Positions 1 through 64,000 of a DNA stretch of 64,000 bases are shown here, in pieces. The DNA comes from a virus: the IMG/VR virus record IMGVR_UViG_3300039412_000320. One strand, written 5' to 3'. The translations under genes were made by a program, and so were the position numbers. The notes under the pieces were generated by a model. The model searched no databases and was not told where the DNA came from. It saw nothing but the letters and a program-made list of their open reading frames with translations. How positions within the stretch are numbered: position 1 is the stretch's first letter; every line of letters starts with the position of its first letter.

Positions 1-1916
1 TTATTTCTCTCAACGTTGGCTATAATGCGGGTGCAGGAGCGCAACTCTATGTGGACGGGGTTTTATGGGCTTCTATTGCCACGGGAACCCCTAATCCAAC
101 TTACAATACAGAATTCTCAGTAGGGCTTCAAGGCACAGACACTAACGGAGGTTTTGAAGCCTACTATGACGACATTCTGGTGGACAATGGTTCTGTGACC
201 TTGGGGCCGGGCGGTGCGGTCTTGCTGCCACCGATTGCTGACTCCTCCGTGGGTACTTGGACAGCGGGGGCAGGCGGGGCAACCAATCTCTATAACGCCC
301 TCAAGACCTCGCCGCCTGCGGGGCTTGCTGATGCCTCGGCCACCAACACCAGTCAAATTCACAATTCAAACGCCACGGGCAATCAGGATTACAAAGCGCA
401 GTGTATGTCCTACCGAGCCGCAGGCGTAGCCTCCAACGCTACGATAAATGCCGTCATGGCTGTGGTGAATGATGGTACACCGACGACCTCTGCCCGTGCT
501 GGTGGAGTGTGGATAGACTCGAACCCTGCACAAAGTGCAGGTGGGCAAAGCTTCGAGTATGGCTATAGTGGGGGATTGGGGGCAATTGGAACTTTCCCTA
601 CGGGATGGAATACGCATTACGGGCCGTGCATCCAATCCCCTAGTGTCACGCTTTCCACTGCTCCTGTTGTTGCGGTTCGTAAGACCGATGCGAATGCTCA
701 GGTGGTTGACGTGGACTTTCTCGGCATCTACGTCGATTTCCAGAATGGCCCGTCGCAGCATGTGGTGATTTCGGGCTTGGAGATGGGGTCGCTATACGAA
801 GCAAACTCCTACAGTGGGTCAGGAACCATTGAAGTCATACCCGCCGCTAAACGTACAGGCAATTATGGACTTCATGCTAAGGCTGCGGCAGGACAGACAC
901 CCTACATCACTTTTACATCCCTCGATGGAAACGGGTCAAATATCATCCAGTTGGGGAGTGCCCGCTTCTATATGAAGCTATTAAGTCTTCCCGGCACGAC
1001 TCTTGCTATGTTTGGTGAATTCGGAAATATTAATAGCTGGATTATTGGTATCAATCCCACTGGAACGATTTTCGCTGGCTCATCGGCTGGAGGGGTATCG
1101 CCCAATAGCACTAATGCTCTCTCCGTAGACGGCCTCTGGCATTGTATCGCTGCTAATGTAGGCTATAACAACGGTCAGGGAATCCAACTCTACGTCGATG
1201 GGGTTCTGTGGACTAGCAAAAACACCTTTCCTTTTCTCAGTGGGTTATACAACCTTTGTTTAGGGTGTAGGACTGTTGACACCGTAGGCGGTTTTGAAGC
1301 TTATTTTGATGATTTACTTGTAGACAATGGGTCAGTCTTACTTGGTTTTGGGCAATCGGTTCTGCTTCTTCCTACGGCAGACTCCGCTATCGGTTCATGG
1401 ACTACGGGTAATGGGGGAACGTCAAACTTATTCAATGCGGTCAAAACCATCCCTCCTGTGGGTGTGGCTGATGCTAGTGCTACCAATACCAGTCAAATTC
1501 ACAATGTCAACGCTTCCGGTAACCAAGACTACAAAGCTACTTGTCAGACTTATTCTTCTGTGGGAATAGACGGCAGTTGTATCATCAATGGAGTTATGGG
1601 ATTGACAAACTGGGGGGCGGGGGTCGCCGGGACAAAGGTCGTCTCGGTGTGGATAGACTCCAATCCACCGCAAATAGCGGGTGCTGTGACAGGGAGATAC
1701 GGCGGGGGTGGAGGCATTGGCACCTTTCCATCCAATTGGGTAACCTACAATGGTGTGATCGCAGCTTTACCATCGCTTACGTTAACTTCTGGCCCCGTGG
1801 CGGCGGTGCGTAAAGTGACTTCCACTGTTTCTGCTGTTGATGTGGATTTCCTCGGTGTATATGTGGACTTCCTTCCCGGCACACCGGGTGTATCCAGCGC
1901 CTATTTCCTTGACTAG
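1..1916 (+). CDS. 5'-partial structural (fibre/lectin-like) protein with two tandem ~300-aa concanavalin-A/LamG-like repeats
   Basis: The frame is open from nt 3. The protein repeats internally ('QLYVDGVLW...GGFEAY(Y/F)DD(I/L)LVDNGSV...ASATNTSQIHN..NA(T/S)GNQDYKA...VWIDSNP...AAVRK...VDVDFLG(I/V)YVDF' occurs twice), so the true start lies upstream of the window. It is rich in NxT/S and Gly/Thr. Confidence 0.6.
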   Translation, partial: ISLNVGYNAGAGAQLYVDGVLWASIATGTPNPTYNTEFSVGLQGTDTNGGFEAYYDDILVDNGSVTLGPGGAVLLPPIADSSVGTWTAGAGGATNLYNALKTSPPAGLADASATNTSQIHNSNATGNQDYKAQCMSYRAAGVASNATINAVMAVVNDGTPTTSARAGGVWIDSNPAQSAGGQSFEYGYSGGLGAIGTFPTGWNTHYGPCIQSPSVTLSTAPVVAVRKTDANAQVVDVDFLGIYVDFQNGPSQHVVISGLEMGSLYEANSYSGSGTIEVIPAAKRTGNYGLHAKAAAGQTPYITFTSLDGNGSNIIQLGSARFYMKLLSLPGTTLAMFGEFGNINSWIIGINPTGTIFAGSSAGGVSPNSTNALSVDGLWHCIAANVGYNNGQGIQLYVDGVLWTSKNTFPFLSGLYNLCLGCRTVDTVGGFEAYFDDLLVDNGSVLLGFGQSVLLLPTADSAIGSWTTGNGGTSNLFNAVKTIPPVGVADASATNTSQIHNVNASGNQDYKATCQTYSSVGIDGSCIINGVMGLTNWGAGVAGTKVVSVWIDSNPPQIAGAVTGRYGGGGGIGTFPSNWVTYNGVIAALPSLTLTSGPVAAVRKVTSTVSAVDVDFLGVYVDFLPGTPGVSSAYFLD

Positions 1917-1984
1917 GCTTTACTAAGAAGAAATATAGAATAATCCAAAATTTCAGTATTATTACTTAGCATTACTATAGCCAG

Positions 1985-2030
1985 TTATACGTGGTTACAT
2001 ATAGCTACTTATGGTTATATGTAGTTGTGA
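1985..2030. repeat. AT-rich intergenic region with two ~20-bp direct repeats (GTGGTTACATATAGCTAC / ATGGTTATATGTAGTTGT)
   Basis: Seen directly in the 200-bp untranslated gap 1917-2120; a class B -10-like 'CAGTATTATTAC' lies at 1954-1965. Confidence 0.4.
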
Positions 2031-2120
2031 CCGGTTAAGGGAGAATCATGGGTGTAAAGTTTTCGGTCCGTTTTTTGTCATATTTGAACTATCTAAAACA
2101 CTTGTAGGGAGATAGTTCAA

Positions 2121-2768
2121 ATGTTTGTGTATTTAATATTTAATCGAATAAGCCTTAAGCTATACATCGGTAAGACCACGACATCCAACCTGGGTTTGTA
2201 TCTAAAAAAGAAAATTAGAGACGCTCAAAGGGGAACTTATCCCGGTAGGTCACACCTCTTTTCTGCAATGGAAAAGTACCCATCTACAGCTTGGGGGATA
2301 ATCCCGCTTATCTCAAATCTTACCACTAACGAGGAGCTTTGTTATTGGGAAACGGTTTTAATTAAAGCATTTAATACCCGTTGCCCGGAAGTTGGATACA
2401 ATATCTGTAAAGGTGGAGAAGGATGGACAGGAAGACATTCCGAAGAATCACGAAGAAGGATTGGAGAAGCCACTAGGAATAGACCCGGTCCGTGGCATAA
2501 TAGGCCAATGTCCAAAGAACATAGAAGGAAGCTAGGAGCAACCCATAAAGGTCATCCCAGTGGGATGTTGAATAAACACCACTCCGAGGAATCCCGCAAA
2601 AAGATGAGCAATGCCAAAAAGGGTAAACCCAGCCCTTGGAGGGGGAAACACTTTTCTGCCGAATCCCGTAAAAAGTTAAGTATTTCCCTTAAGGGGAAAC
2701 CATGGACAGAAAGGCGGCGCAAGGCGCAGGAGTTGAAAAGGAGAGCAAGTGAGACCACCAAACTTTAG
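2121..2768 (+). CDS. GIY-YIG homing endonuclease-like protein with NUMOD3 repeats
   Basis: N-terminus 'VYLIFN...LYIGKT' and 'GYNICKGGEG'; C-terminal repeats 'SEESRRRIG', 'SKEHRRKLG', 'SEESRKKMS', 'SAESRKKLS' are NUMOD3-type. A class A-like upstream motif lies at 2087-2110. Confidence 0.75.
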   Translation: MFVYLIFNRISLKLYIGKTTTSNLGLYLKKKIRDAQRGTYPGRSHLFSAMEKYPSTAWGIIPLISNLTTNEELCYWETVLIKAFNTRCPEVGYNICKGGEGWTGRHSEESRRRIGEATRNRPGPWHNRPMSKEHRRKLGATHKGHPSGMLNKHHSEESRKKMSNAKKGKPSPWRGKHFSAESRKKLSISLKGKPWTERRRKAQELKRRASETTKL

Positions 2769-5700
2769 CGTTTGTTTGATTGCAAGAAACGAAGCTCCGA
2801 ACCTCTGGAGAATCCACAAATCACTCAAAGAATTTCAGAAACGTGACGGCGAGGTGGTCCTCGTGGACACTGAGTCTACTGACAACACTCCGGCTGTAGC
2901 TCGTGCTTTAGGCTTCACTGTTTTCGAGGTGGGGGAGAAGTTTATCTTCACCATCCCGGAGAACCTTGCCAAGGCCATCAACACTCAGTTTGTCGTACCG
3001 CCCGAAGCTCCCATTGTCGCCGCTGGCGATAAGCTCTTTGATTATGCCGCCGCCCGCAATTATTCCGCTACCATGGCGAGCAACGATGTGGTATCCATGC
3101 CGGACTGCGATGAGCAATATACCCATCTGGATATCGACGCCATTGAACGCACCATTGACCAAGGGTTCCAGCAGATGGAATTTCACTTCATCTTCTCCCA
3201 CTATCCCAACGGTCAACCCGCTGTTCAGTTCCGGCAATGCAAGATGTACGACCGGCGTATCATGCACTGGCAGGGCATCGTCCATGAGGTTCTGGCGGGA
3301 AACGCCAAGCGCACCTACCTACCGCCCAACGTGCTTCTCTTGGAACACTTCCAAGCCCCGCAGTCACACCGCACCCGGTATCTCGCCGGGCTGTCTCTCG
3401 ATTGCTACCTCAATCAGGACAACGACCGTAACAGCCACTACCTCGGACGAGAGCTTATCTGGAACGGTCATCCCCGGTCAGCCATCAAAGAACTCACTCG
3501 GCATGTCAACATGAACCGTTGGCAACAGGAGCGGGGGCAGTCCATGATTTTCATCGGGGACGCCCACATGCAACTGGGGGAGGATGACAAGGGCATCGAA
3601 TCTTGGCACAAAGCCATCCAAATAGATGATACCCGGCGTGAGCCGTGGCTTCGTCTGGCGGATTACTACTGGAAGAAGAACAATCCGCAGCGGGTAGCCT
3701 GCTATTGTATGGCTGCTTTGGAAATCCCACCTAACGATTGCTATTGTAACGTGGGAGCGCATTACACGTATGAGCCGCATGAAAAACTTTACTGGGCGCT
3801 CTGGTGGCTGGGCGACCGGGAGAGGTCGAAAGAACACTGGAGGAAGGCGTTCGCCTACGACCCGACTAACCCCAAGTATCTTGCCGACAAGCAGTTCTAC
3901 GAGCCGACTAAATATGATTATCAAATGCCCGGAGGAGGTCAAGCCGCAGACGGCGGGGGAATCCAAGGATGGATGACCCACGGCGAGCTTGAATGGTTGT
4001 ACCATCAGGCGCAACGGGAAGAAATCCAAACCATCCTCGAATTGGGTAGCTGGAAAGGCCGGTCCACCCATGCTTTGCTTTCCGGCTTGAACGGCAAGGG
4101 CCTGCTTACCGCCGTAGATACATGGAAAGGCTCGGTTGACCCCCGTGACCAAACCAACGCCATGGCAAAGCAGGAGGATGTCCTCGGCGAGTTCAAGAAA
4201 AACGTCGGGGAGTTCAAGAACCTCGAAATCTGTCAGATGGAGAGCGCAGCGGCAGCGGAGAAGTTCCGGGCCGAGGGACGCACGTTTGACATGGTGTTTA
4301 TCGACGCCGGTCACACTTATGAGGAAGTCAAGAGAGATATCGAACTCTGGCGTCCACTTGCCAAGGTCATTCTATCCGGGCATGATTATACTAATGTTTG
4401 GGAAACCGTTAGAAAAGCAGTCGATGAGCACTGTGGGCGGACCTACCATGCCGAGAGCATTTGGTATTTGCCCGTTGAACCATTTCCACAAATCAAAGGT
4501 ACTTATTTCAAATCCCACGCTGAGATGCAGGAGAAGATTGAGAAAGGTGAGCCATTCTCCTATGTCAAGTGGAATGACGGGGAACAGCAGTGTATCGAAG
4601 GCGTAGAGGGGGCAACGTGTGACGGGCAGGCGTATAGTTTCGAGCTTAACTTAGCACTTAGGAAAGCTTACAACTTTCTCACCACTCTCCAGAACGTATA
4701 CATTAGCAACTGGAAAGAGTGGTTAGATGATAACCTCAATGACGGCGGTATACTTCTGCATAGGGAGAAGCGAGACCTCCAGCCCCTACACGATTTCTAC
4801 AAGGCCATAAAGGAGAGCGGAGTACAGAAGTTCCTCATCGCCCCGGCGAAATTGCAGGGCGCTGCCGACATGCTCAACGCTGAACTTATTGAGGTTCCCG
4901 AGCATGATGCATGGAGCAAGTATAAGGAAATCAAGGATGCCATGCTATCCAAGGTTCATACCCATGGCATCTTTCTGTTCAGTTGCGGGCTGATAAGCAA
5001 GGTGCTCATCGCTGATGCCCTCACGGCGGAGAAGGACATTTGCTGTCTCGATACCGGCAGCAGCTTTGACCCTATTTTCCTCGGACAAACCCAGACTCTA
5101 CAGGCTCCGCAAAGAGAGCTTCTGGACCTGTATGCCGACCTGCTCCCCGAGCAAAAGCAGTATATTCCCAAGAGCATTTTCACCATCTGGTTGTCAGAGA
5201 AAGAAGGCTTGCCGCCGCTCGTGGAGAAGTGTGTCAAGAGCCAGCAGATTCCCGGCTACGAACACAAGGTCTTGGGCCTAACCGATTGCCCCAAGGGTAT
5301 CCCCTATCTGGATGCCGCACTAGCTGCCAAGAAGTGGGTCAAAGCAGCGGACTACCTGCGCATTTGGTGGTTGAAGGAGTACGGCGGCATCTATGTCGAT
5401 TCTGACATGGAAATCCTGCCGGACAGGAACTTCAACCGTTTGCTTGGCAACTCGTTTTTCGTCTGCCGGGAAGACAACGGTTTTATCGCCAATAGTCTCA
5501 TCGGGGCGAAGAGGGGTCATCCCATCCTTGCGGAACATCTCGCCGAAGTGGGGGCCAAGTTCAAGGGTGATGATGACTACATTTTCCAAGCAGCACAGGA
5601 AATCCTCACCCCGAGGATAAGCAGTGCAGCACCCTCAGACCTGACAGTCAAAACTCTTCCCGCTCATGTCTTCTGTCCCTATAACCACCAAAATGGGGAG

Positions 5701-6417
5701 ATTGATGTACGGGATGACACCGTGGCTTTCCACCACTTTGCCAAAGCGTGGATTAAGGAAGACTACACTCGGGACTTCCTTCCCCGTGTCGCCGTCCTAA
5801 TACCCTCGCTGGGACGCCCGGAGGGCCTCCAGAAGTGTTTGGAGTCCGTAGACCACCTCTACTACCCCAAGCACTTGATTAAGGCATTCGTGGACGAAGG
5901 CGAGGGCACGGTAAGCCAGAAGGTCAACCGGCTCGCCGCCGCCAACCCGGACTTTGACGCTTACGTGTATGCGGCCAATGATATGGAGTTCGACCCGTGG
6001 TGTGTGTACCGGGCAGTCAAAGAAGGTCAGGGCAACCCACCCAAGGCTCACCCCTTCGAGACCCCGCCGCATTATCCCTTCGTCAAGGGATTGGTATCCT
6101 TCAACGCCGGACCGGTGTACCCGGATGAGGGGAACATCTGCGAACATTTCCTCATCAGCCGGGACTTGTACTTGAAGCTGGGGGAAATTTTCTCCGAGAA
6201 GTTTCACCACGTTGGCGTGGATAACCTTCTGTGGGTAAAGGCCAAGAAGCTTGGTCAGGTACTTCACTCTGAAACGGCAAAGATAACCCACCACCATTTC
6301 AGCAAGACTCACGTGATGGATGCTATCTACGAGAAGGGTTGGTCACAGGTGGATTCCGACCGGGCTATCCTCGCTCAAGAACTCAAAAAATTGGAAGAAA
6401 CTCCCACTGCAACGTAA
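2749..6417 (+). CDS. 1222-aa multidomain glycosyltransferase/methyltransferase (GT2 - TPR - class I SAM MTase - GT32-like DXD - GT2)
   Basis: GTG start preceded by AAGGAGAG. Domains read in order: 'FSVCLIARNEAP...EVVLVDTESTDNT...DCDE' (GT2); TPR-like helices; 'ILELGSWKGRSTHALL...VFIDAGHTYEEV' (class I SAM MTase); 'IWLSEKEG...AADYLRIWWLKEYGGIYVDSDMEIL' (Gly_transf_sug/DXD); 'AVLIPSLGRPEGLQKCLESV...KAFVDEGEG' (second GT2). Confidence 0.75.
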   Translation: MRPPNFSVCLIARNEAPNLWRIHKSLKEFQKRDGEVVLVDTESTDNTPAVARALGFTVFEVGEKFIFTIPENLAKAINTQFVVPPEAPIVAAGDKLFDYAAARNYSATMASNDVVSMPDCDEQYTHLDIDAIERTIDQGFQQMEFHFIFSHYPNGQPAVQFRQCKMYDRRIMHWQGIVHEVLAGNAKRTYLPPNVLLLEHFQAPQSHRTRYLAGLSLDCYLNQDNDRNSHYLGRELIWNGHPRSAIKELTRHVNMNRWQQERGQSMIFIGDAHMQLGEDDKGIESWHKAIQIDDTRREPWLRLADYYWKKNNPQRVACYCMAALEIPPNDCYCNVGAHYTYEPHEKLYWALWWLGDRERSKEHWRKAFAYDPTNPKYLADKQFYEPTKYDYQMPGGGQAADGGGIQGWMTHGELEWLYHQAQREEIQTILELGSWKGRSTHALLSGLNGKGLLTAVDTWKGSVDPRDQTNAMAKQEDVLGEFKKNVGEFKNLEICQMESAAAAEKFRAEGRTFDMVFIDAGHTYEEVKRDIELWRPLAKVILSGHDYTNVWETVRKAVDEHCGRTYHAESIWYLPVEPFPQIKGTYFKSHAEMQEKIEKGEPFSYVKWNDGEQQCIEGVEGATCDGQAYSFELNLALRKAYNFLTTLQNVYISNWKEWLDDNLNDGGILLHREKRDLQPLHDFYKAIKESGVQKFLIAPAKLQGAADMLNAELIEVPEHDAWSKYKEIKDAMLSKVHTHGIFLFSCGLISKVLIADALTAEKDICCLDTGSSFDPIFLGQTQTLQAPQRELLDLYADLLPEQKQYIPKSIFTIWLSEKEGLPPLVEKCVKSQQIPGYEHKVLGLTDCPKGIPYLDAALAAKKWVKAADYLRIWWLKEYGGIYVDSDMEILPDRNFNRLLGNSFFVCREDNGFIANSLIGAKRGHPILAEHLAEVGAKFKGDDDYIFQAAQEILTPRISSAAPSDLTVKTLPAHVFCPYNHQNGEIDVRDDTVAFHHFAKAWIKEDYTRDFLPRVAVLIPSLGRPEGLQKCLESVDHLYYPKHLIKAFVDEGEGTVSQKVNRLAAANPDFDAYVYAANDMEFDPWCVYRAVKEGQGNPPKAHPFETPPHYPFVKGLVSFNAGPVYPDEGNICEHFLISRDLYLKLGEIFSEKFHHVGVDNLLWVKAKKLGQVLHSETAKITHHHFSKTHVMDAIYEKGWSQVDSDRAILAQELKKLEETPTAT

Positions 6418-6427
6418 AACCTGCCTA

Positions 6428-6449
6428 TAGCCCTCTTAATTGAGGGCTA
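6428..6449 (+). promoter_or_regulatory. Perfect 8-bp stem hairpin (TAGCCCTC-ttaatt-GAGGGCTA) whose 3' arm contains the SD (GAGGG) of the collagen-like gene
   Basis: Inverted repeat read directly; ATG of the next gene at 6454 is 7 nt after the stem; no T-run follows. Confidence 0.55.
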
Positions 6450-6453
6450 AGGC

Positions 6454-8748
6454 ATGGCACTTGTCTGTGTATTCAATCCGGTTTCCAAACTCATCGACTC
6501 TGTAGAGGGACTCGTCGTCACCTTCGTAGGGACGTGGAGTATCAATGCCGTCTATCTTGGGGGCAATGTTGCCAGTTACGGCGGCTCCCTCTGGATATCC
6601 CTCCTTGACAACAACTCAGGAAATCAGCCCGACATTTCTCCCACATGGTGGGCGCAGTATGCCTCCTCCGGTGCCACGGGACCAACAGGACCCGGAAATT
6701 TTACAGGCTATACCGGACCTACCGGACCCAGCGGATACACAGGTTATACCGGCCCCGGTAATTTCACGGGTTACTCAGGGTACACGGGACCAAGCGGTTA
6801 TACTGGACCCAGTGGATATACAGGCTACACTGGTCCCGGAAATTTTACTGGTTACTCTGGGTACACGGGATTTTCTGGTCCCACCGGTTACTCAGGATTC
6901 ACCGGGTACACCGGCCCCGGTAATTTCACGGGTTATACCGGACCCATAGGTCCCTCTGGTTACACCGGTTACTCTGGCTACACCGGCCCGACCGGGCCGG
7001 GTAATTTCACGGGTTTCTCAGGATATACAGGATACACCGGTTATACCGGAGAAGCGGGAACGGCGGCGGCTACCGGAGCTACAGGTTACAGCGGGTATTC
7101 CGGCTACACCGGCCCCACGGGGCCGACTGGACCGGGCAATTTTACCGGTTACACCGGATACACTGGACCCAGCCACACAGGCTACACTGGTTACACAGGA
7201 CCCACGGGTTCCACCGGGGCTACAGGTTACACAGGTTTTACAGGACCCGGTTCCTTTACAGGTTACACAGGTCCAACCGGCTATTTGGGCTACACTGGAC
7301 CTTCCGGTTACTCGGGTTACACGGGATATACAGGGCCAGTCGGTCCTGTTGCTTATGGTGAGATGAGCATTCAAACGAATGCCACTGCCACAACCCTCAC
7401 CACGCAAAACACTTGGTATCAAGTAGTCAACTGGACATTAGGCAGTCTTTTCCAGAACATGACGGGAAATACCTCGTCCCCCGCTACACTGACCTGCACC
7501 ACCGGTCTAGCAGCCTTAACTTGCAGGGTACATTTTACCGGCAGCGTAACCGTCTCCGCTGGTTCTCAGACTTATCAACTGTCTGTATACAAAAATGGTT
7601 CTCAGTTGGTTGACCAGACAGTTAACATTACCTCCAACGGTGGTGGTGCCCCTGCTCTGACTTACCCCGTCTCCTTGTCGGGACTCGATACTATGGCGAA
7701 CAACGATACGTTTGCTATCTTTGCTCGTTGCACCACGTCCAACGCCGTTTCTCTAACCGTCACTCAAGCCAACTTTAACATCGCTACCACTGGTATTGGA
7801 CCGAGTGGACCTACAGGCTACAGCGGTTACACCGGCTATACTGGTCCGGGTAATTTCACGGGTTATACTGGTTACACAGGTCCTAATATCACTGGTCCAA
7901 CCGGACCCACAGGCCCCGGAAATTTCACGGGTTATACCGGAGCCACGGGTTACTCAGGACCAACTGGTTACTCAGGATACACTGGACCCACGGGTTATAC
8001 CGGCTACACAGGTTACACGGGACCGCAGGGAGCTTCTGCTTATGGCGAAATGACCATCGCCAATGAGACTGTGGTTCTTACCAATCAGGGAACATGGTAT
8101 CAGCTAATCAACTGGACTACTGGACAGCTTTCCAACATGACTGGGAATACCAGCGGTACTCAAACTTTGACCTGTACCACGGGTCTGCCCGCTATCGGTT
8201 GCAATACTATCTTCACCGGCTCATTAATCATAAGTACTGCCAATCAGGCCTATCAACTGGCGGTGTTTAAGAATGGCTCTATCCTCACCGAGCACGAGAT
8301 TGATGTTCTCGAAGATAGCACCACGGAACAGGTAGCCTTTGCCATCTCCGGTATCGACAGCATGGCAGATGGAGACTACTTTGCTATCTTTGCTCGCTGT
8401 ACTACCATTGGCTCCGTTACTCTTACGATTAACCAAGGGAACTTCAACATCATCTCCATTGGACCGGGAGCTATCGGGCCTACGGGTCCAGTGGGACCTA
8501 CCGGACCAACGGGTCCCGGTAATTTTACGGGGTATACAGGCCCCCTTGGTGCGACCGGACCGGTCAGCGGCTCCCCCATTACTCCCGTGCCCTTTGCTTC
8601 CCTCGGGTCAGCGGTGGGACTGCCGGGGCGTATCGCAGCGGTCAACAACAGTGGTGTAAACACTTGGGGCGGCACTGCCAATGGCTCCGGTGGTTTCACC
8701 GTGTTGGTTTGGAGCAACGGCTCACTGTGGACCGTCATAGGTTCTTAG
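6454..8748 (+). CDS. Collagen-like repeat fibre protein with two C1q/TNF-like (BclA C-terminal-like) globular domains
   Basis: Long runs of G-Y-T/G-P-T/G-P-S triplets punctuated by a recurring 'PGNFTG'; the collagen run plus ~140-aa beta-rich head ('AYGEM(S/T)I...TWYQ(V/L)(V/I)NWT...LTCTTGL...YQL(S/A)V(Y/F)KNGS...FAIFARCTT') occurs twice; the C-terminus is Gly/Pro-rich. Confidence 0.75.
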
Positions 8749-8762
8749 TGACAGGAAAAATA

Positions 8763-8786
8763 AACTTTCTAAACCTTTTATAGGGG
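8763..8786 (+). promoter_or_regulatory. Class A upstream motif AACTTTCTAAACCTTTTATAGGGG (representative instance)
   Basis: Near-identical 22-25-mers end 8-10 nt before the ATG of many genes (see findings for the full list). Confidence 0.5.
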
Positions 8787-8793
8787 AAAGTTT

Positions 8794-9672
8794 ATGTTTA
8801 TCTATTTAATTGTCAACCGAGAGACTGGTAAATACTACATTGGTCAGCACAAGGGGAAAGACTTAAAAAAGTACTTTCAAACCAAGTTATCGGATGCTAA
8901 ACATAATCGGGGAGGAAAGTCTCACCTATATGCTTCTATGCGGAAATATCCCTTACCTTCCTCTTGGTCTATACATGCCCTCCGCTCCGATATCCAGACA
9001 AAAGAAGAGCTTGACCAAACCGAAAAAGATTTCATTAGGTTCCTGCGGTCACAGGACCCAGAATACGGTTATAACATCTGTCGTGGAGGGGAAGGACATA
9101 CCGGACCGCTTTCTCAAGAATCCGTCAAAAAAATATCGGCTTCTCTTAAAAAGTTATGGGGTGGTTCCAAGGGTAAAGAACTCCGAAGAATAAGCGGGGA
9201 AGCATCTGACAAAAGATGGGCGCAACCGGGAAAAAAGGAACGGGCATCAGAAACAATGAGGGAAATCTGGCAGCAGCTAAAACACAGAGAACATGTTTTA
9301 GGTAAACTCAGAAACTACTGGTCAGGGATATCCGATAGTAAAAAGGCTGAAATCAGCAGTAGAATTTCTGCTACCTTGATGGGTCACTTCGTATCCGAAA
9401 AATCCCGAGTTAAAATGTCTTTAGCTCTTAAGGGAAAGCCTAGTTGGAATAAAGATAAAAATTTATCTAGGGAAACAAAGAACAAAGTATCCGTCTCGAT
9501 AACCAAACTTTGGGAAGACCCGCTATATAGGGAGCACATGGTTATAGCCGCTTCTCATCCTAAGCCATATCTTAGAAAGAGATTTTGTAAACATGGACAT
9601 GATACAAATGTTTGTGGAAGATACCCTAATGGCAACTGTCGAGGCTGCCATTTGAGATTACCTCATCTTTAG
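8794..9672 (+). CDS. GIY-YIG homing endonuclease (paralog family A) with NUMOD repeats and C-terminal Cys/His cluster
   Basis: 'MFIYLIVNRETGKYYIGQHKG...YGYNICRGGEG'; C-terminus 'CKHGHDTNVCGRYPNGNCRGCH'. Confidence 0.8.
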   Translation: MFIYLIVNRETGKYYIGQHKGKDLKKYFQTKLSDAKHNRGGKSHLYASMRKYPLPSSWSIHALRSDIQTKEELDQTEKDFIRFLRSQDPEYGYNICRGGEGHTGPLSQESVKKISASLKKLWGGSKGKELRRISGEASDKRWAQPGKKERASETMREIWQQLKHREHVLGKLRNYWSGISDSKKAEISSRISATLMGHFVSEKSRVKMSLALKGKPSWNKDKNLSRETKNKVSVSITKLWEDPLYREHMVIAASHPKPYLRKRFCKHGHDTNVCGRYPNGNCRGCHLRLPHL

Positions 9673-9687
9673 AGGGTATTATATCCT

Positions 9688-10389
9688 ATGGAGTTCACTA
9701 TTTCCAGTCCGCTCAAAGTCGAAGTTGATACCGTCATCCCCTCCATGGATTTCAAGGAGGCGTTGCCGGGGCTTATCGCCTCGGGGAAGAAGTTCGACCG
9801 TCAGACTCTCCAGAAGATTCCCTACTGCCAACTCCACCTCTGCTGCATCGGTCCAGCCGGATTAGCCGCCTGCTCCCCGAGACTGGTCTTCAAGGAGAAG
9901 GAGCGCCGGTTGAGCCGGTACATCTCCTCCGCCCCGGAGGAGCTTGCCGCCAGTGAGCGCTGGATGAAGACCGAGGGCATGTACAGAGACGTAATGGCGG
10001 AGGTCGCCGCAAAGTCCGCCCCCTCGTGGGATACCCTCAAGCCCCGGCAGAAGGTCGTTGCCAAGCTATTCTGCCTCTACAACCACATAGACGACCCCGA
10101 GGAGAGGGTGGTGGAAGCCGTAGTGCTTCTCCGGGAGGCGGCGGGCAAGGGTATCGACCCCATGCTTTGCTCTGAGTGTTGCTCCCGACTGGTCAACATC
10201 ACCCGGCGTTATCTGGGCATCCAGATTGAGGAAAAGGACAAAATTGGTGCCTCGGAGTTCTGGGAGGGGATTTACCAGACCATGGAATCCGTTTTGGACG
10301 TTTTACCCAAGGAGGAACAGCTAGTTCTGGTGCGGGAAAGGATTAGGGGTTATTCATGTACTTCAGACTGCTTCCGCAGTTGTTTTTAA
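9688..10389 (+). CDS. hypothetical protein (C-terminal segment weakly sigma region-4-like)
   Basis: ORF directly preceded by 'GGTATTATATCCT' with no SD (leaderless-type arrangement); 'LPKEEQLVLVRERIRGYS' is helix-turn-helix-like. Confidence 0.45.
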   Translation: MEFTISSPLKVEVDTVIPSMDFKEALPGLIASGKKFDRQTLQKIPYCQLHLCCIGPAGLAACSPRLVFKEKERRLSRYISSAPEELAASERWMKTEGMYRDVMAEVAAKSAPSWDTLKPRQKVVAKLFCLYNHIDDPEERVVEAVVLLREAAGKGIDPMLCSECCSRLVNITRRYLGIQIEEKDKIGASEFWEGIYQTMESVLDVLPKEEQLVLVRERIRGYSCTSDCFRSCF

Positions 10390-10448
10390 GATACTATATT
10401 TCCCCACAGAAAAGAAACTTCCCATTGTATTGGTAGGGGGAAAATTAA

Positions 10449-11435
10449 ATGGGAAGTAAGGGTACTTGTGGTGTCTATGTAATATGGGTAAAGGACGATA
10501 ACGGAAATGAAAAGCCCTATATAGGCAGCAGCAAATGGATGGAACATAGAAGGAAACAACATCTTCAAGCACTAGCTGTTGGAAAGCACCGTAACTATAA
10601 ACTTCGGCGGGCGTGGCGGGAGTACGGACCGCAAGCGTTTAGGTTTGAGGTCCTGTTTCCTTGTGAAGAGAATGAGAGATTTGTCTGGGAAGAGTTGATG
10701 ATTCGCTTCCTTGATTCTTTTCACAATGGATACAATCTAACCCCCAATGTCATGGACCTGTCAGTGATTCCCCGCTGCAACAGACCCCTGTCTGACAAAA
10801 CCAAGAAAAAATTATCTGAATTGGCATATAAAAAGTATGAGGCCGCCTCGGAGCATGAAAAGACATCTAAGTCGTTAAAGGAGTTCTGGGGTAACGCAGA
10901 AAACCGAGAATGTCTGTTAGCACCGTACCGTACTCCCGAATATAGGGCCAAGTGTAGTTGTCTTACCACCTTGTCTTGGCAGGATGCGGTCATAAGGACA
11001 CGAAGAACGGACGGTCTCAAGAAAGTTATGGCTACGACAGCTTACCGCCATAATCTTTCAGCTTCCTTGACGGGAAAGAAGAAATCGGCACAACACGCCG
11101 AGAATATAGCATTGGGGGCCAAGAAAAAATATAGAAACCCTGCGGAGAGGAAAAAAACCAGCGACTCCCTCCATACTCCCGATGCGCACGCCAAGCTATC
11201 CGAGAAATCCTTTGTGGCTTGGCAAAACCCGATTTATAGAAACCACCTAAGCGAATGCCGTCGTCTCCAATGGCTTAAACCGGGCGTGCGGGAAACAATG
11301 GGGGAAAAAATAGCGGCTGGTTTGGCCAAGCCCGGAGTACTTGAAAAACGAAACCAAAAAATCAGTGAAGGATTAAAGCGGGCGTGGGCGAGAAAAAAAC
11401 TTCTAAGGGTTAAAAGTATAGAAAACTCCCCATGA
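10449..11435 (+). CDS. GIY-YIG homing endonuclease (I-TevI/Seg-like) with NUMOD repeats
   Basis: 'GVYVIWV...YIGSS...RRKQH...FEVLF...GYN'; a class A-like motif lies at 10416-10440. Confidence 0.8.
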   Translation: MGSKGTCGVYVIWVKDDNGNEKPYIGSSKWMEHRRKQHLQALAVGKHRNYKLRRAWREYGPQAFRFEVLFPCEENERFVWEELMIRFLDSFHNGYNLTPNVMDLSVIPRCNRPLSDKTKKKLSELAYKKYEAASEHEKTSKSLKEFWGNAENRECLLAPYRTPEYRAKCSCLTTLSWQDAVIRTRRTDGLKKVMATTAYRHNLSASLTGKKKSAQHAENIALGAKKKYRNPAERKKTSDSLHTPDAHAKLSEKSFVAWQNPIYRNHLSECRRLQWLKPGVRETMGEKIAAGLAKPGVLEKRNQKISEGLKRAWARKKLLRVKSIENSP

Positions 11436-11463
11436 AATCAAATTTAGGGCGTATTATACTTGT

Positions 11464-13281
11464 ATGGGCGACCCTTCTATTGTCATTGAGCAGAATAAGG
11501 AAAGAAGTCTTCCGTTCAAGGAACTCAATACAGAGGCATCCCCTCAAATCCGGGACCACTTCCCCTTTCCGACCATCCGGGCATCGCAGGAGGTAGCTCT
11601 TCAGGTGATAGAAAGGGCTATCAAGGAAGGCAAGAAATACATCATAATGGAACTCCCGTGCGGGGTCGGGAAATCCGGGATTAGTGTTGCGGCTGGCTCC
11701 CTTGCCAAGACCTTCAAAACGCCAGCAGGATACCAGCAGGGGGCATACGTGCTTTCCCCGCAAAAGGTCCTCACAGAACAGTATGTTAATGACTTCGGTG
11801 ATATGGGCCTTGTTGAGCTTAAAGGAAAGGCCAACTACACCTGCCCCGGATATACTTGGGAAGAGACGGGCGAGCTTATGAACTGCGAGGACGCCGCTTT
11901 TAACTACGAAGAGCAGCACAAGGAGGTAGGGGGATGCGGGGGATATAAGCCCGCCAAAGAGGCATTTGTCAACAGTCCACTCGGAGTCACCAACTTTGCC
12001 TATTACCTAAGCGAGACAGCCCACGCCAGTCAGCTTAAGCCCCGTACCATGTTAATTTTAGACGAAGCTCATAATACAGAACAGCACATTCTCTCCCTTG
12101 CCAGTATTGAGATAACCCGATATCGCTGTGAGGAAGCAAGTCTTGATTTTAGCTCCGTACCCTTTATCACGCCCGATGCCGTGGGCATAGGAGAAGCCCT
12201 TGACTGGCTTAACCAGACATTCCGTCCTGCCGCTACAGAAGCCATCCAAAGACTCAGCTTTAACGCCGAGGAACGCCGGGATATGGGAATGCAGAAGGAA
12301 GCTTCAAAGCTTAAGCGGCGGGCAAGCGGCATGGAGAGATTCATCGGACAGCTTGACTTGTTTCTTAAGTCGGAGAACCGCAAGGATTGGATGGTATGGT
12401 CGGAGTCGGAAATCGAGAGGTGCCCCCAGTGCTGTGTGAAGCAAAAATACTCAGGGAAGAAGGAGTGCTGGAAGTGCCACAGCAGGCTCCCCCTGACCCC
12501 GGCAAAGATGATTATCAAGCCACTGACGGCTACCTTGTTCGCCGAGCCGGCCTTGTTCAGCAAGGCGGACAAGGTTATAATGTTGTCCGCCACTATCCTT
12601 GACTTCAATACTTTTTTGCGTAACCTTGGAATCAACCGAAATGACGCTGTATGCGTGGCGGTCCCGAGTGAGTTCCCGGTATGCAACCGCCCCATTTACT
12701 ACCGCCCAGTAGGGAACATGAACTACGGAAACATTGAGGCAACTCTTCCCAAGATGGCGGAGGAAGTGGGTAGGATAATGCGGAAGTACCCCAACAACAA
12801 GGGTATCGTGCATTGCGTGAGCTTCCGAGTGACTAATTACCTTATAAAGTACTTGACAGAAGGAGGGCTTGGCGGACGCATCCTTACCCATTCGGGAGAA
12901 GATACTGGGTCAAGGGAAAGGGTGGTGGAGGAGCATATTGCTTCGTCTTCTCCCTCAGTACTCTTTAGCCCAAGTCTGTCAGAGGGGCTGGATCTCAAGG
13001 AGGACCTGTCAAGGTTCCAGGTTATAGTCAAGATTCCCTATAAGGCATTAGACGTGTATGTCAAGGCACGGATGGCGCTTGATATGGACTGGTATAACCT
13101 ACAGGCGGCAATCTCGCTTGTCCAAGCGACGGGAAGGTCGGTAAGGTCGATGACTGATAGGGCAGACACCTACATCCTTGATTCCGGGTTTGAATCATTC
13201 ATAAAGCGAGCGGGGCATATGCTGCCAGAATGGTGGGTGGAGGCAGTAAAATTTCCCGGTGAATATACGATTGATTGGTAG
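11464..13281 (+). CDS. Rad3/XPD/DinG-family DEAH-box DNA helicase
   Basis: 'RASQ', Walker A 'ELPCGVGKSG', 'LILDEAHN', CxxC...CxxC insert and motif VI 'QATGRSVRS'. Confidence 0.75.
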   Translation: MGDPSIVIEQNKERSLPFKELNTEASPQIRDHFPFPTIRASQEVALQVIERAIKEGKKYIIMELPCGVGKSGISVAAGSLAKTFKTPAGYQQGAYVLSPQKVLTEQYVNDFGDMGLVELKGKANYTCPGYTWEETGELMNCEDAAFNYEEQHKEVGGCGGYKPAKEAFVNSPLGVTNFAYYLSETAHASQLKPRTMLILDEAHNTEQHILSLASIEITRYRCEEASLDFSSVPFITPDAVGIGEALDWLNQTFRPAATEAIQRLSFNAEERRDMGMQKEASKLKRRASGMERFIGQLDLFLKSENRKDWMVWSESEIERCPQCCVKQKYSGKKECWKCHSRLPLTPAKMIIKPLTATLFAEPALFSKADKVIMLSATILDFNTFLRNLGINRNDAVCVAVPSEFPVCNRPIYYRPVGNMNYGNIEATLPKMAEEVGRIMRKYPNNKGIVHCVSFRVTNYLIKYLTEGGLGGRILTHSGEDTGSRERVVEEHIASSSPSVLFSPSLSEGLDLKEDLSRFQVIVKIPYKALDVYVKARMALDMDWYNLQAAISLVQATGRSVRSMTDRADTYILDSGFESFIKRAGHMLPEWWVEAVKFPGEYTIDW

Positions 13282-13290
13282 ATACCAATA

Positions 13291-13312
13291 AGGATATAAA
13301 TCTATCCTTGTA
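13291..13312 (+). terminator. 7-bp stem hairpin AAGGATA-taaatc-TATCCTT followed by a weak T-rich tract, then a class B-like promoter
   Basis: Read directly downstream of the helicase stop. Confidence 0.3.
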
Positions 13313-13339
13313 TTCAATTGTACTGGAGGAAGTCAAACC

Positions 13340-13798
13340 ATGAAAACCATCAAAATGACCCGCACCATCCGTAGAGAGATTAACGGGATGTTCATAACCA
13401 TAGGACCGGAGGGTCTCACCTTTCGGCAGAAGCGCCAGCCGAAAGAGGATACACTCCGTCTGACGTGGGAACAGGCACTTGCAAATGCGGTTGTCGAAGA
13501 ACAAAACAGACCTACCCCGCTTGTTGAAATCAAGCCGGTACCTGACGACCCGGCACAGGTTCCCATGTTCCCCGAGCTTTCTCAACCCCTGACGAATGCT
13601 CACTTGACAGGATTCAAGCGGCTCCTACCTGAGTACGACATCCCGGCTTGCGGCCCGGAGGTTGGGGTTCACATGACGCACTGCAACATGGGAGGGTATG
13701 TTGGGGTGTGTAAGTATGGCGAGCATGACACCTGTCCCGCTCTGGAGACCCCCAAAATCGACGTGGACGAGGTTCTCAGTACCGAAGGAGACGTATGA
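13340..13798 (+). CDS. hypothetical protein
   Basis: ORF with SD 'GGAGGAAG' upstream; its stop overlaps the next start. Confidence 0.5.
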   Translation: MKTIKMTRTIRREINGMFITIGPEGLTFRQKRQPKEDTLRLTWEQALANAVVEEQNRPTPLVEIKPVPDDPAQVPMFPELSQPLTNAHLTGFKRLLPEYDIPACGPEVGVHMTHCNMGGYVGVCKYGEHDTCPALETPKIDVDEVLSTEGDV

Positions 13799-14094
13799 AG
13801 GAAAAGACTCCACTAGAAAAAGCGCAGGAGAAGGTTGTCTATATCCATGTCGCCCTCACCCTCAACGTTGACGAGGGGTCCGAGGTCTACATGCGCCCAC
13901 ATAACCCCTTCTTCGAGTTCAGCAATGACTTCTTCAAGCGGCTCCAGAACCAAATGAAAACCCGTTTGAAGTTTGCAGAAATGGGGATAGAGGACTTCAC
14001 TGCCGTGGAGACATTCGTCATGATGGTCCTCGGAGAATCCGAAGTACGCAGTATTGGAATACCAGAGGGTAAACCATGTCCGAAGAAAAAATGA
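13795..14094 (+). CDS. hypothetical protein
   Basis: ATGA start/stop overlap with neighbours. Confidence 0.45.
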   Translation: MKEKTPLEKAQEKVVYIHVALTLNVDEGSEVYMRPHNPFFEFSNDFFKRLQNQMKTRLKFAEMGIEDFTAVETFVMMVLGESEVRSIGIPEGKPCPKKK

Positions 14095-14318
14095 CCGATT
14101 GCGTTGACATTGACCATCCCCTGCCATGGGAAACACACCCCTGCGGGTGTGTGGTGGACGGCAACTACCAGATTGTGCAGGAGTGCCCGGACCCCGGCTG
14201 CATGACGAAGGCATACCTCGTCAACGCCGGGGGTTGTCACGTGTGCGGAGCGGCGGATACACGGGCGGTACAGGCGAAGGCTCAGAGGGAGCCGGTGAAG
14301 AAAGAATACGTGAACTGA
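14076..14318 (+). CDS. hypothetical Cys-rich small protein
   Basis: 'CGCVVDGNYQIVQECPDPGC...CHVCG'. Confidence 0.45.
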   Translation: MSEEKMTDCVDIDHPLPWETHPCGCVVDGNYQIVQECPDPGCMTKAYLVNAGGCHVCGAADTRAVQAKAQREPVKKEYVN

Positions 14319-14611
14319 TGCGTAGGTCCCGCCCGAGGTATCCAAAGCCGCAGGAAGTGCTGTCCTACAAGACGGCTCTGGAGCAGACCATCCCCGTGGA
14401 TACGCCCATGGTGATGGGCTGGAGGGAAAGTGCCAAGCTTATCCCTAACTGGCGCTTTCAGGGCCTCACAGGGGGCGTAGAATGGGTTGTAGACGTATAC
14501 TGTGGAGGTTACTGCTACGTTTCCGTGGGTAGGTACAACGAACGGGTTAAGTCCATAATGGCCGCTTTGAAATTTCTGCGTGCCCACCTTGCGGCAAGGG
14601 GAGTATTGTGA
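14318..14611 (+). CDS. hypothetical protein
   Basis: ATG at 14318 overlaps the TGA of the upstream gene; the upstream part of the tracked ORF 14126-14611 overlaps another gene out of frame. Confidence 0.4.
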   Translation: MRRSRPRYPKPQEVLSYKTALEQTIPVDTPMVMGWRESAKLIPNWRFQGLTGGVEWVVDVYCGGYCYVSVGRYNERVKSIMAALKFLRAHLAARGVL

Positions 14612-14645
14612 TATCCAGTTTTGAAACTATAGCACTCTATAGTGA

Positions 14646-15215
14646 ATGGAAACAAAGGAGTGCTGTATGCGAACCTTGGCTAGTGAAAAAAAGATAATTT
14701 CTCCCGGCACAAAGATGGGAATGCTTACCGTTTTGGGCTTGGTTGAGGGGAAAACATCCTTTGGGTATAGGGTTTATCGCTGTCAATGTGATTGTGGAAA
14801 AATGGTAGAGAGGGGAAGCGGGAGGCTCCGTGATTTCCGGTGTCGTGTAAGTTGTGGAAATCACTGGCATAGACCTCTTGGTGCGGCTGCGGCTCACGTT
14901 GTTTATTTGAATTACCAAACGAATGCTAAGCGTAGGGGGCATGTATTTGAGTTATCGGAGGACGAGTTTTTAGCGGTCTGTGAGCAGGATTGTCACTATT
15001 GCGGGGCTAAACCCAAGAGCGGAAACTGGAAGCACTTTAAGCGGTGCTTCGGGGATTTTTCATATAATGGTATAGATAGGAAGGATAACTCTTTGGGGTA
15101 CATCATAGGAAATTGTCTTCCTTGCTGTGGGACGTGCAATTACTCCAAGAGGGGACTGTCTTATCAAGAATACATAAGTCAGTGTCAAAGGGTTGCAATC
15201 CTTCACCCTTGCTAG
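14646..15215 (+). CDS. HNH homing endonuclease
   Basis: 'CHYCGAKP...YNGIDRKDNSLGYIIGNCLPCCGTCNYSK'. Confidence 0.8.
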   Translation: METKECCMRTLASEKKIISPGTKMGMLTVLGLVEGKTSFGYRVYRCQCDCGKMVERGSGRLRDFRCRVSCGNHWHRPLGAAAAHVVYLNYQTNAKRRGHVFELSEDEFLAVCEQDCHYCGAKPKSGNWKHFKRCFGDFSYNGIDRKDNSLGYIIGNCLPCCGTCNYSKRGLSYQEYISQCQRVAILHPC

Positions 15216-15236
15216 TGGATTTTGGTATTATATAAT

Positions 15237-15968
15237 ATGATAAAAAGCTCAAATACAGCTAATGGCACCCCTCCAGTTTTAGTTCCTCTTTCCACGTTAG
15301 AAGACTTAAAGAGAGTACTCTTCGTGCAAAAAACTATTGCACAGGAATGTCGCCGGGAGTTGATAGCGACCGCCACGGCGAAAGAGATTGCCACGGGCGA
15401 GGTATCCGCCCCGGAGGAAATGCGCCGGATAATCAAGGCGCAGACCGCCCTGCTGGAGAAGTACGCCAAATATCCCACCCTGTCGGAGTTCATGTTCCAC
15501 CCCGACCTTGCCGGGTCCACCCGGTGGGGAGCGACCTTTGGGGTGACTATCCTCGTCCGGGCGCTCATCCTTGACCCCATCAAAGCAGCTATGCAGGCGT
15601 TTGCTCCCTTCATGCGGAGTATCTACCTTCTGCTCATTAAAGAGTTAGACAACCCTACCCACGAGTATCTTATCGAGCCATTGGAAGAGAACATCAAGTT
15701 CCGGGTAACTATGGGCGAGAACGGTGAGGAAATCACCGACGAGCGCAGCACTCTGCTCACCCGTAAGCTCCTTTACCAAGTCACGGAAAGCCTGTTGATG
15801 ATAAGTGCCCAGTACGGCATCATTGGAGCCACGCCGGGAGGGTTCCAGATAACTGATATGGGTCGCCGGGTTTTACTCCATCTTGTTGACTCTTCAGTTT
15901 TTTTAGAAGAACTTGTGGAGGCCCACAAACGTTTTCAATCTGAAAAGCCGAAACTTAATTTTATATGA
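15237..15968 (+). CDS. hypothetical protein
   Basis: ATG directly after 'GGTATTATATAAT' (class B -10-like, no SD). Confidence 0.45.
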   Translation: MIKSSNTANGTPPVLVPLSTLEDLKRVLFVQKTIAQECRRELIATATAKEIATGEVSAPEEMRRIIKAQTALLEKYAKYPTLSEFMFHPDLAGSTRWGATFGVTILVRALILDPIKAAMQAFAPFMRSIYLLLIKELDNPTHEYLIEPLEENIKFRVTMGENGEEITDERSTLLTRKLLYQVTESLLMISAQYGIIGATPGGFQITDMGRRVLLHLVDSSVFLEELVEAHKRFQSEKPKLNFI

Positions 15969-16012
15969 CGACTGGAAAAATGAACTTTCTAAATCCTTTA
16001 TAGGGATTATTC

Positions 16013-16780
16013 ATGTTTATTTATCTTATCGTCAACCATGTGACCGGCAAATACTATGTCGGTCAGCATAAGGGGAATAACCTTAAAAAGTATCTTCAAA
16101 CAAAAATGTCTTCTGCTAGGTATCGTCACAGGGGAAACTCTCATCTTTTCAATTCAATGCGTAAGTATCCTCAGTCTACTTTATGGTCCATCCATGCTCT
16201 TCGTTCCGATATACAGACTCGTGAGGAGCTTGACGAGACCGAAAAAGACTTCATCCGGTTCTTACGGTCGCAAAACCCTGAGTACGGCTACAACATATGC
16301 CGGGGAGGGGAGGGACGAACTGGACCACATTCTGAAATCTCTCGCAAGAAGACCTCTAATTCAATTAAAAAAGCATGGATGATACCAGAAATACGAGAGA
16401 GACTTATAAGTAATAGACGAGGTAAGACCCACAATCGAGGATGTCTTATTCCATATGAAGCACGGATTCGGGGTGGAAAAATTGGAGGAAGTATAAAAAG
16501 TGATGTAAAAATCCAGCATTGTAAAAATATCGCCCATTTAGGGGGGATTATTGGGGGACTTGCTACTAATGCTACCACTAATGGTCGTAAAAGTAGAGGG
16601 GGTCGTGCCAGCGTTCTTAAAATGACTACAGAAACAAGGATTCTCGCAGGTACCAATGGAGGTAAAGTGACCGCCAGTAAACCGGGATTTTTGATTGAAA
16701 TAGGACGGATTGCTCGGTGTAAACACTGGCAAATAGGCCGTGGTAAGCCGTGTATATGTGGTCATCACAACAGCCTTTAG
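16013..16780 (+). CDS. GIY-YIG homing endonuclease (paralog family A) with C-terminal C..W.I.RGKPC.CG.H module
   Basis: 'MFIYLIVNHVTGKYYVGQHKG'; 'CKHWQIGRGKPCICGHH'; class A motif at 15983-16005. Confidence 0.8.
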   Translation: MFIYLIVNHVTGKYYVGQHKGNNLKKYLQTKMSSARYRHRGNSHLFNSMRKYPQSTLWSIHALRSDIQTREELDETEKDFIRFLRSQNPEYGYNICRGGEGRTGPHSEISRKKTSNSIKKAWMIPEIRERLISNRRGKTHNRGCLIPYEARIRGGKIGGSIKSDVKIQHCKNIAHLGGIIGGLATNATTNGRKSRGGRASVLKMTTETRILAGTNGGKVTASKPGFLIEIGRIARCKHWQIGRGKPCICGHHNSL

Positions 16781-16791
16781 TTCTCTTTTGT

Positions 16792-16950
16792 ATGAAAGTT
16801 TTCCCCGCTCACGGTCCCCTCGTCGTCCTGCTGGTCCTTCTCCTCATGCTGACCGCTGACGACTTCATTTTTCCCTCCAGCACTGTCGTTGTATCTATAA
16901 TTGTTGTCTATGGTTTAATAAGATTCTTCCAGTGGCTCTGGAAGCTATAA
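16792..16950 (+). CDS. possible small hydrophobic membrane protein
   Basis: 52 aa with two hydrophobic stretches; no clear SD. Confidence 0.25.
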   Translation: MKVFPAHGPLVVLLVLLLMLTADDFIFPSSTVVVSIIVVYGLIRFFQWLWKL

Positions 16951-16973
16951 ATTTCTCCCAAAACGGCCATTTT

Positions 16974-16995
16974 CGTGGTATACTGTAGGTGGAAG
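16974..16995 (+). promoter_or_regulatory. Class B promoter-like motif CGTGGTATACTGTAGGTGGAAG (extended -10 TGGTATACT + SD-like)
   Basis: A near-identical copy lies at 17233-17255. Confidence 0.5.
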
Positions 16996-17014
16996 CTTGA
17001 CCCACGGGTCAAGT
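16996..17014. promoter_or_regulatory. Operator-like palindrome CTTGACCCACGGGTCAAG between the class B -10 and the SD of the next gene
   Basis: Read directly. Confidence 0.4.
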
Positions 17015-17225
17015 GGGGCAATTTAAGCAAGGGGACAATATGATTACAGCCAAGCGTTTGAAGAAGGCCGGTTTCTCCTATGTGGGAAGCCAGAAATGTG
17101 GCATGTACAAGAAGGTCTATTGGGTGGACCCGGTGGACCACGAGGTTATTCCTCAGTATCTCGCCGTCCTTTACCTGCAAGAGCGCAATCGAGCCGCCAA
17201 GCTCCAGAAAAACCTTCAAAAATGA
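17013..17225 (+). CDS. hypothetical small basic protein (alternative start 17040)
   Basis: SD 'GGGGA' before ATG 17040. Confidence 0.45.
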   Translation: MGQFKQGDNMITAKRLKKAGFSYVGSQKCGMYKKVYWVDPVDHEVIPQYLAVLYLQERNRAAKLQKNLQK

Positions 17226-17259
17226 CCGGTCACGTGGTATACTGAGAGTGGAGGGAAAC

Positions 17260-17508
17260 ATGGCAAATGCAATCACCCTTTACATTCCATCTGACGCCCT
17301 ACGGCTACCTGATAACGCCCAATGGGGCAACCGCTTCGAGATTCATTCCTCAAGCTCCGACCGTTGCTATACCATCGCACAGAACAAAGACAAGCGCCAT
17401 TGGGGTTGCTCCCGCCCCGGATGGAAGCGCTGGAGACGTTGTCACCATCTCAAGGAACTCGGCATCCCCGGCAACGAAATTCCCTTCGAGGCAAAACTCC
17501 ATGCCTAA
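17260..17508 (+). CDS. small Cys/His-rich protein, translationally coupled to the J-domain gene
   Basis: ATG 6 nt after 'GGAGGG'; 'CYTIAQNKDKRHWGCSRPGWKRWRRCHH'; its stop TAA overlaps the ATG of the next gene (ATGCCTAA). Confidence 0.5.
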   Translation: MANAITLYIPSDALRLPDNAQWGNRFEIHSSSSDRCYTIAQNKDKRHWGCSRPGWKRWRRCHHLKELGIPGNEIPFEAKLHA

Positions 17509-17854
17509 AGCCAAGAAAGGCTTTTTGGACGGCTATAAGACCTACGACCCCGACGCCGAGGGCTACGGCTCCCCGGCGCAGTGGCGGGCGGCGTTTGCCC
17601 ACCGGATGTCGCAGGAAGAGGCCGAGGAAGTGTTCGTGGGCAAGCAGTACGGCCCGTGGGCGGTCCTTGGCGTTCCCGAGGGAAGCCCATGGAGGGTCGT
17701 CAAGAGCGCCTTCCGCCGTCTGTCGATGGCTTGCCATCCTGACCGCTGCATCCTCAATAACATGACCAAGGCCGAGGCGGACGAAAAGTTCAAGGAACTG
17801 ACCGCTGCTTTCACCATAATTGACAACGAGTATACTCGAAAGGGGTTAAAATGA
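17501..17854 (+). CDS. J-domain (DnaJ-like) protein
   Basis: C-terminal 'WAVLGVPEGSPWRVVKSAFRRLSMACHPDR...KAEADEKFKELTAAFTII' carries the HPD motif and helices II/III. The track's longer ORF from 17267 has a low-complexity out-of-frame-looking N-terminus. Confidence 0.6.
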   Translation: MPKAKKGFLDGYKTYDPDAEGYGSPAQWRAAFAHRMSQEEAEEVFVGKQYGPWAVLGVPEGSPWRVVKSAFRRLSMACHPDRCILNNMTKAEADEKFKELTAAFTIIDNEYTRKGLK

Positions 17855-18132
17855 GCGACGAAACGCATCGGGTTACGGGCACGTTCATGACGAGGGACCT
17901 AGAAGCTGACACACAAAGCGGTCGGCCCGGTCATCGGCTCGTCATGGTGTACGGGGTCTTGAGCGTCCCCGAGGGTGCTCTCAAGGGCGAGCACCAGTAC
18001 GTTACCGTGGGCGATGCTCACGAGGGCGTGATGATGCTCAGCCTGCTGACTGACCGGGGAATTGACCGGTCGAATCTCAGCATCGGTAACTCCCCGAGTG
18101 GGATGTACCATGAGGCGATTTGGAGTGTGTAA
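17851..18132 (+). CDS. hypothetical protein
   Basis: ATGA overlap with upstream gene. Confidence 0.45.
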   Translation: MSDETHRVTGTFMTRDLEADTQSGRPGHRLVMVYGVLSVPEGALKGEHQYVTVGDAHEGVMMLSLLTDRGIDRSNLSIGNSPSGMYHEAIWSV

Positions 18133-18154
18133 AACGTTAATGAGGCGTTAGTTT

Positions 18155-19321
18155 ATGGAATTATCTCCGACTCCATATACCCCCGAAACACAAATTCCCG
18201 GAACGCAGCTTATATACCTGCGTGAAAGCAATAGAAGGTCCAATGCGGGAAAACGGATGGTATGGGTACGATGCATCCTTCACGGAAATGAGTTCGAGGT
18301 CGTCTTGTCTCACCTAAAGTCCGGGCACACAAAGGGTTGCTTTCAAAATGAAAAGTGTATTCTTCATGATTTCATTCCGGGAAACCTATACCCCGGAACA
18401 GAGATAACATGTGTTCGAGTGGTGGGAACAAGGAAAGGGCAGACCATCGTTGCTGTTTGTTGCAAACACAAAGAATTTGAGGTTGCTTTGAAAGACCTTA
18501 AAAGCGGAAACACGAAAAGGGGATGTTGGGAGTGCGGGGTAGCCAGCCGGGCGGACAAGCAACGTAAATCGTCGGAAAGCATCCTTGTCGAATTAAAAAG
18601 TAGGTGGGGCAGTGAAACCTATGACTACTCCAAGGCTATATTTTACGGAACCCATGTCCCCGTCACCGTCATCTGCCATAAAACCGATAATAACGGGGTG
18701 GAACACGGAGGGTGGTCTGTTACTCCTCACAATCACATGAAGACCGGTTGTCCCAAATGCGGGGATGATGTCGGGGCTGAAAAGCGTAAATTCACTGAAA
18801 AAGAGTTTAAGGATAAGGTCAAGGAAGTTTGGGGAGACCAATACGACCTAAGTGAGCTTGACTACATCACTGCTCAAGGGTGGATTTACCCCATTTGTCC
18901 TAAATCAGGGCACGGGAAGTGGATGACGAGGGCGTACAGCTTTTTACAAGGGCACGGGTGCCCTGTATGCAGTGAGTCTAAGGGAGAAAGGGCTATACGT
19001 GAATATCTTGAGAAGATGGGGATTGCTTTTTTCCAAGAACAAACTTTTGGTGGTTGCCGAAACCACCTGCCCTTACACTTTGACTTTTTCCTCCCGGATA
19101 TTAAGACTCTGATTGAATTTCAAGGGGTGCATCATTATTGTCCGACTCGATTTGGTGGAATAAATCAGCAAGTAGCGGAAGAAAACTTTTCCAAACAACA
19201 GGAGCGAGATGTACTTAAACGACAGTGGGTAGCTGACAACGGTTTCCGCTTGATTGAAATTCCACATACAATTCAATTTGATTCCATTCCTTCTTATCTT
19301 GAGAAACTTCTAGTCATCTAG
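18155..19321 (+). CDS. putative nuclease (PD-(D/E)XK/Vsr-like C-terminal domain) with tandem N-terminal Zn-ribbon/'KSGxTK' modules; homing-endonuclease-like
   Basis: Duplicated 'GNEFEVVLSHLKSGHTKGC' / 'HKEFEVALKDLKSGNTKRGCWEC'; 'GCPKCG', 'GHGCPVCS'; C-terminus 'EYLEKMGIAFFQEQTF...FDFFLPDIKTLIEFQGVHHY'. Confidence 0.45.
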   Translation: MELSPTPYTPETQIPGTQLIYLRESNRRSNAGKRMVWVRCILHGNEFEVVLSHLKSGHTKGCFQNEKCILHDFIPGNLYPGTEITCVRVVGTRKGQTIVAVCCKHKEFEVALKDLKSGNTKRGCWECGVASRADKQRKSSESILVELKSRWGSETYDYSKAIFYGTHVPVTVICHKTDNNGVEHGGWSVTPHNHMKTGCPKCGDDVGAEKRKFTEKEFKDKVKEVWGDQYDLSELDYITAQGWIYPICPKSGHGKWMTRAYSFLQGHGCPVCSESKGERAIREYLEKMGIAFFQEQTFGGCRNHLPLHFDFFLPDIKTLIEFQGVHHYCPTRFGGINQQVAEENFSKQQERDVLKRQWVADNGFRLIEIPHTIQFDSIPSYLEKLLVI

Positions 19322-19406
19322 TATTATCCAGTATGGACACGCAGTTTAGGCCGGGCATAACCCCATCCGAACATCTTCACAAATCAATCCTATCTGATTC
19401 ATTTAT

Positions 19407-20219
19407 ATGGTTCTAGTTCATCTATACCGGTATCCCCATCCGACTATCCCCAACCAGTGGCTTTATGTTGGTCAGGGAGTAAATCGGGATAAACAACACC
19501 GGTCCGGGGCATCATCCTTTGGTCGCCGATTTAGGAAGTTGTTTCCAGACACTCACCTCCCCGAGCCTGTTAGGTGGACTGAACCCGCCTCAAACCATCT
19601 TGAGGCCAATGAAGCAGAGACTATTGCTATGTTTAGATATCATACTTGGCGAGGGTATCAAGGAGGGATGAATCTGACATTACCCGGCACAAAAGATTAT
19701 GAACACTTAGGGAAAATTGGAGGAGCAGTAGTAGGTCGTATAACTAAGGAAAACGGTACTGGACTTTTCCGTCTTACATCGGAACAATTAAGCCAAGCGG
19801 GGCGTAAAGGTGGACTTATTGGAATTCGCAATATGCCCCGAGAAGCGAAGGTTCGTGGTGGTAAAACTTCGGGTCCAGATAACTTAAAAAAGATGACAAA
19901 AGAAGCAAAAATACGAGGTTGTTACCTTGGTGGTAAATCTTCCGGTTCAATTTCAGGTAAACGATGTAAAGAAAACGGTCATCTAGCAAAAATCTGTCAC
20001 CTTGGGGGGTTAATTCGGGGTCCTATTCAGGGTAGAAAGAATGTAGAAAGCGGACTTCTATCCCGTATTTGTGCGGATGGAGGAAGGATTAGTGGTAGAA
20101 AAATGGCGAAGGTTCCCGGCTATATGTCAGGACTTGGTCGTATTAGTGCTTGCTTACGTTGGAGGATTCCTCGTGGCAGACCTTGTACTTGTGGAAAACA
20201 CTTGCCGCCTGAAACCTAG
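19407..20219 (+). CDS. degenerate GIY-YIG-like protein sharing the C-terminal GG-repeat and RGRPCTCGKH module with the GIY-YIG paralogs
   Basis: 'LYRY...WLYVGQG...YQGGMN'; 'CLRWRIPRGRPCTCGKH'. Confidence 0.55.
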   Translation: MVLVHLYRYPHPTIPNQWLYVGQGVNRDKQHRSGASSFGRRFRKLFPDTHLPEPVRWTEPASNHLEANEAETIAMFRYHTWRGYQGGMNLTLPGTKDYEHLGKIGGAVVGRITKENGTGLFRLTSEQLSQAGRKGGLIGIRNMPREAKVRGGKTSGPDNLKKMTKEAKIRGCYLGGKSSGSISGKRCKENGHLAKICHLGGLIRGPIQGRKNVESGLLSRICADGGRISGRKMAKVPGYMSGLGRISACLRWRIPRGRPCTCGKHLPPET

Positions 20220-20230
20220 TATTATTCCTT

Positions 20231-21007
20231 ATGGGTGTTCGATTCAGGCCGGGAGTATCAATTAGTGGGTATCCTCCCATCACACAACTTCTCCTTAAAA
20301 AATCATCCAAACCCTTCAACATTCTTGTCGGTGAGGACCATTTTCAAATACGTTTCGCCGAACACATCCTTGACCTAAAACACCGTATTGTAGAGAGCGT
20401 TGTCGATGCGGACCTCTTAACGGGAGAACCCTGTCTTTTGTGTGTCACGACCATCCGGGTCGTGGACATTTCCGAAAAAGTCAAAGACAAAACAGCCATT
20501 TGGTCTATCGGACCTTTGGAAAAAGGGAGTCCGGGAGCAATGGCAATCGTGAAATATGCTGTTTCTATTTTGAAAAAGGAAGTGCCTGACAAAGATACCT
20601 TAAAGAAGATTGCTGATGCTCTTACCCAAGAGGGCATCGAAGACATCCCTATTGCCATCTGGAACGCCGTGGGGTTACTCTCAGGACCGGCCCCCGGCGA
20701 GTATGTACGCTGGCTGGAGCCGTGGGAAAGCCATCGAAGCTGGCTCCGCCCGGAGGTAGACCCCGGATACCGGCTAAACACCCTTTTCCGGGACCTGTCG
20801 GCTTATGCCTTCATTAGTGCAGGCGAGGAGGAGAGCCTCAAGAAGGCCGGGCTATTCCTGTCGCCCTCTAAGCTTAAGTACCTGTCAAACCTTAAGCTGG
20901 ATTCCGTGCGGGTGCATAATACGCTCCGGGAATTGTCCCAATGGCGTATCAAACGCCCGGACCCATATCCTTGTGTATTGAAGATTTCGGCCATATGGCA
21001 ACCGTGA
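20231..21007 (+). CDS. hypothetical protein
   Basis: ATG directly after 'TAGTATTATTCCTT'. Confidence 0.5.
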   Translation: MGVRFRPGVSISGYPPITQLLLKKSSKPFNILVGEDHFQIRFAEHILDLKHRIVESVVDADLLTGEPCLLCVTTIRVVDISEKVKDKTAIWSIGPLEKGSPGAMAIVKYAVSILKKEVPDKDTLKKIADALTQEGIEDIPIAIWNAVGLLSGPAPGEYVRWLEPWESHRSWLRPEVDPGYRLNTLFRDLSAYAFISAGEEESLKKAGLFLSPSKLKYLSNLKLDSVRVHNTLRELSQWRIKRPDPYPCVLKISAIWQP

Positions 21008-21046
21008 AAAAACAACTTTCTATCCCTTAATCAGGAGGAAGTTGTT

Positions 21047-21742
21047 ATGTTCATTTATCTGATTGTTAATCATGATATCGGCAAATATTATGCCGGTCAA
21101 CATAAGGGGAATAATCTTAAAAAGTATCTTCAACAGAAATTTAACCATGCTCAAAGGGGGATTTCTGGCCAATCTTACCTTTATAATTCAATGCGGGCAC
21201 ACCCAGACTCCAAGGTCTGGTCCATTCATGCCCTTCGTTCGGATATCCAAACAAAAGAAGAGCTTAACGAAACCGAGAGGGATTTTATCAAATTTCTGCG
21301 GTCACAAGACCCCGAGTATGGGTACAACATTTGTCGGGGCGGAGAAGGATTCACCGGACCGCATACGGAGGAGACTCGAAAAAGGATATCTCACATTGTT
21401 AAAAATGCATGGAAGACCCCGGAAAAGCGAAAAAATATGCAGTGTAATGGTAATCATCAGTCTCGTGAAGTTAGGGTTCGTAACGGTCAAAAATTAGGTA
21501 AGTGGGGTGTGGAAACCGGGCACCTATTAAAGATTTCTTCACTTGGTTCTCTCGCACAACCTCGTGAGGACAAAGTGAGGGCAGGAAAAATTGGTATTCA
21601 GAGAGGACTTTTGAAACGGACCAAAGAACAAATGACCCTTGATGGTAAGAAAGGGGGATTGTTGGGAGGAAAAATCTCTTGTTGCAAACGTTGGAATATT
21701 GACCGTGGGAAACCGTGTGTTTGTGGAAAGCACCTAAAATAG
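21047..21742 (+). CDS. GIY-YIG homing endonuclease (paralog family A)
   Basis: 'MFIYLIVNHDIGKYYAGQHKG'; 'CKRWNIDRGKPCVCGKH'; class A motif at 21014-21038. Confidence 0.8.
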   Translation: MFIYLIVNHDIGKYYAGQHKGNNLKKYLQQKFNHAQRGISGQSYLYNSMRAHPDSKVWSIHALRSDIQTKEELNETERDFIKFLRSQDPEYGYNICRGGEGFTGPHTEETRKRISHIVKNAWKTPEKRKNMQCNGNHQSREVRVRNGQKLGKWGVETGHLLKISSLGSLAQPREDKVRAGKIGIQRGLLKRTKEQMTLDGKKGGLLGGKISCCKRWNIDRGKPCVCGKHLK

Positions 21743-21756
21743 AATTTTATAAAAAA

Positions 21757-22140
21757 ATGAGTATTATATCTCGTGGAAAGGAAGTCATGGGAAGTTCTCG
21801 CATAGGGCTTGAAATCCTAATTGAAAAAGTCAGGCACTCTTTGGGTGTGAGGAAGAATAAAGCAAGGGAAATTGTCTTTGCCGTCGCCTCCTGCCTCGAA
21901 GAAACCCTTAAGGATAACCTCGGTACTGATGGGTTTTCCCTCAAGCTTCACAGTTTCGGAAAGTTCACCGTCCGGCATAGGGCGGCGAGCCTACGGAAAA
22001 TTCCCCTCACGGGGAAAGTCAGCATGACGAGTGAAAAACACAAAATCAAATTTGTCTCACTGGGAGAGTTGCGCAAGCTGGAGAAAGTCAAGCCCCTGCC
22101 CGCTGCCCCCCCGATTTCTTTACCAATGCAGACCGGTTAA
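21757..22140 (+). CDS. HU/IHF-like DNA-binding protein
   Basis: 'FGKFTVRHRAASLRKIPLTGKVSMTSEKHKIKFVSLGELRK' matches the HU arm/beta region. Confidence 0.6.
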   Translation: MSIISRGKEVMGSSRIGLEILIEKVRHSLGVRKNKAREIVFAVASCLEETLKDNLGTDGFSLKLHSFGKFTVRHRAASLRKIPLTGKVSMTSEKHKIKFVSLGELRKLEKVKPLPAAPPISLPMQTG

Positions 22141-22224
22141 TGTTCCAAGAGCCGGTTCAGTGGCTTGGTAACTGAAAGCTTTCTTTACCAACTCAAATCG
22201 TTTAATCTTTAGGAGGATTACAAC

Positions 22225-23199
22225 ATGAAGCAGTTCGCAGATGATGAATTGACCGACTTAGTACCACCCACTTCCCCCGTTCAACAAGCAGCAGCACCTC
22301 CCCCTCCCGCCGCTCCTGCTCCGCAGGCTCCGCCGCCCCCCGTGGCAACGGCAGCGCCAGCGCCCGTATTCACTGCACCAGCACCGGCACCTGTATTCAC
22401 CGCTCCCCTTCAAACCGCCAAAGTAAGTTCCATTGAAGACCTAGACCTTCCCGGCACCGCAGGGACAGCAATCGCCGCAGCGCCCACCTTTGCCGCCACA
22501 CCCGGCACGGAGTTGGTCGGACGGGCTATTGACTTTGACAACGCCGAACCGTTGAAGACGGGAGATGGATTGAGCCGCATCCGCCCGGCGAAGGGCAGTG
22601 GGAAGCCGTCTCGTTTCGCTTTAATCGGACCCCCGCCTTACGGCCCCGGTATCGCTCCTCGTGCCGCCCGCAGTCACTACGTTCCCACCAAAGATGGCAA
22701 GCGGAATTGCATTTGCCTCGCCGATGGCACTAATGACGTTGGACTCTGCTGCACCAAGTTGCAGGAAGAGGGCCGGACGCACATCATCCACCTCGCCCTC
22801 GAATACACCAACTGCAACCCCACCAACGGCAACTACCCGAAGGGGTACACTGGTCCAATCGAATGGAGGATTGGTTTCGTTGACCTCTCCCCCTCTCAGT
22901 TTAACACGTTGAAGGACAAGCCGCAAGAGGGTAAGTCCGTCTACGATTACGACTACGTGATGGTCATGAACGGCAACCGCTACGACTTCAACATCAAGTC
23001 GCCGGTCGCCCGCTGGAAGCTTGACCCCGAAGTGGTCAAGGCCGTTACCGAAGCGGTTCAACCCTTTGTCCGGGACGGCGGCGTGAAGCTTGCCAAGCGC
23101 CTCGGTACGAAGAAGTCTATTCTCGAATGGAAAGCGCTCCTCTCCGGTGTCGCCGTGGGAGCCGCTGAGGCCAGTCTGGACGATGTGGAAAGCATTTAA
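22225..23199 (+). CDS. hypothetical protein with Pro/Ala-rich N-terminus (possible virion protein)
   Basis: Strong SD AGGAGG; PPPP/APAP low-complexity region then a globular domain. Confidence 0.55.
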   Translation: MKQFADDELTDLVPPTSPVQQAAAPPPPAAPAPQAPPPPVATAAPAPVFTAPAPAPVFTAPLQTAKVSSIEDLDLPGTAGTAIAAAPTFAATPGTELVGRAIDFDNAEPLKTGDGLSRIRPAKGSGKPSRFALIGPPPYGPGIAPRAARSHYVPTKDGKRNCICLADGTNDVGLCCTKLQEEGRTHIIHLALEYTNCNPTNGNYPKGYTGPIEWRIGFVDLSPSQFNTLKDKPQEGKSVYDYDYVMVMNGNRYDFNIKSPVARWKLDPEVVKAVTEAVQPFVRDGGVKLAKRLGTKKSILEWKALLSGVAVGAAEASLDDVESI

Positions 23200-23337
23200 C
23201 AACCTGTTCGGTTGGGGGGAGCCAATCTCCCCCCAGCTAGAACAGCAAGATCTTGAACCCGAGGAGGAAAGCATGACGTATTCTGACCTTGAGCTTGGAG
23301 ATATCGTTTTTTGGAAAGCGGCGGACCGCCCAGGACG

Positions 23338-23451
23338 GTGACGAACATCTGCAATAACACTATTACAACGGCGTGGTTTGATGAAGAGTACACTCTCCAC
23401 ACCGTCATTGTCGTTGCCGAAGCTTTAACGTTCGATGACCCCAACGATTGA
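23338..23451 (+). CDS. possible 37-aa small ORF (GTG start) not in the ORF track
   Basis: Protein-like translation 'TNICNNTITTAWFDEEYTLHTVIVVAEALTFDDPND'; AGGA 4 nt upstream. Confidence 0.2.
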   Translation: MTNICNNTITTAWFDEEYTLHTVIVVAEALTFDDPND

Positions 23452-23475
23452 TTAAGTACCTCAAAGGAAGGACTT

Positions 23476-23754
23476 ATGGCTATCAAATATCTGGACCCCA
23501 AGCTCCTCGTGAGCGAGGGCTACTTACAGGAAGCCAACCGGCAGTTTTTCCACCCGCTTGGCATGGCTCTCGAAGTTAACCCGCAGACCGGAGAAATCAA
23601 GGTGTGGGATTACCGGGATGACCCTGAGGGTATCAACTTCTCCGAAAAGGTGGATTTGAAACCCAAGGCGGAAGCTGTTCTCAACCTCGAAGCCACCAAG
23701 TACGCCTCTCGCAAGAAGGCACTTGGTTATTGGGTGCAACCGGTGGTGTCGTGA
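23476..23754 (+). CDS. hypothetical protein
   Basis: SD 'AAGGAAGG' upstream. Confidence 0.5.
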   Translation: MAIKYLDPKLLVSEGYLQEANRQFFHPLGMALEVNPQTGEIKVWDYRDDPEGINFSEKVDLKPKAEAVLNLEATKYASRKKALGYWVQPVVS

Positions 23755-24695
23755 GGACTCCCAAGGAAATCATCTTGAGGTTCCCGGAAGCCTTGCCGGA
23801 CGTGGACCATTGGCTTGTCATGGGGTTGGACCCCAGCCTCTCCCGCACCGGGTATGCGATGATGCATGTCATCCTGCCCGAAGACCCCCACAAAGGCCAA
23901 CCCTGTAAGCATCCCGGATGTCTCAGCCATGTATCCCACCCTTGTGAGGAATGCGGACGCACGGCGGGCATGTTCGGTACCTACGCTGATTGGACACAGG
24001 TGGGCAGTGTCAAGCCGGATTCTTCCAAAGACCCCATTTGGATTCGCAGCAAGGGTATCTCCCTGTTCCTCAAGGAACGTCTCAGTGAAGCGGCCACAAC
24101 CATCAAGTTCGAGGATTTTCTTGCCATAAACAATGGGCAGCCCAGCGTCACTCCCATTCATACCATGGGTCTGCTCATTGCCACGGAGCATCCCACGCCG
24201 ACCAACGATTACCTTGTGGCATTGAACCGTATTATGCATCTTGTTCTGTTCGATGGAGACTTGTGGAAGAAGTTTGCCGTGGTAAAGATTCTCTCCATCA
24301 ATGCCAGCACCTTGCGTAGCCTCATGGGCCTGTCCCAGCGGGGAACTACCAATAAGAAAGAGAACATCCTCAAGGCTTACGAGTTTATTGACAAGACCCG
24401 GTTTCCGGCTCTGGACCCTGATTCCTGTGACGCCGTTCTGTTGGCGATGATGGGGCGGTATGTATCCAGCATATTGCTCGGTCGGCCTCGTGAAATCCCG
24501 GAGAGGGTCCTCCAGTCACTTTGCAACTCCGCCCAAATCTCCAAGGGCAAGGGGCGTAATCAACATTTCGTAACGGCAGGAGTTTTGCATCGTCCTGAGT
24601 ATTTCTATGAGTATCAAAAATTAACTTTCAAATTCTTGAGTAGGGATGCAAGCTCAACGGAACGAAAACTCGATGTGTGTGAGTACCAAATCTAA
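23751..24695 (+). CDS. RuvC-like Holliday junction resolvase with Zn-ribbon insertion
   Basis: 'LVMGLDPSLSRTGYAMM' and 'DSCDAVLLAMMG' are RuvC-like; inserted 'CKHPGCLSHVSHPCEECG'. Start uncertain (GTG 23751 or TTG 23730). Confidence 0.5.
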   Translation: MRTPKEIILRFPEALPDVDHWLVMGLDPSLSRTGYAMMHVILPEDPHKGQPCKHPGCLSHVSHPCEECGRTAGMFGTYADWTQVGSVKPDSSKDPIWIRSKGISLFLKERLSEAATTIKFEDFLAINNGQPSVTPIHTMGLLIATEHPTPTNDYLVALNRIMHLVLFDGDLWKKFAVVKILSINASTLRSLMGLSQRGTTNKKENILKAYEFIDKTRFPALDPDSCDAVLLAMMGRYVSSILLGRPREIPERVLQSLCNSAQISKGKGRNQHFVTAGVLHRPEYFYEYQKLTFKFLSRDASSTERKLDVCEYQI

Positions 24696-25410
24696 GGCCC
24701 GTCATTTGGTTGGGAAAACATTTGGGTTGTGGTTTGTCATATCTTACAAAGGTCGGGGAGTTTATCAATGCCGATGTAGATGTGGAACTGAGAAACCGGT
24801 ATACGGTTCCAATCTTACTCAAAAGAAAACTGGGAGTTGCGGGTGTGTACCTTTTCCCACCAGAAAAGCATGGAATTTCAAAGACCTTTCCGGTAAAAGG
24901 TTTGGTTTTTTGGAGGTACAAGAACTAGACCATGTTGAAAAAAACCGGGTTTTTTGGAAGTGCCTGTGTGTTTGTGGAAAGATTTTACCTGTAAGTACCA
25001 ATAATTTATCCCGCACTACTAGTTGTGGGTGTCGGCGCTATGCCAATCTTTTAGAACCCAAAGAGTTTCTGAGTGGACGGGTATACCGTGAGTATAAGAC
25101 CAGTGCTAAGTCTAGGGGATTGAAATGGGGGCTAGAGAAAGAATTATTCTTGAGTTTAATTTTTCAACCCTGCCATTATTGTGGAGCACCCCCCAGCAAT
25201 GAAGCGGTTACCCGTCGTCTTTACAATAATGGAAAGCTGCCCTACAATGGGATTGATAGGAAAGATATCCATAAGGGATATATTCCGGGCAATGTAGTTC
25301 CTTGTTGTCGTATATGTAATTGGGCAAAACAACAACTTTCCTATGAAGAGTTTTTGAATCATATAAGAAAAATGGCAGTTCATCTCAGTATTCTATCACA
25401 GGAGGAATAA
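24646..25410 (+). CDS. HNH homing endonuclease
   Basis: 'CHYCGAPPS...YNGIDRKDIHKGYIPGNVVPCCRICNWAK'; class A motif at 24623-24645. Confidence 0.8.
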   Translation: MQAQRNENSMCVSTKSKARHLVGKTFGLWFVISYKGRGVYQCRCRCGTEKPVYGSNLTQKKTGSCGCVPFPTRKAWNFKDLSGKRFGFLEVQELDHVEKNRVFWKCLCVCGKILPVSTNNLSRTTSCGCRRYANLLEPKEFLSGRVYREYKTSAKSRGLKWGLEKELFLSLIFQPCHYCGAPPSNEAVTRRLYNNGKLPYNGIDRKDIHKGYIPGNVVPCCRICNWAKQQLSYEEFLNHIRKMAVHLSILSQEE

Positions 25411-26747
25411 TGGCAAAGGCAGCCGCAAAGAAGAAGAAGGAAAAGGAACTCAATTTTGAAATGCCGACTGGCAGTCCCCGGACTTGGACGGTGGAACAGC
25501 GGCGTAATGCCCTTGCTTACTTGCGCAAGGATACGAAGTCCGACCATCGTATCTACGGCAAGGACTTTCAGGAAATCCTTGTTCCCTATGGTCACTTCGT
25601 CTTTGACAAGGTTCTACGGCTCGGCGGTATCGCCCGAGGCGGACGCATTACGCAGATACACGGCAATGAGGGCGCTGGCAAGACCACCACTGCCTTTGTA
25701 AACGCCGCCAATTACCAGCAAGCAACCGGTGAACCCATCGCTATCTTCGAGTACGAACCGGCCATTAGCGCCCAGTACGCTTACGCTCTCGGTGTTGACC
25801 CCGACCTCTGTTTCTTCGAGCAGCCGTCCAACTTGCAAGAGTCCATCAAGCGGCATATTCAGCTTCTCACCAAATATGGTATCCGCTACTTCGTGGATGA
25901 CTCCATCCCGTTCATGCAGATGAAGGTGGAGCTTAAGGATATTGAAAGCGGCAAAGCATTCCGGGCTAACTACGGAAGCCATGCTAAGGGCATCACCACG
26001 TTCTACAAGTTTCTCACTCCTCACCTTATGGAGCAGGATGCCCACCTGACCATCATTAACCAGACTCGTGCCCGTATGGACGACGATGCGGAGAACGCTT
26101 CCCACTGGAGTTACACTAACCGGGAATACAGCCTGCCGGGCGGATATATGGCGAGGTTTGCTCCCAGCGTGATGCTGGAACTCATTCTGGAAACGGAAAT
26201 CAAGCCGTGGAGTTGGGATAAGATGCCGGACAAAAAAGAACAGTGGCTTCTCATCCAGCCCATGGGTGAAGTGCTCAAAAACTACCCGACCGCTAACAAG
26301 GTCCGGGTTCGCTCCCTCAAGAACAAGGTGACGGGCGGCGGCTACCGGGAAGCCTTCGTCTACGTCAGGCCCAACTTCGGCATTGACGAGAACATGAGCA
26401 TCCGGGAGCTTGCCTGCGGGTATGGCTTCATTGAGTACGACAAAAAGAAGTGGTTTGTCGGCAAGTCCGCCGACGACGCCATCATCACCTATGCCAGCAA
26501 AACAGAGCTTGTCGAAGACCTCGTTATCAAGCAAAACCCGGAGGTTCTCGGGAAGCTCAAGGGCATGGTTTTGGATGCCGTGGAGCACGATGAAACCGAG
26601 CGCTTCAAGGGTGAAGGTCTCAGTGAAGCGGAAAAGGCATTCCTCGAAGAGCCAGCGGGGAGCTACCCCGATGAGGAAGATTTTGGTGAAGTCCCCACCG
26701 CAGAATCTCTTGAAAATGCAGTAACAGAGATAGACGAACTTAAGTGA
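25410..26747 (+). CDS. RecA/UvsX-like recombinase
   Basis: 'LGGIARGGRITQIHGNEGAGKTTTAF' is a RecA-type Walker A; SD GGAGG. Confidence 0.7.
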   Translation: MAKAAAKKKKEKELNFEMPTGSPRTWTVEQRRNALAYLRKDTKSDHRIYGKDFQEILVPYGHFVFDKVLRLGGIARGGRITQIHGNEGAGKTTTAFVNAANYQQATGEPIAIFEYEPAISAQYAYALGVDPDLCFFEQPSNLQESIKRHIQLLTKYGIRYFVDDSIPFMQMKVELKDIESGKAFRANYGSHAKGITTFYKFLTPHLMEQDAHLTIINQTRARMDDDAENASHWSYTNREYSLPGGYMARFAPSVMLELILETEIKPWSWDKMPDKKEQWLLIQPMGEVLKNYPTANKVRVRSLKNKVTGGGYREAFVYVRPNFGIDENMSIRELACGYGFIEYDKKKWFVGKSADDAIITYASKTELVEDLVIKQNPEVLGKLKGMVLDAVEHDETERFKGEGLSEAEKAFLEEPAGSYPDEEDFGEVPTAESLENAVTEIDELK

Positions 26748-26753
26748 GGTGGC

Positions 26754-27059
26754 GTGGCTCTTTTTATTTTACTGTTTTTGGTCCTTGTAGTTCTTAATAT
26801 CTCTGATGGGATAACTACCTATATGGGACTTAAGAAAACGGAAAATGAGGAGGTAAACCCCATTGCATCTTGGTTGATGTGTAAAATCGGCAGTATTCCT
26901 GGAATTATTGTGGTGAAGGTCTTAGCCTTAAGCACCATTGCGGCTGGGATTTTCATTGTCGGTGTGAGGGGTGCCCCAGGGGTGGATATCACACTTTCTA
27001 TCCTGATAGCAGTTTACATTTGGGTTGTCGTTCATAACATCAAGGTTATTTACAAATGA
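26754..27059 (+). CDS. small integral membrane protein (3 predicted TM helices)
   Basis: Hydrophobic segments; stop/start overlap (ATGA) with the next gene. Confidence 0.5.
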   Translation: MALFILLFLVLVVLNISDGITTYMGLKKTENEEVNPIASWLMCKIGSIPGIIVVKVLALSTIAAGIFIVGVRGAPGVDITLSILIAVYIWVVVHNIKVIYK

Positions 27060-29326
27060 AACTATCCGGTAAGAATTTTCAACCATGGAAAGATTTCTCC
27101 CTTATTGTGGACGGGTTGACATTGATTGTCGGACCGTCGAATAAGGGTAAGTGTCTTGCTCCAAATACTCCTGTTCTTATGTATGACGGGACAAATAAAT
27201 TAGCAAAGAACATAGGTGTAGGTGACTTTCTTATGGGGCCGGATAGCACGCCTCGCACCGTTCTTAGTATTTCCCACGGGTTTGATGATATGTATGAGGT
27301 TTTGCCCAATAAAGGGGGCTTCGATGGTTCTTGGGGGTGTAATCAGTATCACATTTTGTCCTTGATTTGCCGATTAGATGGAAAAAAACGTCGTCTCAGT
27401 CCCTTACAGTTAAGACAATGCAGGGTGGAGATTTCAGTTAAGGACTTTCTTTCCAAAAGTGCTACCTATAAACGGAATGCCCGTTTGCATCGTTCGGGAG
27501 GTATAGATTTTAAGTGCCGGGTAGATAAAAAATTTGAACCTTATTTGGTGGGCTATTGGCTTGGCGATGGTACCACCGATTTACATAAATTAGAAGTAAC
27601 AACCGCCGACCTTGAGGTTGTAAACTATTGTCGAAAACTTGCCACCAAGTATGGTCTCCATCTTATACCCAATGATGATGATTCCTACCGATTTTCTACT
27701 AAACATAAAGGAAGTCGAAGTAATGCCCTTCTTAACCGTTTCCGGTTGTTAAAGTTGGTGGATGCAGACGGAAAATGCATACCACATAGCTATCTGGTTG
27801 GCTCAAGGGAAGATAGACTTTTACTATTGGCTGGGTTGCTAGATTCTGATGCTGGATTAGAACCGTCTCAATTTGCCTTTTGTTCGCAGTTTGAGCGACT
27901 TGCTAAACAAGTGGCATTTTTAGCGAGGTCTCTCGGGTTTAGGGCATCTATTTCTCCTAAGTTAAACAAACGATACAATAAGATATACCATACGGTTTTA
28001 ATTTTCGGGAATTTGCCTAGTATTCCTACTATCATAAAGCGAAAAAAGGCATTATCGCAATCCAAAAAATCTTGTTTAACAACGGGGTTTAAAATAAAGC
28101 ATAAAGGGTGGGGAGAATATTTCGGATTTGAGTTGAGCGGGGATGGGCTTTTTCTTCTTGGTGATTTTACTATAACTCATAATAGCTCCATCTTCCGTGC
28201 CCTGCGGGGGGTATTCCGCAATGAACTCCCGCAGGATTTTGTCCGTAATGGACAGGATGAGAAGATGGAAGTGACTCTTGAGGTTGAGGGTGTCAACGAC
28301 CCCATCAGGGCCACCCGGACCCGCAAGGGTTCCACCAAGTACGCCATTGGTGAAGATGAAAAGGGTAAGCCGATAGAGTATAAGGCTCTCGGCGATAGTG
28401 TCCCCGAACCCATGAAGGTGCTCAAGTATGGCACCGTCAAAGTGGGGGACACAACCATAGACCCCATCTTTTCTCAACAGAACAAGGCACAATTCCTCAT
28501 TGACCCCGACGCATGGAAGCCCAACGACCTGAATGCCATCCTTGGGGCCTTTGCCTCTACCGAAAAATTGGATGCAGGGAAGAAGGAAGCCAACCGGCGC
28601 ATTACCGAAAAGAACGGGGAAGCCCGAACGCTCGCCGAAGAAATCCGTGAGGCAGAGGAACGCCGGGGTAAACTTGAGAGGTTTAATGCCTCGGCACAGG
28701 ACTCCGCCCACACCGTGTCTGGTTATGAGGCAAAGGTCAACAGCTATGAGTCATTGTTGGCCTCGCTGACCGAGACACTTACAAGGACGAATCGGATAGC
28801 GAAGATGCGGTCCTTCATCCTCAAGCTGTCTGTGCCGGATGTATCCCCCATTGAGAAACAGGAGCGCCTCGCCCGGATGTATGCCGAGGCGGTAAAAATC
28901 CTCCGTCGCCGGGAAGTCACGGGACAGGTGGTACATGGCATTGACAATACTATAGTCCAGTGGGACCTTGTGGCTAAGGGGTACAAACGCAAGCAGGCGG
29001 TTCTATCCCTGTTGGAAATTGTCGAAAGAAAGGGAGCAAGCCCCAAGGAGTGCGGGGAGAAGTTAGAGGGTGTGCTACAAGAAGCCAACTTCCTACTCGG
29101 AGTCATTGCTCACTACCTCTCGGCGCTTAAGAACATCAACTTGTTGGCAGAGGCATTGAAGCTCCCCAGCAAGAAGAGTGAGCTTAAGTTTACGGAAGAG
29201 GAACTGGACGCCGCTAACGCCAAGGTTAACTCTTTGACGTTGCTTCTGTCCAAGGAATCCAAACCGAAATGCCCGGACTGTGGTACGGAGCTATGCTGCC
29301 CGTCTTGTCAACCGGAATCGAGGTAG
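27056..29326 (+). CDS. SMC/SbcC/RecF-family P-loop ATPase N-terminal half + coiled coil, interrupted by an intein
   Basis: Extein 'MKLSGKNF..LTLIVGPSNKGK|SSIFRALRGVF' gives an SbcC/gp46-like N-terminus; long coiled coil; ends 'CPDCGTELCCPSCQ'; no signature/Walker B region. Confidence 0.55.
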   Translation: MKLSGKNFQPWKDFSLIVDGLTLIVGPSNKGKCLAPNTPVLMYDGTNKLAKNIGVGDFLMGPDSTPRTVLSISHGFDDMYEVLPNKGGFDGSWGCNQYHILSLICRLDGKKRRLSPLQLRQCRVEISVKDFLSKSATYKRNARLHRSGGIDFKCRVDKKFEPYLVGYWLGDGTTDLHKLEVTTADLEVVNYCRKLATKYGLHLIPNDDDSYRFSTKHKGSRSNALLNRFRLLKLVDADGKCIPHSYLVGSREDRLLLLAGLLDSDAGLEPSQFAFCSQFERLAKQVAFLARSLGFRASISPKLNKRYNKIYHTVLIFGNLPSIPTIIKRKKALSQSKKSCLTTGFKIKHKGWGEYFGFELSGDGLFLLGDFTITHNSSIFRALRGVFRNELPQDFVRNGQDEKMEVTLEVEGVNDPIRATRTRKGSTKYAIGEDEKGKPIEYKALGDSVPEPMKVLKYGTVKVGDTTIDPIFSQQNKAQFLIDPDAWKPNDLNAILGAFASTEKLDAGKKEANRRITEKNGEARTLAEEIREAEERRGKLERFNASAQDSAHTVSGYEAKVNSYESLLASLTETLTRTNRIAKMRSFILKLSVPDVSPIEKQERLARMYAEAVKILRRREVTGQVVHGIDNTIVQWDLVAKGYKRKQAVLSLLEIVERKGASPKECGEKLEGVLQEANFLLGVIAHYLSALKNINLLAEALKLPSKKSELKFTEEELDAANAKVNSLTLLLSKESKPKCPDCGTELCCPSCQPESR
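27152..28183 (+). mobile_element. Intein (344 aa) with LAGLIDADG homing endonuclease domain inserted in the Walker A P-loop
   Basis: Begins 'CLAPNTPVLMYDG', ends 'ITHN' followed by Ser; DOD motifs 'LVGYWLGDGT' and 'LLAGLLDSDAG'. Confidence 0.8.
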
Positions 29327-29328
29327 AT

Positions 29329-29925
29329 ATGGGAAAACTTGAGGGCGCTGATTTTCGGGATAAGGATTATGATGCATATGATAACCCCGGAAAATCTGCC
29401 TTAATTGAATTCCTGTCCCAACGGGAAATCTGGGCAAAAAAACTCCGTGAAGTTGGACTTGGCGATGTTCAGGTTTATCTAGGACCACGTCATCCCGAGG
29501 GTAAGTGGGTGACGGGGGATGTGGAAATTAGAGATGAAAAGCGGAGCGACAATCCGTGGGTGATGCACAACGGTCACCCTTGCTTCAAACACAACACAGT
29601 TTCCATATTTGACAGACGGAAAGACTCCCCGGCGCTCTTTCAGTTTAGTTTCTCTCTTGATGGTTTGAATGCATACACTGTCCTTACGGAGGATGTCCCA
29701 AAGGGGAAGTATTTTCTTGCAGATTTCAGTTATCGTAAGGAGGATGCTTCACGTCACATCTCCTTTAGGCTGGCCCTGATGTTTCATCGGGGTTCTCGCC
29801 AAGACCTTTGGAAGTTATGCGATGGTACATGCTGGGGGACCTTTTTATGCGAAGATGATATTGACCCCACCCCCCATCAAATTCGACTGTTGAATATACT
29901 CAAATTTGAGTGGATTAGACCTTAA
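29329..29925 (+). CDS. hypothetical protein
   Basis: ATG preceded by GAGGTAGAT; the track's earlier start overlaps the upstream gene. Confidence 0.5.
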   Translation: MGKLEGADFRDKDYDAYDNPGKSALIEFLSQREIWAKKLREVGLGDVQVYLGPRHPEGKWVTGDVEIRDEKRSDNPWVMHNGHPCFKHNTVSIFDRRKDSPALFQFSFSLDGLNAYTVLTEDVPKGKYFLADFSYRKEDASRHISFRLALMFHRGSRQDLWKLCDGTCWGTFLCEDDIDPTPHQIRLLNILKFEWIRP

Positions 29926-29964
29926 AGGTCCAGCCGGAATTAGTATTATAGTGAGGAGGATTAC

Positions 29965-30261
29965 ATGCCCGACATCCAAGAACAGTTGCGCACTGCTCAA
30001 GCAAGAGTGAAAACCTTGGCAGGCAAACGAGACCAGCTTAACCGGGAAGTGGGGGTTGAGGAGCAGAAGCTCAAGCAGGTCCATGATAACCTCCGGGCAC
30101 TTAACATCAGCAACCCCGAGCGTCTGTCGGTGGAGGAGCTTAAGAAGCTCGCCGAGGATACCCAGTTGGAGTTGGAAAAGAACCTGAGTAGCCTCATGGC
30201 CTCCCTTGAGAACGGTGAGTCTTTGCTCAAAGACTACGAACAATTTCAACAGGCACAGTAA
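29965..30261 (+). CDS. small coiled-coil protein
   Basis: Class B motif + SD GAGGAGG upstream; heptad-rich. Confidence 0.5.
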   Translation: MPDIQEQLRTAQARVKTLAGKRDQLNREVGVEEQKLKQVHDNLRALNISNPERLSVEELKKLAEDTQLELEKNLSSLMASLENGESLLKDYEQFQQAQ

Positions 30262-30941
30262 TGGAAAATGAACAGCTTCCGGCAATCGAAGAGCTTGTCG
30301 GGCAGGAGGTTAGTCTTGAGCGGGATGCCGTTCAAAACTTCTATCGTAGCTCATATGGGGGCATCAATCCTGACCGGTGGGAACGAGCCAACAACGAAAT
30401 CCCGTTTCAGGATGTCGTAGCGGAGCTTACCGGTCATCGTGATACGGTCATCCGCTGCCCCTTTCATGGTCGTGACCGCACGCCGTCTTTTACCCTCTAT
30501 TCCCGCACCAATGACGCTTATTGCTTTGGATGTCCGCCCGGCAGCATGTTGTATGACAATGTAACCTTTGTATCCAAGTATATGGAACTCAGCCGGGTGC
30601 AGGCTCTTTACTGGCTGGAAAAAACCTTCAACCTTCCCTCCATACCTAATATGCTGGTTGACGACGAGGAAGAAGAGGGTGGTGTTTTAAGCTTCTGGGA
30701 CCTTGCGGAGCACTTTATTTTGAAGGCGCAACGAGATGTTCAGGAAACCAAGGATGCGGAGCTTGCCGAAGACTACATCCGCATCTACTTCACTGGGTTG
30801 ACGCTGGAAAAGAGCGCCAAGGATGCGGAGAGGAGCGATGAGGTAGACCCACAGGAGTTGCACTTGCAAGCCACGGTAGGGCTTGCCGAAGTGCTGGGCA
30901 AGGAAGAGTTGACGGCAATCGCCGATGGAAAGGTAATTTAA
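30261..30941 (+). CDS. CHC2 zinc-finger protein (DnaG primase N-terminal-like), no TOPRIM domain
   Basis: 'CPFHGRDRTPSFTLYSRTNDAYCFGCPPGS'. Confidence 0.6.
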   Translation: MENEQLPAIEELVGQEVSLERDAVQNFYRSSYGGINPDRWERANNEIPFQDVVAELTGHRDTVIRCPFHGRDRTPSFTLYSRTNDAYCFGCPPGSMLYDNVTFVSKYMELSRVQALYWLEKTFNLPSIPNMLVDDEEEEGGVLSFWDLAEHFILKAQRDVQETKDAELAEDYIRIYFTGLTLEKSAKDAERSDEVDPQELHLQATVGLAEVLGKEELTAIADGKVI

Positions 30942-30958
30942 GGAGTACTATATAGAGC

Positions 30959-33900
30959 ATGGCAAAGGTTAAGAAAGAAAAAGTCACCACCGACGATTTG
31001 AAGAAGGTTAAGAAGAAGAAAGTCGTCAAGCTCCGGGACATTCGCACCATGTTCCGGGAGATTCTTGCCGAGCTTTCCGCTGGCGGTGGTGTAGCCAAAG
31101 TCAAAAAAGACTGGATGAGTAAGAAGGCGTTCGAGATTGTCGATACGCCCGAAGCCCTACAGAAGTGGGTTGACGAGGTTCTCACCAATGCTCCCCGCTT
31201 TGAGTTTTACGGGGTCACCGAACCAGTTGTGGCTTTGGATACGGAAGACGTGAGCCTTGACACCCGGCTCTTTATCAGGATGGTGAAGCTGCCTGATGGC
31301 TCCTACCACCAAGAGTATGAAATCAAGACCGATATTTCCGGCATCTGTCTCTCTGCCGATGGTGTCAAGGGCATATACATCCCCATCACCCATGAGTTTC
31401 AGGACCTTGCTCTCACCACCCCGGCCCGCAACATAGACCGCAGGATATGCGCTGAGATTCTCCAGCCGTTCTTCAATCAGGTACACCTTGTTTTTTACAA
31501 TGGGAAATTCGACCGGGAAGTCATGCGCCTCACCATGGGCATTGTCTTTCGTCCTTATCCTCACTTTGAAGATGTGCAGGTTTTGCAATACATTGATGAC
31601 CCCAAAGCTGACATGGAAGACAAGCAGTTCTATACGGGGGATAGCGGCGGCTTGAAGGCGTTGTCCAGCAACCTGCTGGGTATTGAGCAAATCGAGCTTG
31701 AGGAAATCGCCAAGGTCAAGGCGGATACTTGTCCCCACAATGGCTCTCCTTTCTGCTCCTGCACGTTGGAGCAGAAGAAAGAGAATAAGCACGGGCTTAA
31801 GCAGCACTTTGTTCCTTTCAGTTGGATACCCGTAGACATCGCTCTCTATTACGCCGCCTCTGATGCCATTTGTACTTGGCTTCTATGGGAAAAGCTCCAT
31901 CCCCTTGCCCGGACCCGCAAGACCGTGCATCGCATCGACCATGAGCTTGTTGACTCTATCACTTGGATTGAACGGCAGCGGTTCCTTATCGACACCGACC
32001 GTCATACTCGCACTGTCAAAGGGCACCAACGGGTTCTCGCTCAATTTCAGAAGAAACTGTATGACCTTGCCATAGCGGCTGGGTACAAAGAGAATGCCAC
32101 TGATGACGGTGTGGTGTTACCTCATGACCGTTTTAATCCCGATTCCAATGACGACCTGCGCATACTTTTCTTTGATGTCAAAGGATATGCTCCCCTCAAG
32201 ATGACGGATGGTGGGAAGAGCGGCGTGAAGAAAGCCTCGTGTGATGCCGAGGTGGTGGAAGACCTCCACAAGCTGCACCCGGAGGATGAGTTCCTCGAAG
32301 TATTCTCAGACTACAAGAGCTACATCTCCCTACACCCTTCCAGCCTCCACTATGACCCGAGTGATGGCACCGCCCGCATATACCTCAAGCAGAATGTGGT
32401 CTCCGGGGGACGCCTGTCTTCCGCTGGCGGTGACTTTTACAAGGATGGTGGGTTCGGTCTTAACAGCCAAGCTGTGAAAAAGGTGGAAGGTTATTTGATG
32501 TGGAAAGTGACGGGAAATGTCCTCATTCCCGATGAGATTCCCGAAGACCAGATAGAACCCCACACCGAGGAAGAGCTTCACCCTTCATGTTTCAGGGAGA
32601 TGGAAGAGAGTTACATCGTTGAAGAGCACGATGAGGAAGTAGCGGCGGAGCCAGCCGGGGATTGGGTTGATGGTAAGCCCCGTTCCACGATTAAACACGT
32701 CGTTACCATGGGCAAGCGCAAGGTCAAAAAGCGGGCTCCCGGTATTATCCATAATCATATGGGTCAGTACATGGGTTATACCGTTTGTCTGGTGCCGGGC
32801 TGTCAGACCTGCAAAGATAAGTTTGGCTTCCTTATTGAGAACGGTAAGATTGATGCCAACCAGAGAGTCAATCTCCGCTGCTTGTTCTACTCGCCGCCCG
32901 GATGGACATTCTTCACCGTTGACTACGGCAATATCGAAATGCGTGCCGCCGCCAACTGCTCGGGTGAGCCGGAATTCATCAATGAGTTTTTGCATGGCAA
33001 GGGTGACTTCCACTCCCTCACTGCTAGCAAGGTCTTCCCGGAGTTCTCCGACTCCAAGAGTCCTAACTACCGTGCTAAGCACCTGCGTGACTTGGCAAAA
33101 ATCATCAATTTTGCACTTTTATACGGCGGTATCGCCTACACCATTTACGAGAACATGAAGAAGCAGGACCCCAACATCACCTTCCAACGGTGCGAGGAAA
33201 TGGTGGAAAACTACTGGAAGGGCGTGCCGGTGTTCTTCGAGTTTTGCCAGCGCAAACAAGCAATTGCCCGAGACCAACTCATTTGCACCACCACTACGAA
33301 TCGAGTCATCAAGTTTGACTCCGCCATGAAGGCGCTACACATTCATGTCCCGAACGAGGAGGAAAAGAAGAACCTATGGCAGTATCGGGATTACATGAAA
33401 AAGTCGAAGGAGCTTAGGGAAGCTGATGACCCCCGGTGGAAAGAGTATCTCAACCTTGCCAACTCCATGTGGAAGAACCCCGACACTGGCGTTCGCAATA
33501 CCATGGACTACAGCAAGTTCATGGGCAAGATTCAGCGGGTCAGCGTTAATGCCCCCATTCAAGGACTCTGCGGGGATTTCATGCGGATGTCTCTCAACAA
33601 GATTCGCCAGTGGGTTGAAGCAGACCCGCTTATTGCAACCATCTTCATGTTGCATTGTTCGGTTCACGATGAAATCGACTTTTCCGTGAAGAATGAATAC
33701 GTGCCTTTCGTTCTCCCCCGTATCACTCGCATGATGAAGTTGCGCAAGCTGCACCAGATTATGAAGTGGCAGGTGCCCATCGAAGCGGATGCTGAATATG
33801 GATCCAGTTGGGACGTTGAACACCATGTGACCGGTGATGATGACCACATCCCCGCCGCTTGGACAAGGGTATCCGGTATGGACAGGTACCTCCCCGGCGA

Positions 33901-34654
33901 GTGGGATAGTGCGACTATCAAGAACCTGATAAAAGCCATCTCTTCGCAGGTGGAAGCTCGGGTCGAAAAGGCAAAAGCCTTCCTCAAGGAAAACCTGCAC
34001 GAGCGGGCCTTCCAAGCGGCTTGGTGGTGCTTCAACAAGAAGAAGGGGAAGAAAGAAGTCGTACTTCAGACCGACCCCAAGGAAATCCAGCGGGCGCTCA
34101 TAGCGGCTATTCAGCTTGATGAATTCTGGCGTATTGACAATATGCCCGACGAGGATGATGCGAAGTTGGAGACCTTGGAACAGTACGAAACTCGGATGGG
34201 CCTTGGACCGGCTGACCGTAACCCGGCAGCTTTGATATATGGACCTCTCGGTTCTCTGCCCTTAGACGCTCCGGTGAAACGCTATGTCCCCGAACCCCTG
34301 AAAGTGGAGATTTCGTGGAATTCACCACAGGAAGCGTCAGAAGGGGTTGGGGGTACCCAAGGTACCCTCAATCTGTTCGTCGCAGCGGAGAACCTCCCTG
34401 TAGCCCCGCCAGAACCCACTGTAGCTCCCCCCGTGGTAGATTCCACCCCCCAAGTACCGGAAACCAAGGGACCCCCTCCCGGTGTAACCGTGTACGATAT
34501 CTCCGGGGCCGACCAGCTTACCCTTATGCAAATCGACATCACTCTGGGTAAGGGGGACAAGTCCGTATGGGTGCTTCATGATGGCATACGGATGTGCCTT
34601 CATGACCGAGCCATGGACTCCGTTCCCGAACATTACCTCAAGAAACCTGCCTAA
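30959..34654 (+). CDS. Family A DNA polymerase with 3'-5' exonuclease domain and ~330-aa C-terminal extension
   Basis: Exo motifs 'ALDTEDVSLD', 'YNGKFD', 'YYAASDA'; motif A 'DYGNIEMRAAAN', motif B 'RAKHLRDLAKIINFALLYG', motif C 'HCSVHDEIDF'; Pro-rich tail. Confidence 0.85.
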   Translation: MAKVKKEKVTTDDLKKVKKKKVVKLRDIRTMFREILAELSAGGGVAKVKKDWMSKKAFEIVDTPEALQKWVDEVLTNAPRFEFYGVTEPVVALDTEDVSLDTRLFIRMVKLPDGSYHQEYEIKTDISGICLSADGVKGIYIPITHEFQDLALTTPARNIDRRICAEILQPFFNQVHLVFYNGKFDREVMRLTMGIVFRPYPHFEDVQVLQYIDDPKADMEDKQFYTGDSGGLKALSSNLLGIEQIELEEIAKVKADTCPHNGSPFCSCTLEQKKENKHGLKQHFVPFSWIPVDIALYYAASDAICTWLLWEKLHPLARTRKTVHRIDHELVDSITWIERQRFLIDTDRHTRTVKGHQRVLAQFQKKLYDLAIAAGYKENATDDGVVLPHDRFNPDSNDDLRILFFDVKGYAPLKMTDGGKSGVKKASCDAEVVEDLHKLHPEDEFLEVFSDYKSYISLHPSSLHYDPSDGTARIYLKQNVVSGGRLSSAGGDFYKDGGFGLNSQAVKKVEGYLMWKVTGNVLIPDEIPEDQIEPHTEEELHPSCFREMEESYIVEEHDEEVAAEPAGDWVDGKPRSTIKHVVTMGKRKVKKRAPGIIHNHMGQYMGYTVCLVPGCQTCKDKFGFLIENGKIDANQRVNLRCLFYSPPGWTFFTVDYGNIEMRAAANCSGEPEFINEFLHGKGDFHSLTASKVFPEFSDSKSPNYRAKHLRDLAKIINFALLYGGIAYTIYENMKKQDPNITFQRCEEMVENYWKGVPVFFEFCQRKQAIARDQLICTTTTNRVIKFDSAMKALHIHVPNEEEKKNLWQYRDYMKKSKELREADDPRWKEYLNLANSMWKNPDTGVRNTMDYSKFMGKIQRVSVNAPIQGLCGDFMRMSLNKIRQWVEADPLIATIFMLHCSVHDEIDFSVKNEYVPFVLPRITRMMKLRKLHQIMKWQVPIEADAEYGSSWDVEHHVTGDDDHIPAAWTRVSGMDRYLPGEWDSATIKNLIKAISSQVEARVEKAKAFLKENLHERAFQAAWWCFNKKKGKKEVVLQTDPKEIQRALIAAIQLDEFWRIDNMPDEDDAKLETLEQYETRMGLGPADRNPAALIYGPLGSLPLDAPVKRYVPEPLKVEISWNSPQEASEGVGGTQGTLNLFVAAENLPVAPPEPTVAPPVVDSTPQVPETKGPPPGVTVYDISGADQLTLMQIDITLGKGDKSVWVLHDGIRMCLHDRAMDSVPEHYLKKPA

Positions 34655-34690
34655 TAAACCACCTATCGTTCTCTTCTATAGGGGGAGACC

Positions 34691-35119
34691 ATGGGTAGAC
34701 TTCGATTATTCAATGATAAGGAAAAGTGGTGTTCCGCTTGTACATCATGGCTCCCATTGGATGCTTTTTCAAAATTGAAGAGAGAACCTTCCGGTAGAGC
34801 AACCTATTGTCGGCTCTGCAAAAAGAAAAAAAATCAAAAATGGGGGTATAAACATCAGAAAAAGTATACCCATAATCACCTCTATGGGATTACACTGGAA
34901 GAACGAGAAATCTTGTGGGAAAAACAAAATAGATGCTGCGGGATATGTAAAGAACCCATCCCCGTGCAAGGGAATAAAAGTCATTTAGACCATAACCACG
35001 ACACTGGAAAAGTTAGAGGACTTCTTTGCCCAACCTGCAATATGGGAATAGGTCTTTTAGGTGAAGGAAGGTTTCTTATTGCCGCTATCCAATACTTAGA
35101 GAAGGCAGAATGCACATGA
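34691..35119 (+). CDS. Endonuclease VII-family (T4 gp49-like) HNH nuclease
   Basis: 'HLDHNHDTGKVRGLLCPTCNMGIGLLGE'. Confidence 0.7.
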   Translation: MGRLRLFNDKEKWCSACTSWLPLDAFSKLKREPSGRATYCRLCKKKKNQKWGYKHQKKYTHNHLYGITLEEREILWEKQNRCCGICKEPIPVQGNKSHLDHNHDTGKVRGLLCPTCNMGIGLLGEGRFLIAAIQYLEKAECT

Positions 35120-35757
35120 CCAAGAAATGCACGAAATGCGGAAGCTCTTACTACGGCGACCATCACAGGTGCGCTCACTCTCCCGTCAGGACTTTTAAGA
35201 CCCGAAAACAGATGGGATTGAAGGAGGGGGAACTCCCCTTCAAATTCCGAGCAGAGTTGGATGTTAAGGAGGATGGTGAGACGGAAGTAGTTCAAAAGAG
35301 AGCACTTCTTCGGCTAAACTCCCAACGGGTCTATTCTCAGATGGGGTGTGCCGTGCAAGCGTTAAACTCCATGAAGGAGTCGGCGAAGTGGCTCTCCCGG
35401 CTGCTTGACAACATGGACGAGGAGGACAAAACTGACATTTCTCCCGTTCTCGCCATGGTGGGAACCTCCCTATATGGTCTGGAGCAGCTTTCCGCCCAGA
35501 AAGTCAAATATGCCGTGCAGATGGAGGAATTACTCGAAAAGGAGCGGCGTAAGGCTCGCACCGTGCGGATGAGGATAGCCAAGGAGTCTGTGGATAAACG
35601 TAAGAAAAATAATGAGTTTGGAATTCTAAGAGCCGGAAGTCCGACGTTGGAGATGTTGCCAGTTGGCCTCGATAACGAGGTCATTTTGGAGCATTTTAGG
35701 CTACTTCCCAGAAACAGCGAGGCGGTGGATAGACCCACGGAAGAGCCGAAATCGTAA
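35110..35757 (+). CDS. hypothetical protein
   Basis: Overlapping start; N-terminus 'CTKCGSSYYGDHHRC'. Confidence 0.45.
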   Translation: MHMTKKCTKCGSSYYGDHHRCAHSPVRTFKTRKQMGLKEGELPFKFRAELDVKEDGETEVVQKRALLRLNSQRVYSQMGCAVQALNSMKESAKWLSRLLDNMDEEDKTDISPVLAMVGTSLYGLEQLSAQKVKYAVQMEELLEKERRKARTVRMRIAKESVDKRKKNNEFGILRAGSPTLEMLPVGLDNEVILEHFRLLPRNSEAVDRPTEEPKS

Positions 35758-35791
35758 TTTTTCCGCTTTCTATCCCCTTTATTGAGGACTT

Positions 35792-37945
35792 ATGGTTGAA
35801 AAGAAAACTACGACGACCCCCAAGAGCGTGTTGGTTAAGAGGGAACGGGGAGCCAATTTGCGTGTGGGGACCACCGAAATAAAGCGAAAGGTTGCTGCCA
35901 GCAAGGGTGGTAAGCAATACGCCTCCGCAGGCCCCCGGACCAGTATGACGAACGACGGAATGATTGCCGACGTTCTGGTTAGCCGGGTCCGCCAGATGGC
36001 GACCCAAGGCTCTCCCTTTGGGGCGCAGGGATGGGGGATGTACGAACTTACCCGCAACAAGACCGCCGCTCTGTTCAGTGATGGCACCCTCGGCAATGCC
36101 GACATCGCCGACAGCAACAACATTGGTTACTACAGCTACGAGTTTCCCGTAGACGCCCTCGAACTGCCAGCCAGCCGGGCGGAAGAACTCCGGTTCTATC
36201 GGCTTGCCTATGACCGGGACCCCATCGTCGGACGTGCTATCGACATGCACACCGAGCTTCCCCTGTCCAAGTGGGCATTAGAAAAGCCCAAGTGTTCCAG
36301 TGATGACTTTGCCGACTACGTTTACGACTTCTATCAGGGACTCATCAGCGGCACCAAGTTCTTTCAGGTTTTGATTCAGGCAGTCCGGGAGTATTGGACT
36401 ATCGGAGAGGCTTTCATCTTTATTCAGGAAGCCGAACCCGTTGAACCTTCCAAGCTGGCAAAGGCTCAGTTAGAAAAAGCGAAGGCTAAGAATAAGCAGC
36501 ATTCTAATTCTCAGTCCACCGAGCCGGGCATGGAAGGTGAAGGCTCCATGATGGGCGGTACATCGGATGCCATCTTGGACTTCCTCCAGCCTGAGAAGCG
36601 TTCAAGTTGGCTTAGAAAGAAATCCGCTGTTATCTGTGAAATCAAGAAGGCAGGCATTAAGTTCAATCTCTTCGCCCCCGATGAAACCATTGCCAACGTC
36701 AAGAATGAAATCCGCAAGAAGAAAATCAGCTACACAAAGAAAGCGGTCAGCATTAAGAGCTTCATCAAGCTGGCTATGGACAATAAAGAATCTAAACTCA
36801 TCTCCCGTGATGATGCTGACGATGACTACCCTATTCAGGTAAAGGTCGCCGCTCCTCCTGATGCGGGCGCACCCCCACCCGCTGGTGGAGAGGGAGCGCC
36901 GATGGGAGACGCCGGGTTGGAAGGCGTTGCTGGTGTAGACCCCATGGGAGAACCCGGTGGAGACCTTCCTCCCGGTGACTTGGGTGGAGATTTAGGTGGA
37001 GATTTAGGTGGAGGCGGTGGGCTTCCCCCTATGGGAGGCGGTGGTGGAGGGGGAATGCCTCCCGAGCCGACGACCCCCGGCGACCAAGTGGGTGCGGTGC
37101 AGAATGCCATTGCCCAAGGGTCAACCCTCGCCAAGCAAAAGGAGCTTCTCGAACTCAAACGCATCATCAAACTGTTGGAGAAAAAGAAGCAGGTTTTGGA
37201 GGAGTTGCAGGAAATCCGTGAGAAGCGTAAGGAAGAAGAGGAGCTTTTCTCCCACTTGGAGAATAAAGACTACGAGGGCTTTGATGCCATCAATGTCCTT
37301 CCTCCCGAGCAGATAGAGCTTGAGGCCGGGGACAGCATGACAGCCGGGCCGACCGTATACTATAAACCGCTCGAAAAGCAGAAAACCGCATACCTTGAAG
37401 ACCCCGAGGTCGATTCCGAAGTCAAGGGTATGTTGGAAGCGGACGGCAAAGTTGCTTTGAACAAGGACCCCTTCGAGGGTTCTTACGTCATCCACTTCGC
37501 CCGCAAGAAGAGTGACTACGAGCTTCACGGTCGTTCTATCCTCCAGCGTTGTATCCGCACAGTCATCTACCGTGAAAAGCTGCGGCAAGTGCAGTCCACG
37601 TTGGCGTCTCGTAACATGACGCCCAAGACGTTAGTCATTGCTCCTGACATCCCGCCCGCCGAAGTTATGGCTCTTCGTGCGCACATTGACGAAGCCAAGG
37701 CCGACCCGGACTACAGCGTCGTGTTGAACTATGAGGCCCGGTGGGATGAAATTGGTTCAGATGGTAGGTTGCTATCTCTGGATGGAGAATGGCAGCACAC
37801 CAACTCTGACCTGTCTATTGGTCTTGGATTCAGCCCGGAAATCCTCATCGGTGAAGGACTCTATTCCGGCAACAAAGTCCAGTGGTCTCGCACAGTGTAC
37901 GTGGTTAATCGGGACGGAGACTTTGGACTAATTGAGTGCCCTTAA
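35792..37945 (+). CDS. putative portal or other virion structural protein with Gly/acidic-rich disordered segment
   Basis: 717 aa; 'FYRLAYDRDPIVGRAIDMHTELPLSKW'; '(GDLG)n GGGGG' tract; class A-like motif at 35766-35787. Confidence 0.35.
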   Translation: MVEKKTTTTPKSVLVKRERGANLRVGTTEIKRKVAASKGGKQYASAGPRTSMTNDGMIADVLVSRVRQMATQGSPFGAQGWGMYELTRNKTAALFSDGTLGNADIADSNNIGYYSYEFPVDALELPASRAEELRFYRLAYDRDPIVGRAIDMHTELPLSKWALEKPKCSSDDFADYVYDFYQGLISGTKFFQVLIQAVREYWTIGEAFIFIQEAEPVEPSKLAKAQLEKAKAKNKQHSNSQSTEPGMEGEGSMMGGTSDAILDFLQPEKRSSWLRKKSAVICEIKKAGIKFNLFAPDETIANVKNEIRKKKISYTKKAVSIKSFIKLAMDNKESKLISRDDADDDYPIQVKVAAPPDAGAPPPAGGEGAPMGDAGLEGVAGVDPMGEPGGDLPPGDLGGDLGGDLGGGGGLPPMGGGGGGGMPPEPTTPGDQVGAVQNAIAQGSTLAKQKELLELKRIIKLLEKKKQVLEELQEIREKRKEEEELFSHLENKDYEGFDAINVLPPEQIELEAGDSMTAGPTVYYKPLEKQKTAYLEDPEVDSEVKGMLEADGKVALNKDPFEGSYVIHFARKKSDYELHGRSILQRCIRTVIYREKLRQVQSTLASRNMTPKTLVIAPDIPPAEVMALRAHIDEAKADPDYSVVLNYEARWDEIGSDGRLLSLDGEWQHTNSDLSIGLGFSPEILIGEGLYSGNKVQWSRTVYVVNRDGDFGLIECP

Positions 37946-38023
37946 TGTCACCAGTTCCAGAGTCTCTATTTCCAAAGGGAGACTAGGGATTTCGATTGCT
38001 GTATCTGCGGTCTCCGCTTTGAT

Positions 38024-38296
38024 GTGTACTTGGAGGATGGGTTGGTAAAGATGCAAGACCATCGAGAAGGCAACATTCCCACCCCTGGTACGTGCGTGGA
38101 GGATAACACCGGCAGATGGCATATCGGCATAGCCAAGGATGCTCCATGGTGGTGGAAGCGCAAAGACATCCACCGGGACTTTAACCCCAAAACGGGCAGG
38201 GATGGTCATGACCATTATCCCTATGCCACGTTACCACCCCGTCCGCAACAGCCCGGTCCGGGAGAGTGCGAAATGGAGGCCCCCAATGTCAAATAG
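38024..38296 (+). CDS. hypothetical protein (frame stays open and protein-like back to the upstream stop at 37945)
   Basis: See findings. Confidence 0.35.
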   Translation: MYLEDGLVKMQDHREGNIPTPGTCVEDNTGRWHIGIAKDAPWWWKRKDIHRDFNPKTGRDGHDHYPYATLPPRPQQPGPGECEMEAPNVK

Positions 38297-38364
38297 CCTT
38301 TAGTGATTGGGTTGGTTATTTTCATTAAAATGACTATCAGCCCCTATATCAGAAAGAGAGGGGG

Positions 38365-38955
38365 TTGATTATGCCTACAGGGGTTTATGAGAGAACAGCA
38401 GAACAAAAACAGCGGTTAGCCCAATATGCTAACTGTAGAAAAGGTAAAAAGTATATAAATTCTCGGTTAACCTGCAAATATGGTCATCCGTTAACCGAAG
38501 ACAATTTAACGGGAGGAAAGAGAAGGCGGTGTAAGATATGTCGCCGAAATATTGTTGAAAAGTGGAGGCTTGCTAATCCTGAAAAGGTTGCAGCTAAAAC
38601 TCGTCGGTGGAGAAAAAATAACACAGAAAAAGACAAGCTTATACGCCGACGTTCCGTTTTAAAAAGGCAATATAAGTTAACTCCAGAAAAAGTAAAGGAA
38701 ATGTTTGAATTACAGGGAAGAAAATGTGCTAACTTAGGGTGTGGTTCTACTTCACCGGGGCGGAGGGGGTGGGATTGGTCAATAGACCATAATCACACTA
38801 CTTTGAAAGTGAGAGGAATCCTCTGTAATGGATGCAATGCTGCTTTGGGGTTTTTACACGAGAACAAGGAAAGAATTTTAGGATTGGCTGAATACCTTAA
38901 GAAATATGAGGAGGAAAAATGTTTGGACATTCTAACTGGGCTATCTTCGGCATAG
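38365..38955 (+). CDS. Endonuclease VII-family HNH nuclease
   Basis: 'WSIDHNHTTLKVRGILCNGCNAALGFL'. Confidence 0.7.
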   Translation: MIMPTGVYERTAEQKQRLAQYANCRKGKKYINSRLTCKYGHPLTEDNLTGGKRRRCKICRRNIVEKWRLANPEKVAAKTRRWRKNNTEKDKLIRRRSVLKRQYKLTPEKVKEMFELQGRKCANLGCGSTSPGRRGWDWSIDHNHTTLKVRGILCNGCNAALGFLHENKERILGLAEYLKKYEEEKCLDILTGLSSA

Positions 38956-40124
38956 AATCAGATTCTACAGTTTTTCAAAACAACCTTAATGGTGGTAATA
39001 TTCAGGAGTTTCTACAAGCTACGGTTTTGGCTGAAACTAAGGGAACCGAAACTGAAAGCATAGGCATAAATCCCTTCTTTAGCCCCCGCCTTGATGAGGA
39101 AAAGGAAGTTCCCCCCGCCTTAGACTTCTCATTGAGTAATGGATGTTATGGGTTTTGGCTAATAGTAAACGGGGGTAAAGACCTTCAAGACCCGATGTCA
39201 AAAAAGGAGGCACTCTCTTACCGAAATATGGGAAGACCCTTTAAGTTCCTCGCTAAAAAGGAAAAGGAGGTTATTGAAGAACAGGTCAATTCTTCTATTG
39301 TTACTTCTCGACAACAATTTCCCGTACTCTTGGATTTCCCACATGGGCAGGCGTTTATTGAGAATACTTCCAAAGATGTTATCCTTGCTCTACGGAACAT
39401 CCTTGAGGATTTAGGTGTAAAGACGTTCTCCCTCTGCTGGTCGTTCGGGGGGGCGGAATGGCCGTCTTTCTTTTTGAACAAAATCTACAACGGGACTCGC
39501 TATTCAGCGGAGATGAAATCCCGTGCGGACGAGCTTGCCAAATTCCGCCCGGATGAAGTAGAGAAGCTGGAAGACAAAGAGATGGAAAAGATTGTTTCCG
39601 CTTTCTTCGCTTTCACACCCTTGGAGAATGAGTTTGTCGCCTGCCTCGGATGCCCGTCACAGGTGCGCATCCATAAGGTCAGCGACCCTGTGGGGGTAAC
39701 AAGTCCTTCCGTGGCGTTCACTCTGATGGAGATGACCAATGACCCCGAGCTTGCCGGGGCGAATCTTACCCTCGTGCAGCCGGTTGTCAAGAAGGTCAAG
39801 GGTGGCGGGGAGAAGATTGTCAACAAGCCTATCTTGAGCGTAGATATCAACCCCAATGTCAACAACTTCGACGCCGGGGCGGCATTGCTCCGGGGGTTCG
39901 ACATGCCAGAATTCAGGAAGCATGTCAAGCTCGCCATCAAGGCGCAGGGCGGGTTGCAAATCAAGGATTTCTGGGCTATCTGGCTAACCGATATGCATGA
40001 TGCCACGCTCACCATCGTTGACAGCATTATCAACGCCTTGGCATTAGACGGTGCGGGAAATTATGGACTGGCGGTGATTGGCACCGAAGCGGATTCCAGC
40101 GAGGAGATTAAGGATGAGTCTTGA
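38919..40124 (+). CDS. hypothetical protein
   Basis: SD GAGGAGG 4 nt before ATG; overlaps the upstream gene's 3' end. Confidence 0.55.
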   Translation: MFGHSNWAIFGIESDSTVFQNNLNGGNIQEFLQATVLAETKGTETESIGINPFFSPRLDEEKEVPPALDFSLSNGCYGFWLIVNGGKDLQDPMSKKEALSYRNMGRPFKFLAKKEKEVIEEQVNSSIVTSRQQFPVLLDFPHGQAFIENTSKDVILALRNILEDLGVKTFSLCWSFGGAEWPSFFLNKIYNGTRYSAEMKSRADELAKFRPDEVEKLEDKEMEKIVSAFFAFTPLENEFVACLGCPSQVRIHKVSDPVGVTSPSVAFTLMEMTNDPELAGANLTLVQPVVKKVKGGGEKIVNKPILSVDINPNVNNFDAGAALLRGFDMPEFRKHVKLAIKAQGGLQIKDFWAIWLTDMHDATLTIVDSIINALALDGAGNYGLAVIGTEADSSEEIKDES

Positions 40125-40491
40125 TTTCTATCTTGAGTACCCGATAAACCGGCTGCGGAACTGCCCGGAGTGCGGGTCTACTCTCCCTGAGTTGGATGAA
40201 AGGGAGGTTGTGTATGATAGCAATATCACTCACAATCTTGGCAGGATGGCAGTGGAAGCGGGTATTTATAAGCACCTCTGGCGACCCGAGGAGATTGGTA
40301 TCACCAAGGCAGAGGGGCTTATTGAGCCGCTCACTAAGGCGATAGCTGAGATGAAGGCTGGCCCTGCCCGGTTTGAGAAATTCAATGCTTCCAACGGATG
40401 GGGATTGTACGTTCACTTTGTTCCCTTCGTGGAGGAAATTCTCGCAGCGTGTAAGAAACACCCGAAGGCTTGCCCTCGGGCGTCAAGATAA
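40114..40491 (+). CDS. hypothetical Zn-ribbon protein
   Basis: 'MSLDFYLEYPINRLRNCPECGS'; start overlaps the upstream stop. Confidence 0.45.
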   Translation: MSLDFYLEYPINRLRNCPECGSTLPELDEREVVYDSNITHNLGRMAVEAGIYKHLWRPEEIGITKAEGLIEPLTKAIAEMKAGPARFEKFNASNGWGLYVHFVPFVEEILAACKKHPKACPRASR

Positions 40492-40518
40492 CGCAGTATT
40501 ATACAAAGGAGGCCAGTC

Positions 40519-40995
40519 ATGGCAGTCGAAAAAGACTTTGATGAGGGGGAGACATATATCTCCCTGCCACAGGCAGAGGTAGCTGTAATCGTCATGGATG
40601 AACACGGGTTGGTGCTTCTCGGCAAAGCCAAGGAAGGCATCGACAAAGACCGGATAACCGTTCCCATCGGTCAAATCATGTCCTTCGAGTCGTTCTTTGA
40701 AACGTCCCGTCGTCTTGCTATCGAGTGGTCCGGGGTGGACATTGACCCTCAGCACGCCCTGTTTGTGTGCGAGGAAATTCGACAGGACCAACAGGTCCAT
40801 CGGCTGGTGGTGTTCGTGTTCGCCAAGCGCATGGGCAGGATTTCCGGTAACTCCGATGCTCTATGGGTTGATGTCCGGGACCTCGGTCAATATCAAGACG
40901 AGATGACTGACATCGCCGTGGAGGGATTCCAGAAGCTCAGCACCGTCCTGCAAAGGCAGGCGGCTCACGTTGCCTCTATTCCCAAACAAGCATAG
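40519..40995 (+). CDS. Nudix-like hydrolase (degenerate Nudix box)
   Basis: 'GQIMSFESFFETSRRLAIEWSG' approximates Gx5Ex7REUxEExGU; class B motif upstream. Confidence 0.35.
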   Translation: MAVEKDFDEGETYISLPQAEVAVIVMDEHGLVLLGKAKEGIDKDRITVPIGQIMSFESFFETSRRLAIEWSGVDIDPQHALFVCEEIRQDQQVHRLVVFVFAKRMGRISGNSDALWVDVRDLGQYQDEMTDIAVEGFQKLSTVLQRQAAHVASIPKQA

Positions 40996-41013
40996 GAGAG
41001 GTAACGTAACGCT

Positions 41014-42120
41014 ATGAATCTAATCTCCTTTCGTCCCACGGCTTGGAGCGAAGTCGTGGGACAAGACAGAGTCGTATCCTTACTCAAGAGTCTCCTGACT
41101 ACGGGAAAGTTTCTTCCTCGTGGTTTCATCCTCAAAGGTCCATGGGGCCTTGGGAAAACCTCTGTGGCCTACCTTCTTTCCCGTGCGCTCATGTGCGCCG
41201 GGAGTGACCCACTGGGTTGTGGAACGTGCCCCTCCTGTCGCTTCATCGACCAAGAGACAATTGAGCATGACGCCGACTTCTTTGAAACGGATGCTGCTGA
41301 ACACCCCGGCGTGCAAGATGCCCGCAATTTAATGGACTGCATGGCGCAGCCGCCCATCACTGGGAAGCGCCGGGTCGCTGTGATTGATGAAGCCCATCGG
41401 CTTTCTTCGGAAGCTTGGGATGTTTTCCTCAAGCCACTGGAGCGCCCCGACACTGACAGTATCTTCATGTTCGTTACCACCGATGACAACCGCATCCCCA
41501 AGACCATCCAGTCCCGCTGTTTGCCGCTGACTTTCTATCGTGCCACAGACGACGTGATTACCGGCCTGATGGCGAGCATAGCCTCCCGTAACGGCATTGA
41601 CTATGAACTTGATGCTATCAAGGACATCGCCAAACACTCCAAAGGCATCATAAGGGAGGCGGTCCGTTGGCTGGGATTCGCCGCCGCACTGGGCAAGGTG
41701 AACAGGGAGAACGTTGACAAGGTTCTGGATAATCCCCTAGAAAGCGTATGCTACAGCATCCTGCTGGCTATAAGCCATGGGGACCAAGCCGCTGCCGTCA
41801 AGCTTGCCGACGATGGCGCACGGGTAGCGCTTCCAACCAAGGTCATTGAAACTACCTTTTCCCTTTATGCCAAGTCCCCATGGTCGGAGCCAGCCTCGGA
41901 GCTTGCTCGTATTGCTGAGACGCTCCCCAACATTAAGGAGACTTCCGCTATATTTCTCAAATGGTTAGCGACCCCGTTCATTCCCGCTGATGCCCTCCCC
42001 CTTTTTGTGTACGAGCTTATGGCGGCGGCGAGAATCCTCAAATCAGTCAAGCCGCCGACCAATGCTCCAAGCAAGAATTTCTCTTCCAGCCAAGCCATCC
42101 TGAAAGGTGAAGTTTTGTAA
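41014..42120 (+). CDS. Clamp-loader AAA+ ATPase subunit (DnaX/gp44/RFC-like)
   Basis: 'GPWGLGKTS', Zn module 'CGTCPSCRF', 'VIDEAHRL', 'QSRC'. Confidence 0.75.
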   Translation: MNLISFRPTAWSEVVGQDRVVSLLKSLLTTGKFLPRGFILKGPWGLGKTSVAYLLSRALMCAGSDPLGCGTCPSCRFIDQETIEHDADFFETDAAEHPGVQDARNLMDCMAQPPITGKRRVAVIDEAHRLSSEAWDVFLKPLERPDTDSIFMFVTTDDNRIPKTIQSRCLPLTFYRATDDVITGLMASIASRNGIDYELDAIKDIAKHSKGIIREAVRWLGFAAALGKVNRENVDKVLDNPLESVCYSILLAISHGDQAAAVKLADDGARVALPTKVIETTFSLYAKSPWSEPASELARIAETLPNIKETSAIFLKWLATPFIPADALPLFVYELMAAARILKSVKPPTNAPSKNFSSSQAILKGEVL

Positions 42121-42155
42121 AAAACAACTTCCTAATCCTTAATCGGGAAGAAGTT

Positions 42156-42905
42156 ATGTTCATTTATCTCATTGTTAACCACGAGACCGGTAAGTACTAT
42201 GTCGGTCAGCATAAGGGGAACAATCTAAAGAAATATCTTCAGCAGAAGTTTCACCACGCCCAAAGAGGTATCTCAAACCAATCTCGCCTTTATCAGTCTA
42301 TGCGAGCACACTCAGACCCCTCTTCTTGGTCCATACACGCCCTCCGGGCCGACATCACTGACCGAGAAGAGCTTGACCAAACTGAACGGGATTTCATCAA
42401 GTTCCTGCGGTCGCAGGACCCTGAGTATGGGTACAATATATGCCGGGGTGGGGAGGGAAGAACCGGACCCCTTTCAGATGAAACTCGTAAGAAGATTGGA
42501 GAAGGTAATAAGGCTGCTTGGGCTAATCCAGAGACTAAACAGTCCCGCATTGACAGCATACGGAAATGTATGTGTAACCGAGAGGTGTCTCAGGAAACAA
42601 GACAAAAATTGAGCAATGCATTAACGGGCAGAGAAGTTCCAATTGAGGAAAGAATCAAGATGAGTAAAGTAGCGAAAGGAAGAAAGCAGGCTCCCGAATG
42701 CACTGCTAAAATATCCGCATCCAATCGTGGTAGAAAACGGTCGGAAGAATTCCGTGCTAAGTGCAGACAGAGGGTTGTGTCAGATGAGACTAGAGCCAAA
42801 CTTAGTAAAATAGCGAGTGCGAGACGGCTTTCTCCCGAGATACGTGCCAAAATCAGTAAAAGCACACAGGGAAGACAACGGGATAAGCTAGGACGTTTGC
42901 GCTAA
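42156..42905 (+). CDS. GIY-YIG homing endonuclease (paralog family A) with NUMOD repeats
   Basis: 'MFIYLIVNHETGKYYVGQHKG'; class A motif at 42126-42147. Confidence 0.8.
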   Translation: MFIYLIVNHETGKYYVGQHKGNNLKKYLQQKFHHAQRGISNQSRLYQSMRAHSDPSSWSIHALRADITDREELDQTERDFIKFLRSQDPEYGYNICRGGEGRTGPLSDETRKKIGEGNKAAWANPETKQSRIDSIRKCMCNREVSQETRQKLSNALTGREVPIEERIKMSKVAKGRKQAPECTAKISASNRGRKRSEEFRAKCRQRVVSDETRAKLSKIASARRLSPEIRAKISKSTQGRQRDKLGRLR

Positions 42906-42932
42906 ACAATCAGTATTATACTGTGGAGGACC

Positions 42933-44117
42933 ATGTTACTAACATATAGAGACTGCTCCAAGCTGAAAGGCAAGGAGTGGTGTATGCTGGAAGTTCGCAG
43001 CGAGAAGACCATCGAACCCACCCTACGCCGGATAGGCAAACAAATACCTCAGATTTTTCGAGAAGATGCTGTGGAATTGTTCATACCGGTAGGTCACCGG
43101 GACCTTGACGTTTTTGACCTCACGGCGGCGGCGTACCTCTTTGTCCGCAGTGATAGTTTCCAAGGGCTATTGCGGCTAAAGACCATCACGGGTGTGGTGT
43201 CTCTGGTCACTGAGGGAGATTCAAACCGGCCAAATAAGGTAATAAGAGTCTCCGACACGGAAGTTCAGAAGCTTATGTCCCCTGCCGAGAAGCAGTTCAG
43301 GGAACACTCCTCCGGGGTAGAGGTGGGGTCCTTTGTCCGGGTTCTTAACGGCGAGACCCGAGATTTCTGTGGGACGGTAACAGCTATTGGAGCCGGGCGG
43401 GCGGTCATTCGCATAACCTTGAAGACCAAGAGTATCATGCTGGAGACCCCTGTTCGGAACCTCCTCAACCTCTCCTATGTTCCCAAAGACATACGAACTT
43501 ACTACTATTGTCCCCTTGTTTCCACCCTCAAGGAAGATGACGAAAAGGAAGGAGAAAAGGCCCTCTCCGAACTTTATGCTGAGTTCGACGCCGAAGAGGC
43601 TGAGGCGCTCAAGGAAGCAACTACCGAAAAAGAGATTGGGGAAATCAAGGACTCCACTGTCCGCAGGAAGTTTGCCGCCGCCAGCCGGGCGAAGGATATC
43701 AAGGAGGCTTTAAGCCTCATCCGGGAAGACACCAAGCTGGGAGAGTCTCCCCTCGTTCCCACCGCCAAGCGGAAAGACCAGCACGAGCCGCTCAAGAAGT
43801 CCCGGCAGAAGACGGTCACAGCCCTTGTGCGCAAACTCATTCTCGTGGATGGCATCCACGTTCCCTCCACCATCGCTGCCAAAATTGTGGAGGCCATCAA
43901 GAAAGGGGAAGTCAAATCCCCTAAGAACTACTTCATTATTTACACAATAGTGAAGGATAACGTCATGAAGCACTGGGTGAAAAAGGAAAATCCAGCCTTC
44001 AAAAACTACCGGGAAGTGGTGAAGAAGTATGGAGATACCTATAAGTTTTCCGCTAAACAGATGGCAAAGGTGGACCCCTCACTACCAATTCCTTTAGGTA
44101 GCAGCAAAGAGGAGTAG
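42933..44117 (+). CDS. NusG-like (NGN + KOW) transcription factor with long Lys-rich C-terminal extension
   Basis: KOW-like 'EVGSFVRVLNGETRDFCGTVTAIGAGRAVIRITLKTKSIMLETPVRNL'; class B motif + GGAGG directly upstream. Confidence 0.45.
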   Translation: MLLTYRDCSKLKGKEWCMLEVRSEKTIEPTLRRIGKQIPQIFREDAVELFIPVGHRDLDVFDLTAAAYLFVRSDSFQGLLRLKTITGVVSLVTEGDSNRPNKVIRVSDTEVQKLMSPAEKQFREHSSGVEVGSFVRVLNGETRDFCGTVTAIGAGRAVIRITLKTKSIMLETPVRNLLNLSYVPKDIRTYYYCPLVSTLKEDDEKEGEKALSELYAEFDAEEAEALKEATTEKEIGEIKDSTVRRKFAAASRAKDIKEALSLIREDTKLGESPLVPTAKRKDQHEPLKKSRQKTVTALVRKLILVDGIHVPSTIAAKIVEAIKKGEVKSPKNYFIIYTIVKDNVMKHWVKKENPAFKNYREVVKKYGDTYKFSAKQMAKVDPSLPIPLGSSKEE

Positions 44118-44121
44118 AATC

Positions 44122-45027
44122 ATGAGTAATATCGCACCCACGGGAACCACGGGATATATGGGCAACACGGGATATACGGGTCCATTGTCGCCCCCGGCCC
44201 CGGTCGCCCCCACCGTAACTGTGCCGCAGGAAATTTTGAATAAGATGGTGAACCACCATATCACGCTCAACTATGTCATCGTTCTCATCCTGTTTTTTGT
44301 TCTCACCTGTGGCGGCGTAGGAGCGTACTACGGCCTTAAAGGATATGACAAACTCATGCAGCGGGCGGAGGCTTCTGAGAAGCTCATGGTTCAGTATGAG
44401 CAGTCGTGGAAGCAGGCCGACAGCCAGTATCAGAAGGAGGCGACGGAACATGCCGCTGACCGGGCGCAATGGGCCACACAGATTGCCGCCGCCAACGCCA
44501 AGGAAGCTGGCCTCATTCAGCAACTAAAAGACCTCAACACCAAGGTTGACCAGTCCATTACCGCCGTTCTCCAGCCGGGCAAGTCGGCACAGGAAGTATT
44601 CGGGGACTTGAAGGATTCTTACAAGAACACCCCGCTGCCGCTCACACTTAACGTATCCGCCGACCCGGCGACGAAAGAACAGTTGCTCACCTTCCCCATC
44701 ACCATCGTGCAGCAGTTTACCGCCACGAAACTGGACCGGGACCGGCTGGCAAGTAACGTGGACAACCTTAACCAACAGATAACAACCAAGAACCAGACCA
44801 TTGACGGTCTGACCAAGACCAACGCCAGCCTGACTACGGATTTCAATGCTCTTCGGGCCGATGATGACAAGCTTAAGCTCGCCAACGGGCAGTGCCAAGA
44901 CACTGTGAAGAAGTACAAGGCAGTATCCGTCAAGACGAGATGGCAGAAAATTTGGGCGGGCACCAAAAAGGGTGCGGAGATTGCCGGGGCGCTATTAGCC
45001 GGTTATGAACTGGGGAAACACTTATGA
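44122..45027 (+). CDS. membrane-anchored coiled-coil protein with N-terminal GYTGP mini-collagen-like tag
   Basis: 'TGTTGYMGNTGYTGP', one TM helix, then long coiled coil. Confidence 0.45.
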   Translation: MSNIAPTGTTGYMGNTGYTGPLSPPAPVAPTVTVPQEILNKMVNHHITLNYVIVLILFFVLTCGGVGAYYGLKGYDKLMQRAEASEKLMVQYEQSWKQADSQYQKEATEHAADRAQWATQIAAANAKEAGLIQQLKDLNTKVDQSITAVLQPGKSAQEVFGDLKDSYKNTPLPLTLNVSADPATKEQLLTFPITIVQQFTATKLDRDRLASNVDNLNQQITTKNQTIDGLTKTNASLTTDFNALRADDDKLKLANGQCQDTVKKYKAVSVKTRWQKIWAGTKKGAEIAGALLAGYELGKHL

Positions 45028-45227
45028 AATTAGAGATTTACAGTACTATCAATCAGAAGAAGTTCATCGCCAGTGACCCGGAAGATGACCACGCACCACT
45101 CCTCTCATTGGAGTTCTACAACGATATGTCCAGCGGCATCCTCTACGAGGATAAGCTTGAAATCGCCAAGAAGGTGCTGACCGACGCCTCTGAACTGTGC
45201 TTCAAAGCACTCATGAAGGGAGTTTAA
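45024..45227 (+). CDS. hypothetical small acidic protein
   Basis: ATGA overlap. Confidence 0.4.
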   Translation: MKLEIYSTINQKKFIASDPEDDHAPLLSLEFYNDMSSGILYEDKLEIAKKVLTDASELCFKALMKGV

Positions 45228-45228
45228 G

Positions 45229-45789
45229 ATGAAAGTAGAAAGCCTTAGTATTCATAGGATTAGCGTAAAGCTATCATGTGGCTGCGGGGTCATTGCCGAC
45301 TTCAAAGACAGGCTTTGCAAGGAGCCATTCGCTCCCTTACCCAACAAGGAGGGTGAGGAAGTGGTGGAAGCCAGCAAGGTCTATGACATCTGTAAGAAGC
45401 ACGCCAAGGACCCGCAGCGCTCCATGTTGGAGTTTATGATGGCGGAGCGTCTGGAAGAGGCCGTTGCGGAGGCGCAGAAGGCTCCAGCAGCGCCTCAGAG
45501 GCTTGTTGCCGGTGTACCCATGGCTCCGACCGAGAACTTTGATGGTGAGGCCGTACAGAAGGTTGCCGCCCTCGCCGGGCCGAAGCGCCCGCCCATCGTT
45601 AAGACCATCAAGCGGAATCAGGAGCAGCTTGCCGCAGCCGGGGCGGCGGTAGACCGGGAGTTGGCTGGTGTGGCGGCAGAAGAATCCGGGGTAGCTTTTG
45701 CTGCGGATGGACCAGCACAATCTTTGGACCAGTTGTTGGATGATAGTGACCCGACCGAAAACAAGAATTTGACGCAGGCCAAGGATTAG
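45229..45789 (+). CDS. hypothetical protein
   Basis: ORF with Ala-rich low-complexity centre. Confidence 0.45.
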   Translation: MKVESLSIHRISVKLSCGCGVIADFKDRLCKEPFAPLPNKEGEEVVEASKVYDICKKHAKDPQRSMLEFMMAERLEEAVAEAQKAPAAPQRLVAGVPMAPTENFDGEAVQKVAALAGPKRPPIVKTIKRNQEQLAAAGAAVDRELAGVAAEESGVAFAADGPAQSLDQLLDDSDPTENKNLTQAKD

Positions 45790-46006
45790 GGCATGATGTT
45801 TTGCGCCCGCCCAATCCCCATGAGGTAGGACTTGCTGTAGGACCTTGCCAGCACTCGAAGCCGGTAGAAGTTATTCTTAAGGGGCAGTTGGCCTTCCCGG
45901 AAGATGAAATACCCTTCTCCGCCCACCAAATAACTGAGGCACATCCTTGGCCCCCGGCGCTCGATTGCTCCTCGTGTCATCTTACCGGTGTTTCCTGCCA
46001 TAATAC

Positions 46007-46732
46007 CTACCTTATAGAATCTTCTAAGTATTGTGCCGCTTTCCTAAGTAGTTCAGGTTTATCTTTGAACATACCGAGACCGGGATTACATCTTGAGCAT
46101 AAAATACCACGAAATTTTCCTGTGATGTGGTCGTGGTCCGCTGCCCGTGTCCGATGACCCACTGCTTCCCCGCAGATAGCACAGAACCACCCATGAATTT
46201 CTATCCATTTGAAGACCTCTTTGGGGTCGAGTCCTAATTTTCTCCATTGCCGCCGCCATTGGGCTTTCTGTGCCTTGGCTGAGCGCACAGGGTCTTTCTT
46301 GCATCTTTCCAACGAGCGTTGTTTTATGTCCTTAGCTTTCTTCGGAAACTTGGAACGCCGTTCCTTTTGTTCGTCTGACTCGCACTTCTTGCAGCGGCTA
46401 CGTCGTTTATGTCCGCCCCTGCCATCAGGTCTGAGACTATATGCCTCAATTGGGAAAGGATTTCCACACCTGTTGCACCTTTTTTCTAATGGCTCTTTGC
46501 CCTTGCACACCGTGCATCTCAGTGCCCTCTTGTCCTTTGTAAGACCACAGGGGCAGAAGTCTCGTTTGTGGTTACAGTCCCGACACAAGGGTTTAGTTTT
46601 ATATTTAGGTTTACCGCATACGCAAGTATCCCTGCGGTTTTTCAAGTGGCATTGCTGGCATTCTACTGCGTAGCGGTTCTTAGGATTTCCGCAAGCGCAT
46701 AGGTCTTGCCATGAATGGACGAGTCGTGCCAT
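46007..46732 (-). CDS. Endonuclease VII-family HNH nuclease with N-terminal Cys-rich repeats
   Basis: 'ADHDHITGKFRGILCSRCNPGLGMF'; multiple CxxC pairs. Confidence 0.7.
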   Translation of the reverse strand: MARLVHSWQDLCACGNPKNRYAVECQQCHLKNRRDTCVCGKPKYKTKPLCRDCNHKRDFCPCGLTKDKRALRCTVCKGKEPLEKRCNRCGNPFPIEAYSLRPDGRGGHKRRSRCKKCESDEQKERRSKFPKKAKDIKQRSLERCKKDPVRSAKAQKAQWRRQWRKLGLDPKEVFKWIEIHGWFCAICGEAVGHRTRAADHDHITGKFRGILCSRCNPGLGMFKDKPELLRKAAQYLEDSIR

Positions 46733-46789
46733 ATGTTTCCTTCACTTATAGTTTTGTTAGGCAAGTTTTGCGCATTAGAGACCGATTCC

Positions 46790-47254
46790 TTACATTTTTG
46801 CAGCACAAATAGGGCCAATGCCGGTTAAGCATGACTCCGGGGTCGTAAGTGTTCTCCCACAAACTCCGCACCTTCCTTCGTGGTATATCTCCGTCATGGG
46901 AGGTTCTTGCTCGCAGGCAAGGTACTCTATTACCCAGCTTATTGCTATAACGCACGGGCTGTTGTAGTTAAACTTGGAACCCTTAGTGAGGTTGAAGGTG
47001 ACCTCGGTTGGGCGGTCAAAAATCATGCCGACATAAGTGTAGTCGTTCTCGTTGTCGGGTCCGCTCAAGACACTGACGAAATATGCCGGAGGCATCCCTT
47101 CCTTCTTGGACAAAGGTTTGATTTTGTAGGTGAAATGGTTGCCGGTCTTTTGGCTTCTGAAAGTAACTGTGGGGATATATTCTTTTTCACCAACCTTCCC
47201 ACTGAGCATGAACTTTAGGGCAGCCTCGGGGTCCGTAATCATTCCCTGCATCAT
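46790..47254 (-). CDS. hypothetical protein (start set at the Met pair preceded by a minus-strand class B motif)
   Basis: Reverse complement of 47255-47280 reads AGGTATACTGTAAGTGGAGGGAAAAC then ATGATG. Confidence 0.45.
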   Translation of the reverse strand: MMQGMITDPEAALKFMLSGKVGEKEYIPTVTFRSQKTGNHFTYKIKPLSKKEGMPPAYFVSVLSGPDNENDYTYVGMIFDRPTEVTFNLTKGSKFNYNSPCVIAISWVIEYLACEQEPPMTEIYHEGRCGVCGRTLTTPESCLTGIGPICAAKM

Positions 47255-47260
47255 GTTTTC

Positions 47261-47329
47261 CCTCCACTTACAGTATACCTCAATGTGACCGATTATTTCC
47301 GTTATTTTTTGGTATTTATACAGTGGAGG
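47261..47329. promoter_or_regulatory. Back-to-back divergent class B promoter-like motifs
   Basis: Minus: AGGTATACTGTAAGTGGAGGG; plus: GGTATTTATACAGTGGAGG, then ATG at 47334. Confidence 0.5.
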
Positions 47330-47333
47330 TTGT

Positions 47334-47714
47334 ATGAGCAAATTTGATAGCATTGCGGTTGGTCGGTACTTCAAGGCGGCTGGGGCGAGCTACAAGAAGA
47401 CCGCTCCCGGCATCTACGTGAGCTTGGAATCCCCCGACATTGAGATTTACTGGGACCCCATGTTTGATGCCAGAATCGAAGGAGTGGGTGCACCCTCGGA
47501 CGGGAAACCGGTCAATACCGAGGACAAGTTCATCACCAATCCTCAGACCCGGCTGGTTACCCCCAACCCCAATTACAAGTATCGGACCGCCGAGGCGGCT
47601 TTCGCCGAGCTTTGGGGTTCCGCTCTGTTCGACTGCGGCCCCGAGGATTACGAAATCATGGTGAAGAAGGCAATCGAAGCCGTCCGGTTCATGAAGGCCA
47701 AAGAACTGATGTAG
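47334..47714 (+). CDS. hypothetical protein
   Basis: Class B motif + SD directly upstream. Confidence 0.5.
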   Translation: MSKFDSIAVGRYFKAAGASYKKTAPGIYVSLESPDIEIYWDPMFDARIEGVGAPSDGKPVNTEDKFITNPQTRLVTPNPNYKYRTAEAAFAELWGSALFDCGPEDYEIMVKKAIEAVRFMKAKELM

Positions 47715-47753
47715 TCTCGATTTCTTTACAGAAAAATCCCAACAGGAGGAAGT

Positions 47754-48335
47754 GTGAGTAAATCATCCTTACAGCCCAAGCCCTTTGTATTGAAAAAGTC
47801 CACCGTCAAAAAGCAGTTCCTCAGTTCCCTGCAAAAGTACTGCAGACAACTCGAAGAAGAACTCCAGAAGATTTACAACAACCCGGATGAAATCGTTGGC
47901 AAACTGGCGACCGCCTATCAGGGAGCACAAGGCTCCGCCAAGAGGCTATCCGCTCTTGCCGCCACACTCCTCAAGCACGCCGGGGGCAGGGTGGAACTCA
48001 GCAAGGTGGAACTTGAACAGTTCAAGGGCATGGCAATCAACATCAAGTGGGAACTGCCGGAAGGAATCACCGACGCTGAGAAAGCCGAGTCCTACGTTTT
48101 CTCCTACGATGCCATTACAGAGGCCGAACTCGCCAAGATGCAGGCTCAGCCCGCCCCACCGCCCGCCCCTGCGCCGGGAGCGCCTCCTAGCGGGCCTGCG
48201 GGGCCTTCTACGTTCACCGCCGATGAAAATCCGGCTGATGTCGTGCCTCAAGGTACCGCCTTCCCGGATGCTGTGACCGGTCCTACGGGTCCCGCTGTGG
48301 AGGAGTCCACCCCCTCCGCCGACGCAACTGCGTAG
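47754..48335 (+). CDS. hypothetical protein with Pro/Ala-rich C-terminus
   Basis: SD 'AGGAGGAAG' upstream. Confidence 0.5.
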   Translation: MSKSSLQPKPFVLKKSTVKKQFLSSLQKYCRQLEEELQKIYNNPDEIVGKLATAYQGAQGSAKRLSALAATLLKHAGGRVELSKVELEQFKGMAINIKWELPEGITDAEKAESYVFSYDAITEAELAKMQAQPAPPPAPAPGAPPSGPAGPSTFTADENPADVVPQGTAFPDAVTGPTGPAVEESTPSADATA

Positions 48336-48388
48336 GGAAGTTCGACTATCATCCTCATAGTGAAAGCAAAAATTTCGGGGAGGAAACA

Positions 48389-49549
48389 ATGAGTGAGGGG
48401 TGCAGGAAAAAAGTGGCAGTTGCCCTATGCTACAAGGACTTTGCCTTTTGGACAGGGTACAGTTCGGTGGGTCTCGCCGTAGCAGCAAAGAAGACAGCGG
48501 AAGAACTTAACCAACATGGAATCAGGACTTACGTTATCGGCGTTAAAGATAACGTTGAGCTTCTCCAGTCCATTCTCTTTCACAATGGCAAGCGAGCGAA
48601 AGAAGGCAAGGGTCCATTGACCCACTGTGTCATCATGGCACCGTGGATTACGCCGCTGGATTTGAAGGCACTGGTCAACTACTTCCCCGACATGGAGTTC
48701 ACCGTAAAGTCGCATTGTAACGTGGCGGCTTTATATGGCGATTACCGGGGAATAGGAAACTTCCGCCAGTACGCCGACTTGATGAACGACCTTCCCAACC
48801 TTTCGGTATCCGGGAACTCTCGTTCATTCACCCAGTGGTTCAGTGAAGCCTATGGGGTCAATACCTTCCTGCTGCCTGACTTGTATTCCAGTCGGGGCCA
48901 TCACGAGGGCAAGGTACGGTTCTCATCTCAACCTCTACGTCTTGGTGCATTCGGCGCACTCCGCCCGGAGAAGAACATCCCCTCGGCGGTTGCTGCCGGT
49001 CTTCTCATTCAGAACCGCTTGCAGGTGCCCGTCTCTTTCCATATCAATCAGGGAGGGGAGTCTGAGGGCAAGGCCATTGTTAACACGATTGAACAGATGT
49101 CTCAGGCTATCCCCGGATTTGATGTAGTCAAGCACAGGTGGATGCCGTGGGAAAAGTTCTCCGAACTCGTGAGAACCATGGACCTCCTGTTTCAGCCGTC
49201 ATTCACCGAGTCGTTCAATATCGTGACGGCGGATGGTGTGGTCATGGGAGTTCCTACCGTGGTCTCTGACGCTGTGCGATGGGCACCCAAGCAGTGGAAG
49301 GCAAACCCCGATAGCCCGGAGAACATCGCCAACGTGGGCCTTCACCTTCTGGACGACCCACGGGCGTGGCTTGATGGTAAGGAAGCTCTCAACGAGCACA
49401 ACCACAAAGGTCTTCGTCTGTGGAAGAACTATCTCTACGATGAGGAACCAGAGGAGCCGGTCATCCCGGCTCCCGAGCCTGTCCCGGAAGTGGAAGAACC
49501 CGGTTGGGTAAGCCAGCTTATTCAGTTAGTCAAAGACCTCTGGTCATAA
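48389..49549 (+). CDS. GT1/GT4-type (GT-B) glycosyltransferase
   Basis: C-terminal 'SFTESFNIVTADGVVMGVPTVVSD' matches the Glycos_transf_1 EX7E region. Confidence 0.5.
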   Translation: MSEGCRKKVAVALCYKDFAFWTGYSSVGLAVAAKKTAEELNQHGIRTYVIGVKDNVELLQSILFHNGKRAKEGKGPLTHCVIMAPWITPLDLKALVNYFPDMEFTVKSHCNVAALYGDYRGIGNFRQYADLMNDLPNLSVSGNSRSFTQWFSEAYGVNTFLLPDLYSSRGHHEGKVRFSSQPLRLGAFGALRPEKNIPSAVAAGLLIQNRLQVPVSFHINQGGESEGKAIVNTIEQMSQAIPGFDVVKHRWMPWEKFSELVRTMDLLFQPSFTESFNIVTADGVVMGVPTVVSDAVRWAPKQWKANPDSPENIANVGLHLLDDPRAWLDGKEALNEHNHKGLRLWKNYLYDEEPEEPVIPAPEPVPEVEEPGWVSQLIQLVKDLWS

Positions 49550-49587
49550 TATGGATTATCATTTGCTTATTTGGGGATGTACATCAA

Positions 49588-50175
49588 ATGATGTTCAAAG
49601 ATTTGACGGGAATGCGTTTTGGTAGATTAACCATCCTTAAATTGTTTGGCAGGGATAAGTACCAAAAAATAAAGTGGTTGGCTCGTTGTGATTGTGGTGT
49701 AGAAAAACCCACTTTAGGAAGACACCTGATTAGTGGTGCTGTAAAGAGTTGTGGGTGTCTTCAAAGAGAAAATGCAAGAAAGTGTAGATTAGGCAAAGCA
49801 TCCGGGAATAAACTCCCTGCCGGTCAAAGTATGAGAAACCGGGTTCTCTCAATCTATAAAAACCAAGCAAAAAAACGTGGATACGAGTGGGCATTAAGCG
49901 ATGCCCAATTCGATACTCTTGTTTGTCAGCCTTGTCATTACTGTGGTAGACCCCCTGTTGGATGTGCAAAAACTAAAGCTAACAATGGGGCTTTTATATA
50001 CAACGGTCTGGACCGCATGAATAATGATTGCGGTTATACAGAGGGAAATACGGTGACTTGTTGCAAAATATGTAATCGTTGTAAAAGTAATATGTCTTAT
50101 ATGGAATTCATTGACTATTTGATTACAGCAAGCCATTATATAAAAAAGATGGGTTTACATGAATCTAAAACTTAA
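49588..50175 (+). CDS. HNH homing endonuclease
   Basis: 'CHYCGRPP...YNGLDRMNNDCGYTEGNTVTCCKICNRCK'. Confidence 0.75.
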   Translation: MMFKDLTGMRFGRLTILKLFGRDKYQKIKWLARCDCGVEKPTLGRHLISGAVKSCGCLQRENARKCRLGKASGNKLPAGQSMRNRVLSIYKNQAKKRGYEWALSDAQFDTLVCQPCHYCGRPPVGCAKTKANNGAFIYNGLDRMNNDCGYTEGNTVTCCKICNRCKSNMSYMEFIDYLITASHYIKKMGLHESKT

Positions 50176-50821
50176 GGCCGAAATTGATGCAATTAAGTGG
50201 TGGCACAGGATTGACCTTGGCGACGGGGTCATCACCCCCGGCACCACCGACAGCGAGGAGAAGCTTCGTCGTTTGCATCTCCCCGAGGACTTAACCGGCA
50301 AGAGCGTACTGGATGTAGGTGCGTGGGATGGCTGGTGGAGCTTCTTGTGCGAGCGCCGGGGGGCCTCTGCGGTGACTGCCGTGGATACGTGGTGCTTTGA
50401 CACCGGACGCCGGGGATTTGACCTCGCCACACGAGTGTTAAATTCCAAGGTGGTGGGGATAAAACTTGATGTTCATGACTTGGACCCGGACCTTCTTGGG
50501 AAGTATGACTTCGTTCTTTGCCTCGGGGCGCTCCACCACTTTCAAAACCCCCTTCTTGCCCTCCAGAAGCTTCACTCTGTCTGCAAGGGAAAGCTCATCT
50601 TGGAAACCCATTTGGATTGGATTTTCAAGGAAGAACCCATATGCAGTTTCTATGATAAAAACAAGCCTTACGGTGACCCCACATGCCTTTGGGGACCAAA
50701 TCCCCCATGCGTTGAATCTTGGCTAAAGTTCGCTGGTTTCAATGATGCCCACATGGTCAGCATTAAATACAAACCCGCTAACTGGAGTGGTGACCGAGGC
50801 GTGTTTCACGCCTTAGCATAA
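50159..50821 (+). CDS. Class I SAM-dependent methyltransferase
   Basis: Motif I 'VLDVGAWDGWWS'; 'FVLCLGALHH'. Confidence 0.6.
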   Translation: MNLKLKAEIDAIKWWHRIDLGDGVITPGTTDSEEKLRRLHLPEDLTGKSVLDVGAWDGWWSFLCERRGASAVTAVDTWCFDTGRRGFDLATRVLNSKVVGIKLDVHDLDPDLLGKYDFVLCLGALHHFQNPLLALQKLHSVCKGKLILETHLDWIFKEEPICSFYDKNKPYGDPTCLWGPNPPCVESWLKFAGFNDAHMVSIKYKPANWSGDRGVFHALA

Positions 50822-50885
50822 TCAAAACCACAACTATCACACCCTCTATTGTGGGGCTATTATGCCCCTAGTGTAGTCAAATTCA

Positions 50886-51524
50886 GTGCAGTACAGTGGG
50901 GGATATATGTCCGCAAAAAGAAAGATTCGTAAGACCCGTGTGTCTCCCGAGGGAATTCAAACGGAGACCGTCAAAGCCAAAACCACCAAACTCAGAGCCG
51001 AAATAGAAAGATTGGAGAAGGAGCTTACCGAAGCCGGTGCCGCCGATTTCTTTGATTATGGTGCCGACGTTCCCAAGCTCACCCCCAAGACGGCAGAGAC
51101 CTTGGTTGCTTCCCTTTTTCATGAGGGGAAGGATGGGGAACCACTGGTGGAAACACCCCCACCCCCGGAGAAGGTCAGCCGCCCCGTGCAGGCACTCGAA
51201 AACCTGATGGAAGCGGATGAAGAGAAGATGCATTGCGCCGTGGCAAATGCAGACGCCAAGGCAGAGGCCATCAAAACCGAGGTGGAGGTTTCGGAATTCA
51301 AACGATTCCCGCATCTAGCCGTTGATATTGTGCCTTCCCGTGTTTCCGGTTTGGACAAGAGTGCAAACCTCGGTTACTTCCGGTCATTGGAAGGCAGGGT
51401 GCTGACTATCCTTGACGCTTCTTCTTCCGACAGGACTCAAAGAGAGGCCCTTAAGACGTTGATACGGAAAGAGTTCAGGAGCACCATGACTTCGGTTGAG
51501 GTTGCTCTAACTCCACCAAGGTAG
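50886..51524 (+). CDS. hypothetical protein
   Basis: ORF. Confidence 0.45.
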   Translation: MQYSGGYMSAKRKIRKTRVSPEGIQTETVKAKTTKLRAEIERLEKELTEAGAADFFDYGADVPKLTPKTAETLVASLFHEGKDGEPLVETPPPPEKVSRPVQALENLMEADEEKMHCAVANADAKAEAIKTEVEVSEFKRFPHLAVDIVPSRVSGLDKSANLGYFRSLEGRVLTILDASSSDRTQREALKTLIRKEFRSTMTSVEVALTPPR

Positions 51525-51549
51525 CTATGAAAGCCTCTATTGAGGCCCC

Positions 51550-52056
51550 ATGAATCCGTTGCTCCGCCCCAAGCAGGCGATGCCCTTGACTCCCGAAGCG
51601 CAGAAGCGCTTTAAGGTAACGGGGGACCGTGTCTTGGATGAGGTACAGGTGGGGGACTACGAACTCTTTCTCACCGTAGACTCCCGCTTTGGATTTCATC
51701 AGATTGGTCTCCAGCGCCGGGGACAGGACTTCACCAGCGAAGAGCAGTTGGAACACATCGTCCCCAAGGTCTGGGGTAGCTTCGACCGCAAGGCGTTCAA
51801 GGAATCCATCACCCGCTGGCTCGCCCAATACCACATGCTGGTGGTTGCTTCCCATAGCGCCGTCAAGACCAAGATGTACGGGCTGGCTCTGCGGGCTATC
51901 GGGTTTAAGCTGACTCCGGTTCCTTCCACGGGCCTGTTCTCCTACATCGGCGACGGGAGGGAAGACCCTCGTAAGATAAAGATGCTTGAACAAATGGGGC
52001 AGTTCATGGAGCAAATGCAAAATCCCCTCGAAGAAGAGCCGGAAGAAGAGTACTAA
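51550..52056 (+). CDS. hypothetical protein
   Basis: ORF. Confidence 0.45.
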   Translation: MNPLLRPKQAMPLTPEAQKRFKVTGDRVLDEVQVGDYELFLTVDSRFGFHQIGLQRRGQDFTSEEQLEHIVPKVWGSFDRKAFKESITRWLAQYHMLVVASHSAVKTKMYGLALRAIGFKLTPVPSTGLFSYIGDGREDPRKIKMLEQMGQFMEQMQNPLEEEPEEEY

Positions 52057-52181
52057 ATTTCCCATAAAACTCAGTATTATAAATAAGCCAAAACGTAATA
52101 TTTTCTTTGCTTCATAGGTCCGATAATTAAATGGGTGTTTATAAAAGAACCAATATGATTTCCCTATGTGGGGAGTTATGA

Positions 52182-52913
52182 ATGTTAAATAATTTTTATG
52201 TGTACGTATTTCTACGAAAGGATGGTACCCCTTATTATGTTGGTAAGGGCCATGGCAAACGGGCGTTTAACGCCAGTCGGAGGTTTCACCCTCGTGATTT
52301 AACACGAATTCAAATAGTTAAAGATAATCTTGATGAACCAACTGCCTTTAATTTGGAAAAAAGCTTGGTGGCTAAATACGGTAGAAAAGATTTGGGTACC
52401 GGAATTCTCCATAATCACACAGATGGTGGAGAAGGCACCGCCGGATACACTCTAAATGAAAAACAAAGAAAAGTTCGGTCAATAATCTCTAAAAACCAGT
52501 CCGCCGTTACACGAGCTAAAATTTCGGCGACATTAAAAGGAAGGAAATTTTCAAAAAGTACTTTAATTAAAATGAAAAGGTCTGCGGTTATTCGGTCAGC
52601 AAGTGAAATATATCGCACTATGATGTCTAAAGCCAAGAAAGCTAGCATGACCACTGAAGTTAAAAAGAAAATCAGTCTAGGACTTAAAGGAAAAACGAAA
52701 TCAGAGACTCATCGAGAACATTTAAGAGAAGCGTGGAAGTTTCGGTTACGGGGTGAAAAAAGAAACGAGGAAAGTAAAAAACACAGTAAAGTCGCTCAAC
52801 AAAATTATTGGAGTACGGTTACTCGGTTTCAATGTCCCCACTGCGGTAAAACCGTAGTAGAGAGGTTCTATTATAAATGGCACGGGGAAAATTGCAAGAA
52901 AAACGTAAGATAA
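52182..52913 (+). CDS. GIY-YIG homing endonuclease (distinct subtype) with NUMOD repeats
   Basis: 'FYVYVFLRKDGTPYYVGKGHGKRAF'; NUMOD-like 'KQRKVRSIISKNQSAVTRAKISATLKG'. Confidence 0.7.
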   Translation: MLNNFYVYVFLRKDGTPYYVGKGHGKRAFNASRRFHPRDLTRIQIVKDNLDEPTAFNLEKSLVAKYGRKDLGTGILHNHTDGGEGTAGYTLNEKQRKVRSIISKNQSAVTRAKISATLKGRKFSKSTLIKMKRSAVIRSASEIYRTMMSKAKKASMTTEVKKKISLGLKGKTKSETHREHLREAWKFRLRGEKRNEESKKHSKVAQQNYWSTVTRFQCPHCGKTVVERFYYKWHGENCKKNVR

Positions 52914-53464
52914 CAGATGGTTTTGGGGCTTGGTGGTTTCTCTACTACCATCCTAAACTTAACTGTCGGGTGAGAACCCCGGAGTCTCCTGTGGATGCCG
53001 CCCGGTCCAAGCGGAAGGGATTCATCGTTACCAAAGACAGGGGTGGTCAGCACTGGCGGGAATGGCGGCACGAGTTCCATCGTGCTATTGAGGAAAACCT
53101 TAGCATCTTCTACACGCTCGTGGACGACAAGGGTGAAGTCAACGATGACAGAACCAAGAATGTCAACCCTGAGTGCTGGCTGGAACTGGGTCACTTGGAG
53201 TGGGGTTACATGTCGGAGTGGGATACCAGTACCGCCCTGATGCCCTTCCATGACGTGGAGCTTGACTGCGGCGGTCCCACTTTCGATGAAGCTCTTATCG
53301 AGCTTGCCAATTTGACGTTCAAACATTACGGAAACTATCGGCTCAAAAAGAACATGGTTCGAGAAGGGAAGTGCTCTCGCCCGTGCGCCGACTGCAAGTG
53401 GCTGAATGCCCTCAGCCGGAAGGTAATGAAGCGCATCAAGAAGGAAAAAGGGGATGCACATTGA
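52877..53464 (+). CDS. hypothetical protein
   Basis: Overlaps the 3' end of the upstream gene. Confidence 0.4.
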   Translation: MARGKLQEKRKITDGFGAWWFLYYHPKLNCRVRTPESPVDAARSKRKGFIVTKDRGGQHWREWRHEFHRAIEENLSIFYTLVDDKGEVNDDRTKNVNPECWLELGHLEWGYMSEWDTSTALMPFHDVELDCGGPTFDEALIELANLTFKHYGNYRLKKNMVREGKCSRPCADCKWLNALSRKVMKRIKKEKGDAH

Positions 53465-53581
53465 TTGGGGAGTTGTCGCATATTTCGCTTTTGGCGTAAT
53501 CTCTATTGGTGGTATTCTTCTCTGGTTTTGCCACAATAAGAACTCATTGTCATAAAAACAACAACTTTCGCTCCCCTTTAT

Positions 53582-54235
53582 ATGGATAAACTAACGGAGA
53601 GATTTCGTACCTGTATTTGTGGAAGAGAGTTTTCTTACCAAGTTGGTAGGGGTACAGACCGCAAATATTGCTCTGTTAAGTGTAGAACCGAGTATGAAAA
53701 GTCTACCTTAAAATCCAGAAGAAAAATTAAAAGAGCGTTAGTTTGTAATACACCAAATTGTGGTAAGCTGGTTGACCGCCCCACCTACGGTCTATGTGAG
53801 GCTTGTTATTATCAACAAAGAAGAACGGGCAGTGTGGTTAGACAAGGAGTTAAGTTTCGTGCCGTCAAGAAAGATGGGTATGTAAGACTAATCCTCCCTC
53901 AGCATCCTTTAGCGATTAGTGCGGGATACGTTTTAGAACACAGAAAAGTTTTATACGATAGGTATGGTCCCGGCGTTCACCCCTGTTTTTGGTGTGGAAA
54001 TACTCTTGAATGGAAGGATATTGTGGGTGACCACTTAAATGAAATTAAAGAGGATAATAGTCCAGAAAATCTAGTTATTTCATGTAATAAGTGTAATCGT
54101 TTGAGGGGTGGTATGATTGGGTTTTTCAAATGCTTAAGACCGGAAGCCCTGCCCATTTTTTTGAAATGCATGGAAGGGTGGATAATTCCTTTTGTGAAAG
54201 AACCACCCGTCTTTCAAACCTTGCCGTTTTCATGA
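53582..54235 (+). CDS. Zn-ribbon + HNH endonuclease
   Basis: 'CFWCGNTLEWKDIVGDHLNEIKEDNSPENLVISCNKCN'; class A-like motif at 53563-53581. Confidence 0.65.
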   Translation: MDKLTERFRTCICGREFSYQVGRGTDRKYCSVKCRTEYEKSTLKSRRKIKRALVCNTPNCGKLVDRPTYGLCEACYYQQRRTGSVVRQGVKFRAVKKDGYVRLILPQHPLAISAGYVLEHRKVLYDRYGPGVHPCFWCGNTLEWKDIVGDHLNEIKEDNSPENLVISCNKCNRLRGGMIGFFKCLRPEALPIFLKCMEGWIIPFVKEPPVFQTLPFS

Positions 54236-54569
54236 GTTTGGTCTTAACTTTATGAGACTCTAAACACATTGTTCGTAAGTTCTCCATCACTGTCTGCCCA
54301 CCGTCTTGCAACTCCACGATATGGTCAACTTCCAGCGAACCCGCCTCATGCTTATTGCGATGACAGAGGACACAGCGGTACTTGTCCCGGCGCTTTACTT
54401 TGTTGCGGATGAATGACCAGTCGCAGAGGAGGAGGACTTCGATGGTGCATTGTTTGCTGCACCATGAGGTCCGGCGACCGGTTAGAGCTTTGCCGCAGAA
54501 GCGGCAAAGGTTAAACCCTAATTCATCTTTACGTTTTGGAAAATCTTCCCAACTATGTGACATTCCTCT
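54126..54569 (-). CDS. HNH endonuclease
   Basis: 'YRCVLCHRNKHEAGSLEVDHIVELQDGG...NLRTMCLESH'; start moved to 'MAKERG'. Confidence 0.65.
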   Translation of the reverse strand, partial: RGMSHSWEDFPKRKDELGFNLCRFCGKALTGRRTSWCSKQCTIEVLLLCDWSFIRNKVKRRDKYRCVLCHRNKHEAGSLEVDHIVELQDGGQTVMENLRTMCLESHKVKTKLMKTARFERRVVLSQKELSTLPCISKKWAGLPVLSI

Positions 54570-54636
54570 TTCTTTAGCCATTTGATTAAGAAAATCAAAT
54601 ATGGAATATATTAGTAATGGGAGGAATATACAACGA

Positions 54637-55425
54637 ATGCACAAATTTATAGATATGAGAAATAGACCAGAGTTATTGCCCCAAGATTGTATATGGATTG
54701 TTTTAAGTGATTCACCTCAAGGTGGAGGGAAGAGGGGTAAGCCGTATAAGTGGTATTGTCAGTGTTCTGGGTGTGGGGTTAAACGCTGGATTGTGGGGTT
54801 GAATTTACGTTCTGGTAGAACACTAGGTTGTAGACGATGCTGGGGTAAGCGGATGTCTCAAAGGCAGCTTATTGATATGAGGATTCAGCCGTTACCCCCA
54901 GAGTGTCCTTGGGAAATTTTGGATGAACCTCCTAAAACTATCCAACAGCAACGAGGTAAGGCATATCTTTGGCACGCACGATGCCGCATTCATGGAGTGA
55001 AGTCTTGGATTCGTATAAGGAAAGACAGGAACAGCGGTTGTTACCTTTGCGGGCGGCATCTTCAATCTTTAGGTCGTCAGAAACGGCCCCTTGAGTGGAT
55101 GATAGCGCAAATTCGTAGAAGTAAAAAATGGGAGGGATTAACTTATGAGGAACTTGTTACTATAACCGAATCTAAAACATGCCACTATTGTGATGAACCC
55201 CTAATTTGGAATGCTTTATCCCATAAGGGATGTGGGGCGAACAATAGGACAAACCTTGATAGGAAAGACTCTTCAATTGGATATCGAAAAGATAACTTGG
55301 TTCCGTGCTGCCCTAAATGCAATTGCGGAAAATCAAACCGGTTTACATATGAACAGTGGGTAGAAATTGGACAACTCATAAAGGCAATGAGAGAACACCA
55401 CCCCTATACATTTACTCCCGCTTAG
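54637..55425 (+). CDS. HNH homing endonuclease with N-terminal repeated Cys modules
   Basis: 'CHYCDEPLIW...NNRTNLDRKDSSIGYRKDNLVPCCPKCNCGK'; SD GGGAGG before ATG 54637. Confidence 0.7.
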   Translation: MHKFIDMRNRPELLPQDCIWIVLSDSPQGGGKRGKPYKWYCQCSGCGVKRWIVGLNLRSGRTLGCRRCWGKRMSQRQLIDMRIQPLPPECPWEILDEPPKTIQQQRGKAYLWHARCRIHGVKSWIRIRKDRNSGCYLCGRHLQSLGRQKRPLEWMIAQIRRSKKWEGLTYEELVTITESKTCHYCDEPLIWNALSHKGCGANNRTNLDRKDSSIGYRKDNLVPCCPKCNCGKSNRFTYEQWVEIGQLIKAMREHHPYTFTPA

Positions 55426-55526
55426 GTGAAGAGGAGAACTGGTATTATCCCTCTTCACCTAAGCGGGTATATGTAACCCATAACTAGATGGATGAATGTC
55501 CACTTGAGCCTTTTTGAAAAACATAA

Positions 55527-56798
55527 TTACATGGGCGGCGTCCAAGCGACCCAATCGAACAGCTTGTGTTCCGGGTGAACAAGGAAGCTGACCTGCGATG
55601 GGCGGGCGTGCCGTCCACAGCCGTGGTCAAATTCCGATGTGCCGCTGAGACTTCCGTTGATGAGAATGTTGCCGGATACAATACCGGGGACATGCCAGTG
55701 ACCACAGGAGATATAGTCGAAGCCGAGCTTCGCCATGTCTTCCATTTCCTGCCGCCAAGCATCCAGCATTGCCTGCATCCGCTTGATGGCTTCCCGGCCC
55801 CGCTCACGTTCGAGGCCATAGAAGGGAATGCCCATCCATGCCTTTACGGTGTCGCCGTGTTCGATGAGGAACTTCACACCCACCATATCGACCACATGCT
55901 TCATGCCCTCGGTAGTGACGATGTCAATGTTCTCGTGATTCTGGAGATAGGCATTGGCGATTTCGTACACCACGTGGCTCATGGAGTTGCTGGACTTCTG
56001 CTTGGATTGCGGCTTCTGTAACAGCCGTCCGTGGTTGTCCGCCCCAATCTCCACAAGGGTTATCTTGTCGAAATGGGGAGCGAAAGTGGAGACGGTCTGT
56101 GCAAGCAGTTTGCCCGCTTGCGTTGCCTGTACGGGGAGGGGGAACTCATTCGTGCGGCGGAGTTCTTCGTGGATGTCGCCGGATACCCAGTCACCTTCTC
56201 CGAAGACATACAGGTTGGGGATGTTGAAGGTAGTTCGGTGTGTATCCACCCAGCCGAGGAACTTCTGCGCAATGTACTTCATACGTTCCTGTGCTATATC
56301 CCAGTTGTAAATACCGAATCCCTCGGTCTCCTCGGGCTTGATGATTTCCCCAATATGCCAGTCGGAGAGTTTGATGCACGCAGCCATGTCGCTGCCCGCA
56401 CCCATGGGTGATTCAAACTCCACGGGCGGTAACGGGTCCAAGCCAGTGATGGCGTCCACAATGGCGTCGGTCATCTCTTGCCAGTAGCCCTGCTCCTCAT
56501 GTGCTTTCCTGACTTCGTTTCTGAGACGGCTGTTGTCCCGGCGCAGATATACTTCCCTCGGCTCTTCCGGGGGTGGAGCAACTTTGGCGGCTTTGACGGC
56601 GGGTTGGGCAACCTTGCGGGCGTGCTTTATGTTGGCTGCATCAAGAAGGGCCTCGAAGGTGGGGAAATACGCAGCCCATCGGTCCTTAAGTGGGCTGTTG
56701 TTACGAAAGAAATCACGACTAACTGGCTGGCTTCCATTGTTGGATAGCCTCTGCGCCTCCAGAATAAAATCTTCCCTCGTAGGCTTCTCTGCACTCAT
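55527..56798 (-). CDS. SbcD/Mre11-like calcineurin-type phosphoesterase (nuclease)
   Basis: 'KLSDWHIG', 'GDWVSGD', 'GADNHG', 'CGHWH'; start set at ATG preceded by AGGAGG (reverse complement of 56799-56806). Confidence 0.55.
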   Translation of the reverse strand: MSAEKPTREDFILEAQRLSNNGSQPVSRDFFRNNSPLKDRWAAYFPTFEALLDAANIKHARKVAQPAVKAAKVAPPPEEPREVYLRRDNSRLRNEVRKAHEEQGYWQEMTDAIVDAITGLDPLPPVEFESPMGAGSDMAACIKLSDWHIGEIIKPEETEGFGIYNWDIAQERMKYIAQKFLGWVDTHRTTFNIPNLYVFGEGDWVSGDIHEELRRTNEFPLPVQATQAGKLLAQTVSTFAPHFDKITLVEIGADNHGRLLQKPQSKQKSSNSMSHVVYEIANAYLQNHENIDIVTTEGMKHVVDMVGVKFLIEHGDTVKAWMGIPFYGLERERGREAIKRMQAMLDAWRQEMEDMAKLGFDYISCGHWHVPGIVSGNILINGSLSGTSEFDHGCGRHARPSQVSFLVHPEHKLFDWVAWTPPM

Positions 56799-56945
56799 AA
56801 TCCTCCTGTGGCGGTGTTTGTTGGCGTTATCACTACTGATGGGGGTGATAGTTGGCGTTTTGGGTACATTCCATGCACTCGCCGTTACATCCCCTTGATG
56901 GAGCATTCTCTGCGCATGATGTCTAATACTACAATTTCCCGATTC

Positions 56946-58103
56946 TTATTGTTCTTCTTTTTGATTTATAATACCACTAATTTGGTGGTCCCATCTAGTC
57001 TGGGGCCATCGTAAGCGTTTAGCCCTTGCCATAGAAGAACATTTTCTGCAAACGCTCCCCCGCTCCTCCATTTGTTTGCATAACCAAGCATATTTATAGT
57101 GCAAAGAAACACCACAAACCGGGCAGTGGCGTTCCGTTTTAGTATATAAGGGGGCACATCTATTCTTTGCCGCACAACTACCACACAGCCCGTTAGTCTT
57201 ATCAGCTATTTTACAGTGGTACTTATTCTTATAGATTAGTCTTTTTTTACATTGGGGACAAAGGCGGGATTTTATGTTTGGCGATACCGGGCTACCATCT
57301 GGCGAATATCCGGTACGGGCATGAATCAAGTCCCCATTTTGGTACGCCGGGTCTGTCACTCTTACTCGTTTGTAGACACCATCTTTATCTATTGTTAGAA
57401 CATATCCTTTGTTTACATGGGTGAGTTCCCCGGTTATCAGCCGTGGGTCATCACAGGTGGTATCAATCACAATCCCAGCCTTGTCCTTCGTTGTTATTCT
57501 GCCCTTTCGTACATGCACTAACTCCCCGGACAAATATCGAGGGTCATCTTTTCTTACTTTGAAGCGGTTTCCGAGAGAGTCTTTAACATTGACCGTGTAT
57601 CTCGCAAAGTGCGTTAGGCTACCGTCTTTAAGGCGGGGGTCATTTGTTTCTACATGGTATATATCCCCATTTTTATCCTTTGCGGCAACCTTTCCTCTCA
57701 TTGTTTTACCGCACTGGTCCTTAACCACACTAACCGCCCTTTCGTACTCTTGAAGATATTCGTCTTCTATTTTAATCTTTCCCATTTTGCTCATCATTTT
57801 CCATGCATAGGCGGTAGCTTGGCATTTGACGGCCCTGAATAAAAGGTAGTGAGCCTTGAAGTGGTCAAATGGGCTTATTTTAACTGAATTCCACGGATGA
57901 CCGACTCTACTCTTGTATTCCGGGAACATAGATTTAGGGAGGATGTGGTGCCAGTTTCCTTTTTCTCTTTCTGGTAGTTTTGACTTTTGGATGTGGTCTA
58001 AGTATGCCCAAAAGGCGTCTCGGTCAACCATCGGATATCGTTCTATAAATATGTCTATGAGTTCCTTCATTGGGAATCCTCTAATAAGGAGTTCGGTAAT
58101 CAT
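56946..58103 (-). CDS. HNH-like homing endonuclease with four tandem 'DPRLxxGxLxH' repeats and C-terminal Zn fingers
   Basis: 'NWHHILPKS...N...FDHFKAH'; repeats 'DPRLKDGSLTHFARYT', 'DPRYLSGELVHVRKG', 'DPRLITGELTHVNKG', 'DPAYQNGDLIHARTG'; 'CPQCKK...CGSC', 'CPVCG...CRKC'. Confidence 0.45.
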   Translation of the reverse strand: MITELLIRGFPMKELIDIFIERYPMVDRDAFWAYLDHIQKSKLPEREKGNWHHILPKSMFPEYKSRVGHPWNSVKISPFDHFKAHYLLFRAVKCQATAYAWKMMSKMGKIKIEDEYLQEYERAVSVVKDQCGKTMRGKVAAKDKNGDIYHVETNDPRLKDGSLTHFARYTVNVKDSLGNRFKVRKDDPRYLSGELVHVRKGRITTKDKAGIVIDTTCDDPRLITGELTHVNKGYVLTIDKDGVYKRVRVTDPAYQNGDLIHARTGYSPDGSPVSPNIKSRLCPQCKKRLIYKNKYHCKIADKTNGLCGSCAAKNRCAPLYTKTERHCPVCGVSLHYKYAWLCKQMEERGSVCRKCSSMARAKRLRWPQTRWDHQISGIINQKEEQ

Positions 58104-58130
58104 TTAATACCCGTTTACCGCAAGTTGCTC

Positions 58131-59279
58131 ATGGAATCTGAAAAGAAATTAATTCAAGCCAAGCTTTCGCAGATGCATACTACCGAATTTCGGGGTATGC
58201 CCATTCTGATTGAGTGGCCAGCGGGGTTGGAGCGTGTCGGTACTGATGAAGACGGCAAGACGTGGCGAAGGAAAATGCACTTCGATTATGGGCATTTTAT
58301 CGGTGTAAATGGTAAAGATGATGAAGGATTGGACTGCTATATAGGCCCCTACCCTCACTCTGATAAAGTTTATATAGTAGAACAATTGAAGGCTAATGGG
58401 GAGACCCCGGATGAATTTAAAGTGATGCTGGGATTTGATACATTAGAACATGCTCAGCAGGCGTATCTTGTCCACTACCCTAAAGGATGGGAAGAAGAAA
58501 GGCTGGGGGACGTGTTTGAGACAGACCTTGGTTCTCTCCGCACTAAAGTGGAGGAGCATCAAGAAGGGGATGAGGACAGGAAAAAGACAGCAACACTTAA
58601 AAAGTTTGATACTGGGGAAGTTGCATTCGAGGAGCAAGGAGTTGAGATATACATTTTACCCTTAAACCCTAAGAAGTTACGTCGGGGTGAACCTCATGCT
58701 ATGTGGACGGTACAGGTTTTGGATGAGGAGAATCGTTTTGCTATGACTTATCGGTCGAACATAATCGACCCCGAAGATATCATCAAGCGTCAGTTGAAGA
58801 ATTATCTGCCTATACGGGGGACAGTGACAAGCTGGACCAAGGATGATGTTTGGCTCCGTGAATGGAAATCTACACACAAGGAGAATAAAATGGGTAGTTT
58901 GAACAAGACAGAGGGACTTTTGGAGAAAATAAAAGGGACAGAATATGACATGGCAGGGTCAAAGCTTTCAGGTTTCTGGCATGACGGCCCAGCGACCTGC
59001 ATGGACTGCCGCCACAGGACACCCCACTCCAAGAATGCCGAGGGGGTAGAAGTAGACTCCTGTAAGCATCCCGTGGTCATGGTAGACCCGGAGCTACAAG
59101 AAAAAAAGCTCCCGGACGGCACCATTGAGGTGGACGCCGACGACTGGTGCCGGTTTGCCCAGAAGCCGGTAAAAAAGGAAGAAAAGTCCGAACCGGCCAA
59201 ACCAGAAACCCCAGAAAAGCTTGAGAAAAAGCCAATGACCGGCTCCATCTACTTTAAGGTGCTGAACTCAATGAGATAA
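58131..59279 (+). CDS. hypothetical protein
   Basis: ATG 58131 (the track used an upstream TTG). Confidence 0.45.
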   Translation: MESEKKLIQAKLSQMHTTEFRGMPILIEWPAGLERVGTDEDGKTWRRKMHFDYGHFIGVNGKDDEGLDCYIGPYPHSDKVYIVEQLKANGETPDEFKVMLGFDTLEHAQQAYLVHYPKGWEEERLGDVFETDLGSLRTKVEEHQEGDEDRKKTATLKKFDTGEVAFEEQGVEIYILPLNPKKLRRGEPHAMWTVQVLDEENRFAMTYRSNIIDPEDIIKRQLKNYLPIRGTVTSWTKDDVWLREWKSTHKENKMGSLNKTEGLLEKIKGTEYDMAGSKLSGFWHDGPATCMDCRHRTPHSKNAEGVEVDSCKHPVVMVDPELQEKKLPDGTIEVDADDWCRFAQKPVKKEEKSEPAKPETPEKLEKKPMTGSIYFKVLNSMR

Positions 59280-59336
59280 AGAAAACTTCCGGGCGCATGG
59301 TTGAAGGACCCCAAATCCGGTAATATTCATAGGTAG

Positions 59337-59618
59337 GTGACCATGAAGCCGAAGGGAGTAATAATCAAAGGTGTGCGATTCCGCCCCGGCGAGGTGGACT
59401 GGGAAGATGCTTATTCGGAAGGCAGAAAACCCCTCCCCGATTTTGAGAAGGTTAAGCTGGGCGGGGACTTTATCGGTTCCAAGATTACCGCAGTCGGTCT
59501 TATCGCCAAGATAGGACACTACTTAGTCATCATAACGGAGAAGAATGAGGAAGCGGACGAGTACGATTACACCGTCATTCCCCTTCACGCTAAGACCACT
59601 ATTAGGTTTCACAGGTAA
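59337..59618 (+). CDS. hypothetical protein
   Basis: ORF. Confidence 0.4.
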   Translation: MTMKPKGVIIKGVRFRPGEVDWEDAYSEGRKPLPDFEKVKLGGDFIGSKITAVGLIAKIGHYLVIITEKNEEADEYDYTVIPLHAKTTIRFHR

Positions 59619-59651
59619 CTGAACTATGGGTTCCTTTATAGGGGGCTTATT

Positions 59652-60503
59652 ATGTTCATATACCTTATCGCTAATCACATCACAGGAAAATACTACATCG
59701 GTCAGCATAAGGGTAGAGACCTCCGCAAATATCTTCACAAAAAATTTTGGGAAGCGGAACATGGTTTAGGCGGGTCCTCCCATCTTTACGCCGCTATAAG
59801 AAAATATGGAAGAAGTAGTTTCAGCATTCATGCTCTCCGTTCGGATATCCAAACAAAAGAAGAGTTAGACCAAGTCGAAAAGGATTTTATTATTTTTCTA
59901 AAAGCCCAAGACCCTGAATATGGTTACAACATCCGTCGAGGAGGAGAGGGATTTACCTCAGAAGAAGCAAAGGAAATTGCCAAAAATCGACTAGCCGACC
60001 CCACATTTATTACCAGATTAACTATGGCGTTGAAAGAAGCATGGAAAGACCCTGAAACTCAAGCCAAACATTCCGAGTCTATCAAAAAATTATGGCAAGA
60101 TTCGGAGTTCCGTGACAAAGTTGTTAAAAAACTGAGGAGCCCAGAAGTAAGAGATAGAAAATCTAAGGCTAATAGGAAAAGATTTTCTACTTATGAGGCT
60201 CGTACTAAACAAGCCAAAGCAGTAAATGCGGGGTGGTCTGATTTAGAGCTTCGCACCAGACAATCTGAGTTAGTTAAGAAGCTATGGTCAGACCCCCAAA
60301 CTCGATATAAAATGATGGAGGGGGTTAAGAAACGAGCAGCTACCATAAGTTTGAATGGTAAAAAAACTATGTCCAAGCCAGGACACCTGTCTTATATGAC
60401 TAAAAAAGGGCATTGCCAACGCTGGAACATCAACCGTGGCAAACCTTGTACCTGCGGATATCATCCTTTGCTTATGCTCAAGGTAAATGAGAGAACCACT
60501 TAA
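59652..60503 (+). CDS. GIY-YIG homing endonuclease (paralog family A) with C-terminal C..W.I.RGKPC.CG.H module
   Basis: 'MFIYLIANHITGKYYIGQHKG'; 'CQRWNINRGKPCTCGYH'; class A motif at 59631-59646. Confidence 0.8.
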   Translation: MFIYLIANHITGKYYIGQHKGRDLRKYLHKKFWEAEHGLGGSSHLYAAIRKYGRSSFSIHALRSDIQTKEELDQVEKDFIIFLKAQDPEYGYNIRRGGEGFTSEEAKEIAKNRLADPTFITRLTMALKEAWKDPETQAKHSESIKKLWQDSEFRDKVVKKLRSPEVRDRKSKANRKRFSTYEARTKQAKAVNAGWSDLELRTRQSELVKKLWSDPQTRYKMMEGVKKRAATISLNGKKTMSKPGHLSYMTKKGHCQRWNINRGKPCTCGYHPLLMLKVNERTT

Positions 60504-60581
60504 CCCTACTGAAAACAACCCGACTTCCTATTTCTCAATCAGGGGGAAACTTGTCCCCGGACTTGAAAAACCAAGGGTTAT

Positions 60582-63500
60582 ATGAGTTCACTCAATCCAT
60601 TGCTTCAACCGACAGCCGGGGCATCCGGGGAAGCGCCCCCCATGACAGTTCGTTTGGAAATCCATGATTCCCACCGAGGAGAGCTTTCCGGCAGGGTAGA
60701 AGCTTGGCTGGAGGGTGGCGGGGTATGGGCGACCGGTCCAGACGGCAAGGAGACCCAACAGGGAACACGTATTGGCTACGTGGACTTTTCGGAGTACGAT
60801 AACGAAATTTGGATAAAGTACGTTCATGTTCAGCCGGAATACCGTCGCCGTGGTGTGGCGACCGCCATGTACGAGAAGCTCAAGGCAGAGTTTCCCGGTG
60901 AGCAAATTGTTAGCAGCGGCACCACGGGAGAGGGTGGGGAACTTAGGAAGTCTTTGAAGGAGCGGGGAGTCATTGCCGCCGATGAGGCTTTGGACTACGG
61001 AGAGGTCATCAATGTGCTTCACAGCCTCATGCCGGATGTGGACCCCAGCCTCCCGGAGCCACAAATCAGGATTGCCGACTATACCCGCTCCAAGTGGCTA
61101 GGCCGGACCGAGTGGCGGCACGGGGAACCCAATACCACTATCGTCCTTCAAAAAGCCATTTGTCATGATGAGGAGACCCTCCGCCGTATCATTGCCCACG
61201 AGCTTGTACACCACGAACAGATGCTTAAGGTGTGGTCAACCTACCCCGGAGGAAAGGTCTTCGATAGGATAGTGAGAATCGAAGGTGGGCATGGTGGGGT
61301 CTTTAAGGAGATAGCCAACCGTTGGAACGCCAAACACGGCAAAGACTTCATCACAAATAAATCTGATGAGAGTTACGAGAAACAGTTTACCGAGCGTCCC
61401 TTCTTTGTTTTAGTCTCTCGTACTAGCTGGGGTTCTCCCCGTTGGCAGGCGTCTATCCGCATTTCTGGCAAACAGAAAATATGGATGAGCGGCAAGAACA
61501 TGGAAGAGTACCGGCTGACTCAGACCACCGACCAAGATTTCGTTGATGCCCCTAATATTGGTTCTAGGCATTGGGAGTACCCCCACAAGGATAACCATGG
61601 TTTGATTCTCGCTGCCGAGGCATTGATGAAAATGCCAGACCTCCGTTTGCAATGGGATGAAAAGCCCCCGGCAAGTGTTGCCGAGGAGCGTGCCAAGAGG
61701 CAGGAGATTTATGAGAAAATGAGGGAGTGGTCTCGGTCCCGGCGACAGAAGAAAACCGAGAAGTGGTTTCAAGACCTCAAAGACAGGTCGGATGCTTACC
61801 AGCAAAGTAAGGCATCCGCTGTGAATACTCAGCCCACTCCCGAGGTCTTGGATGAGGCTCGTGCTCTGCGCACGGAGTTGCGCATGGGGGATACCACCGC
61901 CGTGAGGGGTCAGGGTAACTGCGGATTCATTGCTGACTCCGCTTCTAAAAAGTATGGTTGGGATGTTTATGCCGGGCTGTACTTGGAAGACAACGGCAAG
62001 CAAATCGACCATGTTTGGAACGTCTCGGAAGACGGAACCATCATAGACATCACCCATGACCAGTTTGGACCACCCGATATCAACGTGGTCAAGCCCGGTC
62101 AGCCGGGGTACGATGACTACCACGCTTACTGCTGGCAGTATCTCCCAGAGGATGAAGCGAACGCCTGTCCCATCTGTGGTAATGGAGTAGTGAACGAGGA
62201 GTCCCAGCCTGATGAAGATATGGAAGAACTGAAAAAGACTTCCTCTCAGAAGGTGGGGTTGGATGCTATCAGGAAACAGGCAAGGGTGAGTCAAAATCTC
62301 ACTTGGCTAGTCAACTATCTCACCATGAGCAGGCGGGATATGGGTGAGGGATATTCACTATCGGATGAGTATGTCAGGCGGTATGATGAGCTTAATGACC
62401 GCTATGGGATAACATGGAAAGACAGCTTTCGATATATGGAAACGGTAAGACAGAAACAGCCGATAAGCGTCAACCAAATTGAGAAGATTGACATAGTAGA
62501 CAAGTCTATAAAAACAGCAGACTCCCACAAGCAGACGCCCCATAGGGAGAATGACTTCGAGAGCTTGAGTGAAGGCGAGGGGCTAGAGGGATACGCTAAC
62601 CAACCGGAATGCGAGGGTGGTAATAAGGCGATTATTCCTATGAACGTTCTGGAGGAGCAGGCCAAGCTTACGATGACCGCCTCTCCTGTTGCTCACTTCC
62701 CGTCGTGGGATGAGTTCGTTAAGAAAGAAGGCGGGATTGAGAAGATTGTCAATGGGTTTGGCTCCAGTTGGGACCAGTGGGAACCCTATGACCGGGCGGA
62801 GACGGAAGCTTTCGATGCTCTGGAGCAGAAGGAGCAACAGGAATATCTGGAGCGTCGGGCCTATGAAGATTTGGAGAACCGGTACTATGATGTTCTTGGC
62901 GACCACTCCATGTGGTCCTTCCCATTGGATGTCTACCGGGTAGTTACCCTCAAAGACATCAGGGGATTAAAGCGCCGGGGTATCGGGGTTTTCTGGTCAC
63001 GGGATGAAAATGCCGCCGAAGCACACTGGGGAAACTTTGGACCGGGGTATCAGAAATACATCATTCATGCACAAGTGCAGGAGCAGGATGTTGACTGGGA
63101 GGCAACCGTCTGGGTGAACCTTGACCCCTCCCTTGGAGAAGAGGAAAAGGAGATACGCTTAAAGGAGGGAACACACCCGCAGATACTCGGTTGGAAGGGA
63201 ACCAGTGAAAATTCATGGCATCAACCCCCGGCAGCTTGGAAGAATGTAACCGCTTCTTCCTCGTGGGTTATCCCCAAGGAAGCCGCCACGGTGGGGTATG
63301 TCTATCATGTGACCTATGCCAACCGACTTGAGGATATCATCTGGCAGGGGTTGGAACCCGGTCATCCCCCGGTCATCGGTGAGAATTACGGTTGGCACAC
63401 TGAGGGGCGTATTTTCTTCTCTGACCCACGGGGCGTGGGGTTCTGGGTCAGTAGAGTGGAGGAGTGGGCTTACCACAACTCAGATAGCCCCGTTTCTGAT

Positions 63501-63839
63501 GGCATGATTCCCGTAGTCTTGCGCATCAAGGAGTACAAACGTTACGGGTTTGAGGAAGATGAATATGGAACGGGTGATGCTGGTGCCGAAGCCTTCTTTA
63601 CCCAAAAGACCATCCCCGCCAGTCGGATAGAGATGTGGGATGGAAAGGTCTGGCGCAAACTCAATGAGGATTTGCTTGAGGAACTTGGCCTTGTACGCTT
63701 TGGCATGAATGAACCTGACCCATCTTGGGACCTTAACGGAACATTGAGGGAAAAGCAGGAAGAGAAGGCAGAGAAAGAGGGGTACTTGGATGAGCAATTT
63801 GGTCCTTTAATGAATCCTAGGTTTTCTAATGAAAGTTAA
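60582..63839 (+). CDS. 1085-aa polyvalent protein: GNAT acetyltransferase-like N-domain + HExxH metallopeptidase-like + Cys-protease/transglutaminase-like segment + large C-terminal region
   Basis: 'IWIKYVHVQPEYRRRGVATAMYEKL' (GNAT motif A); 'RRIIAHELVHHEQ'; 'GQGNCGFIADSA...DHVWN'. Confidence 0.45.
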   Translation: MSSLNPLLQPTAGASGEAPPMTVRLEIHDSHRGELSGRVEAWLEGGGVWATGPDGKETQQGTRIGYVDFSEYDNEIWIKYVHVQPEYRRRGVATAMYEKLKAEFPGEQIVSSGTTGEGGELRKSLKERGVIAADEALDYGEVINVLHSLMPDVDPSLPEPQIRIADYTRSKWLGRTEWRHGEPNTTIVLQKAICHDEETLRRIIAHELVHHEQMLKVWSTYPGGKVFDRIVRIEGGHGGVFKEIANRWNAKHGKDFITNKSDESYEKQFTERPFFVLVSRTSWGSPRWQASIRISGKQKIWMSGKNMEEYRLTQTTDQDFVDAPNIGSRHWEYPHKDNHGLILAAEALMKMPDLRLQWDEKPPASVAEERAKRQEIYEKMREWSRSRRQKKTEKWFQDLKDRSDAYQQSKASAVNTQPTPEVLDEARALRTELRMGDTTAVRGQGNCGFIADSASKKYGWDVYAGLYLEDNGKQIDHVWNVSEDGTIIDITHDQFGPPDINVVKPGQPGYDDYHAYCWQYLPEDEANACPICGNGVVNEESQPDEDMEELKKTSSQKVGLDAIRKQARVSQNLTWLVNYLTMSRRDMGEGYSLSDEYVRRYDELNDRYGITWKDSFRYMETVRQKQPISVNQIEKIDIVDKSIKTADSHKQTPHRENDFESLSEGEGLEGYANQPECEGGNKAIIPMNVLEEQAKLTMTASPVAHFPSWDEFVKKEGGIEKIVNGFGSSWDQWEPYDRAETEAFDALEQKEQQEYLERRAYEDLENRYYDVLGDHSMWSFPLDVYRVVTLKDIRGLKRRGIGVFWSRDENAAEAHWGNFGPGYQKYIIHAQVQEQDVDWEATVWVNLDPSLGEEEKEIRLKEGTHPQILGWKGTSENSWHQPPAAWKNVTASSSWVIPKEAATVGYVYHVTYANRLEDIIWQGLEPGHPPVIGENYGWHTEGRIFFSDPRGVGFWVSRVEEWAYHNSDSPVSDGMIPVVLRIKEYKRYGFEEDEYGTGDAGAEAFFTQKTIPASRIEMWDGKVWRKLNEDLLEELGLVRFGMNEPDPSWDLNGTLREKQEEKAEKEGYLDEQFGPLMNPRFSNES

Positions 63840-63868
63840 CTTTTCAACCCATCTATAGGAGGATATGG

Positions 63869-64000
63869 ATGGGCAGAAAATACGAAAAGGGTAACATTCC
63901 TTGGAATAAGGGGTCAGAGCTTTCTAGTGACCACCGAAGAAAAATTAGTGAATCCCATAAGGGAATCAAGGTAATTCGGGGACACTCAAAGGAGGAAGAG
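63869..64000 (+). CDS. 3'-truncated ORF with NUMOD3-type motif (homing-endonuclease-associated DNA-binding module)
   Basis: SD TAGGAGGA; 'NIPWNKGSELSSDHRRKISESHKGIK'; class A-like motif at 63838-63862. Confidence 0.45.
   Translation, partial: MGRKYEKGNIPWNKGSELSSDHRRKISESHKGIKVIRGHSKEEE

Follow-up and report, generated by a model that had tools for sequence, protein, structure and literature searches.

The dominant feature in front of the homing endonuclease (HE) genes of this jumbo phage is a hairpin over the translation start, and not just a linear promoter. Within the window, by which we mean the whole 64,000-nt stretch of DNA that was analyzed (IMG/VR record IMGVR_UViG_3300039412_000320), this hairpin is present at 13 of the 17 HEs and is absent at 24646 and 53582. 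Our best reading is that the repeated upstream signal termed the class-A motif is the 5' portion of a compact regulatory module that belongs to the free-standing HE cassettes of this phage and its relatives. From 5' to 3' the module consists of an A-rich tract (often adjoining the stop codon of the upstream gene), a pyrimidine-rich box, (G/A)ACT(T/A)YC, a loop of 10-17 nt with a -10-like element, and a purine-rich 3' arm with the Shine-Dalgarno sequence (SD) in it and often the AUG as well. We give slightly better than even chances to the view that the hairpin sequesters the RBS and has a promoter-like element embedded in it, as is the case at T4 I-TevI and segB and at Aeh1 mobE. Specifically, in read-through RNA from a co-oriented upstream gene the box would pair with the SD/AUG region and leave the endonuclease untranslated, while transcripts starting at the loop element would have no 5' arm and would be translatable, such that nuclease would be produced only upon firing of the loop promoter. 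This logic has been established at I-TevI/II/III and segB of T4 and at mobE of Aeh1 (PMC2988022).

The class-A motif and the genes behind it

The class-A motif is a degenerate signal of ~32 nt, GAAAAA-nn-AACTTTC-N9-TATAGG-GG, with an ungapped register. An earlier sequence-only reading had described near-identical 20-25-mers, a description that fits two copies (8763 and 15983) and not the rest, which are degenerate. The consensus that it offered, AACTTTCTAAAYCTTTATAGGG, has 0 matches even at ≤3 mismatches because one base is missing from it, and the form AACTTTCTAAAYCCTTTATAGGG finds the sites at 8763 and 15983 at ≤1 mismatch versus 0.00 expected. We scored the window with a 32-nt weight matrix and took 30 random sequences of matched dinucleotide composition as the null. 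At a threshold of 15 bits the + strand has 12 hits and the - strand 0, where 0.23 would be expected. Leave-one-out scores ran from 11.8 to 37 bits across nine sites, and the maxima of the random sequences had a mean of 12.7 bits and a largest value of 20.1 (n=30). Separate motif-search tools agree with the matrix. The upstream motif is enriched over randomized sequence, and this strand-specific enrichment, together with the association with HEs, bears out the earlier proposal of an unannotated regulatory element common to HE genes.

Among the 13 sites listed earlier, those at 2087, 8763, 10416, 15983, 21014, 24623, 42126, 53563 and 63838 are strong, and the one at 34667 is strong once extended to 34661 (18.6 bits). 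The remaining three fare less well, as the portal site at 35766 reaches 8.3 bits with its 3' half only, 38338 has no matrix match yet shows an ACTATC box and a hairpin, and 59631 is out of register with a spacing 1 nt off. Sites beyond that list are found at 50832 (19.6 bits) and 60522 (14-16 bits) and, 5' of HEs, at 49554 and 52151 (~10 bits each). Most sites do end 7-10 nt before the start codon as had been stated, except that the ATG adjoins TAGGG at 24623 and overlaps TATATG at 53563. The sites of the window, with the name used in the text in brackets, are:

2079..2124 (+) [2087]: class-A motif with box AACTATC at 2087, 28 bits (leave-one-out 11.8); 15-bp hairpin 2080-2124 over the SD and AUG of GIY-YIG/NUMOD3 HE 2121-2768 (Pfam NUMOD3, 9e-18); MFE -16.8 kcal/mol, z -3.99, 0/200 shuffles
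8755..8795 (+) [8763]: focal site; motif 8755-8786, 42 bits (leave-one-out 36.5); hairpin 8760-8795, AAACTTTC/GAAAGTTT plus an inner CCU/AGG helix, covering SD GGGG and AUG of GIY-YIG-type HE 8794-9672 (NUMOD3); -12.9 kcal/mol, z -2.43, 5/200
10408..10457 (+) [10416]: motif 10408-10439, 28.7 bits; hairpin 10417-10457, ACUUCCCAUU/AAAUGGGAAGU, formed between the box and the AUG plus first codons of divergent GIY-YIG HE 10449-11435 (GIY-YIG, 2.7e-4); -14.8 kcal/mol, z -3.28, 0/200
14626..14643 (+): AACTAT box in a 7-bp hairpin (ACTATAG/CTATAGT), out of register for the matrix; ATG of HNH HE 14646-15215 2 nt after the hairpin (phrog_1035, 1e-14)
15975..16022 (+) [15983]: motif 15975-16006, 41.7 bits; hairpin 15978-16022, outer AAAAUGAA/UUCAUGUUU and inner UCCUUUA/UAGGGAU, over SD and AUG of GIY-YIG-type HE 16013-16780 (phrog_314 homing endonuclease, 6e-16); -10.5 kcal/mol, z -1.89
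21006..21054 (+) [21014]: motif 21006-21037, 37.6 bits; upstream stop TGA (21005-21007) adjoins the arm; hairpin 21011-21046, AACAACUUUCU/AGGAAGUUGUU, sequestering SD AGGAGG of GIY-YIG-type HE 21047-21742; -14.7 kcal/mol, z -3.48, 0/200
24615..24646 (+) [24623]: class-A motif, 37.3 bits, without significant hairpin (z -0.50); ATG of HNH HE 24646-25410 directly after TAGGG (phrog_374 HNH endonuclease, 8.5e-24; a single-protein search for its relatives gave one locus only)
34653..34696 (+) [34661]: motif 34653-34684, box ACCTATC, 18.6 bits; hairpin 34661-34696, ACCUAU/AUGGGU plus CUCUUCU/GGGGGAG, over SD and AUG of endonuclease-VII-type HNH HE 34691-35119 (Endonuclease_7, 1e-20); -14.4 kcal/mol, z -1.33
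35766..35787 (+) [35766]: half-site 5' of portal gene 35792-37945, 3' half CCCCTTTATTGAGG only, 8.3 bits; without significant hairpin (z -1.27); conserved 5' of the portal genes of relatives L002, L003 and L006
38333..38369 (+) [38338]: ACTATC box, no matrix match; 10-bp hairpin 38336-38369, AUCAGCCCCU/AGGGGGUUGAU, sequestering the SD of an endonuclease-VII-type HNH HE (ATG 38371-38955); -16.1 kcal/mol, z -1.73
42118..42155 (+) [42126]: motif 42118-42149, 34.3 bits; weak hairpin 42126-42155, AACUUC/GAAGUU, directly 5' of the AUG of GIY-YIG/NUMOD3 HE 42156-42905; -7.2 kcal/mol, z -1.03
49546..49593 (+) [49554]: weak class-A-like, GATTATC N9 TTTGGG, ~10 bits; hairpin 49556-49593, AUCAUUUG/CAAAUGAU, over the AUG of HNH HE 49588-50175
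50824..50876 (+) [50832]: solo class-A site, 19.6 bits; a 4-codon ORF (ATGCCCCTAGTGTAG) comes next
52143..52180 (+) [52151]: weak class-A-like, ~10 bits; 11-bp hairpin 52154-52180 sequestering SD GGGGAG of HE 52182-52913 (phrog_314, 8e-14); z -2.5
53555..53586 (+) [53563]: class-A motif, 32.3 bits, no hairpin (z -0.02); ATG of HNH HE 53582-54235 overlaps the TATAGG position (TATATGG; HNH PHROGs)
59620..59658 (+) [59631]: AACTATG box plus CCTTTATAGGGGG, spacing 1 nt below consensus; hairpin 59620-59658 over SD and AUG of GIY-YIG-type HE 59652-60503 (phrog_314, 4.7e-21); -14.2 kcal/mol, z -3.54, 0/200
60514..60545 (+) [60522]: class-A-like, 14-16 bits, just 3' of HE 59652-60503 and 36 nt 5' of the 1085-aa gene 60582-63839
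63830..63880 (+) [63838]: motif 63830-63861, 32.7 bits, with the upstream gene's stop TAA (63837-63839) inside the box; hairpin 63841-63880, CCCAUCUAUA/UAUGGAUGGG, over the AUG of an HNH/NUMOD-like HE from 63870 (complete in contig L097, 204 aa); -17.8 kcal/mol, z -4.83, 0/200

An HE gene follows each strong site with the sole exception of 50832, which may be a relic of a lost HE cassette, and GIY-YIG or HNH ORFs directly follow 10 of the 11 sites that score at least 18 bits. The HEs behind the strong sites belong to at least three families (GIY-YIG/NUMOD3, endonuclease-VII-type HNH and other HNH). The earlier statement that many HE and some core genes share the motif thus stands for the HEs, while its core-gene part shrinks to the portal half-site and possibly the gene at 60582. 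A further copy of 31.5 bits lies 3.7 kb past the window end (L097:17570), again 5' of a GIY-YIG HE. The 17 HEs take up 19% of the window, in which nearly all genes are co-oriented with intergenic gaps of 30-60 nt and a NusG-like gene is present. These features are circumstantial evidence that the HEs may be transcribed as part of longer read-through RNAs. A search of IMG/VR with a strict motif pattern returned a single unrelated sequence (five contigs, ~37% G+C) with no downstream ORF, which we treated as a chance match. The closest cultured relative is the Acidobacteriota phage Tunturi_5, a distant one that grows on Tunturiibacter psychrotolerans, has no annotated HE genes in its first 82 kb and has a portal 59% identical over about half its length, and megablast of the phage DNA against GenBank phages gave no match.

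The module travels with the HE cassette. Segment 34654-35116, which comprises the motif and an HNH gene, is absent from relative L003 that is 93-97% identical on both sides, and in this one clean case the indel boundary falls at the motif. This directly supports the earlier suggestion that the HE cassettes spread with their own expression signal. HE 42156-42905 sits between clamp-loader and NusG-like genes that overlap directly in Tunturi_5. That the motif belongs to a mobile segment, and that the five GIY-YIG genes of the window are paralogues all beginning MFIYLI, would also fit a similarity without function that reflects nothing but the shared ancestry of recently duplicated HE cassettes. 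We consider this extremely improbable, however, since the paralogues have kept the upstream motif at a protein identity of only 44-46%, a divergence at which neutral flanks should be randomized. Non-homologous HNH genes also have the motif, and the covariation of the stem across ~66 loci, described below, disfavors a reading based on shared ancestry only.

A hairpin that covers the translation start

In the hairpin, the 5' arm is formed by the AACTTTC box, and the Shine-Dalgarno sequence and/or the AUG are located in the 3' arm. The sequence-only reading does not mention this inverted repeat, in which the SD/AUG region is the complement of the conserved 5' box. Five of the 12 sites that were folded beat all 200 shuffles (z -3.3 to -4.8), the focal site at 8763 has z -2.43 (5/200), and the six others range from z -0.02 to -1.9. 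Two strong sites, 24623 and 53563, form no hairpin and four others form weak ones (z above -2). As a group, the leaders of the 17 HEs in the window have a mean z of -1.46 versus -0.09 for 53 non-HE leaders (p = 1.2e-4). A matching architecture is observed 5' of homologous GIY-YIG HEs in other phage contigs (80 loci with 57 unique upstream regions) and also 5' of HNH HEs in other jumbo-phage contigs. In the 57 unique upstream regions from relatives z averages -2.93 and the SD is paired with a mean probability of 0.77, a degree of structure far above that of non-HE leaders (p = 5e-14). The MFE structures contain 123 G-U pairs, and in 59 of 70 regions the sense strand folds more stably than the antisense strand, by ~3 kcal/mol (p = 3e-8; controls -1.05). 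Rfam 15, including HEARO and group I introns, has 0 matches at gathering score in the window.

The stem is maintained by compensatory change. Across ~66 unique HE upstream regions, drawn from the window and related contigs, the arms vary among loci yet stay complementary. For example, the AACTATC/GATAGTT arms at 2087 are a compensatory version of the consensus AACTTTC/GAAAGTT, and at 38338, which escapes the matrix, the best pairing partner of the 5' half is its own 3' half. In an alignment-free permutation in which arms are swapped among loci, a region's own 5' and 3' halves pair at -15.5 kcal/mol versus -9.4 for swapped partners (z -17.8, 0/10,000), with z -1.6 for control genes and p = 0.0003 for the window only. 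This permutation, along with a subfamily alignment, replaced a MAFFT alignment of 32 leaders for which RNAalifold gave no consensus structure because aligning by sequence leaves the variable 3' arms out of register. In the 18-sequence MAFFT alignment 79% of cells pair, 14 cells show double changes, and the covariation score is 0.264 versus 0.174, each of these three values being reached by 0/500 shuffles; the slide -1 control came close, indicating that the register of this alignment is imperfect.

Between the upstream stop codon and the first paired base of the 5' arm the median distance is 9 nt, and terminating ribosomes might open the hairpin. This raises the prospect of translational coupling, in which a ribosome terminating at the upstream stop melts the stem and exposes the HE start, no internal promoter is needed, and HE synthesis is a small fixed fraction of upstream-gene translation. 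The geometry is in part favorable, with 59% of 64 loci having the stop 0-12 nt from the stem and 6% having it inside or beyond the arm. The stop adjoins or overlaps the arm at 21014, 42126, 34661 and 63838, and at the focal site the stop TAG of the upstream tail-fibre gene (8746-8748) is contained in the conserved cassette edge TAGTGACAGGAAA. We nevertheless regard coupling as unlikely. The modal spacing of 8-9 nt places the stem just beyond the reach of a terminating ribosome so that melting would be partial at best, the sites at 2087 and 10416 are 33 to >150 nt from the upstream stop, and coupling leaves unexplained both the conservation of the loop and its match to an element at core-gene starts.

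The loop element and its possible role in transcription

The -10-like element of the loop reads T(T/A)TATAGG in this phage. Most relatives have GTATTA(T/G) instead, which matches the lineage's general gene-start element. GTATT occurs in 32 of 66 HE leaders at -20 to -26 (mode -22), and core genes with an SD have it at a matching distance, -20 to -23 from the ATG. GTATTA is the most enriched hexamer 5' of non-HE genes (p = 4e-9), GTATTA(T) being found in 8 of 57 non-HE upstream regions in the window versus 0.37 expected, and the window has 18 copies of GTATTAT versus 4.4 expected (0/100 shuffles). GTATTA is also found at -12 from ATGs that lack an SD, both in the window and in Tunturi_5, the position expected for a -10 element on leaderless mRNAs. 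The loops in the window carry TTTATAGG, not GTATTA; this element differs from the class-B consensus and has poor resemblance to TATAAT. Class A as a promoter class for core genes is not borne out in this window, the non-HE genes using GTATTA(T) instead.

GTATTAT is also found 0-19 nt past the stop in 7 of the 16 complete HE ORFs of the window:

9676: GTATTAT after an HE stop
11451: GTATTAT after an HE stop
15225: GTATTAT after an HE stop
19321: GTATTAT after an HE stop
21761: GTATTAT after an HE stop
42913..42919 (+): class-B element GTATTAT after an HE stop, preceding the next gene
55442: GTATTAT after an HE stop

Related GIY-YIG loci have GTATTA at the HE 3' end in 4 of 53 cases (~2.4 expected), and we rejected as a general rule the notion that GTATTA ends every HE cassette.

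It is plausible that the loop element is a promoter, and we infer both where transcription would start and that translation of read-through RNA would be repressed. A reading that dispenses with the hairpin treats the motif as a purely linear signal with incidental complementarity, either a phage-specific promoter (used by a phage sigma or, given the CACTTATA-GGGAGA-like ends, a T7-type single-subunit polymerase) or an operator for endonuclease autorepression, for which I-TevI provides a precedent (PMC2988022). Several features fit such a signal. The ungapped conserved register of 32 nt continues to TATAGGGG, the hairpin is missing at two strong sites, and the box is conserved at some loci where its pairing is incomplete or absent as well as 5' of HNH genes in L112 and L113, where TAGGGG precedes a second, separate SD. 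This indicates that pairing does not account for all of the conservation. A linear signal by itself is nonetheless highly unlikely in our view, given that covariation of the arms and the G-U bias of the sense strand are unexpected for a signal that acts only as DNA. A specific operator is disfavored by the presence of the motif at HEs with unrelated DNA-binding domains. To a T7-type promoter, with its conserved block of ~23 bp that ends in TATA before GGG at +1, there is a resemblance (e.g. CACTTGTAGGGAGA at 2087), one that requires a 1-nt gap and involves degenerate positions.

The search for a dedicated polymerase or sigma factor also weighs against a phage-specific linear promoter. Neither the 64-kb window, nor 20 kb of extensions, nor 82 kb of Tunturi_5 yielded an RNA polymerase or sigma gene; large ORFs of the window and of the extensions contain no RNA polymerase domain, and the annotation of the 82 kb of Tunturi_5 lists no single-subunit RNA polymerase. 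A sigma-factor annotation on Tunturi_5 gp3 would favor such a promoter, but gp3 has no Pfam domain and tblastn with it found nothing. The ORF at 9688-10389, put forward earlier as a candidate sigma factor or activator, has no Pfam, PHROG, NCBIfam or PDB-sequence match, and a confident AlphaFold model of it (pLDDT 86) gave no significant fold match, all E values being at least 0.7. ORF 27056-29326 was rejected as a terminase or sigma factor, being a Rad50/SbcC-like ATPase with an intein. A sigma-70 scan of positions 1-20000 gave 20 sites versus 18.8 expected, which is chance level, with none at class-A sites, and ECF-sigma and sigma-70 models for the box plus loop were rejected by inspection as their spacings misfit.

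The hairpin-plus-loop module may also act partly as a terminator. Tunturi_5 has similar GC-rich hairpins that enclose GTATTAG and are followed by a T-run 5' of non-HE genes, indicating that the module is not HE-specific across the lineage. These observations relate to an 'insulator' that, much like the PeSLs of T4-like phages, would combine terminator, promoter and RBS: the hairpin terminates, the loop restarts transcription, and the repeats are recombination points for cassette shuffling. Consistent with this, GC-rich stems around GGGTATTAGCCC with T-runs precede the non-HE genes gp49 (-36 kcal/mol), gp50 and gp82 of Tunturi_5, T-runs come after ~10 of 57 related HE hairpins (L030, L051, L087, L089, L063, L091), one module fronts unrelated HE families, with an indel boundary that coincides with it in one clean case, and PeSLs themselves provide a precedent (PMC4122927, PMC2839356). 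We judge an insulator improbable all the same. The terminator look of a G+C-rich stem plus U-tract is seen at gp49, gp50 and the ~10 related HE loci and not in the window, where the class-A stems are A/U-rich with no immediate U-tract and were not called in an intrinsic-terminator scan that itself ran at chance level. Moreover, the sequence after most related stems is A-rich (GGTCGAAATG), and the 3' arm always overlaps the SD/AUG, an overlap for which a pure terminator has no need.

Known systems and meaning for the phage lineage

The RBS-sequestering hairpins of T4 I-TevI, I-TevII, I-TevIII and segB and of Aeh1 mobE have embedded late or middle promoters (Gott et al. 1988; Gibb & Edgell 2007, 2009; reviewed in PMC2988022). 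Like these, the present hairpins are located directly 5' of phage HEs inside co-oriented gene arrays, have the SD in the 3' arm ~8 nt before the AUG, are kept by compensatory change, and contain a -10-type element, here promoter-like and putative, from which transcripts would be without the 5' arm. There are also differences. The present cases come from an unrelated lineage, jumbo phages of soil or peat metagenomes, their loop element is TTTATAGG or GTATTA and not TATAAATA, and they have a conserved pyrimidine box common to at least three HE families. The hairpin covers the start at 13 of 17 HEs in 64 kb where T4 has a handful of cases, and it is known here from sequence, with transcription start and repression being predicted.

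Dassa et al. (2009) reported comparable bioinformatic evidence from free-standing HEs at marine metagenomic 'fractured gene' loci, where 15 of 16 HE 5' UTRs have hairpins, 10 of which include a phage late-promoter element, and one locus kept its hairpin after loss of the HE (PMC2677866), a situation comparable to the solo site at 50832. Their loci are fragments of T4-like marine phages with the TATAAATA element and have HEs that split host genes between split inteins, whereas the HEs here lie between intact genes and have another promoter-like element. PeSLs are composite promoter/terminator stem-loops for modular shuffling in T4-like phages (PMC2839356, PMC4122927). As with PeSLs, our modules are short, repeated and intergenic, combine a stem-loop with a promoter-like element, flank variable genes and, in one clean case, coincide with an indel boundary between close relatives. 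PeSLs differ in having sigma-70-type early promoters beside a terminator stem-loop and in not being tied to RBS sequestration or HEs, while here the promoter-like element is inside the loop, the 3' arm is the RBS, and our sigma-70 scan of positions 1-20000 placed none of its sites at class A. Hairpins that sequester the RBS also repress translation of the T4 late genes e, soc and 49 (PMC2988022). The proposed arrangement is alike in that early read-through RNA would be silent and RNA from the internal promoter active, and unlike in that the T4 cases are single phage genes and ours a repeated mobile module. A repeated conserved motif directly 5' of many start codons, including the RBS, is also a feature of cluster K mycobacteriophages (SAS/ESAS). 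SAS is a 13-bp motif at non-HE genes, and to our knowledge it has no demonstrated RBS-sequestering hairpin and no sequence similarity to the class-A motif, in contrast to the HE genes and hairpin described here.

A more elaborate version, possible but doubtful, is a portable 'plug-in' expression cassette common to unrelated HE families in Acidobacteria-type jumbo phages. Its 5' edge would provide the stop codon of the upstream gene (TAGTGAC...), the loop of its RBS-lock hairpin would be a minimal -10-only promoter, and the resulting mRNAs would be leaderless or have the SD at their very 5' end. A second GTATTAT, directly after the HE, would in this phage restart expression of the downstream gene. 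Beyond pairing, the pyrimidine box could be recognized by a phage factor, or it could serve in recombination as a handle, with nuclease ORFs swapping behind one front end. If true, such a cassette would account for the tolerance of 17 HEs that occupy 19% of the window.

Homing endonucleases, being selfish nucleases, have to leave the genes between which they land undisturbed. T4-like phages restrain them by an RBS-hiding hairpin combined with a late promoter, and the RBS-sequestering hairpin that we favor here would be the same solution in an unrelated, uncultured jumbo-phage lineage. The design is thus one already known from phage T4, present here in a new phage lineage and recurring in dozens of related contigs. 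We know of no description of the transcription signals of Acidobacteriota phages, for which GTATTA is a candidate minimal promoter element associated with probable leaderless genes. The recurrence of the design in an unrelated lineage suggests that a translation lock is generally required for HEs to persist in phages and is not a peculiarity of T4, an idea for which the ~66 naturally varying stems constitute a large comparative data set.

Phage lineage and homing endonuclease load

A search of GenBank phages with the window gave no close match. The window's portal protein shares 59% identity, across roughly half of its length, with the portal of Tunturiibacter phage Tunturi_5, a 309-kb jumbo myovirus infecting an Acidobacteriota host (PMC11924767), and synteny between the two extends to primase, DNA polymerase, portal, exonuclease, clamp-loader and NusG-like genes. 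Proteins identical to those of the window occur on metagenome contigs from soil or peat, and IMG/VR relatives with a 95%-identical portal are contigs of 237 and 317 kb. Genes in the window are tightly packed and nearly all lie on the + strand. The homing endonuclease (HE) load is very high: besides one intein there are 17 free-standing ORFs for HEs of the GIY-YIG/NUMOD3, endonuclease-VII-type HNH and other HNH families, which occupy 12.0 kb (18.8%) of the 64 kb and include less obvious ones at 14646, 49588, 52182 and 54601.

The intein, of the Hint/LAGLIDADG type (about 27152-28186), splits the P-loop of a Rad50/SbcC-like ATPase (27056-29326; Walker A GPSNKGK, coiled coil, CxxC zinc hook) and is missing in the 97%-identical relative L003. 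DNA polymerase genes of related contigs carry in-frame inteins (L007, about 6288-7048; L009, about 6115-6872) or a 590-nt in-frame insertion (L003, 6791-7382) that the window lacks. A collagen-repeat tail-fibre-like gene (6454-8748; Pfam Collagen, 5.6e-27) has a different gene call (461 aa) in metagenome variant L102, which suggests repeat-length variation. There is also a homologue of NusG/UpxY-like transcription antiterminators (42933-44117; weak scores, NCBIfam 3.8e-5 and PHROG 9e-5), conserved in Tunturi_5 as gp25, that fits with long read-through transcription.

The class A motif is tied to homing endonuclease genes and moves with them

The sequence-only reading described 13 near-identical copies of a motif (class A) ending 7-10 nt before the start codons of many HE and some core genes. 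Its consensus lacks one base and as written has no match in the window even at 3 mismatches, and the corrected 23-mer at ≤1 mismatch matches only the sites starting at 8763 and 15983 (0 expected), so the copies are less alike than described. The motif is nevertheless real. A gapless alignment of all good sites reads GAAAAA-nn-AACTTTC-N9-TATAGG-GG, and leave-one-out scores with the derived 32-nt weight matrix run from 11.8 to 37 bits, where the best random match in 30 randomised windows averages 12.7 bits (maximum 20.1). The expected enrichment over randomised sequence was found, with 12 matches of ≥15 bits where 0.23 would be expected, every one of them on the + strand; the looser pattern AACTTYC N12 AGG with 1 mismatch has 22 matches against 10.6 expected, a count reached in 0/100 shuffles.

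Ten of the 13 are strong sites. Upstream of the portal gene the match is limited to the 3' half (8.3 bits), and the sites at 38338 and 59631 do not fit the register, yet carry the AACTTTC-like box and the class A architecture. The spacing to the start codon fails at 24623 and 53563, where the motif runs up to or into the ATG. The association with HE genes stands, since all strong sites except 50832 have one directly downstream, as does an extra copy past the right end of the window (L097:17570, upstream of a GIY-YIG HE). Among core genes, the 3' half is found upstream of two, the portal gene and the gp6-like gene of L003. The exception is a solo site (50824-50876; 19.6 bits) followed by a 4-codon ORF, which may be the leading part left by an HE cassette that lost its ORF. 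A class A-like site at 60514-60581 (14-16 bits), directly after HE 59652-60503 and 36 nt ahead of a GNAT/SprT-like gene of 1085 aa, is the sole candidate for class A use by a large non-HE gene. Further class A-like matches lie at 8872-8896 (15.3 bits), within the coding region of HE 8794-9672, and at 19381-19409 (9-11 bits), where the ATG takes the TATATG position as at 53563; downstream of the latter is an unannotated 270-aa ORF (19407-20219), flanked by an HNH HE and a copy of GTATTAT. Class A-like fronts also precede endonuclease-VII-type HNH genes on other jumbo-phage contigs, such as GAAAAAcctGACTTTC-N9-TTAGGGG in L113.

The proposal that HE cassettes spread with their own signal is supported by comparison with L003, 93-97% identical here. 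Segment 34654-35116, comprising a class A motif and an HNH gene, is extra in the window, and L003 instead has a 23-nt native spacer, itself a small hairpin with TTATAGAGG. The motif thus belongs to the mobile cassette.

The gene at 9688-10389, put forward as a possible sigma factor or activator, found no support as a regulator. It encodes a conserved Cys/His-rich all-alpha protein (34 metagenomic homologues; invariant C52, C53, C62, C129, H133, C224 and C228) that is not sigma-like, and its AlphaFold model (pLDDT 86) matched no PDB fold (best E 0.7).

A covarying hairpin over the translation start

The class A box, which the earlier reading did not connect with the start codon, is complementary to sequence just before or across it, and the pair at 2087 departs from the consensus AACTTTC/GAAAGTT in a compensatory way.

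Paired arms at class A sites (site, 5' arm/3' arm)
2087, AACTATC/GATAGTT
8763, AAACTTTC/GAAAGTTT
10416, ACTTCCCAT/ATGGGAAGT
21014, AACAACTT/AAGTTGTT
63838, CCCATC/GATGGG

When RNA from 12 sites was folded, five beat all 200 shuffles (z -3.3 to -4.8), 8763 gave z -2.43 (5/200 shuffles), four further sites had a weaker hairpin over the Shine-Dalgarno sequence (SD) or AUG, and none was found at 24623 and 53563, both strong motif matches. Across the window, mean leader z is -1.46 for 17 HE genes versus -0.09 for 53 non-HE genes (p = 1.2e-4), and the translation-initiation region is more often paired in HE leaders (p = 0.002).

The GIY-YIG HEs of the window include five close paralogues of 44-46% identity, and an IMG/VR search with their alignment gave 80 loci with 57 unique upstream regions. 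Almost all 57 share one layout: a stop codon within a conserved TAGTGACAGGAAA-like edge, a box (G/A)ACT(T/A)YC 31-36 nt before the ATG, stem, loop, and a 3' arm with GGAGG or GAGAGG followed by ATG. The edge is the 5' boundary of GIY-YIG cassettes (window 8746-8762; L022, L025, L050, L074, L084, L087 and others), and the host gene upstream terminates at its TAG or TGA; a stop codon seems to come with the cassette. A median of 9 nt separates the upstream stop codon from the stem, which would allow translational coupling of the HE to the upstream gene, a reading we consider unlikely.

Stem sequences diverge widely with complementarity kept (CTC/GAG, CAC/GTG, CGC/GCG, GGCTCCC/GGGAGCC, GGACTCC/GGAGTCC, AACCCCTTA/TAAGGGGTT). 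HE leaders of the relatives have a mean z of -2.93 and a mean SD pairing probability of 0.77 (p = 5e-14 versus non-HE leaders). In an alignment-free arm swap, 5' halves pair with their own 3' halves at -15.5 kcal/mol versus -9.4 with those of other loci (permutation z -17.8, 0/10,000 as low; control genes z -1.6); restricted to the 12 window sites, p = 0.0003. An 18-sequence MAFFT alignment with an analyst-specified structure has 79% of cells pairing, 14 double-change cells and a covariation score of 0.264 vs 0.174 in shuffles, with 0/500 shuffles reaching any of the three measures; a -1 slide is nearly as good, indicating an imperfect register. The sense strand is about 3 kcal/mol more stable than the antisense in 59/70 cases (p = 3e-8; controls -1.05), and the predicted structures hold 123 G-U pairs, which together favour folding at the RNA level, on the mRNA strand.

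Promoter-like elements and a possible origin of the module

A second element, class B, precedes non-HE genes of the window, upstream of which GTATTA is the top enriched hexamer (8/57 vs 0.37 expected, p = 4e-9); GTATTAT occurs 18 times in the window vs 4.4 expected.

Class B elements, nGTATTA(T/G), upstream of non-HE genes
Window 9676, 11451, 20219, 29943, 30945 (GTACTAT), 40496, 42913
Window 46006, 56929, 58110, - strand
L001:4242

Its G lies either at -20 to -23 from the start codon, followed by GGAGG, or at -12 or -13 with the SD absent, which would be the place of a -10 element on a leaderless mRNA. Both spacings recur in relatives, and Tunturi_5 (L117) has the element at 10/75 annotated starts in one 50-kb stretch. 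The spacing without an SD suggests promoters made of a -10 element alone, and leaderless mRNAs, in the lineage, cultured Tunturi_5 included.

GTATTAT also follows the stop codon by 0-19 nt in 7/16 complete HE ORFs of the window (about 0.07 expected).

GTATTAT after HE stop codons
Window 9676, 11451, 15225, 19321, 21761, 42913, 55442

Either it belongs to the cassettes and serves to restart expression of the next gene, or HEs insert just upstream of promoters. At the clamp-loader/NusG-like junction of Tunturi_5 the genes overlap and there is no GTATTAT. Among related GIY-YIG loci only 4/53 have it after the HE stop, so in these it is not a general feature.

Within the hairpin loop, GTATT occurs in 32/66 HE leaders at -20 to -26 (mode -22), an SD-type distance, and so in most relatives the loop contains what looks like the general -10-like element of the lineage. 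The loop element matches the start element of core genes; loops of the window have T(T/A)TATAGG in place of GTATTA, and relatives have intermediates such as AGTATTTATAG. Transcription starting 6-8 nt past this element would give an RNA whose 5' end falls within the 3' arm and that has no 5' arm.

The best-supported reading is an RBS-hiding hairpin with an internal promoter, as established for T4 I-TevI/II/III and segB and Aeh1 mobE (review PMC2988022); an earlier study of HE loci from metagenomes (PMC2677866) inferred the same mechanism. In RNA that runs on from the gene upstream, the RBS would be concealed by the hairpin, and RNA from the promoter within the hairpin, without the 5' arm, would be translated. 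For the class A modules, promoter activity, the transcription start and repression are inferred. The two strong sites without a hairpin, conservation of the box even at loci without full pairing, the short distance from upstream stop to stem and the Tunturi_5 hairpins described below fit such a lock less well. Differences from the T4 cases are the phage lineage, the promoter-like sequence, a box common to HE families and the copy number. A sigma-70 promoter was rejected, as a sigma-70 scan of 1-20000 was at chance level (20 sites, 18.8 expected) and called no class A site; since a terminator scan called none of the class A sites either, a classical terminator was rejected for this window. The class A module matches no Rfam family, and neither an RNA polymerase gene nor a sigma gene of the phage turned up in the window, its 20-kb extensions or 82 kb of Tunturi_5.

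Strong, GC-rich hairpins in Tunturi_5, with energies as low as -36 kcal/mol and in many cases a T-run behind them, enclose GGGTATTAGCCC just upstream of non-HE genes, with the SD or start codon in the 3' arm.

Hairpins upstream of non-HE genes in Tunturi_5 (gp49, gp50, gp82, gp94)
L117 13517-13575
L117 14553-14611
L117 34041-34099, - strand
L117 42380-42438, - strand

Their presence at non-HE genes suggests that a composite of terminator, promoter and RBS is shared across the lineage and gave rise to the HE version.

Follow-up and report, generated by a model that had tools for sequence, protein, structure and literature searches.

Five genes of an uncultured phage (~338 kb) begin with similar protein sequence, and the question is what these genes are and how they came to be scattered along one genome. 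The first-pass annotation of the window, the whole 64-kb stretch of DNA analysed here, had described them as recently duplicated GIY-YIG paralogs whose ~300-bp DNA repeats would serve homologous recombination and genome rearrangement. Our analysis indicates instead that these similar genes are homing endonucleases, selfish nuclease genes that are old and were inserted separately. Three of them end in a conserved Cys/His tail with no counterpart among described protein families.

Family-A genes and their dispersed repeats

The five family-A ORFs are all located on the + strand, at positions 8794-9672, 16013-16780, 21047-21742, 42156-42905 and 59652-60503, and begin with MFIYLI(V/A)N. They have in common an N-terminal domain of 103 amino acids with 60-81% amino acid identity. 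An hmmsearch of the window with a profile of the five N-termini recovered every copy with E values of 1e-61 to 1e-67, and also detected a sixth, more distant paralog with two NUMOD3 motifs (64 bits) at 2121-2768 (+ strand, E 1e-28). The equivalent site in a 72%-identical relative, L033, also holds a family-A gene. The shared start is preceded by a shared 5' leader, exemplified by GAAAAAnnAACTTTCTAAAnCCTTTATAGGGG...ATG at 8754-8793 (+ strand) ahead of 8794, and alignment of the upstream regions revealed equivalent leaders ahead of 16013, 21047, 42156 and 59652; repeat family D6 begins 10 nt 5' of the ATG. The 64-kb window as a whole contains ~18 endonuclease-like elements (9 GIY-YIG genes, 8 HNH/EndoVII-like genes and one intein).

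A repeat search returned the family-A copies as dispersed direct repeats, with one repeat of 93 nt at 74-84% identity, a second of 195 nt at 63-73% identity and, in four of the five copies, one of 211 nt at 61-77% identity. The five ORFs, their common start and the dispersed direct repeats are thus real, but the copies are less alike than the "almost identical" starts and ~80% DNA identity over the first ~300 nt originally reported: pairwise comparison of the first 330 nt gives 60-76% nucleotide identity, and exact matches between two copies extend for 9-27 nt at most, depending on the pair. Synonymous sites are saturated in 8 of 10 pairs, with a dS of 1.9-3.9 in the remaining two, and dN/dS does not exceed 0.07 where it is measurable. 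The closest homolog of each copy lies elsewhere, in metagenomes, at 77-94% amino acid identity versus 74-83% inside the window. These comparisons show the copies to be old lineages under strong purifying selection and not recent duplicates, so that the dispersed "DNA repeat" is no more than conserved catalytic-domain coding sequence.

Recent duplication within the genome, with the ~300-bp repeats driving homologous recombination and rearrangement, is largely refuted by the low nucleotide identity, the short exact runs, the saturated dS and the closer relatives outside the window, and we regard it as highly improbable. In its favour, the repeats are real and co-oriented, and alleles do recombine to some extent within the conserved region. 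Against it, gene order is collinear with a relative over all sampled loci, and the deletions between repeats that had been suggested as a check were not seen there, nor were inversions. With exact runs of at most 27 nt and no between-copy rearrangement seen, the case for the repeats as recombination substrates is weak as first written.

Insertion sites and recombination in relatives

The family-A ORFs sit between other ORFs, each in its own intergenic site, and no Rfam family, group I introns included, was found in the window. A relative that is 90-95% identical, IMGVR_UViG_3300041809_000571, lacks 8794, 10449, 16013, 21047, 42156 and 59652, as well as segment 17860-20604, which holds 18155 and 19407, and ~60 kb of its syntenic DNA contains no family A or family B gene. 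The missing genes correspond to precise intergenic indels of 0.7-1.1 kb whose flanks are 87-96% identical to this relative, except for the helicase gene to the right of 10449 (65%). In place of the 8794 indel (window 8743-9675, 933 nt) relative L032 has 11 nt; L028 has 6 nt in place of the 16013 indel (15957-16789, 833 nt) and 0 nt in place of that of 21047 (21009-21742, 734 nt); and L030 has 26 nt in place of the 59652 indel (59598-60520, 923 nt). The 42156 indel (42034-42923, 890 nt) is represented by 122 nt in L010 and L011, where 42156 is absent and a 394-aa gene lies directly 3' of the clamp-loader gene. At this site the clamp-loader gene is strongly diverged, to the point of being unalignable, over its final ~110 nt, and the left flank of 16013 is 62-70% identical in its first 100 nt. 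Divergence of the flanks is raised at 16013, 42156 and 10449, and not at 8794, 21047 and 59652; it is a possible signature of co-conversion or target immunity.

Precise intergenic indels are what free-standing homing endonuclease genes that move one by one, in the manner of T4 seg, should leave, although absence from one relative lineage could in principle represent loss rather than gain. We consider it probable that the genes in this uncultured phage represent the T4 seg type of free-standing homing endonuclease gene. During co-infection, each enzyme would cut the allele that lacks its gene, near the insertion site, and double-strand-break repair would then copy the gene into the cut allele. 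A rival that overlaps with this explanation, and is not exclusive of it, is that the genes are kept for the benefit of the phage, by cutting competing related phages (marker exclusion) or host DNA, or by acting as site-specific repressors. Strong purifying selection and the ~18 endonuclease-like elements in 64 kb would fit such a role, and there is precedent in T4, where seg enzymes cause marker exclusion and I-TevI also serves as a repressor (PMC2988022). Precise presence or absence between close relatives, on the other hand, is already predicted by selfish homing without any such benefit, and we judge it unlikely that a phage benefit contributes to keeping these genes.

Strain comparison also revealed a recombination patch of 67 nt (16213-16279, + strand) in the conserved catalytic-domain DNA of 16013. 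The window and L018 differ at only 16 places over 20.8 kb, and 15 of these, all substitutions, fall inside this patch, the strains being otherwise near-identical; the patch is also found in L017 and L020. L034, an allele known from a single 870-bp contig, shares the flank and the first ~200 nt of 16013 and then continues into a NUMOD3-type C-terminus. It matches L018 exactly at 16232-16261 and with 90% identity over 16262-16291, after which the C-terminus differs. At the population level these alleles show family members trading C-terminal modules at one locus through recombination in their conserved 5' coding DNA, which would offer one catalytic domain a route to new targets.

Nuclease domains and C-terminal modules

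In the product of each gene, a variable C-terminal half follows a conserved N-terminal nuclease domain that has the I-TevI (GIY-YIG) fold. The assignment as GIY-YIG paralogs held up in profile and structure searches. PHROG homing-endonuclease families match the copies with E values of 1e-16 to 1e-25, and TIGR01453 (group I intron endonuclease) matches with E values down to 2e-11, under its own cut-off. PF01541 scores of 8794 (14.8 bits), 42156 (20.3) and 2121 (17.1) all fall under the gathering cut-off of 22.6, and no PF01541 match was obtained at E ≤0.1 in 16013, 21047, 59652 or 19407. In the AF2 model of 16013, the N-terminal domain (pLDDT 73-87) matches I-TevI (1mk0/1ln0) with a Foldseek E of 7e-4 and probability 1.0, a TM of ~0.7 on the target and 23-25% identity. 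The residues by which the superfamily is recognized, namely the GIY and YIG tyrosines, the metal-binding Glu (E75 in I-TevI) and the Asn (N90), are present in family A and in the family B described below; among 106 family-A sequences Y4, Y15, G17, E77 and N94 are 100% conserved. Judged by sequence and model, the five genes and 2121 belong to one GIY-YIG family with an I-TevI-like fold.

A weak HMMER alignment to I-TevI (E 0.06) places Tyr27 and Lys31, both invariant in the same 106 sequences, opposite the catalytic Arg27 and His31 of I-TevI, so that either the chemistry of family A may differ from that of I-TevI or the alignment may be off. The substitution at the canonical Arg would be compatible with proteins that are catalytically altered or inactive and persist as DNA-binding proteins. 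We find this quite unlikely, as the remaining motif residues Y4, Y15, E77 and N94 are invariant, the family is large and position-polymorphic, as expected of active mobile elements, and the I-TevI alignment that puts the Tyr and Lys at these positions is itself weak.

A further gene, 19407 (19407-20219, + strand), had been called degenerate, a description that does not survive comparison with its homologs. It is of the 'LYRYPHP...YVGQG' type, with G-rich repeats and a type-1 tail (CLRWRIPRGRPCTCGKH, 20151-20201, + strand), and many of its 135 homologs (E ≤1e-3) span the full length. In a family-B alignment of 61 sequences, the catalytic-motif residues Y7, Y20, G22, R27, H31, E71 and N89 are invariant, as are the tail residues C249, C260, C262 and H265. 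The AF2 model has a pLDDT of 95-98 in the N-terminal domain and of 78-88 in the tail, which was modelled without zinc, and the top 11 PDB matches that Foldseek returned for it are without exception GIY-YIG domains, from UvrC or I-TevI (probabilities 0.54-0.89). Alignment and model indicate that 19407 is intact and belongs to a second GIY-YIG family, family B.

The C-terminal halves of the family-A genes are diverse. True NUMOD3 (Pfam PF07460) occurs only in 2121, 8794 and 42156. In 8794 (PHROG 314, E 6e-20; NUMOD3, 33 bits) the motif is followed by a differing Cys/His end, CKHGH...C...CxGC (9586-9669), while 42156 has a NUMOD3 repeat array (50.7 bits) and no Cys tail. The other three genes end in a type-1 tail on the + strand: 16013 (PHROG 314, E 6e-16) after G-rich helical repeats (CKHWQIGRGKPCICGHH, 16718-16768), 21047 (E 5e-16) after short G-rich repeats (CKRWNIDRGKPCVCGKH, 21683-21733) and 59652 (E 5e-21) after W-x-D-P-E-x-R repeats (CQRWNINRGKPCTCGYH, 60414-60464). 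The GG-rich repeats reported ahead of every tail are found in 16013, 21047 and 19407, but not in 59652. The 59652 protein occurs unchanged on 20 contigs in assemblies from ENA and JGI. Across homologs, the G-rich repeats follow the consensus GG(R/K)I-x-G(R/K)KNVESG(H/Q)L-x-x-I; hhalign of 335 repeat units against 70 NUMOD3-like units gave a probability of 0.2%, and the C-terminal halves of 16013 and 19407 had no Pfam match even at E ≤10. The C-terminal half of the 16013 model has a pLDDT below 50. Among 120 family-A C-termini, classified by regular expressions, 14 carry a type-1 tail, 24 a type-2 tail, 33 a NUMOD3-like motif only and 47 another end. The C-terminal half would set the cut site, through a NUMOD3 array, G-rich helical repeats, W-x-D-P-E repeats or the terminal Cys/His motif.

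The type-1 tail, C-x-R-W-N-I-x-R-G-K-P-C-x-C-G-x-H, is present in exactly the genes originally named (16013, 21047, 59652 and 19407). It recurs in ~180 metagenomic protein clusters, nearly always C-terminal, where its partners are GIY-YIG, HNH or EndoVII nucleases; Pfam places HNH, HNH_3, Endonuclease_7, GIY-YIG, NUMOD3 or HTH alongside it. In 201 distinct tails C0, C11, C13 and H16 stand at 100%, these four being required by the search pattern; independently of that pattern, the alignment of 61 family-B proteins shows them invariant (as C249, C260, C262 and H265), and they are invariant in A3 too. Outside the pattern, W3 (99%), R7 (97%), G8 (86%), K9 (90%), P10 (85%) and G14 (97%) are conserved, and 159 of the 201 tails lie ≤10 amino acids from the C-terminus. 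A sister type-2 tail, H-x-R-W-H-V-x-R-G-x5-C-x2-C, also offers four ligand-type residues (H0, H4, C14 and C17). Pfam placed nothing on the tail in 139 tail-bearing proteins, NCBIfam gave no match on it, a tail-profile hmmsearch of 177,635 PDB sequences, including the I-TevI DNA-binding domain, returned none at E ≤10, and 50,697 deposited phage genomes yielded no instance of the tail. As far as these libraries can show, the Cys module is novel, as had been proposed, and by sequence matches no described protein family.

With four Cys/His positions conserved at fixed spacing, the tail probably forms a small zinc knuckle (ligands C0, C11, C13 and H16), and we infer that it may be a zinc-binding DNA-recognition module. 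Its basic W/R-G-K-P loop would then face the DNA and serve as a terminal anchor. Alternatively, the tail could cap and stabilise the fold, act as a redox switch in the way the I-TevI zinc finger does, or mediate contact between proteins. It has only 17 residues and is almost invariant across proteins that must differ in their targets, which argues against sequence reading, and in I-TevI the zinc finger is not a reader either, its role being that of a distance and redox element (PMC2988022). Yet the tail is found together with nuclease domains from different superfamilies as well as with NUMOD3/HTH modules, and much of it is conserved and basic (R2, R7 and K9); we consider a role other than DNA recognition rather unlikely.

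Taken jointly, these observations allow a four-part reading that we hold only tentatively, as possible but on balance doubtful. The window would sample a homing-endonuclease toolkit known only from metagenomes, in which a large GIY-YIG lineage has an invariant Tyr/Lys replacing the catalytic Arg/His of all characterised members; recombination in conserved 5' coding DNA couples this lineage to interchangeable DNA-binding cassettes; one of these cassettes is a new zinc knuckle of CCCH type whose R-G-K-P loop resembles an AT-hook; and another is a new ~23-residue 'GG-x-G-RKNVESGHL' repeat array of 1 to 7 or more copies. If this is true, the ~23-residue repeat array could set the length of the recognised site.

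Comparison with known systems

The AT-hook core is R-G-R-P. The tail has a similar conserved core, R-G-(K/R)-P, flanked by basic residues, a resemblance that we treat only as a lead; in the tail, however, the core lies between Cys ligands and is directly followed by C-x-C-G-x-H. NUMOD3 and other NUMODs of homing endonucleases are short DNA-binding motifs that recur C-terminal to GIY-YIG or HNH domains, and true NUMOD3 occurs in three of the genes described here, whereas the tail and the G-rich repeats have no Pfam NUMOD3 match.

I-TevI, the endonuclease of the T4 td intron, provides the best structural match of the catalytic domain (1mk0/1ln0). It has a comparable modular layout, with a small four-ligand zinc module in its DNA-binding half (PMC2988022). 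I-TevI is intron-encoded, whereas the window genes are free-standing; its zinc finger is located in the linker and followed by a helix and HTH, whereas the tail is terminal; and the tail profile finds no PDB sequence, the I-TevI DNA-binding domain included.

The T4 seg genes (SegA-G) differ in several respects. Sequence similarity is distant (Pfam SegE_GIY-YIG, E 0.02-0.09), the C-terminal modules are unlike, and family A has a Tyr aligned, albeit weakly (E 0.06), to the catalytic Arg. Such elements are also denser here, with 9 GIY-YIG and 8 HNH/EndoVII-like genes and an intein in 64 kb versus 15 in all of T4. The likeness lies in organization: in both cases several paralogous GIY-YIG genes lie in the intergenic regions that separate conserved genes, are present in some related phages and absent from others, and encode an N-terminal nuclease with a variable C-terminal DNA-binding part, predicted as such here (PMC2988022).

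Age and nuclease identity of the GIY-YIG genes

The five ORFs beginning at 8794, 16013, 21047, 42156 and 59652 (family A) are real genes. Their first 103-110 residues are 60-81% identical, and a profile of the five N-termini recovers each copy (E 1e-61 to 1e-67) and also picks out 2121-2768, a sixth paralog that is more distantly related (E 1e-28). The first-pass annotation had described the five as recent duplicates, about 80% identical over some 300 nt of DNA. Across the first 330 nt we measured 60-76% identity. Repeat finding groups the copies over 93 nt (74-84%), over 195 nt (63-73%) and, for four of the five, over 211 nt (61-77%); in pairwise comparison the longest exact runs measure 9-27 nt. 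Where copies encode the same amino acid, roughly one codon in two differs. Nei-Gojobori dS is saturated and undefined in 8 of the 10 pairs and 1.9-3.9 in the remaining two, for which dN/dS is 0.06-0.07; dN values span 0.13-0.37. The nearest metagenomic homolog of each copy is 77-94% identical in the N-terminal domain, compared with 74-83% inside the window. Because DNA identity is low, exact runs are short, dS is saturated and every copy has closer relatives outside, the family-A copies are, to judge from their sequences, old lineages of one family kept alike by protein-level selection. The earlier observation was largely real, and wrong on recent duplication.

A 5' leader of ~40 nt, GAAAAAnnAACTTTCTAAAnCCTTTATAGGGG, is common to the family-A genes (8754-8793, 15974-16012, 21008-21046, 42117-42155 and 59613-59651) and lies inside inserted segments found only in the window. 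A sequence resembling it also precedes the HNH-like genes 24646 and 53582. The leader could be the family's own promoter or a translational control element.

PHROG homing-endonuclease families match all five proteins as well as 2121 and 10449 (phrog_314, E 1e-16 to 1e-25; also phrog_7168), and TIGR01453 (group I intron endonuclease) matches the five below its cut-off; against Pfam GIY-YIG they score under the threshold. AlphaFold2 modelled 16013 confidently in residues 1-87 only, with pLDDT below 50 in the C-terminal half, and these residues match the I-TevI catalytic domain (1mk0, 1ln0; E 7e-4, probability 1.0, TM about 0.7 on the target). Y4, Y15, G17, H19, Y27, K31, E77 and N94 are 100% conserved in 106 family-A members. 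In a weak HMMER alignment to I-TevI, Tyr27 falls opposite the catalytic Arg27 and Lys31 opposite His31 (codons 16091-16093 and 16103-16105 in gene 16013), and the canonical position shows no conserved Arg. Since Tyr27 takes the place of Arg27 in this alignment, the canonical Arg is not evident in family A.

Gene 19407, previously called degenerate, is a member of a second, well-conserved GIY-YIG family (family B), whose N-terminus has the form LYRYPHP...YVGQG. At E ≤1e-3 the gene has 135 homologs, of which many are full length; one carries NUMOD3, and no Pfam annotation falls on the N-terminal domain or the tail of any. Residues Y7, Y20, R27, H31, E71 and N89 are invariant and are close counterparts of I-TevI Y6, Y17, R27, H31, E75 and N90. 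The N-terminal domain of 19407 was modelled at pLDDT 95-98, and in PDB it is best matched by the GIY-YIG domains of UvrC and I-TevI. Fold searches of the model against PDB and BFVD returned GIY-YIG domains only, leaving the tail and the repeats unmatched. The hhalign match between family-A and family-B N-termini is weak (probability 32%). Differences in ORF length of 19407 and 18155 between loci proved to be gene-caller differences only.

Distribution and endonuclease load

The window is one stretch of the large genome of an uncultured phage. A 338,351-bp contig (ENA ERZ27250039 k141_400892) encodes both the 283-aa product of 59652-60503 and the 258-aa product of 20231-21007, and numerous shorter contigs in independent assemblies (JGI, ENA and Logan) encode the two proteins as well. 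Megablast of window 8000-22000 found no match in 50,697 deposited phage genomes. In tblastn searches of deposited phage genomes 19407 had no match, and 16013 was matched in its N-terminal domain only (25-36% identity).

A relative of 316,945 bp, IMGVR_UViG_3300041809_000571, was sampled as four loci (L010, L028, L030 and L032) and is collinear with the window, mostly at 87-97% identity. It is without 8794, 10449, 16013, 18155, 19407, 21047, 42156 and 59652, and about 60 kb of its syntenic DNA holds no member of family A or B. With end points taken from BLAST HSP ends, the segment carrying 8794 (window 8743-9675) measures 933 nt against 11 nt in the relative, that of 10449 (10399-11538) 1140 nt against 129, that of 16013 (15957-16789) 833 nt against 6, that of 18155 and 19407 (17860-20604) 2744 nt against 733, that of 21047 (21009-21742) 734 nt against 0, that of 42156 (42034-42923) 890 nt against 122 and that of 59652 (59598-60520) 923 nt against 26. 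At the site corresponding to 2121, a relative further removed (72% identity) carries a family-A gene. Neighbouring sequence is locally diverged at 42156, in the clamp-loader gene (its last ~110 nt), and at 16013, in the gene on the left (its last 100 nt); such divergence is absent at some other insertions. Rfam and tRNA scans of the window were both empty. The genes are free-standing, since they sit between ORFs and the window has no match to a group I intron model. In kind they appear to be ordinary: free-standing GIY-YIG homing endonucleases.

The helicase gene 11464-13281, which adjoins the 10449 insertion, is ~65% identical to the relative's copy amid genes at 90-95%. This suggests allele replacement at the 10449 locus; a locus search with the helicase found nothing among viral contigs. 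An apparent HNH polymorphism between strains was a gene-caller difference. The relative has insertions of its own elsewhere (L030 7768-10423; L028 4545-5104, 15869-16460 and 2422-3661), including 2.6 kb within the homolog of the 1085-aa gene 60582-63839 and ~590 nt within the DNA polymerase gene.

The window holds about 18 endonuclease-like elements. There are nine GIY-YIG genes (2121, 8794, 10449, 16013, 19407, 21047, 42156, 52182 and 59652), eight HNH/EndoVII-like genes (14646, 18155, 24646, 34691, 38365, 53582, 54126 on the minus strand, and 54601) and an intein at 27153-28185 within ORF 27056-29326, with Hom_end_hint and a faint LAGLIDADG_3 match. The intein interrupts a 756-aa protein, and its 1033-nt segment is absent from the relative (L028). 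By summed ORF length they take up about 13.5 kb, some 21% of the window. In the 90-95% identical relative almost every one of them is missing or replaced, and endonuclease genes account for most of the difference in gene content.

The motif GTATTATA occurs nine times against 0.88 expected, at 9676, 11451, 15225, 21761, 29943, 40496, 42913 and 52074 (+) and 56974 (-). It lies shortly upstream of a same-strand gene start wherever positions were compared, four copies are directly downstream of a homing endonuclease gene, and it is conserved in the relative too. The motif is a candidate phage promoter element. Window 6454-8748 encodes a 764-aa protein consisting largely of collagen-like G-Y-T-G-P-x-G triplet repeats, 9-nt-periodic in the DNA, which is probably a fibre protein.

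The C-terminal Cys/His tail

The conserved tail reported for 16013, 21047, 59652 and 19407 is present in all four. Searched exhaustively with the profile, 1.84 billion representative proteins gave 182 clusters at E ≤1e-3, among which P0124, P0194 and P0242 are WD40 false positives; a word-indexed search with the 40-aa tail profile returned 3 matches only, owing to the size of the database. The consensus of 201 distinct tails is C-x-R-W-N-I-x-R-G-K-P-C-x-C-G-x-H, with the four ligand positions imposed by the search pattern; separate alignments show their invariance independently. Outside the pattern, conservation is 99% for W, 97% for R7, 86% for G8, 90% for K9, 85% for P10 and 97% for G14. The tail finishes within 10 residues of the C-terminus in 159 of the 201, and in P0233 it is N-terminal, ahead of a region judged by eye to be EndoVII-like.

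Among 139 tail-bearing proteins, Pfam partner domains are HNH (9), GIY-YIG (8), NUMOD3 (4), HNH_3 (2), HNH_5 (2), Endonuclease_7 (1) and, in several, HTH domains; none was placed on the tail. NCBIfam has nothing on it, the PDB sequence set gave 0 matches at E ≤10, and tblastn of the consensus against deposited phage genomes gave chance-level matches only. A scan of 185,579 species-representative bacterial and archaeal genomes yielded 38 pattern matches, of which 0 were confirmed.

Other members of both GIY-YIG families have in this position a sister form, H-x-R-W-H-V-x-R-G-x5-C-x2-C, likewise with four ligand-type residues. It replaces the C-x-R-W-N-I tail in 61 homologs outside the window (P0011-P0116, P0278-P0371), with no Pfam annotation on it. 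Gene 8794 has yet another Cys/His motif at its end, CKHGHDTNVCGRYPNGNCRGCH (window 9586-9669), found also in homologs P0061 and P0104.

The G-rich stretch ahead of the tail corresponds in homologs to a ~23-residue unit, GG(R/K)I-x-G(R/K)KNVESG(H/Q)L-x-x-I, of which there are 335 distinct versions and 1 to 7 strict copies per protein; those of the window genes are more degenerate. The units are modelled as helices with moderate confidence, and profile comparison finds them no more than 0.2% likely (hhalign probability) to be related to NUMOD3-like units. In 59652, W-x-D-P-E-x-R repeats stand in their place.

The model of 19407 puts the tail's first Cys and its Trp at the end of helix 239-253, and the R-G-R-P-C-x-C-G-x-H segment forms a loop (pLDDT 78-88). 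We infer that the tail may be a small zinc knuckle presenting a basic loop to DNA. Its R-G-(K/R)-P core recalls an AT-hook, a lead only. Near-invariance of the tail across enzymes whose targets must differ makes a generic anchor more likely than a sequence-reading element. As far as available libraries show, the tail module and the G-rich repeat appear to be undescribed.

Evidence for module exchange at the 16013 locus, and known systems

The proposal that the repeats drive genome rearrangement was not supported; what can be seen is a related process inside 16013. Compared with the window over up to 20.8 kb, the 338-kb contig and two JGI contigs show 14-16 differences. For the 338-kb contig there are 16 differing positions over 20.8 kb, 15 of which fall within 16213-16279, in the conserved part of 16013; no paralog in the window is the donor of this patch. 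An 870-bp contig, L034 (protein P0007), begins in the upstream gene and shows no difference from the window up to ~200 nt into 16013. Its sequence agrees fully with the allele of the 338-kb contig at 16232-16261 and to 90% at 16262-16291, and then passes into an unrelated, NUMOD3-type C-terminal half. Taken together, the patch and the L034 allele indicate that crossovers in conserved catalytic-domain DNA swap DNA-binding modules at one locus, and the mixture of C-terminal types across family A agrees with such swapping. Elsewhere, another contig (L019) has 7 differences from the window in 18.4 kb, 6 of them within 52 nt (28627-28678), a recombination-like patch about 440 nt downstream of the intein.

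As selfish genes, free-standing GIY-YIG endonucleases are well known, which makes the core of the finding ordinary. Three points go further: the two modules, the module swapping and the endonuclease load. The terminal Cys/His module and the G-rich repeat, for which no described family gives a match, are common to nucleases of different superfamilies. GIY-YIG domains are already in use as programmable nuclease heads, and new compact DNA-anchoring modules are therefore of practical interest. Module swapping through catalytic-domain DNA has already been proposed for such modular enzymes; to our knowledge it is rarely seen directly, and population-level evidence that conserved catalytic-domain DNA is the crossover point for exchange of target-recognition modules is a useful evolutionary observation.

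The endonuclease load, about a fifth of 64 kb, together with its share of the gene-content difference, illustrates how strong an influence such elements can have on large phage genomes. In T4, 15 elements make up 11% of coding potential, and the pattern described for its seg and mob genes is the same as the insertion pattern here (PMC2988022).

Follow-up and report, generated by a model that had tools for sequence, protein, structure and literature searches.

A GTATTA-type box close to SD sequences and start codons as a candidate core of compact promoters in jumbo phages

A short box with the consensus G-T-A-T-(T/A)-N-(T) was found in front of the SD sequence or the start codon of about one-fifth of the genes in an uncultured jumbo phage and its relatives. 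The window, that is, the whole analysed stretch of 64,000 nucleotides (IMG/VR record IMGVR_UViG_3300039412_000320), is a part of this phage. I consider it fairly likely from the sequence that the box, called class B here, is the -10-type core of compact phage promoters, and that transcription would start on the first G of the SD sequence or on the A of the ATG. In the following, the motif, its enrichment, its geometry, its conservation and its gene associations are described, and promoter action at the DNA level with a start at this position is their most likely explanation. In soil jumbo phages, this box family and its dual layout were previously undescribed; the kind of element is already known.

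The proposed mechanism is simple. RNA polymerase would start 6-7 nt downstream of the box. A start on the first G of GGAGG would make the SD sequence the 5′ end of the mRNA, while a start on the A of ATG would yield a leaderless mRNA. Class B elements would thus head short transcription units with replication, recombination, and DNA-binding genes. The box and its start site would stay together as a unit through insertions and deletions of gene cassettes right behind them.

The phage and its relatives

The closest cultured relative of the window phage is Tunturiibacter phage Tunturi_5, which has an Acidobacteriota host. The host of the window phage is probably an Acidobacteriota bacterium, too. 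Eight diverged metagenomic loci, all from partial genomes, were compared (L009, L010, L011, L012, L013, L014, L022, and L023). A megablast search of a phage collection with 6 kb of the window gave no match, and an IMG/VR search with the helicase found nothing. A search with the NusG-like protein returned 99%-identical contigs only, which are uninformative on conservation.

Class B boxes in the window

The AGTATTAT sequence occurs in 8 copies in the window against 0.85 expected from shuffles, and every copy is on the plus strand, which is the coding strand. Together with GTATTATA, it ranks among the three most over-represented 8-mers of the window. The word GTATWMT was found 40 times (17.4 expected). 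On the plus strand, the composite of box, spacer and SD sequence was found 6 times versus 0.8, and that of box, spacer and ATG 5 times versus 0.44. Of the 40 box words, 13 are followed by a curated start at 0-25 nt, while 1.4% was expected (p=4.7e-15). Two strict-word matches are probably due to chance: the one at 55441 sits in the loop of a large intergenic hairpin, and the minus-strand one at 46007 overlaps an ATG.

The first-pass annotation had treated class B as one class. However, its two spellings form statistically separate subclasses, B1 and B2. B1 has the form (cgtg/cgat)GTATACT/GTATAAT and an A-rich...TC distal element about 21 bp upstream. B2 has the form (t)cAGTATTAT(a) and no distal partner. 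The sites in the window are as follows.

1955-1962 (+): B2 AGTATTAT, an 'orphan' 86 nt upstream of ATG 2048, which opens a 19-codon 5′ fragment of a glycosyltransferase gene interrupted by a GIY-YIG homing-endonuclease gene (2121-2768); the orthologous L009 box is 35 nt upstream of the intact glycosyltransferase ATG
9675-9690 (+): B2 GGTATTAT, 5 nt (atcct), ATG 9688, no SD; 233-aa gene whose ATG matches independent metagenome gene calls; orthologues at L009 9215 (TATTAT-ctcct-ATG) and L011 9243 (TAATAT-attct-ATG)
11416-11466 (+): helicase gene; distal element GTATAGAAAACTCCCC at 11416-11431, cGTATTAT at 11450-11457, 6 nt, ATG 11464, no SD
15224-15239 (+): GGTATTAT, 5 nt (ataat), ATG 15237, no SD; 243-aa gene
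16946-16995 (+): B1; distal element TATAAATTTCTCCC at 16946-16959, cgtgGTATACT at 16974-16984, 6 nt, GGAAG
17233-17262 (+): B1; cgtgGTATACT, 6 nt (gagagt), GGAGGG, 4 nt, ATG 17260; 82-aa gene; identical layout at L009 16971
17829-17853 (+): AGTATACT, 5 nt, GGGG, 5 nt, ATG 17851; 93-aa gene; the site is within the 3′ end of a DnaJ-domain gene and is conserved at L009 17564
19320-19335 (+): B2 AGTATTAT, 5 nt (ccagt), ATG 19333, no SD; this ATG opens a frameshifted paralogue of the 20231 gene
20218-20233 (+): B2 AGTATTAT, 5 nt (tcctt), ATG 20231, no SD; 258-aa gene; the stop codon of the gene before it overlaps the box
21760-21789 (+): B2 AGTATTAT, 7 nt, GGAAAGGAAG, ATG 21787; HU-like DNA-binding protein; orthologues at L009 18747, L011 18063, and L022 19490
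25387-25412 (+): B2 AGTATTCT, 6 nt, GGAGG, 4 nt, ATG 25410; UvsX/RecA-like recombinase
29942-29967 (+): B2 AGTATTAT, 5 nt, GGAGG, 5 nt, ATG 29965; 98-aa gene
40495-40521 (+): B2 AGTATTAT, 5 nt, GGAGG, 6 nt, ATG 40519; 158-aa gene
42912-42935 (+): B2 AGTATTAT, 5 nt, GGAGG, 3 nt, ATG 42933; 394-aa NusG-like protein; the L012 orthologue has AGTATTAA, 6 nt, GAGGAG
47252-47279 (-): B1 GGTATACT, 6 nt (gtaagt), GGAGGG, 5 nt, ATG 47254; DUF6011 protein; half of a divergent pair; orthologues at L012 14487(-) and L013 13265(-), both GTATAAT, 6 nt, GGAGGG
47311-47336 (+): variant box GGTATTTATA, 4 nt, GGAGG, 4 nt, ATG 47334; other half of the divergent pair
52073-52080 (+): B2 AGTATTAT, an 'orphan'
56915-56975 (-): tentative; GGTATTAT at 56975-56968 and, 38 nt downstream, GTATTAG-acatc-ATG at 56929-56915; both boxes are upstream of a 459-aa gene (ATG 56906)
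58104-58112 (-): tentative candidate GGGTATTAA at the 58.1 kb divergent junction, 33 nt upstream of ATG 58070

All 14 sites of the first-pass annotation hold the sequence that it had reported, including the 12-mer CGTGGTATACTG followed by GTGGA(A/G)G, with two copies about 260 bp apart, and the back-to-back divergent pair at 47261-47329. Four sites were added (11451, 21761, 17830, and the minus-strand 56974), as well as two weaker spellings on the minus strand, GTATTAG (56915-56929) and GTATTAA (58104-58112). The spelling GGTATTTAT of the variant box is conserved at L012 14521, L013 13299, and L013 9726, and L014 14267 has GTATTTT. A TAnnnT skeleton does not fit this variant in register. A short hairpin, ggaccttaaaggtcc, precedes the 29942 site, and a GC-rich hairpin precedes the 40495 site.

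In the window clade, the box reads GTAT(T/A)(A/C)T. Its T, A, and T are invariant and its final T is present in 41 of 46 sites, which fits the TAnnnT skeleton of the sigma70 family. An invariant G is at -13. At -14, B1 has G in 17 of 24 sites, with T at -15 in 10 of 24, and B2 has A by definition. About three-quarters of the window-clade sites have no distal element, and their box is still conserved. The GTATAC sequence is palindromic, while GTATTAT is not.

The genes behind class B boxes encode the helicase, the UvsX/RecA-like, HU-like, and NusG-like proteins, and small unknown proteins. Class A motifs precede fibre, portal, endonuclease VII, and homing-endonuclease genes. Thus, the separation of class B from class A that had been proposed holds both for the sequence and for the genes preceded. 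Class B units probably belong to an early or middle class, the term 'early' resting on gene content only.

Spacing and conservation

Since the loose core GTA[TA]NNT gave uninformative spacing statistics, curated sites of the window clade were used. In 22 of 30 SD-type sites, 5-6 nt separate the box from the SD sequence, with a mode of 6, and 10 of 11 SD-less sites have 5-6 nt between box and start codon. This is exactly the gap needed by a -10 element with a start 6-7 nt further on. The SD-less spacers (atcct, acttgt, ataat, ccagt, tcctt, and others) contain no SD sequence. Their start codons are ATG, rarely GTG, and these start calls are consistent with independent metagenome gene calls. It had been stated that the -10 box of the SD-less variants is 1-3 nt from the ATG, but the conserved GTATTAT is 5-6 nt away. 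A downstream, non-conserved TATA-like string was probably taken for the box. A box at 1-3 nt would place the start site inside the ORF, while a leaderless start at the A requires the 5-6 nt that are observed. The 19318-19336 site had been filed with the SD sites and belongs to the SD-less group. Replacement of the SD sequence by another 16S rRNA pairing was rejected, as GUAUUAU cannot pair with CCUCC.

Are the boxes conserved in relatives? The box is kept at orthologous starts in the eight diverged relatives even though the flanks diverge; the helicases of the relatives, for example, are 48-59% identical. The helicase box is kept in L009, L010, L011, L022, and L023, and the layout alternates between box-6 nt-GGAGG and box-6 nt-ATG. 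A constant box with a flipping layout is expected if the box has a fixed position relative to the 5′ end of the RNA and not to the ribosome-binding site. In the family of the 20231 gene (window, L009, L010, and L011), the sole invariant upstream block is AGTATTA(T/G), 5-6 nt, and the start codon. Divergent gene pairs carry one box per gene and little else, as seen at 47.3 kb in the window, in L012, in L013, and at 44403(-)/44478(+) in Tunturi_5. Since a divergent pair must contain two promoters, one box per gene supports the promoter reading. The fixed spacing, the orthologous conservation and the presence on both sides of divergent pairs bear out the earlier proposal of promoter-like elements with a minimal or no leader, as far as sequence can suggest this.

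Some features count against the promoter reading, among them the out-of-register variant box and, as described below, the missing -35 and the variable last base of the box. Many B2 boxes are at tight gene junctions, where they overlap the upstream stop codon, and within apparent operons a promoter is not strictly required at such junctions. The box might instead be an endoribonuclease signal, with a polycistronic RNA cut a few bases downstream to free mRNAs that begin with the SD sequence or AUG. The tight junctions suit this idea, and a fixed cleavage site would also account for the geometry and for the purine conserved in Tunturi_5 (see below). Nevertheless, promoters would still be needed in divergent pairs, where no element other than the boxes is conserved. 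Cleavage gives no role to the distal DNA element, which is at a fixed distance in B1 and in its Tunturi_5 counterpart T1, and no candidate nuclease was identified. I regard this explanation as improbable.

Indels directly behind the box explain three 'orphan' copies, at 16978, 52074, and 1955, the last one by the homing-endonuclease insertion. The breakpoint between the window (16978) and L009 is directly after the box and SD sequence, and the 16946 block is now 55 nt from ATG 17040 because two L009 genes are absent in the window. At 52073, a gene unique to the window phage (52182-52913) is inserted between the box and the 52877-53464 gene, whose homologue abuts the box in the relatives compared (L012 and L013). 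Rfam (gathering thresholds) and tRNA scans of the window gave no match, so the long 'orphan' leaders hold no known RNA. That three indels end directly behind a box might mean that the boxes are recombination or cassette boundaries, or operators of a phage regulator, and have no promoter activity; the palindromic GTATAC is also in line with an operator. This is very improbable. An operator palindrome was rejected since the other main spelling is not palindromic, and recombination sites need neither a strict strand bias nor a fixed spacing to the SD sequence or ATG. Moreover, the T4-like PeSL cassettes are themselves promoters, so that a boundary role does not really exclude the promoter reading.

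The related element in Tunturi_5

In Tunturi_5, the most over-represented 8-mer is GGGTATTA, with 44 copies versus 1.2 expected. Among 52 sites, 14 have an ATG 4-5 nt behind the 7-nt box and 18 have the layout box-about 5 nt-SD. The type called T1 has a distal element, RATAWT, at a fixed distance (-28 to -23 from the box), as expected for recognition at the DNA level. Where neither ATG nor SD sequence follows the box, G is found at +5 nt in 11 of 16 sites (p=0.0013) and a purine in 14 of 16, which is consistent with a conserved +1 purine. One box lies between tRNA genes, and others are 60-190 nt from any start. A third of the boxes (33%) lie in a loop closed by a perfect stem of 6 bp or more, versus 9.6% at random positions, and the 3′ arm of these hairpins is often the SD sequence. 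The window clade has box-spanning stems of this length at 15% of the sites versus 9.8% of random positions.

The distal element of B1 and T1 (TATAAA/RATAWT) is itself -10-like, and the true -10 could therefore be distal. GTATTA would then lie in a 5′ UTR of about 28 nt and act on the RNA: for example, it might form the loop of a hairpin that sequesters the SD sequence, be bound by a protein, or serve as a translation signal. The A and the final T of a canonical -10 are present in the distal hexamer, which is followed by a G-rich discriminator and by purines 7 nt downstream, and the stem loops of Tunturi_5 point in the same direction. On the other hand, the distal hexamer is also without a -35, most window-clade boxes are conserved without any distal partner, and the box-spanning hairpins are not clearly enriched in that clade. 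A box before a tRNA gene and boxes far from any start are unfit for a translation signal, and the purine conserved 5 nt after the orphan boxes would stay unexplained. Taken together, a distal -10 is rather improbable, though a little less so than RNA cleavage.

Which polymerase reads the box?

Assuming that the box is a promoter core, is it read by the host primary sigma factor? The boxes may, but need not, be host sigma70-type, as they had been called in the first-pass annotation. The position of a -35 hexamer has no information content in the window clade, and no -35 was found in Tunturi_5. A scan of the window for canonical sigma70 -35/-10 pairs found 14 versus 15.6 expected, that is, no enrichment. 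T-7 is critical for primary sigma factors. Its equivalent, the final T of the window clade, is G or C in 48 of 52 Tunturi_5 sites and may be T, G, A, or C in L022 and L023. The relatives also encode sigma70-family proteins: Tunturi_5 gp211 has Sigma70_r2 (E=2e-11) and r4 domains, and L023 carries a gene with Sigma70_r4. Tunturi_5 gp3, annotated as 'sigma factor', was not used, since Pfam lends it no support and the window gene at the same position is not similar to it. No RNAP subunit is annotated anywhere in Tunturi_5, so that phage factors would have to work via the host core enzyme. Sigma54 was rejected because the GG/GC spacing does not fit, and an ECF-type -10 was also considered and rejected.

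These observations favour a variant of the preferred explanation, in which a phage sigma factor or a phage-retargeted host RNAP reads the box and class B would be a phage-specific middle class, not a host sigma70 early class. In T4 middle and late transcription, the host RNAP is re-targeted by a phage protein. The distance of 21-22 bp, not 17, between the box and the distal element, which is unlike TTGACA, also agrees with this variant. However, the window-clade box is a good TAnnnT, and neither the window nor the partial loci of its close relatives yielded a sigma homologue; tblastn with gp3 and gp211 gave self-hits only. The ATG of gp212 follows a T1 box after 5 nt, and the gp211 gene comes immediately behind gp212; the sigma factor thus appears to be a product of the class and not its prerequisite. 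As a full explanation, this variant is possible but somewhat unlikely. As for the holoenzyme itself, the host primary sigma is judged a little more probable than a phage sigma or a host RNAP modified by the phage, the two being nearly level.

A more far-reaching reading, unlikely as a whole, joins these elements. A clade of soil jumbo phages comprising the window phage, at least eight metagenomic relatives and Tunturi_5 would have a phage-specific GTATTA promoter grammar with a phage-encoded or retargeted sigma factor. The core would not be a canonical -10, and its distal element would be two helical turns upstream. Every transcript would start exactly at the SD sequence or AUG, and replication genes would be on leaderless or SD-first mRNAs. 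In Tunturi_5, the promoters would also lie within loops of hairpins that act as terminators or mask the SD sequence, and only locally initiated transcripts would be translated.

Comparison with known systems

Leaderless promoters of Deinococcus-Thermus have TANNNT 6-7 bp upstream of ORFs, and this distance was measured experimentally for D. radiodurans leaderless genes (PMC12340547). In the 'group C' genomes of GeneMarkS-2, the Pribnow box is 6-8 nt away from the starts (PMC6028130). For each of the three Acidobacteria genomes surveyed, leaderless genes are predicted, at 9.7-19.4% of genes (PMC3160421). Like such -10-adjacent-ORF promoters, class B has a TAnnnT-type box 5-6 nt before a start codon without an SD sequence, shares its genome with SD-led genes, and requires no conserved -35. 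Unlike them, it belongs to a jumbo phage whose host is probably an Acidobacteriota bacterium, carries an additional invariant G (GTAT...), does not conserve the last T clade-wide, and has a second layout which abuts the SD sequence. In the literature searched, no documented class of mRNAs beginning exactly with GGAGG was found.

Extended -10 or '-10-only' sigma70 promoters have no -35 and have TG at -15/-14. Class B resembles them in the lack of a -35, in the A-rich tracts upstream, and in the TG or G often found just before the B1 hexamer (cgTGgTATACT). The earlier assignment to extended -10 promoters could apply to a part of B1 at most; TG is present in under half of B1 and absent elsewhere, B2 having A at -14. 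The invariant G at -13 and the non-canonical distance of the distal element are further differences.

T4 late promoters consist of TATAAATA, depend on gp55, and are found inside RBS-sequestering hairpins of the genes e, soc, 49, and I-TevI. Likewise, class B is a single -10-region box without a -35, and the Tunturi_5 box is often in a hairpin loop with the SD sequence in the 3′ arm; a transcript starting at such a box is without the inhibitory 5′ arm. However, the class B consensus, GTAT(T/A)(A/C)T, differs from TATAAATA, replication rather than late genes are served, and the window clade shows the hairpin feature only weakly. T4 middle promoters combine a MotA box at -30 with a sigma70 -10. 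The bipartite B1 and T1 are similar in that a phage-specific upstream element replaces the -35 of a -10-type box, but sequence and spacing are different, the distal element being centred at about -39.

The PeSLs of T4-type phages are composite promoter/terminator cassettes (PMC2839356, PMC4122927). As with PeSLs, small repeated candidate promoter modules flank variable genes in the class B phages, and indels between related phages end at the module. Whereas a PeSL combines a sigma70 early promoter with a stem-loop, the stem-loop is no regular part of the module in the window clade. PhiKZ has its own RNAPs and 5′ UTRs of 31-40 nt, and no leaderless transcripts (PMC8244752). Its early and middle promoters share with class B the jumbo phage setting and conserved AT-rich motifs, but in Tunturi_5, unlike PhiKZ, no RNAP subunit is annotated. 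The middle and late transcripts of phiYS40 are reportedly leaderless.

Significance

If transcription starts as predicted, the boxes would give a transcription-unit map for a large and essentially unstudied clade of Acidobacteriota jumbo phages and would flag about one-fifth of its genes as independently transcribed. It would also mean that a phage systematically makes mRNAs without a leader or with the SD sequence at the very 5′ end. Such leader-free mRNAs bear on translation initiation and on how phages insulate their gene cassettes. The box aids start-codon prediction, since it makes starts without an SD sequence predictable, such as those of the helicase and other genes. Since a related element is the top word of Tunturi_5, the prediction is directly testable in a cultured pair, Tunturi_5 and Tunturiibacter psychrotolerans. 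According to the Tunturi authors, Acidobacteriota genetics is short of tools (PMC11924767), and class B boxes are candidate compact promoters for this purpose.

Class B box in the window

All 14 class B sites of the first-pass annotation were found in the window. The words GTATTATA and AGTATTAT are within its top three over-represented 8-mers, and AGTATTAT has 8 copies against 0.85 expected, on the plus strand every time. Composites of the box, a spacer, and either a Shine-Dalgarno (SD) sequence or an ATG are 7- to 11-fold enriched on the coding strand, and 13 of 40 box words lie no more than 25 nt upstream of a curated start (67 curated starts in the window; p = 4.7e-15). Besides two tentative sites, the following were added.

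11451, class B site, helicase gene
21761, class B site, HU-like gene
17830, class B site
56974 (minus strand), class B site

Another match, GGTATTAT, is in the loop of a hairpin with an 18-bp stem between convergent genes (window ~55417-55467). The hairpin probably acts as a terminator in both directions, and the match probably arose by chance.

In an alignment of 46 curated sites, drawn from the window and from six loci of diverged relatives, the core has an invariant G, T, A, T, followed by T/A, then A/C/T, and then T (41/46), while a G-rich block begins 6-7 nt past the box. The spacer to the SD is 5-6 nt at 22 of 30 sites (mode 6), and that to the start codon is 5-6 nt at 10 of 11. The earlier figure of 1-3 nt between box and ATG for the SD-less variants was wrong; for the conserved box the distance is 5-6 nt. 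The aligned sites fall into two subclasses. B1 is mostly GTATACT/GTATAAT with G or T in front, and has a distal element (A-rich...TC) that ends about 23 nt upstream, an A-tract from -19 to -15, and T-GGAGG at a sharply fixed position. B2 is (t)cA-GTATTAT without the distal element, and most SD-less sites belong here. No -35 hexamer is conserved in the alignment, and a scan of the window shows no enrichment of canonical -35/-10 pairs.

Conservation in metagenomic relatives

The window is densely coding, mostly on the plus strand, and its genes include those for a family-A DNA polymerase, a Rad3/DinG-type helicase, an intein-bearing terminase, a portal, and collagen-like fibres. The phage collection contains no near relative of it. 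Metagenomic contigs, among them IMG/VR contigs of 237 kb and 317 kb, encode proteins identical to its own, so the window belongs to an uncultured jumbo phage. Among cultured phages, the closest is Tunturiibacter phage Tunturi_5 (308.7 kb, Acidobacteriota host; helicase 40% and NusG-like protein 45% identical), a relationship which suggests an Acidobacteriota host for the window phage as well. The intein of the large terminase (27056-29326) has Hint and LAGLIDADG homing-endonuclease domains. Two 8-mers that are mutual reverse complements, CCTGAGTA and TACTCAGG, are each 13-fold over-represented, with 5 copies per strand.

The box is present at orthologous starts in syntenic loci of two sets of relatives, L009-L011 (helicase 55-59% identical) and L012-L014 (NusG-like protein 62-74% identical). 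The composite patterns are more strongly enriched in L009, L010, L011, and L014 than in the window; the strict pattern has only one or two matches each in L012 and L013. Upstream of the helicase gene, the box is kept throughout but the layout varies: box-6 nt-ATG in the window, L010, and L023, and box-6 nt-SD in L009, L011, and L022. In a 258-aa gene family, AGTATTA(T/G), 5-6 nt, and the start codon form the sole invariant block across 80 nt upstream. The divergent pair at 47.3 kb has one box per gene, conserved in L012 and L013 including the unusual GGTATTTAT spelling. An apparent frameshifted paralogue (19333-20219) of the gene at 20231-21007 shares its N-terminus M..FRPG and its box-5 nt-ATG start, and the frame shifts near 19407.

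The odd class B copies are explained by indels directly behind the box, an arrangement like that of the PeSL promoter cassettes of T4-type phages. The promoter block at 16978 also occurs in L009, there ahead of two extra genes, with the breakpoint directly after the box and SD. At 52074, the insertion of a unique 243-aa gene (52182-52913; no homologue in L012-L014) separates the box from the homologue of the gene that adjoins it in L012 and L013. Downstream of the box at 1955, a GIY-YIG/NUMOD3 homing-endonuclease gene splits the glycosyltransferase gene. This glycosyltransferase/methyltransferase gene (2048-6417), whole in L009, apparently consists of a 19-codon N-terminal fragment (ATG 2048, MGVK...), the GIY-YIG/NUMOD3 gene (2121-2768), and the remainder of the ORF (2749-6417); no Rfam intron matched there.

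Class A and class B

That class B is distinct from class A is borne out by their different gene sets in the window, and the same split is seen in Tunturi_5. The short form of class A, CCYTTWATWGRGG followed by 5-8 nt and ATG, is ahead of fibre, portal, endonuclease VII, and other genes. The long form, GAAAAAnnAACTTTCTAAA-CCTTTATAGGGG-N6-8-ATG, is ahead of four paralogous MFIYL... genes, which have a longer conserved upstream block in common.

6433-6456, class A short form
22205-22227, class A short form
34673-34693, class A short form
35770-35794, class A short form
42135-42158, class A short form
58070-58095 (minus strand), class A short form
8749-8796, class A long form
15970-16015, class A long form
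21000-21049, class A long form
59610-59654, class A long form

The MFIYL genes are probably homing endonucleases, since one of the four has NUMOD3. The arms flanking TTWAT in class A are often complementary, as in CCCTC-TTAATT-GAGGG. The window also has two endonuclease VII paralogues, within 4 kb of each other (34691-35119 and 38365-38955). Most structural genes of Tunturi_5 have a class-A-like YTTT(A)TAGGGGA ahead of them, and T1, the counterpart of the class B box, is rare there. T1 boxes are ahead of mostly replication and nucleotide-metabolism genes (primase, dUTPase, helicases, dCMP deaminase, thymidylate synthase, and methyltransferase), and one is between tRNA genes. Judged by gene content, the split looks temporal, with class B early or middle and class A late.

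The box in Tunturi_5 and its recognition

GGGTATTA is the most over-represented 8-mer of Tunturi_5 (44 copies against 1.2 expected). Its sites (n = 52) are bipartite: TC(A/G)ATA(A/T)TC, about 21 nt, and tGG-GTATTA(G/C). An SD follows the box by about 5 nt at 18 of them, and a start codon by 5 nt (4 nt at two sites) at 14 (ATG 11, GTG one, TTG two). At 16 sites with neither ATG nor SD, the base 5 nt past the box is a purine at 14 sites, and at 11 sites it is G (p = 0.0013); in the window clade, all 5 such orphan sites have a purine there.

It is likely that class B is a promoter. The main rival is that the distal element could be the -10, leaving the box as an RNA element in a short 5′UTR; the distal element of B1 and T1 is indeed -10-like (RATAWT), followed by a G-rich discriminator and, 7 nt downstream, by purines. 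However, the box is conserved though most window-clade sites lack the distal element, which likewise has no -35. Moreover, the +5 purine is kept at orphan boxes, and boxes are found ahead of a tRNA gene and also far from any start. An RNA processing site would fit the geometry, but leaves the divergent pairs and the fixed-distance DNA element unexplained.

Two points speak against recognition by the host primary sigma factor: the T-7 equivalent is G/C in Tunturi_5 and varies in L022 and L023, and the distal element is not a -35. No RNA polymerase subunit is annotated in Tunturi_5, and no sigma70-family protein was found in the 64-kb window. Tunturi_5 gp211 (151918-152616) is a genuine sigma70-family protein (Sigma70_r2, E = 2e-11, and r4), and a gene with Sigma70_r4 is present in L023 (1-373), a locus of a 454-kb relative. 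The gp211 gene comes immediately after gp212, a gene with a T1 box 5 nt from its ATG; this position behind a T1-headed gene argues that T1 and class B are independent of the gp211 sigma factor.

A perfect hairpin (at least 6 bp) with the box in its loop is found for 33% of Tunturi_5 boxes against 9.6% of random positions, and for 15% against 9.8% in the window clade. In Tunturi_5, the 3′ arm is often the SD, with a T-run behind. Such loop-nested boxes (e.g., 45395-45440, 218480-218530, and 93640-93690 on the minus strand) resemble terminators that contain a promoter in their loop. A further promoter-like family, AAAGTCATCTTTGG-N~13-TGTAGGTTGA, has about 30 copies in Tunturi_5 (loci L015-L021; e.g., L015 18140-18200 and L016 3540-3592, 4740-4790, and 16000-16051). 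Its TAGGTT is 6 nt ahead of the ATG, again a layout of the leaderless type. At L015 18134-18200, one copy is in tandem behind a T1 box.

Relation to known promoters

The SD-less layout of class B corresponds to the '-10 adjacent to ORF' pattern that experiments have validated in Deinococcus-Thermus (TANNNT 6-7 bp upstream), and to that of the group C genomes of GeneMarkS-2. Leaderless genes were predicted in 3/3 Acidobacteria genomes of one survey (PMC3160421), and PhiKZ, the best-mapped jumbo phage, is without leaderless transcripts (PMC8244752). Promoters, sigma factors, and leaderless mRNAs go unmentioned in the paper that describes Tunturi_5, and the literature searched contains no description, as a class, of the SD-abutting layout, in which the mRNA would start with GGAGG. 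As a probable promoter family, class B is new, a variant of a known design. That it is a functional, conserved element is well supported, and a direct test is possible in a cultured phage–host pair.
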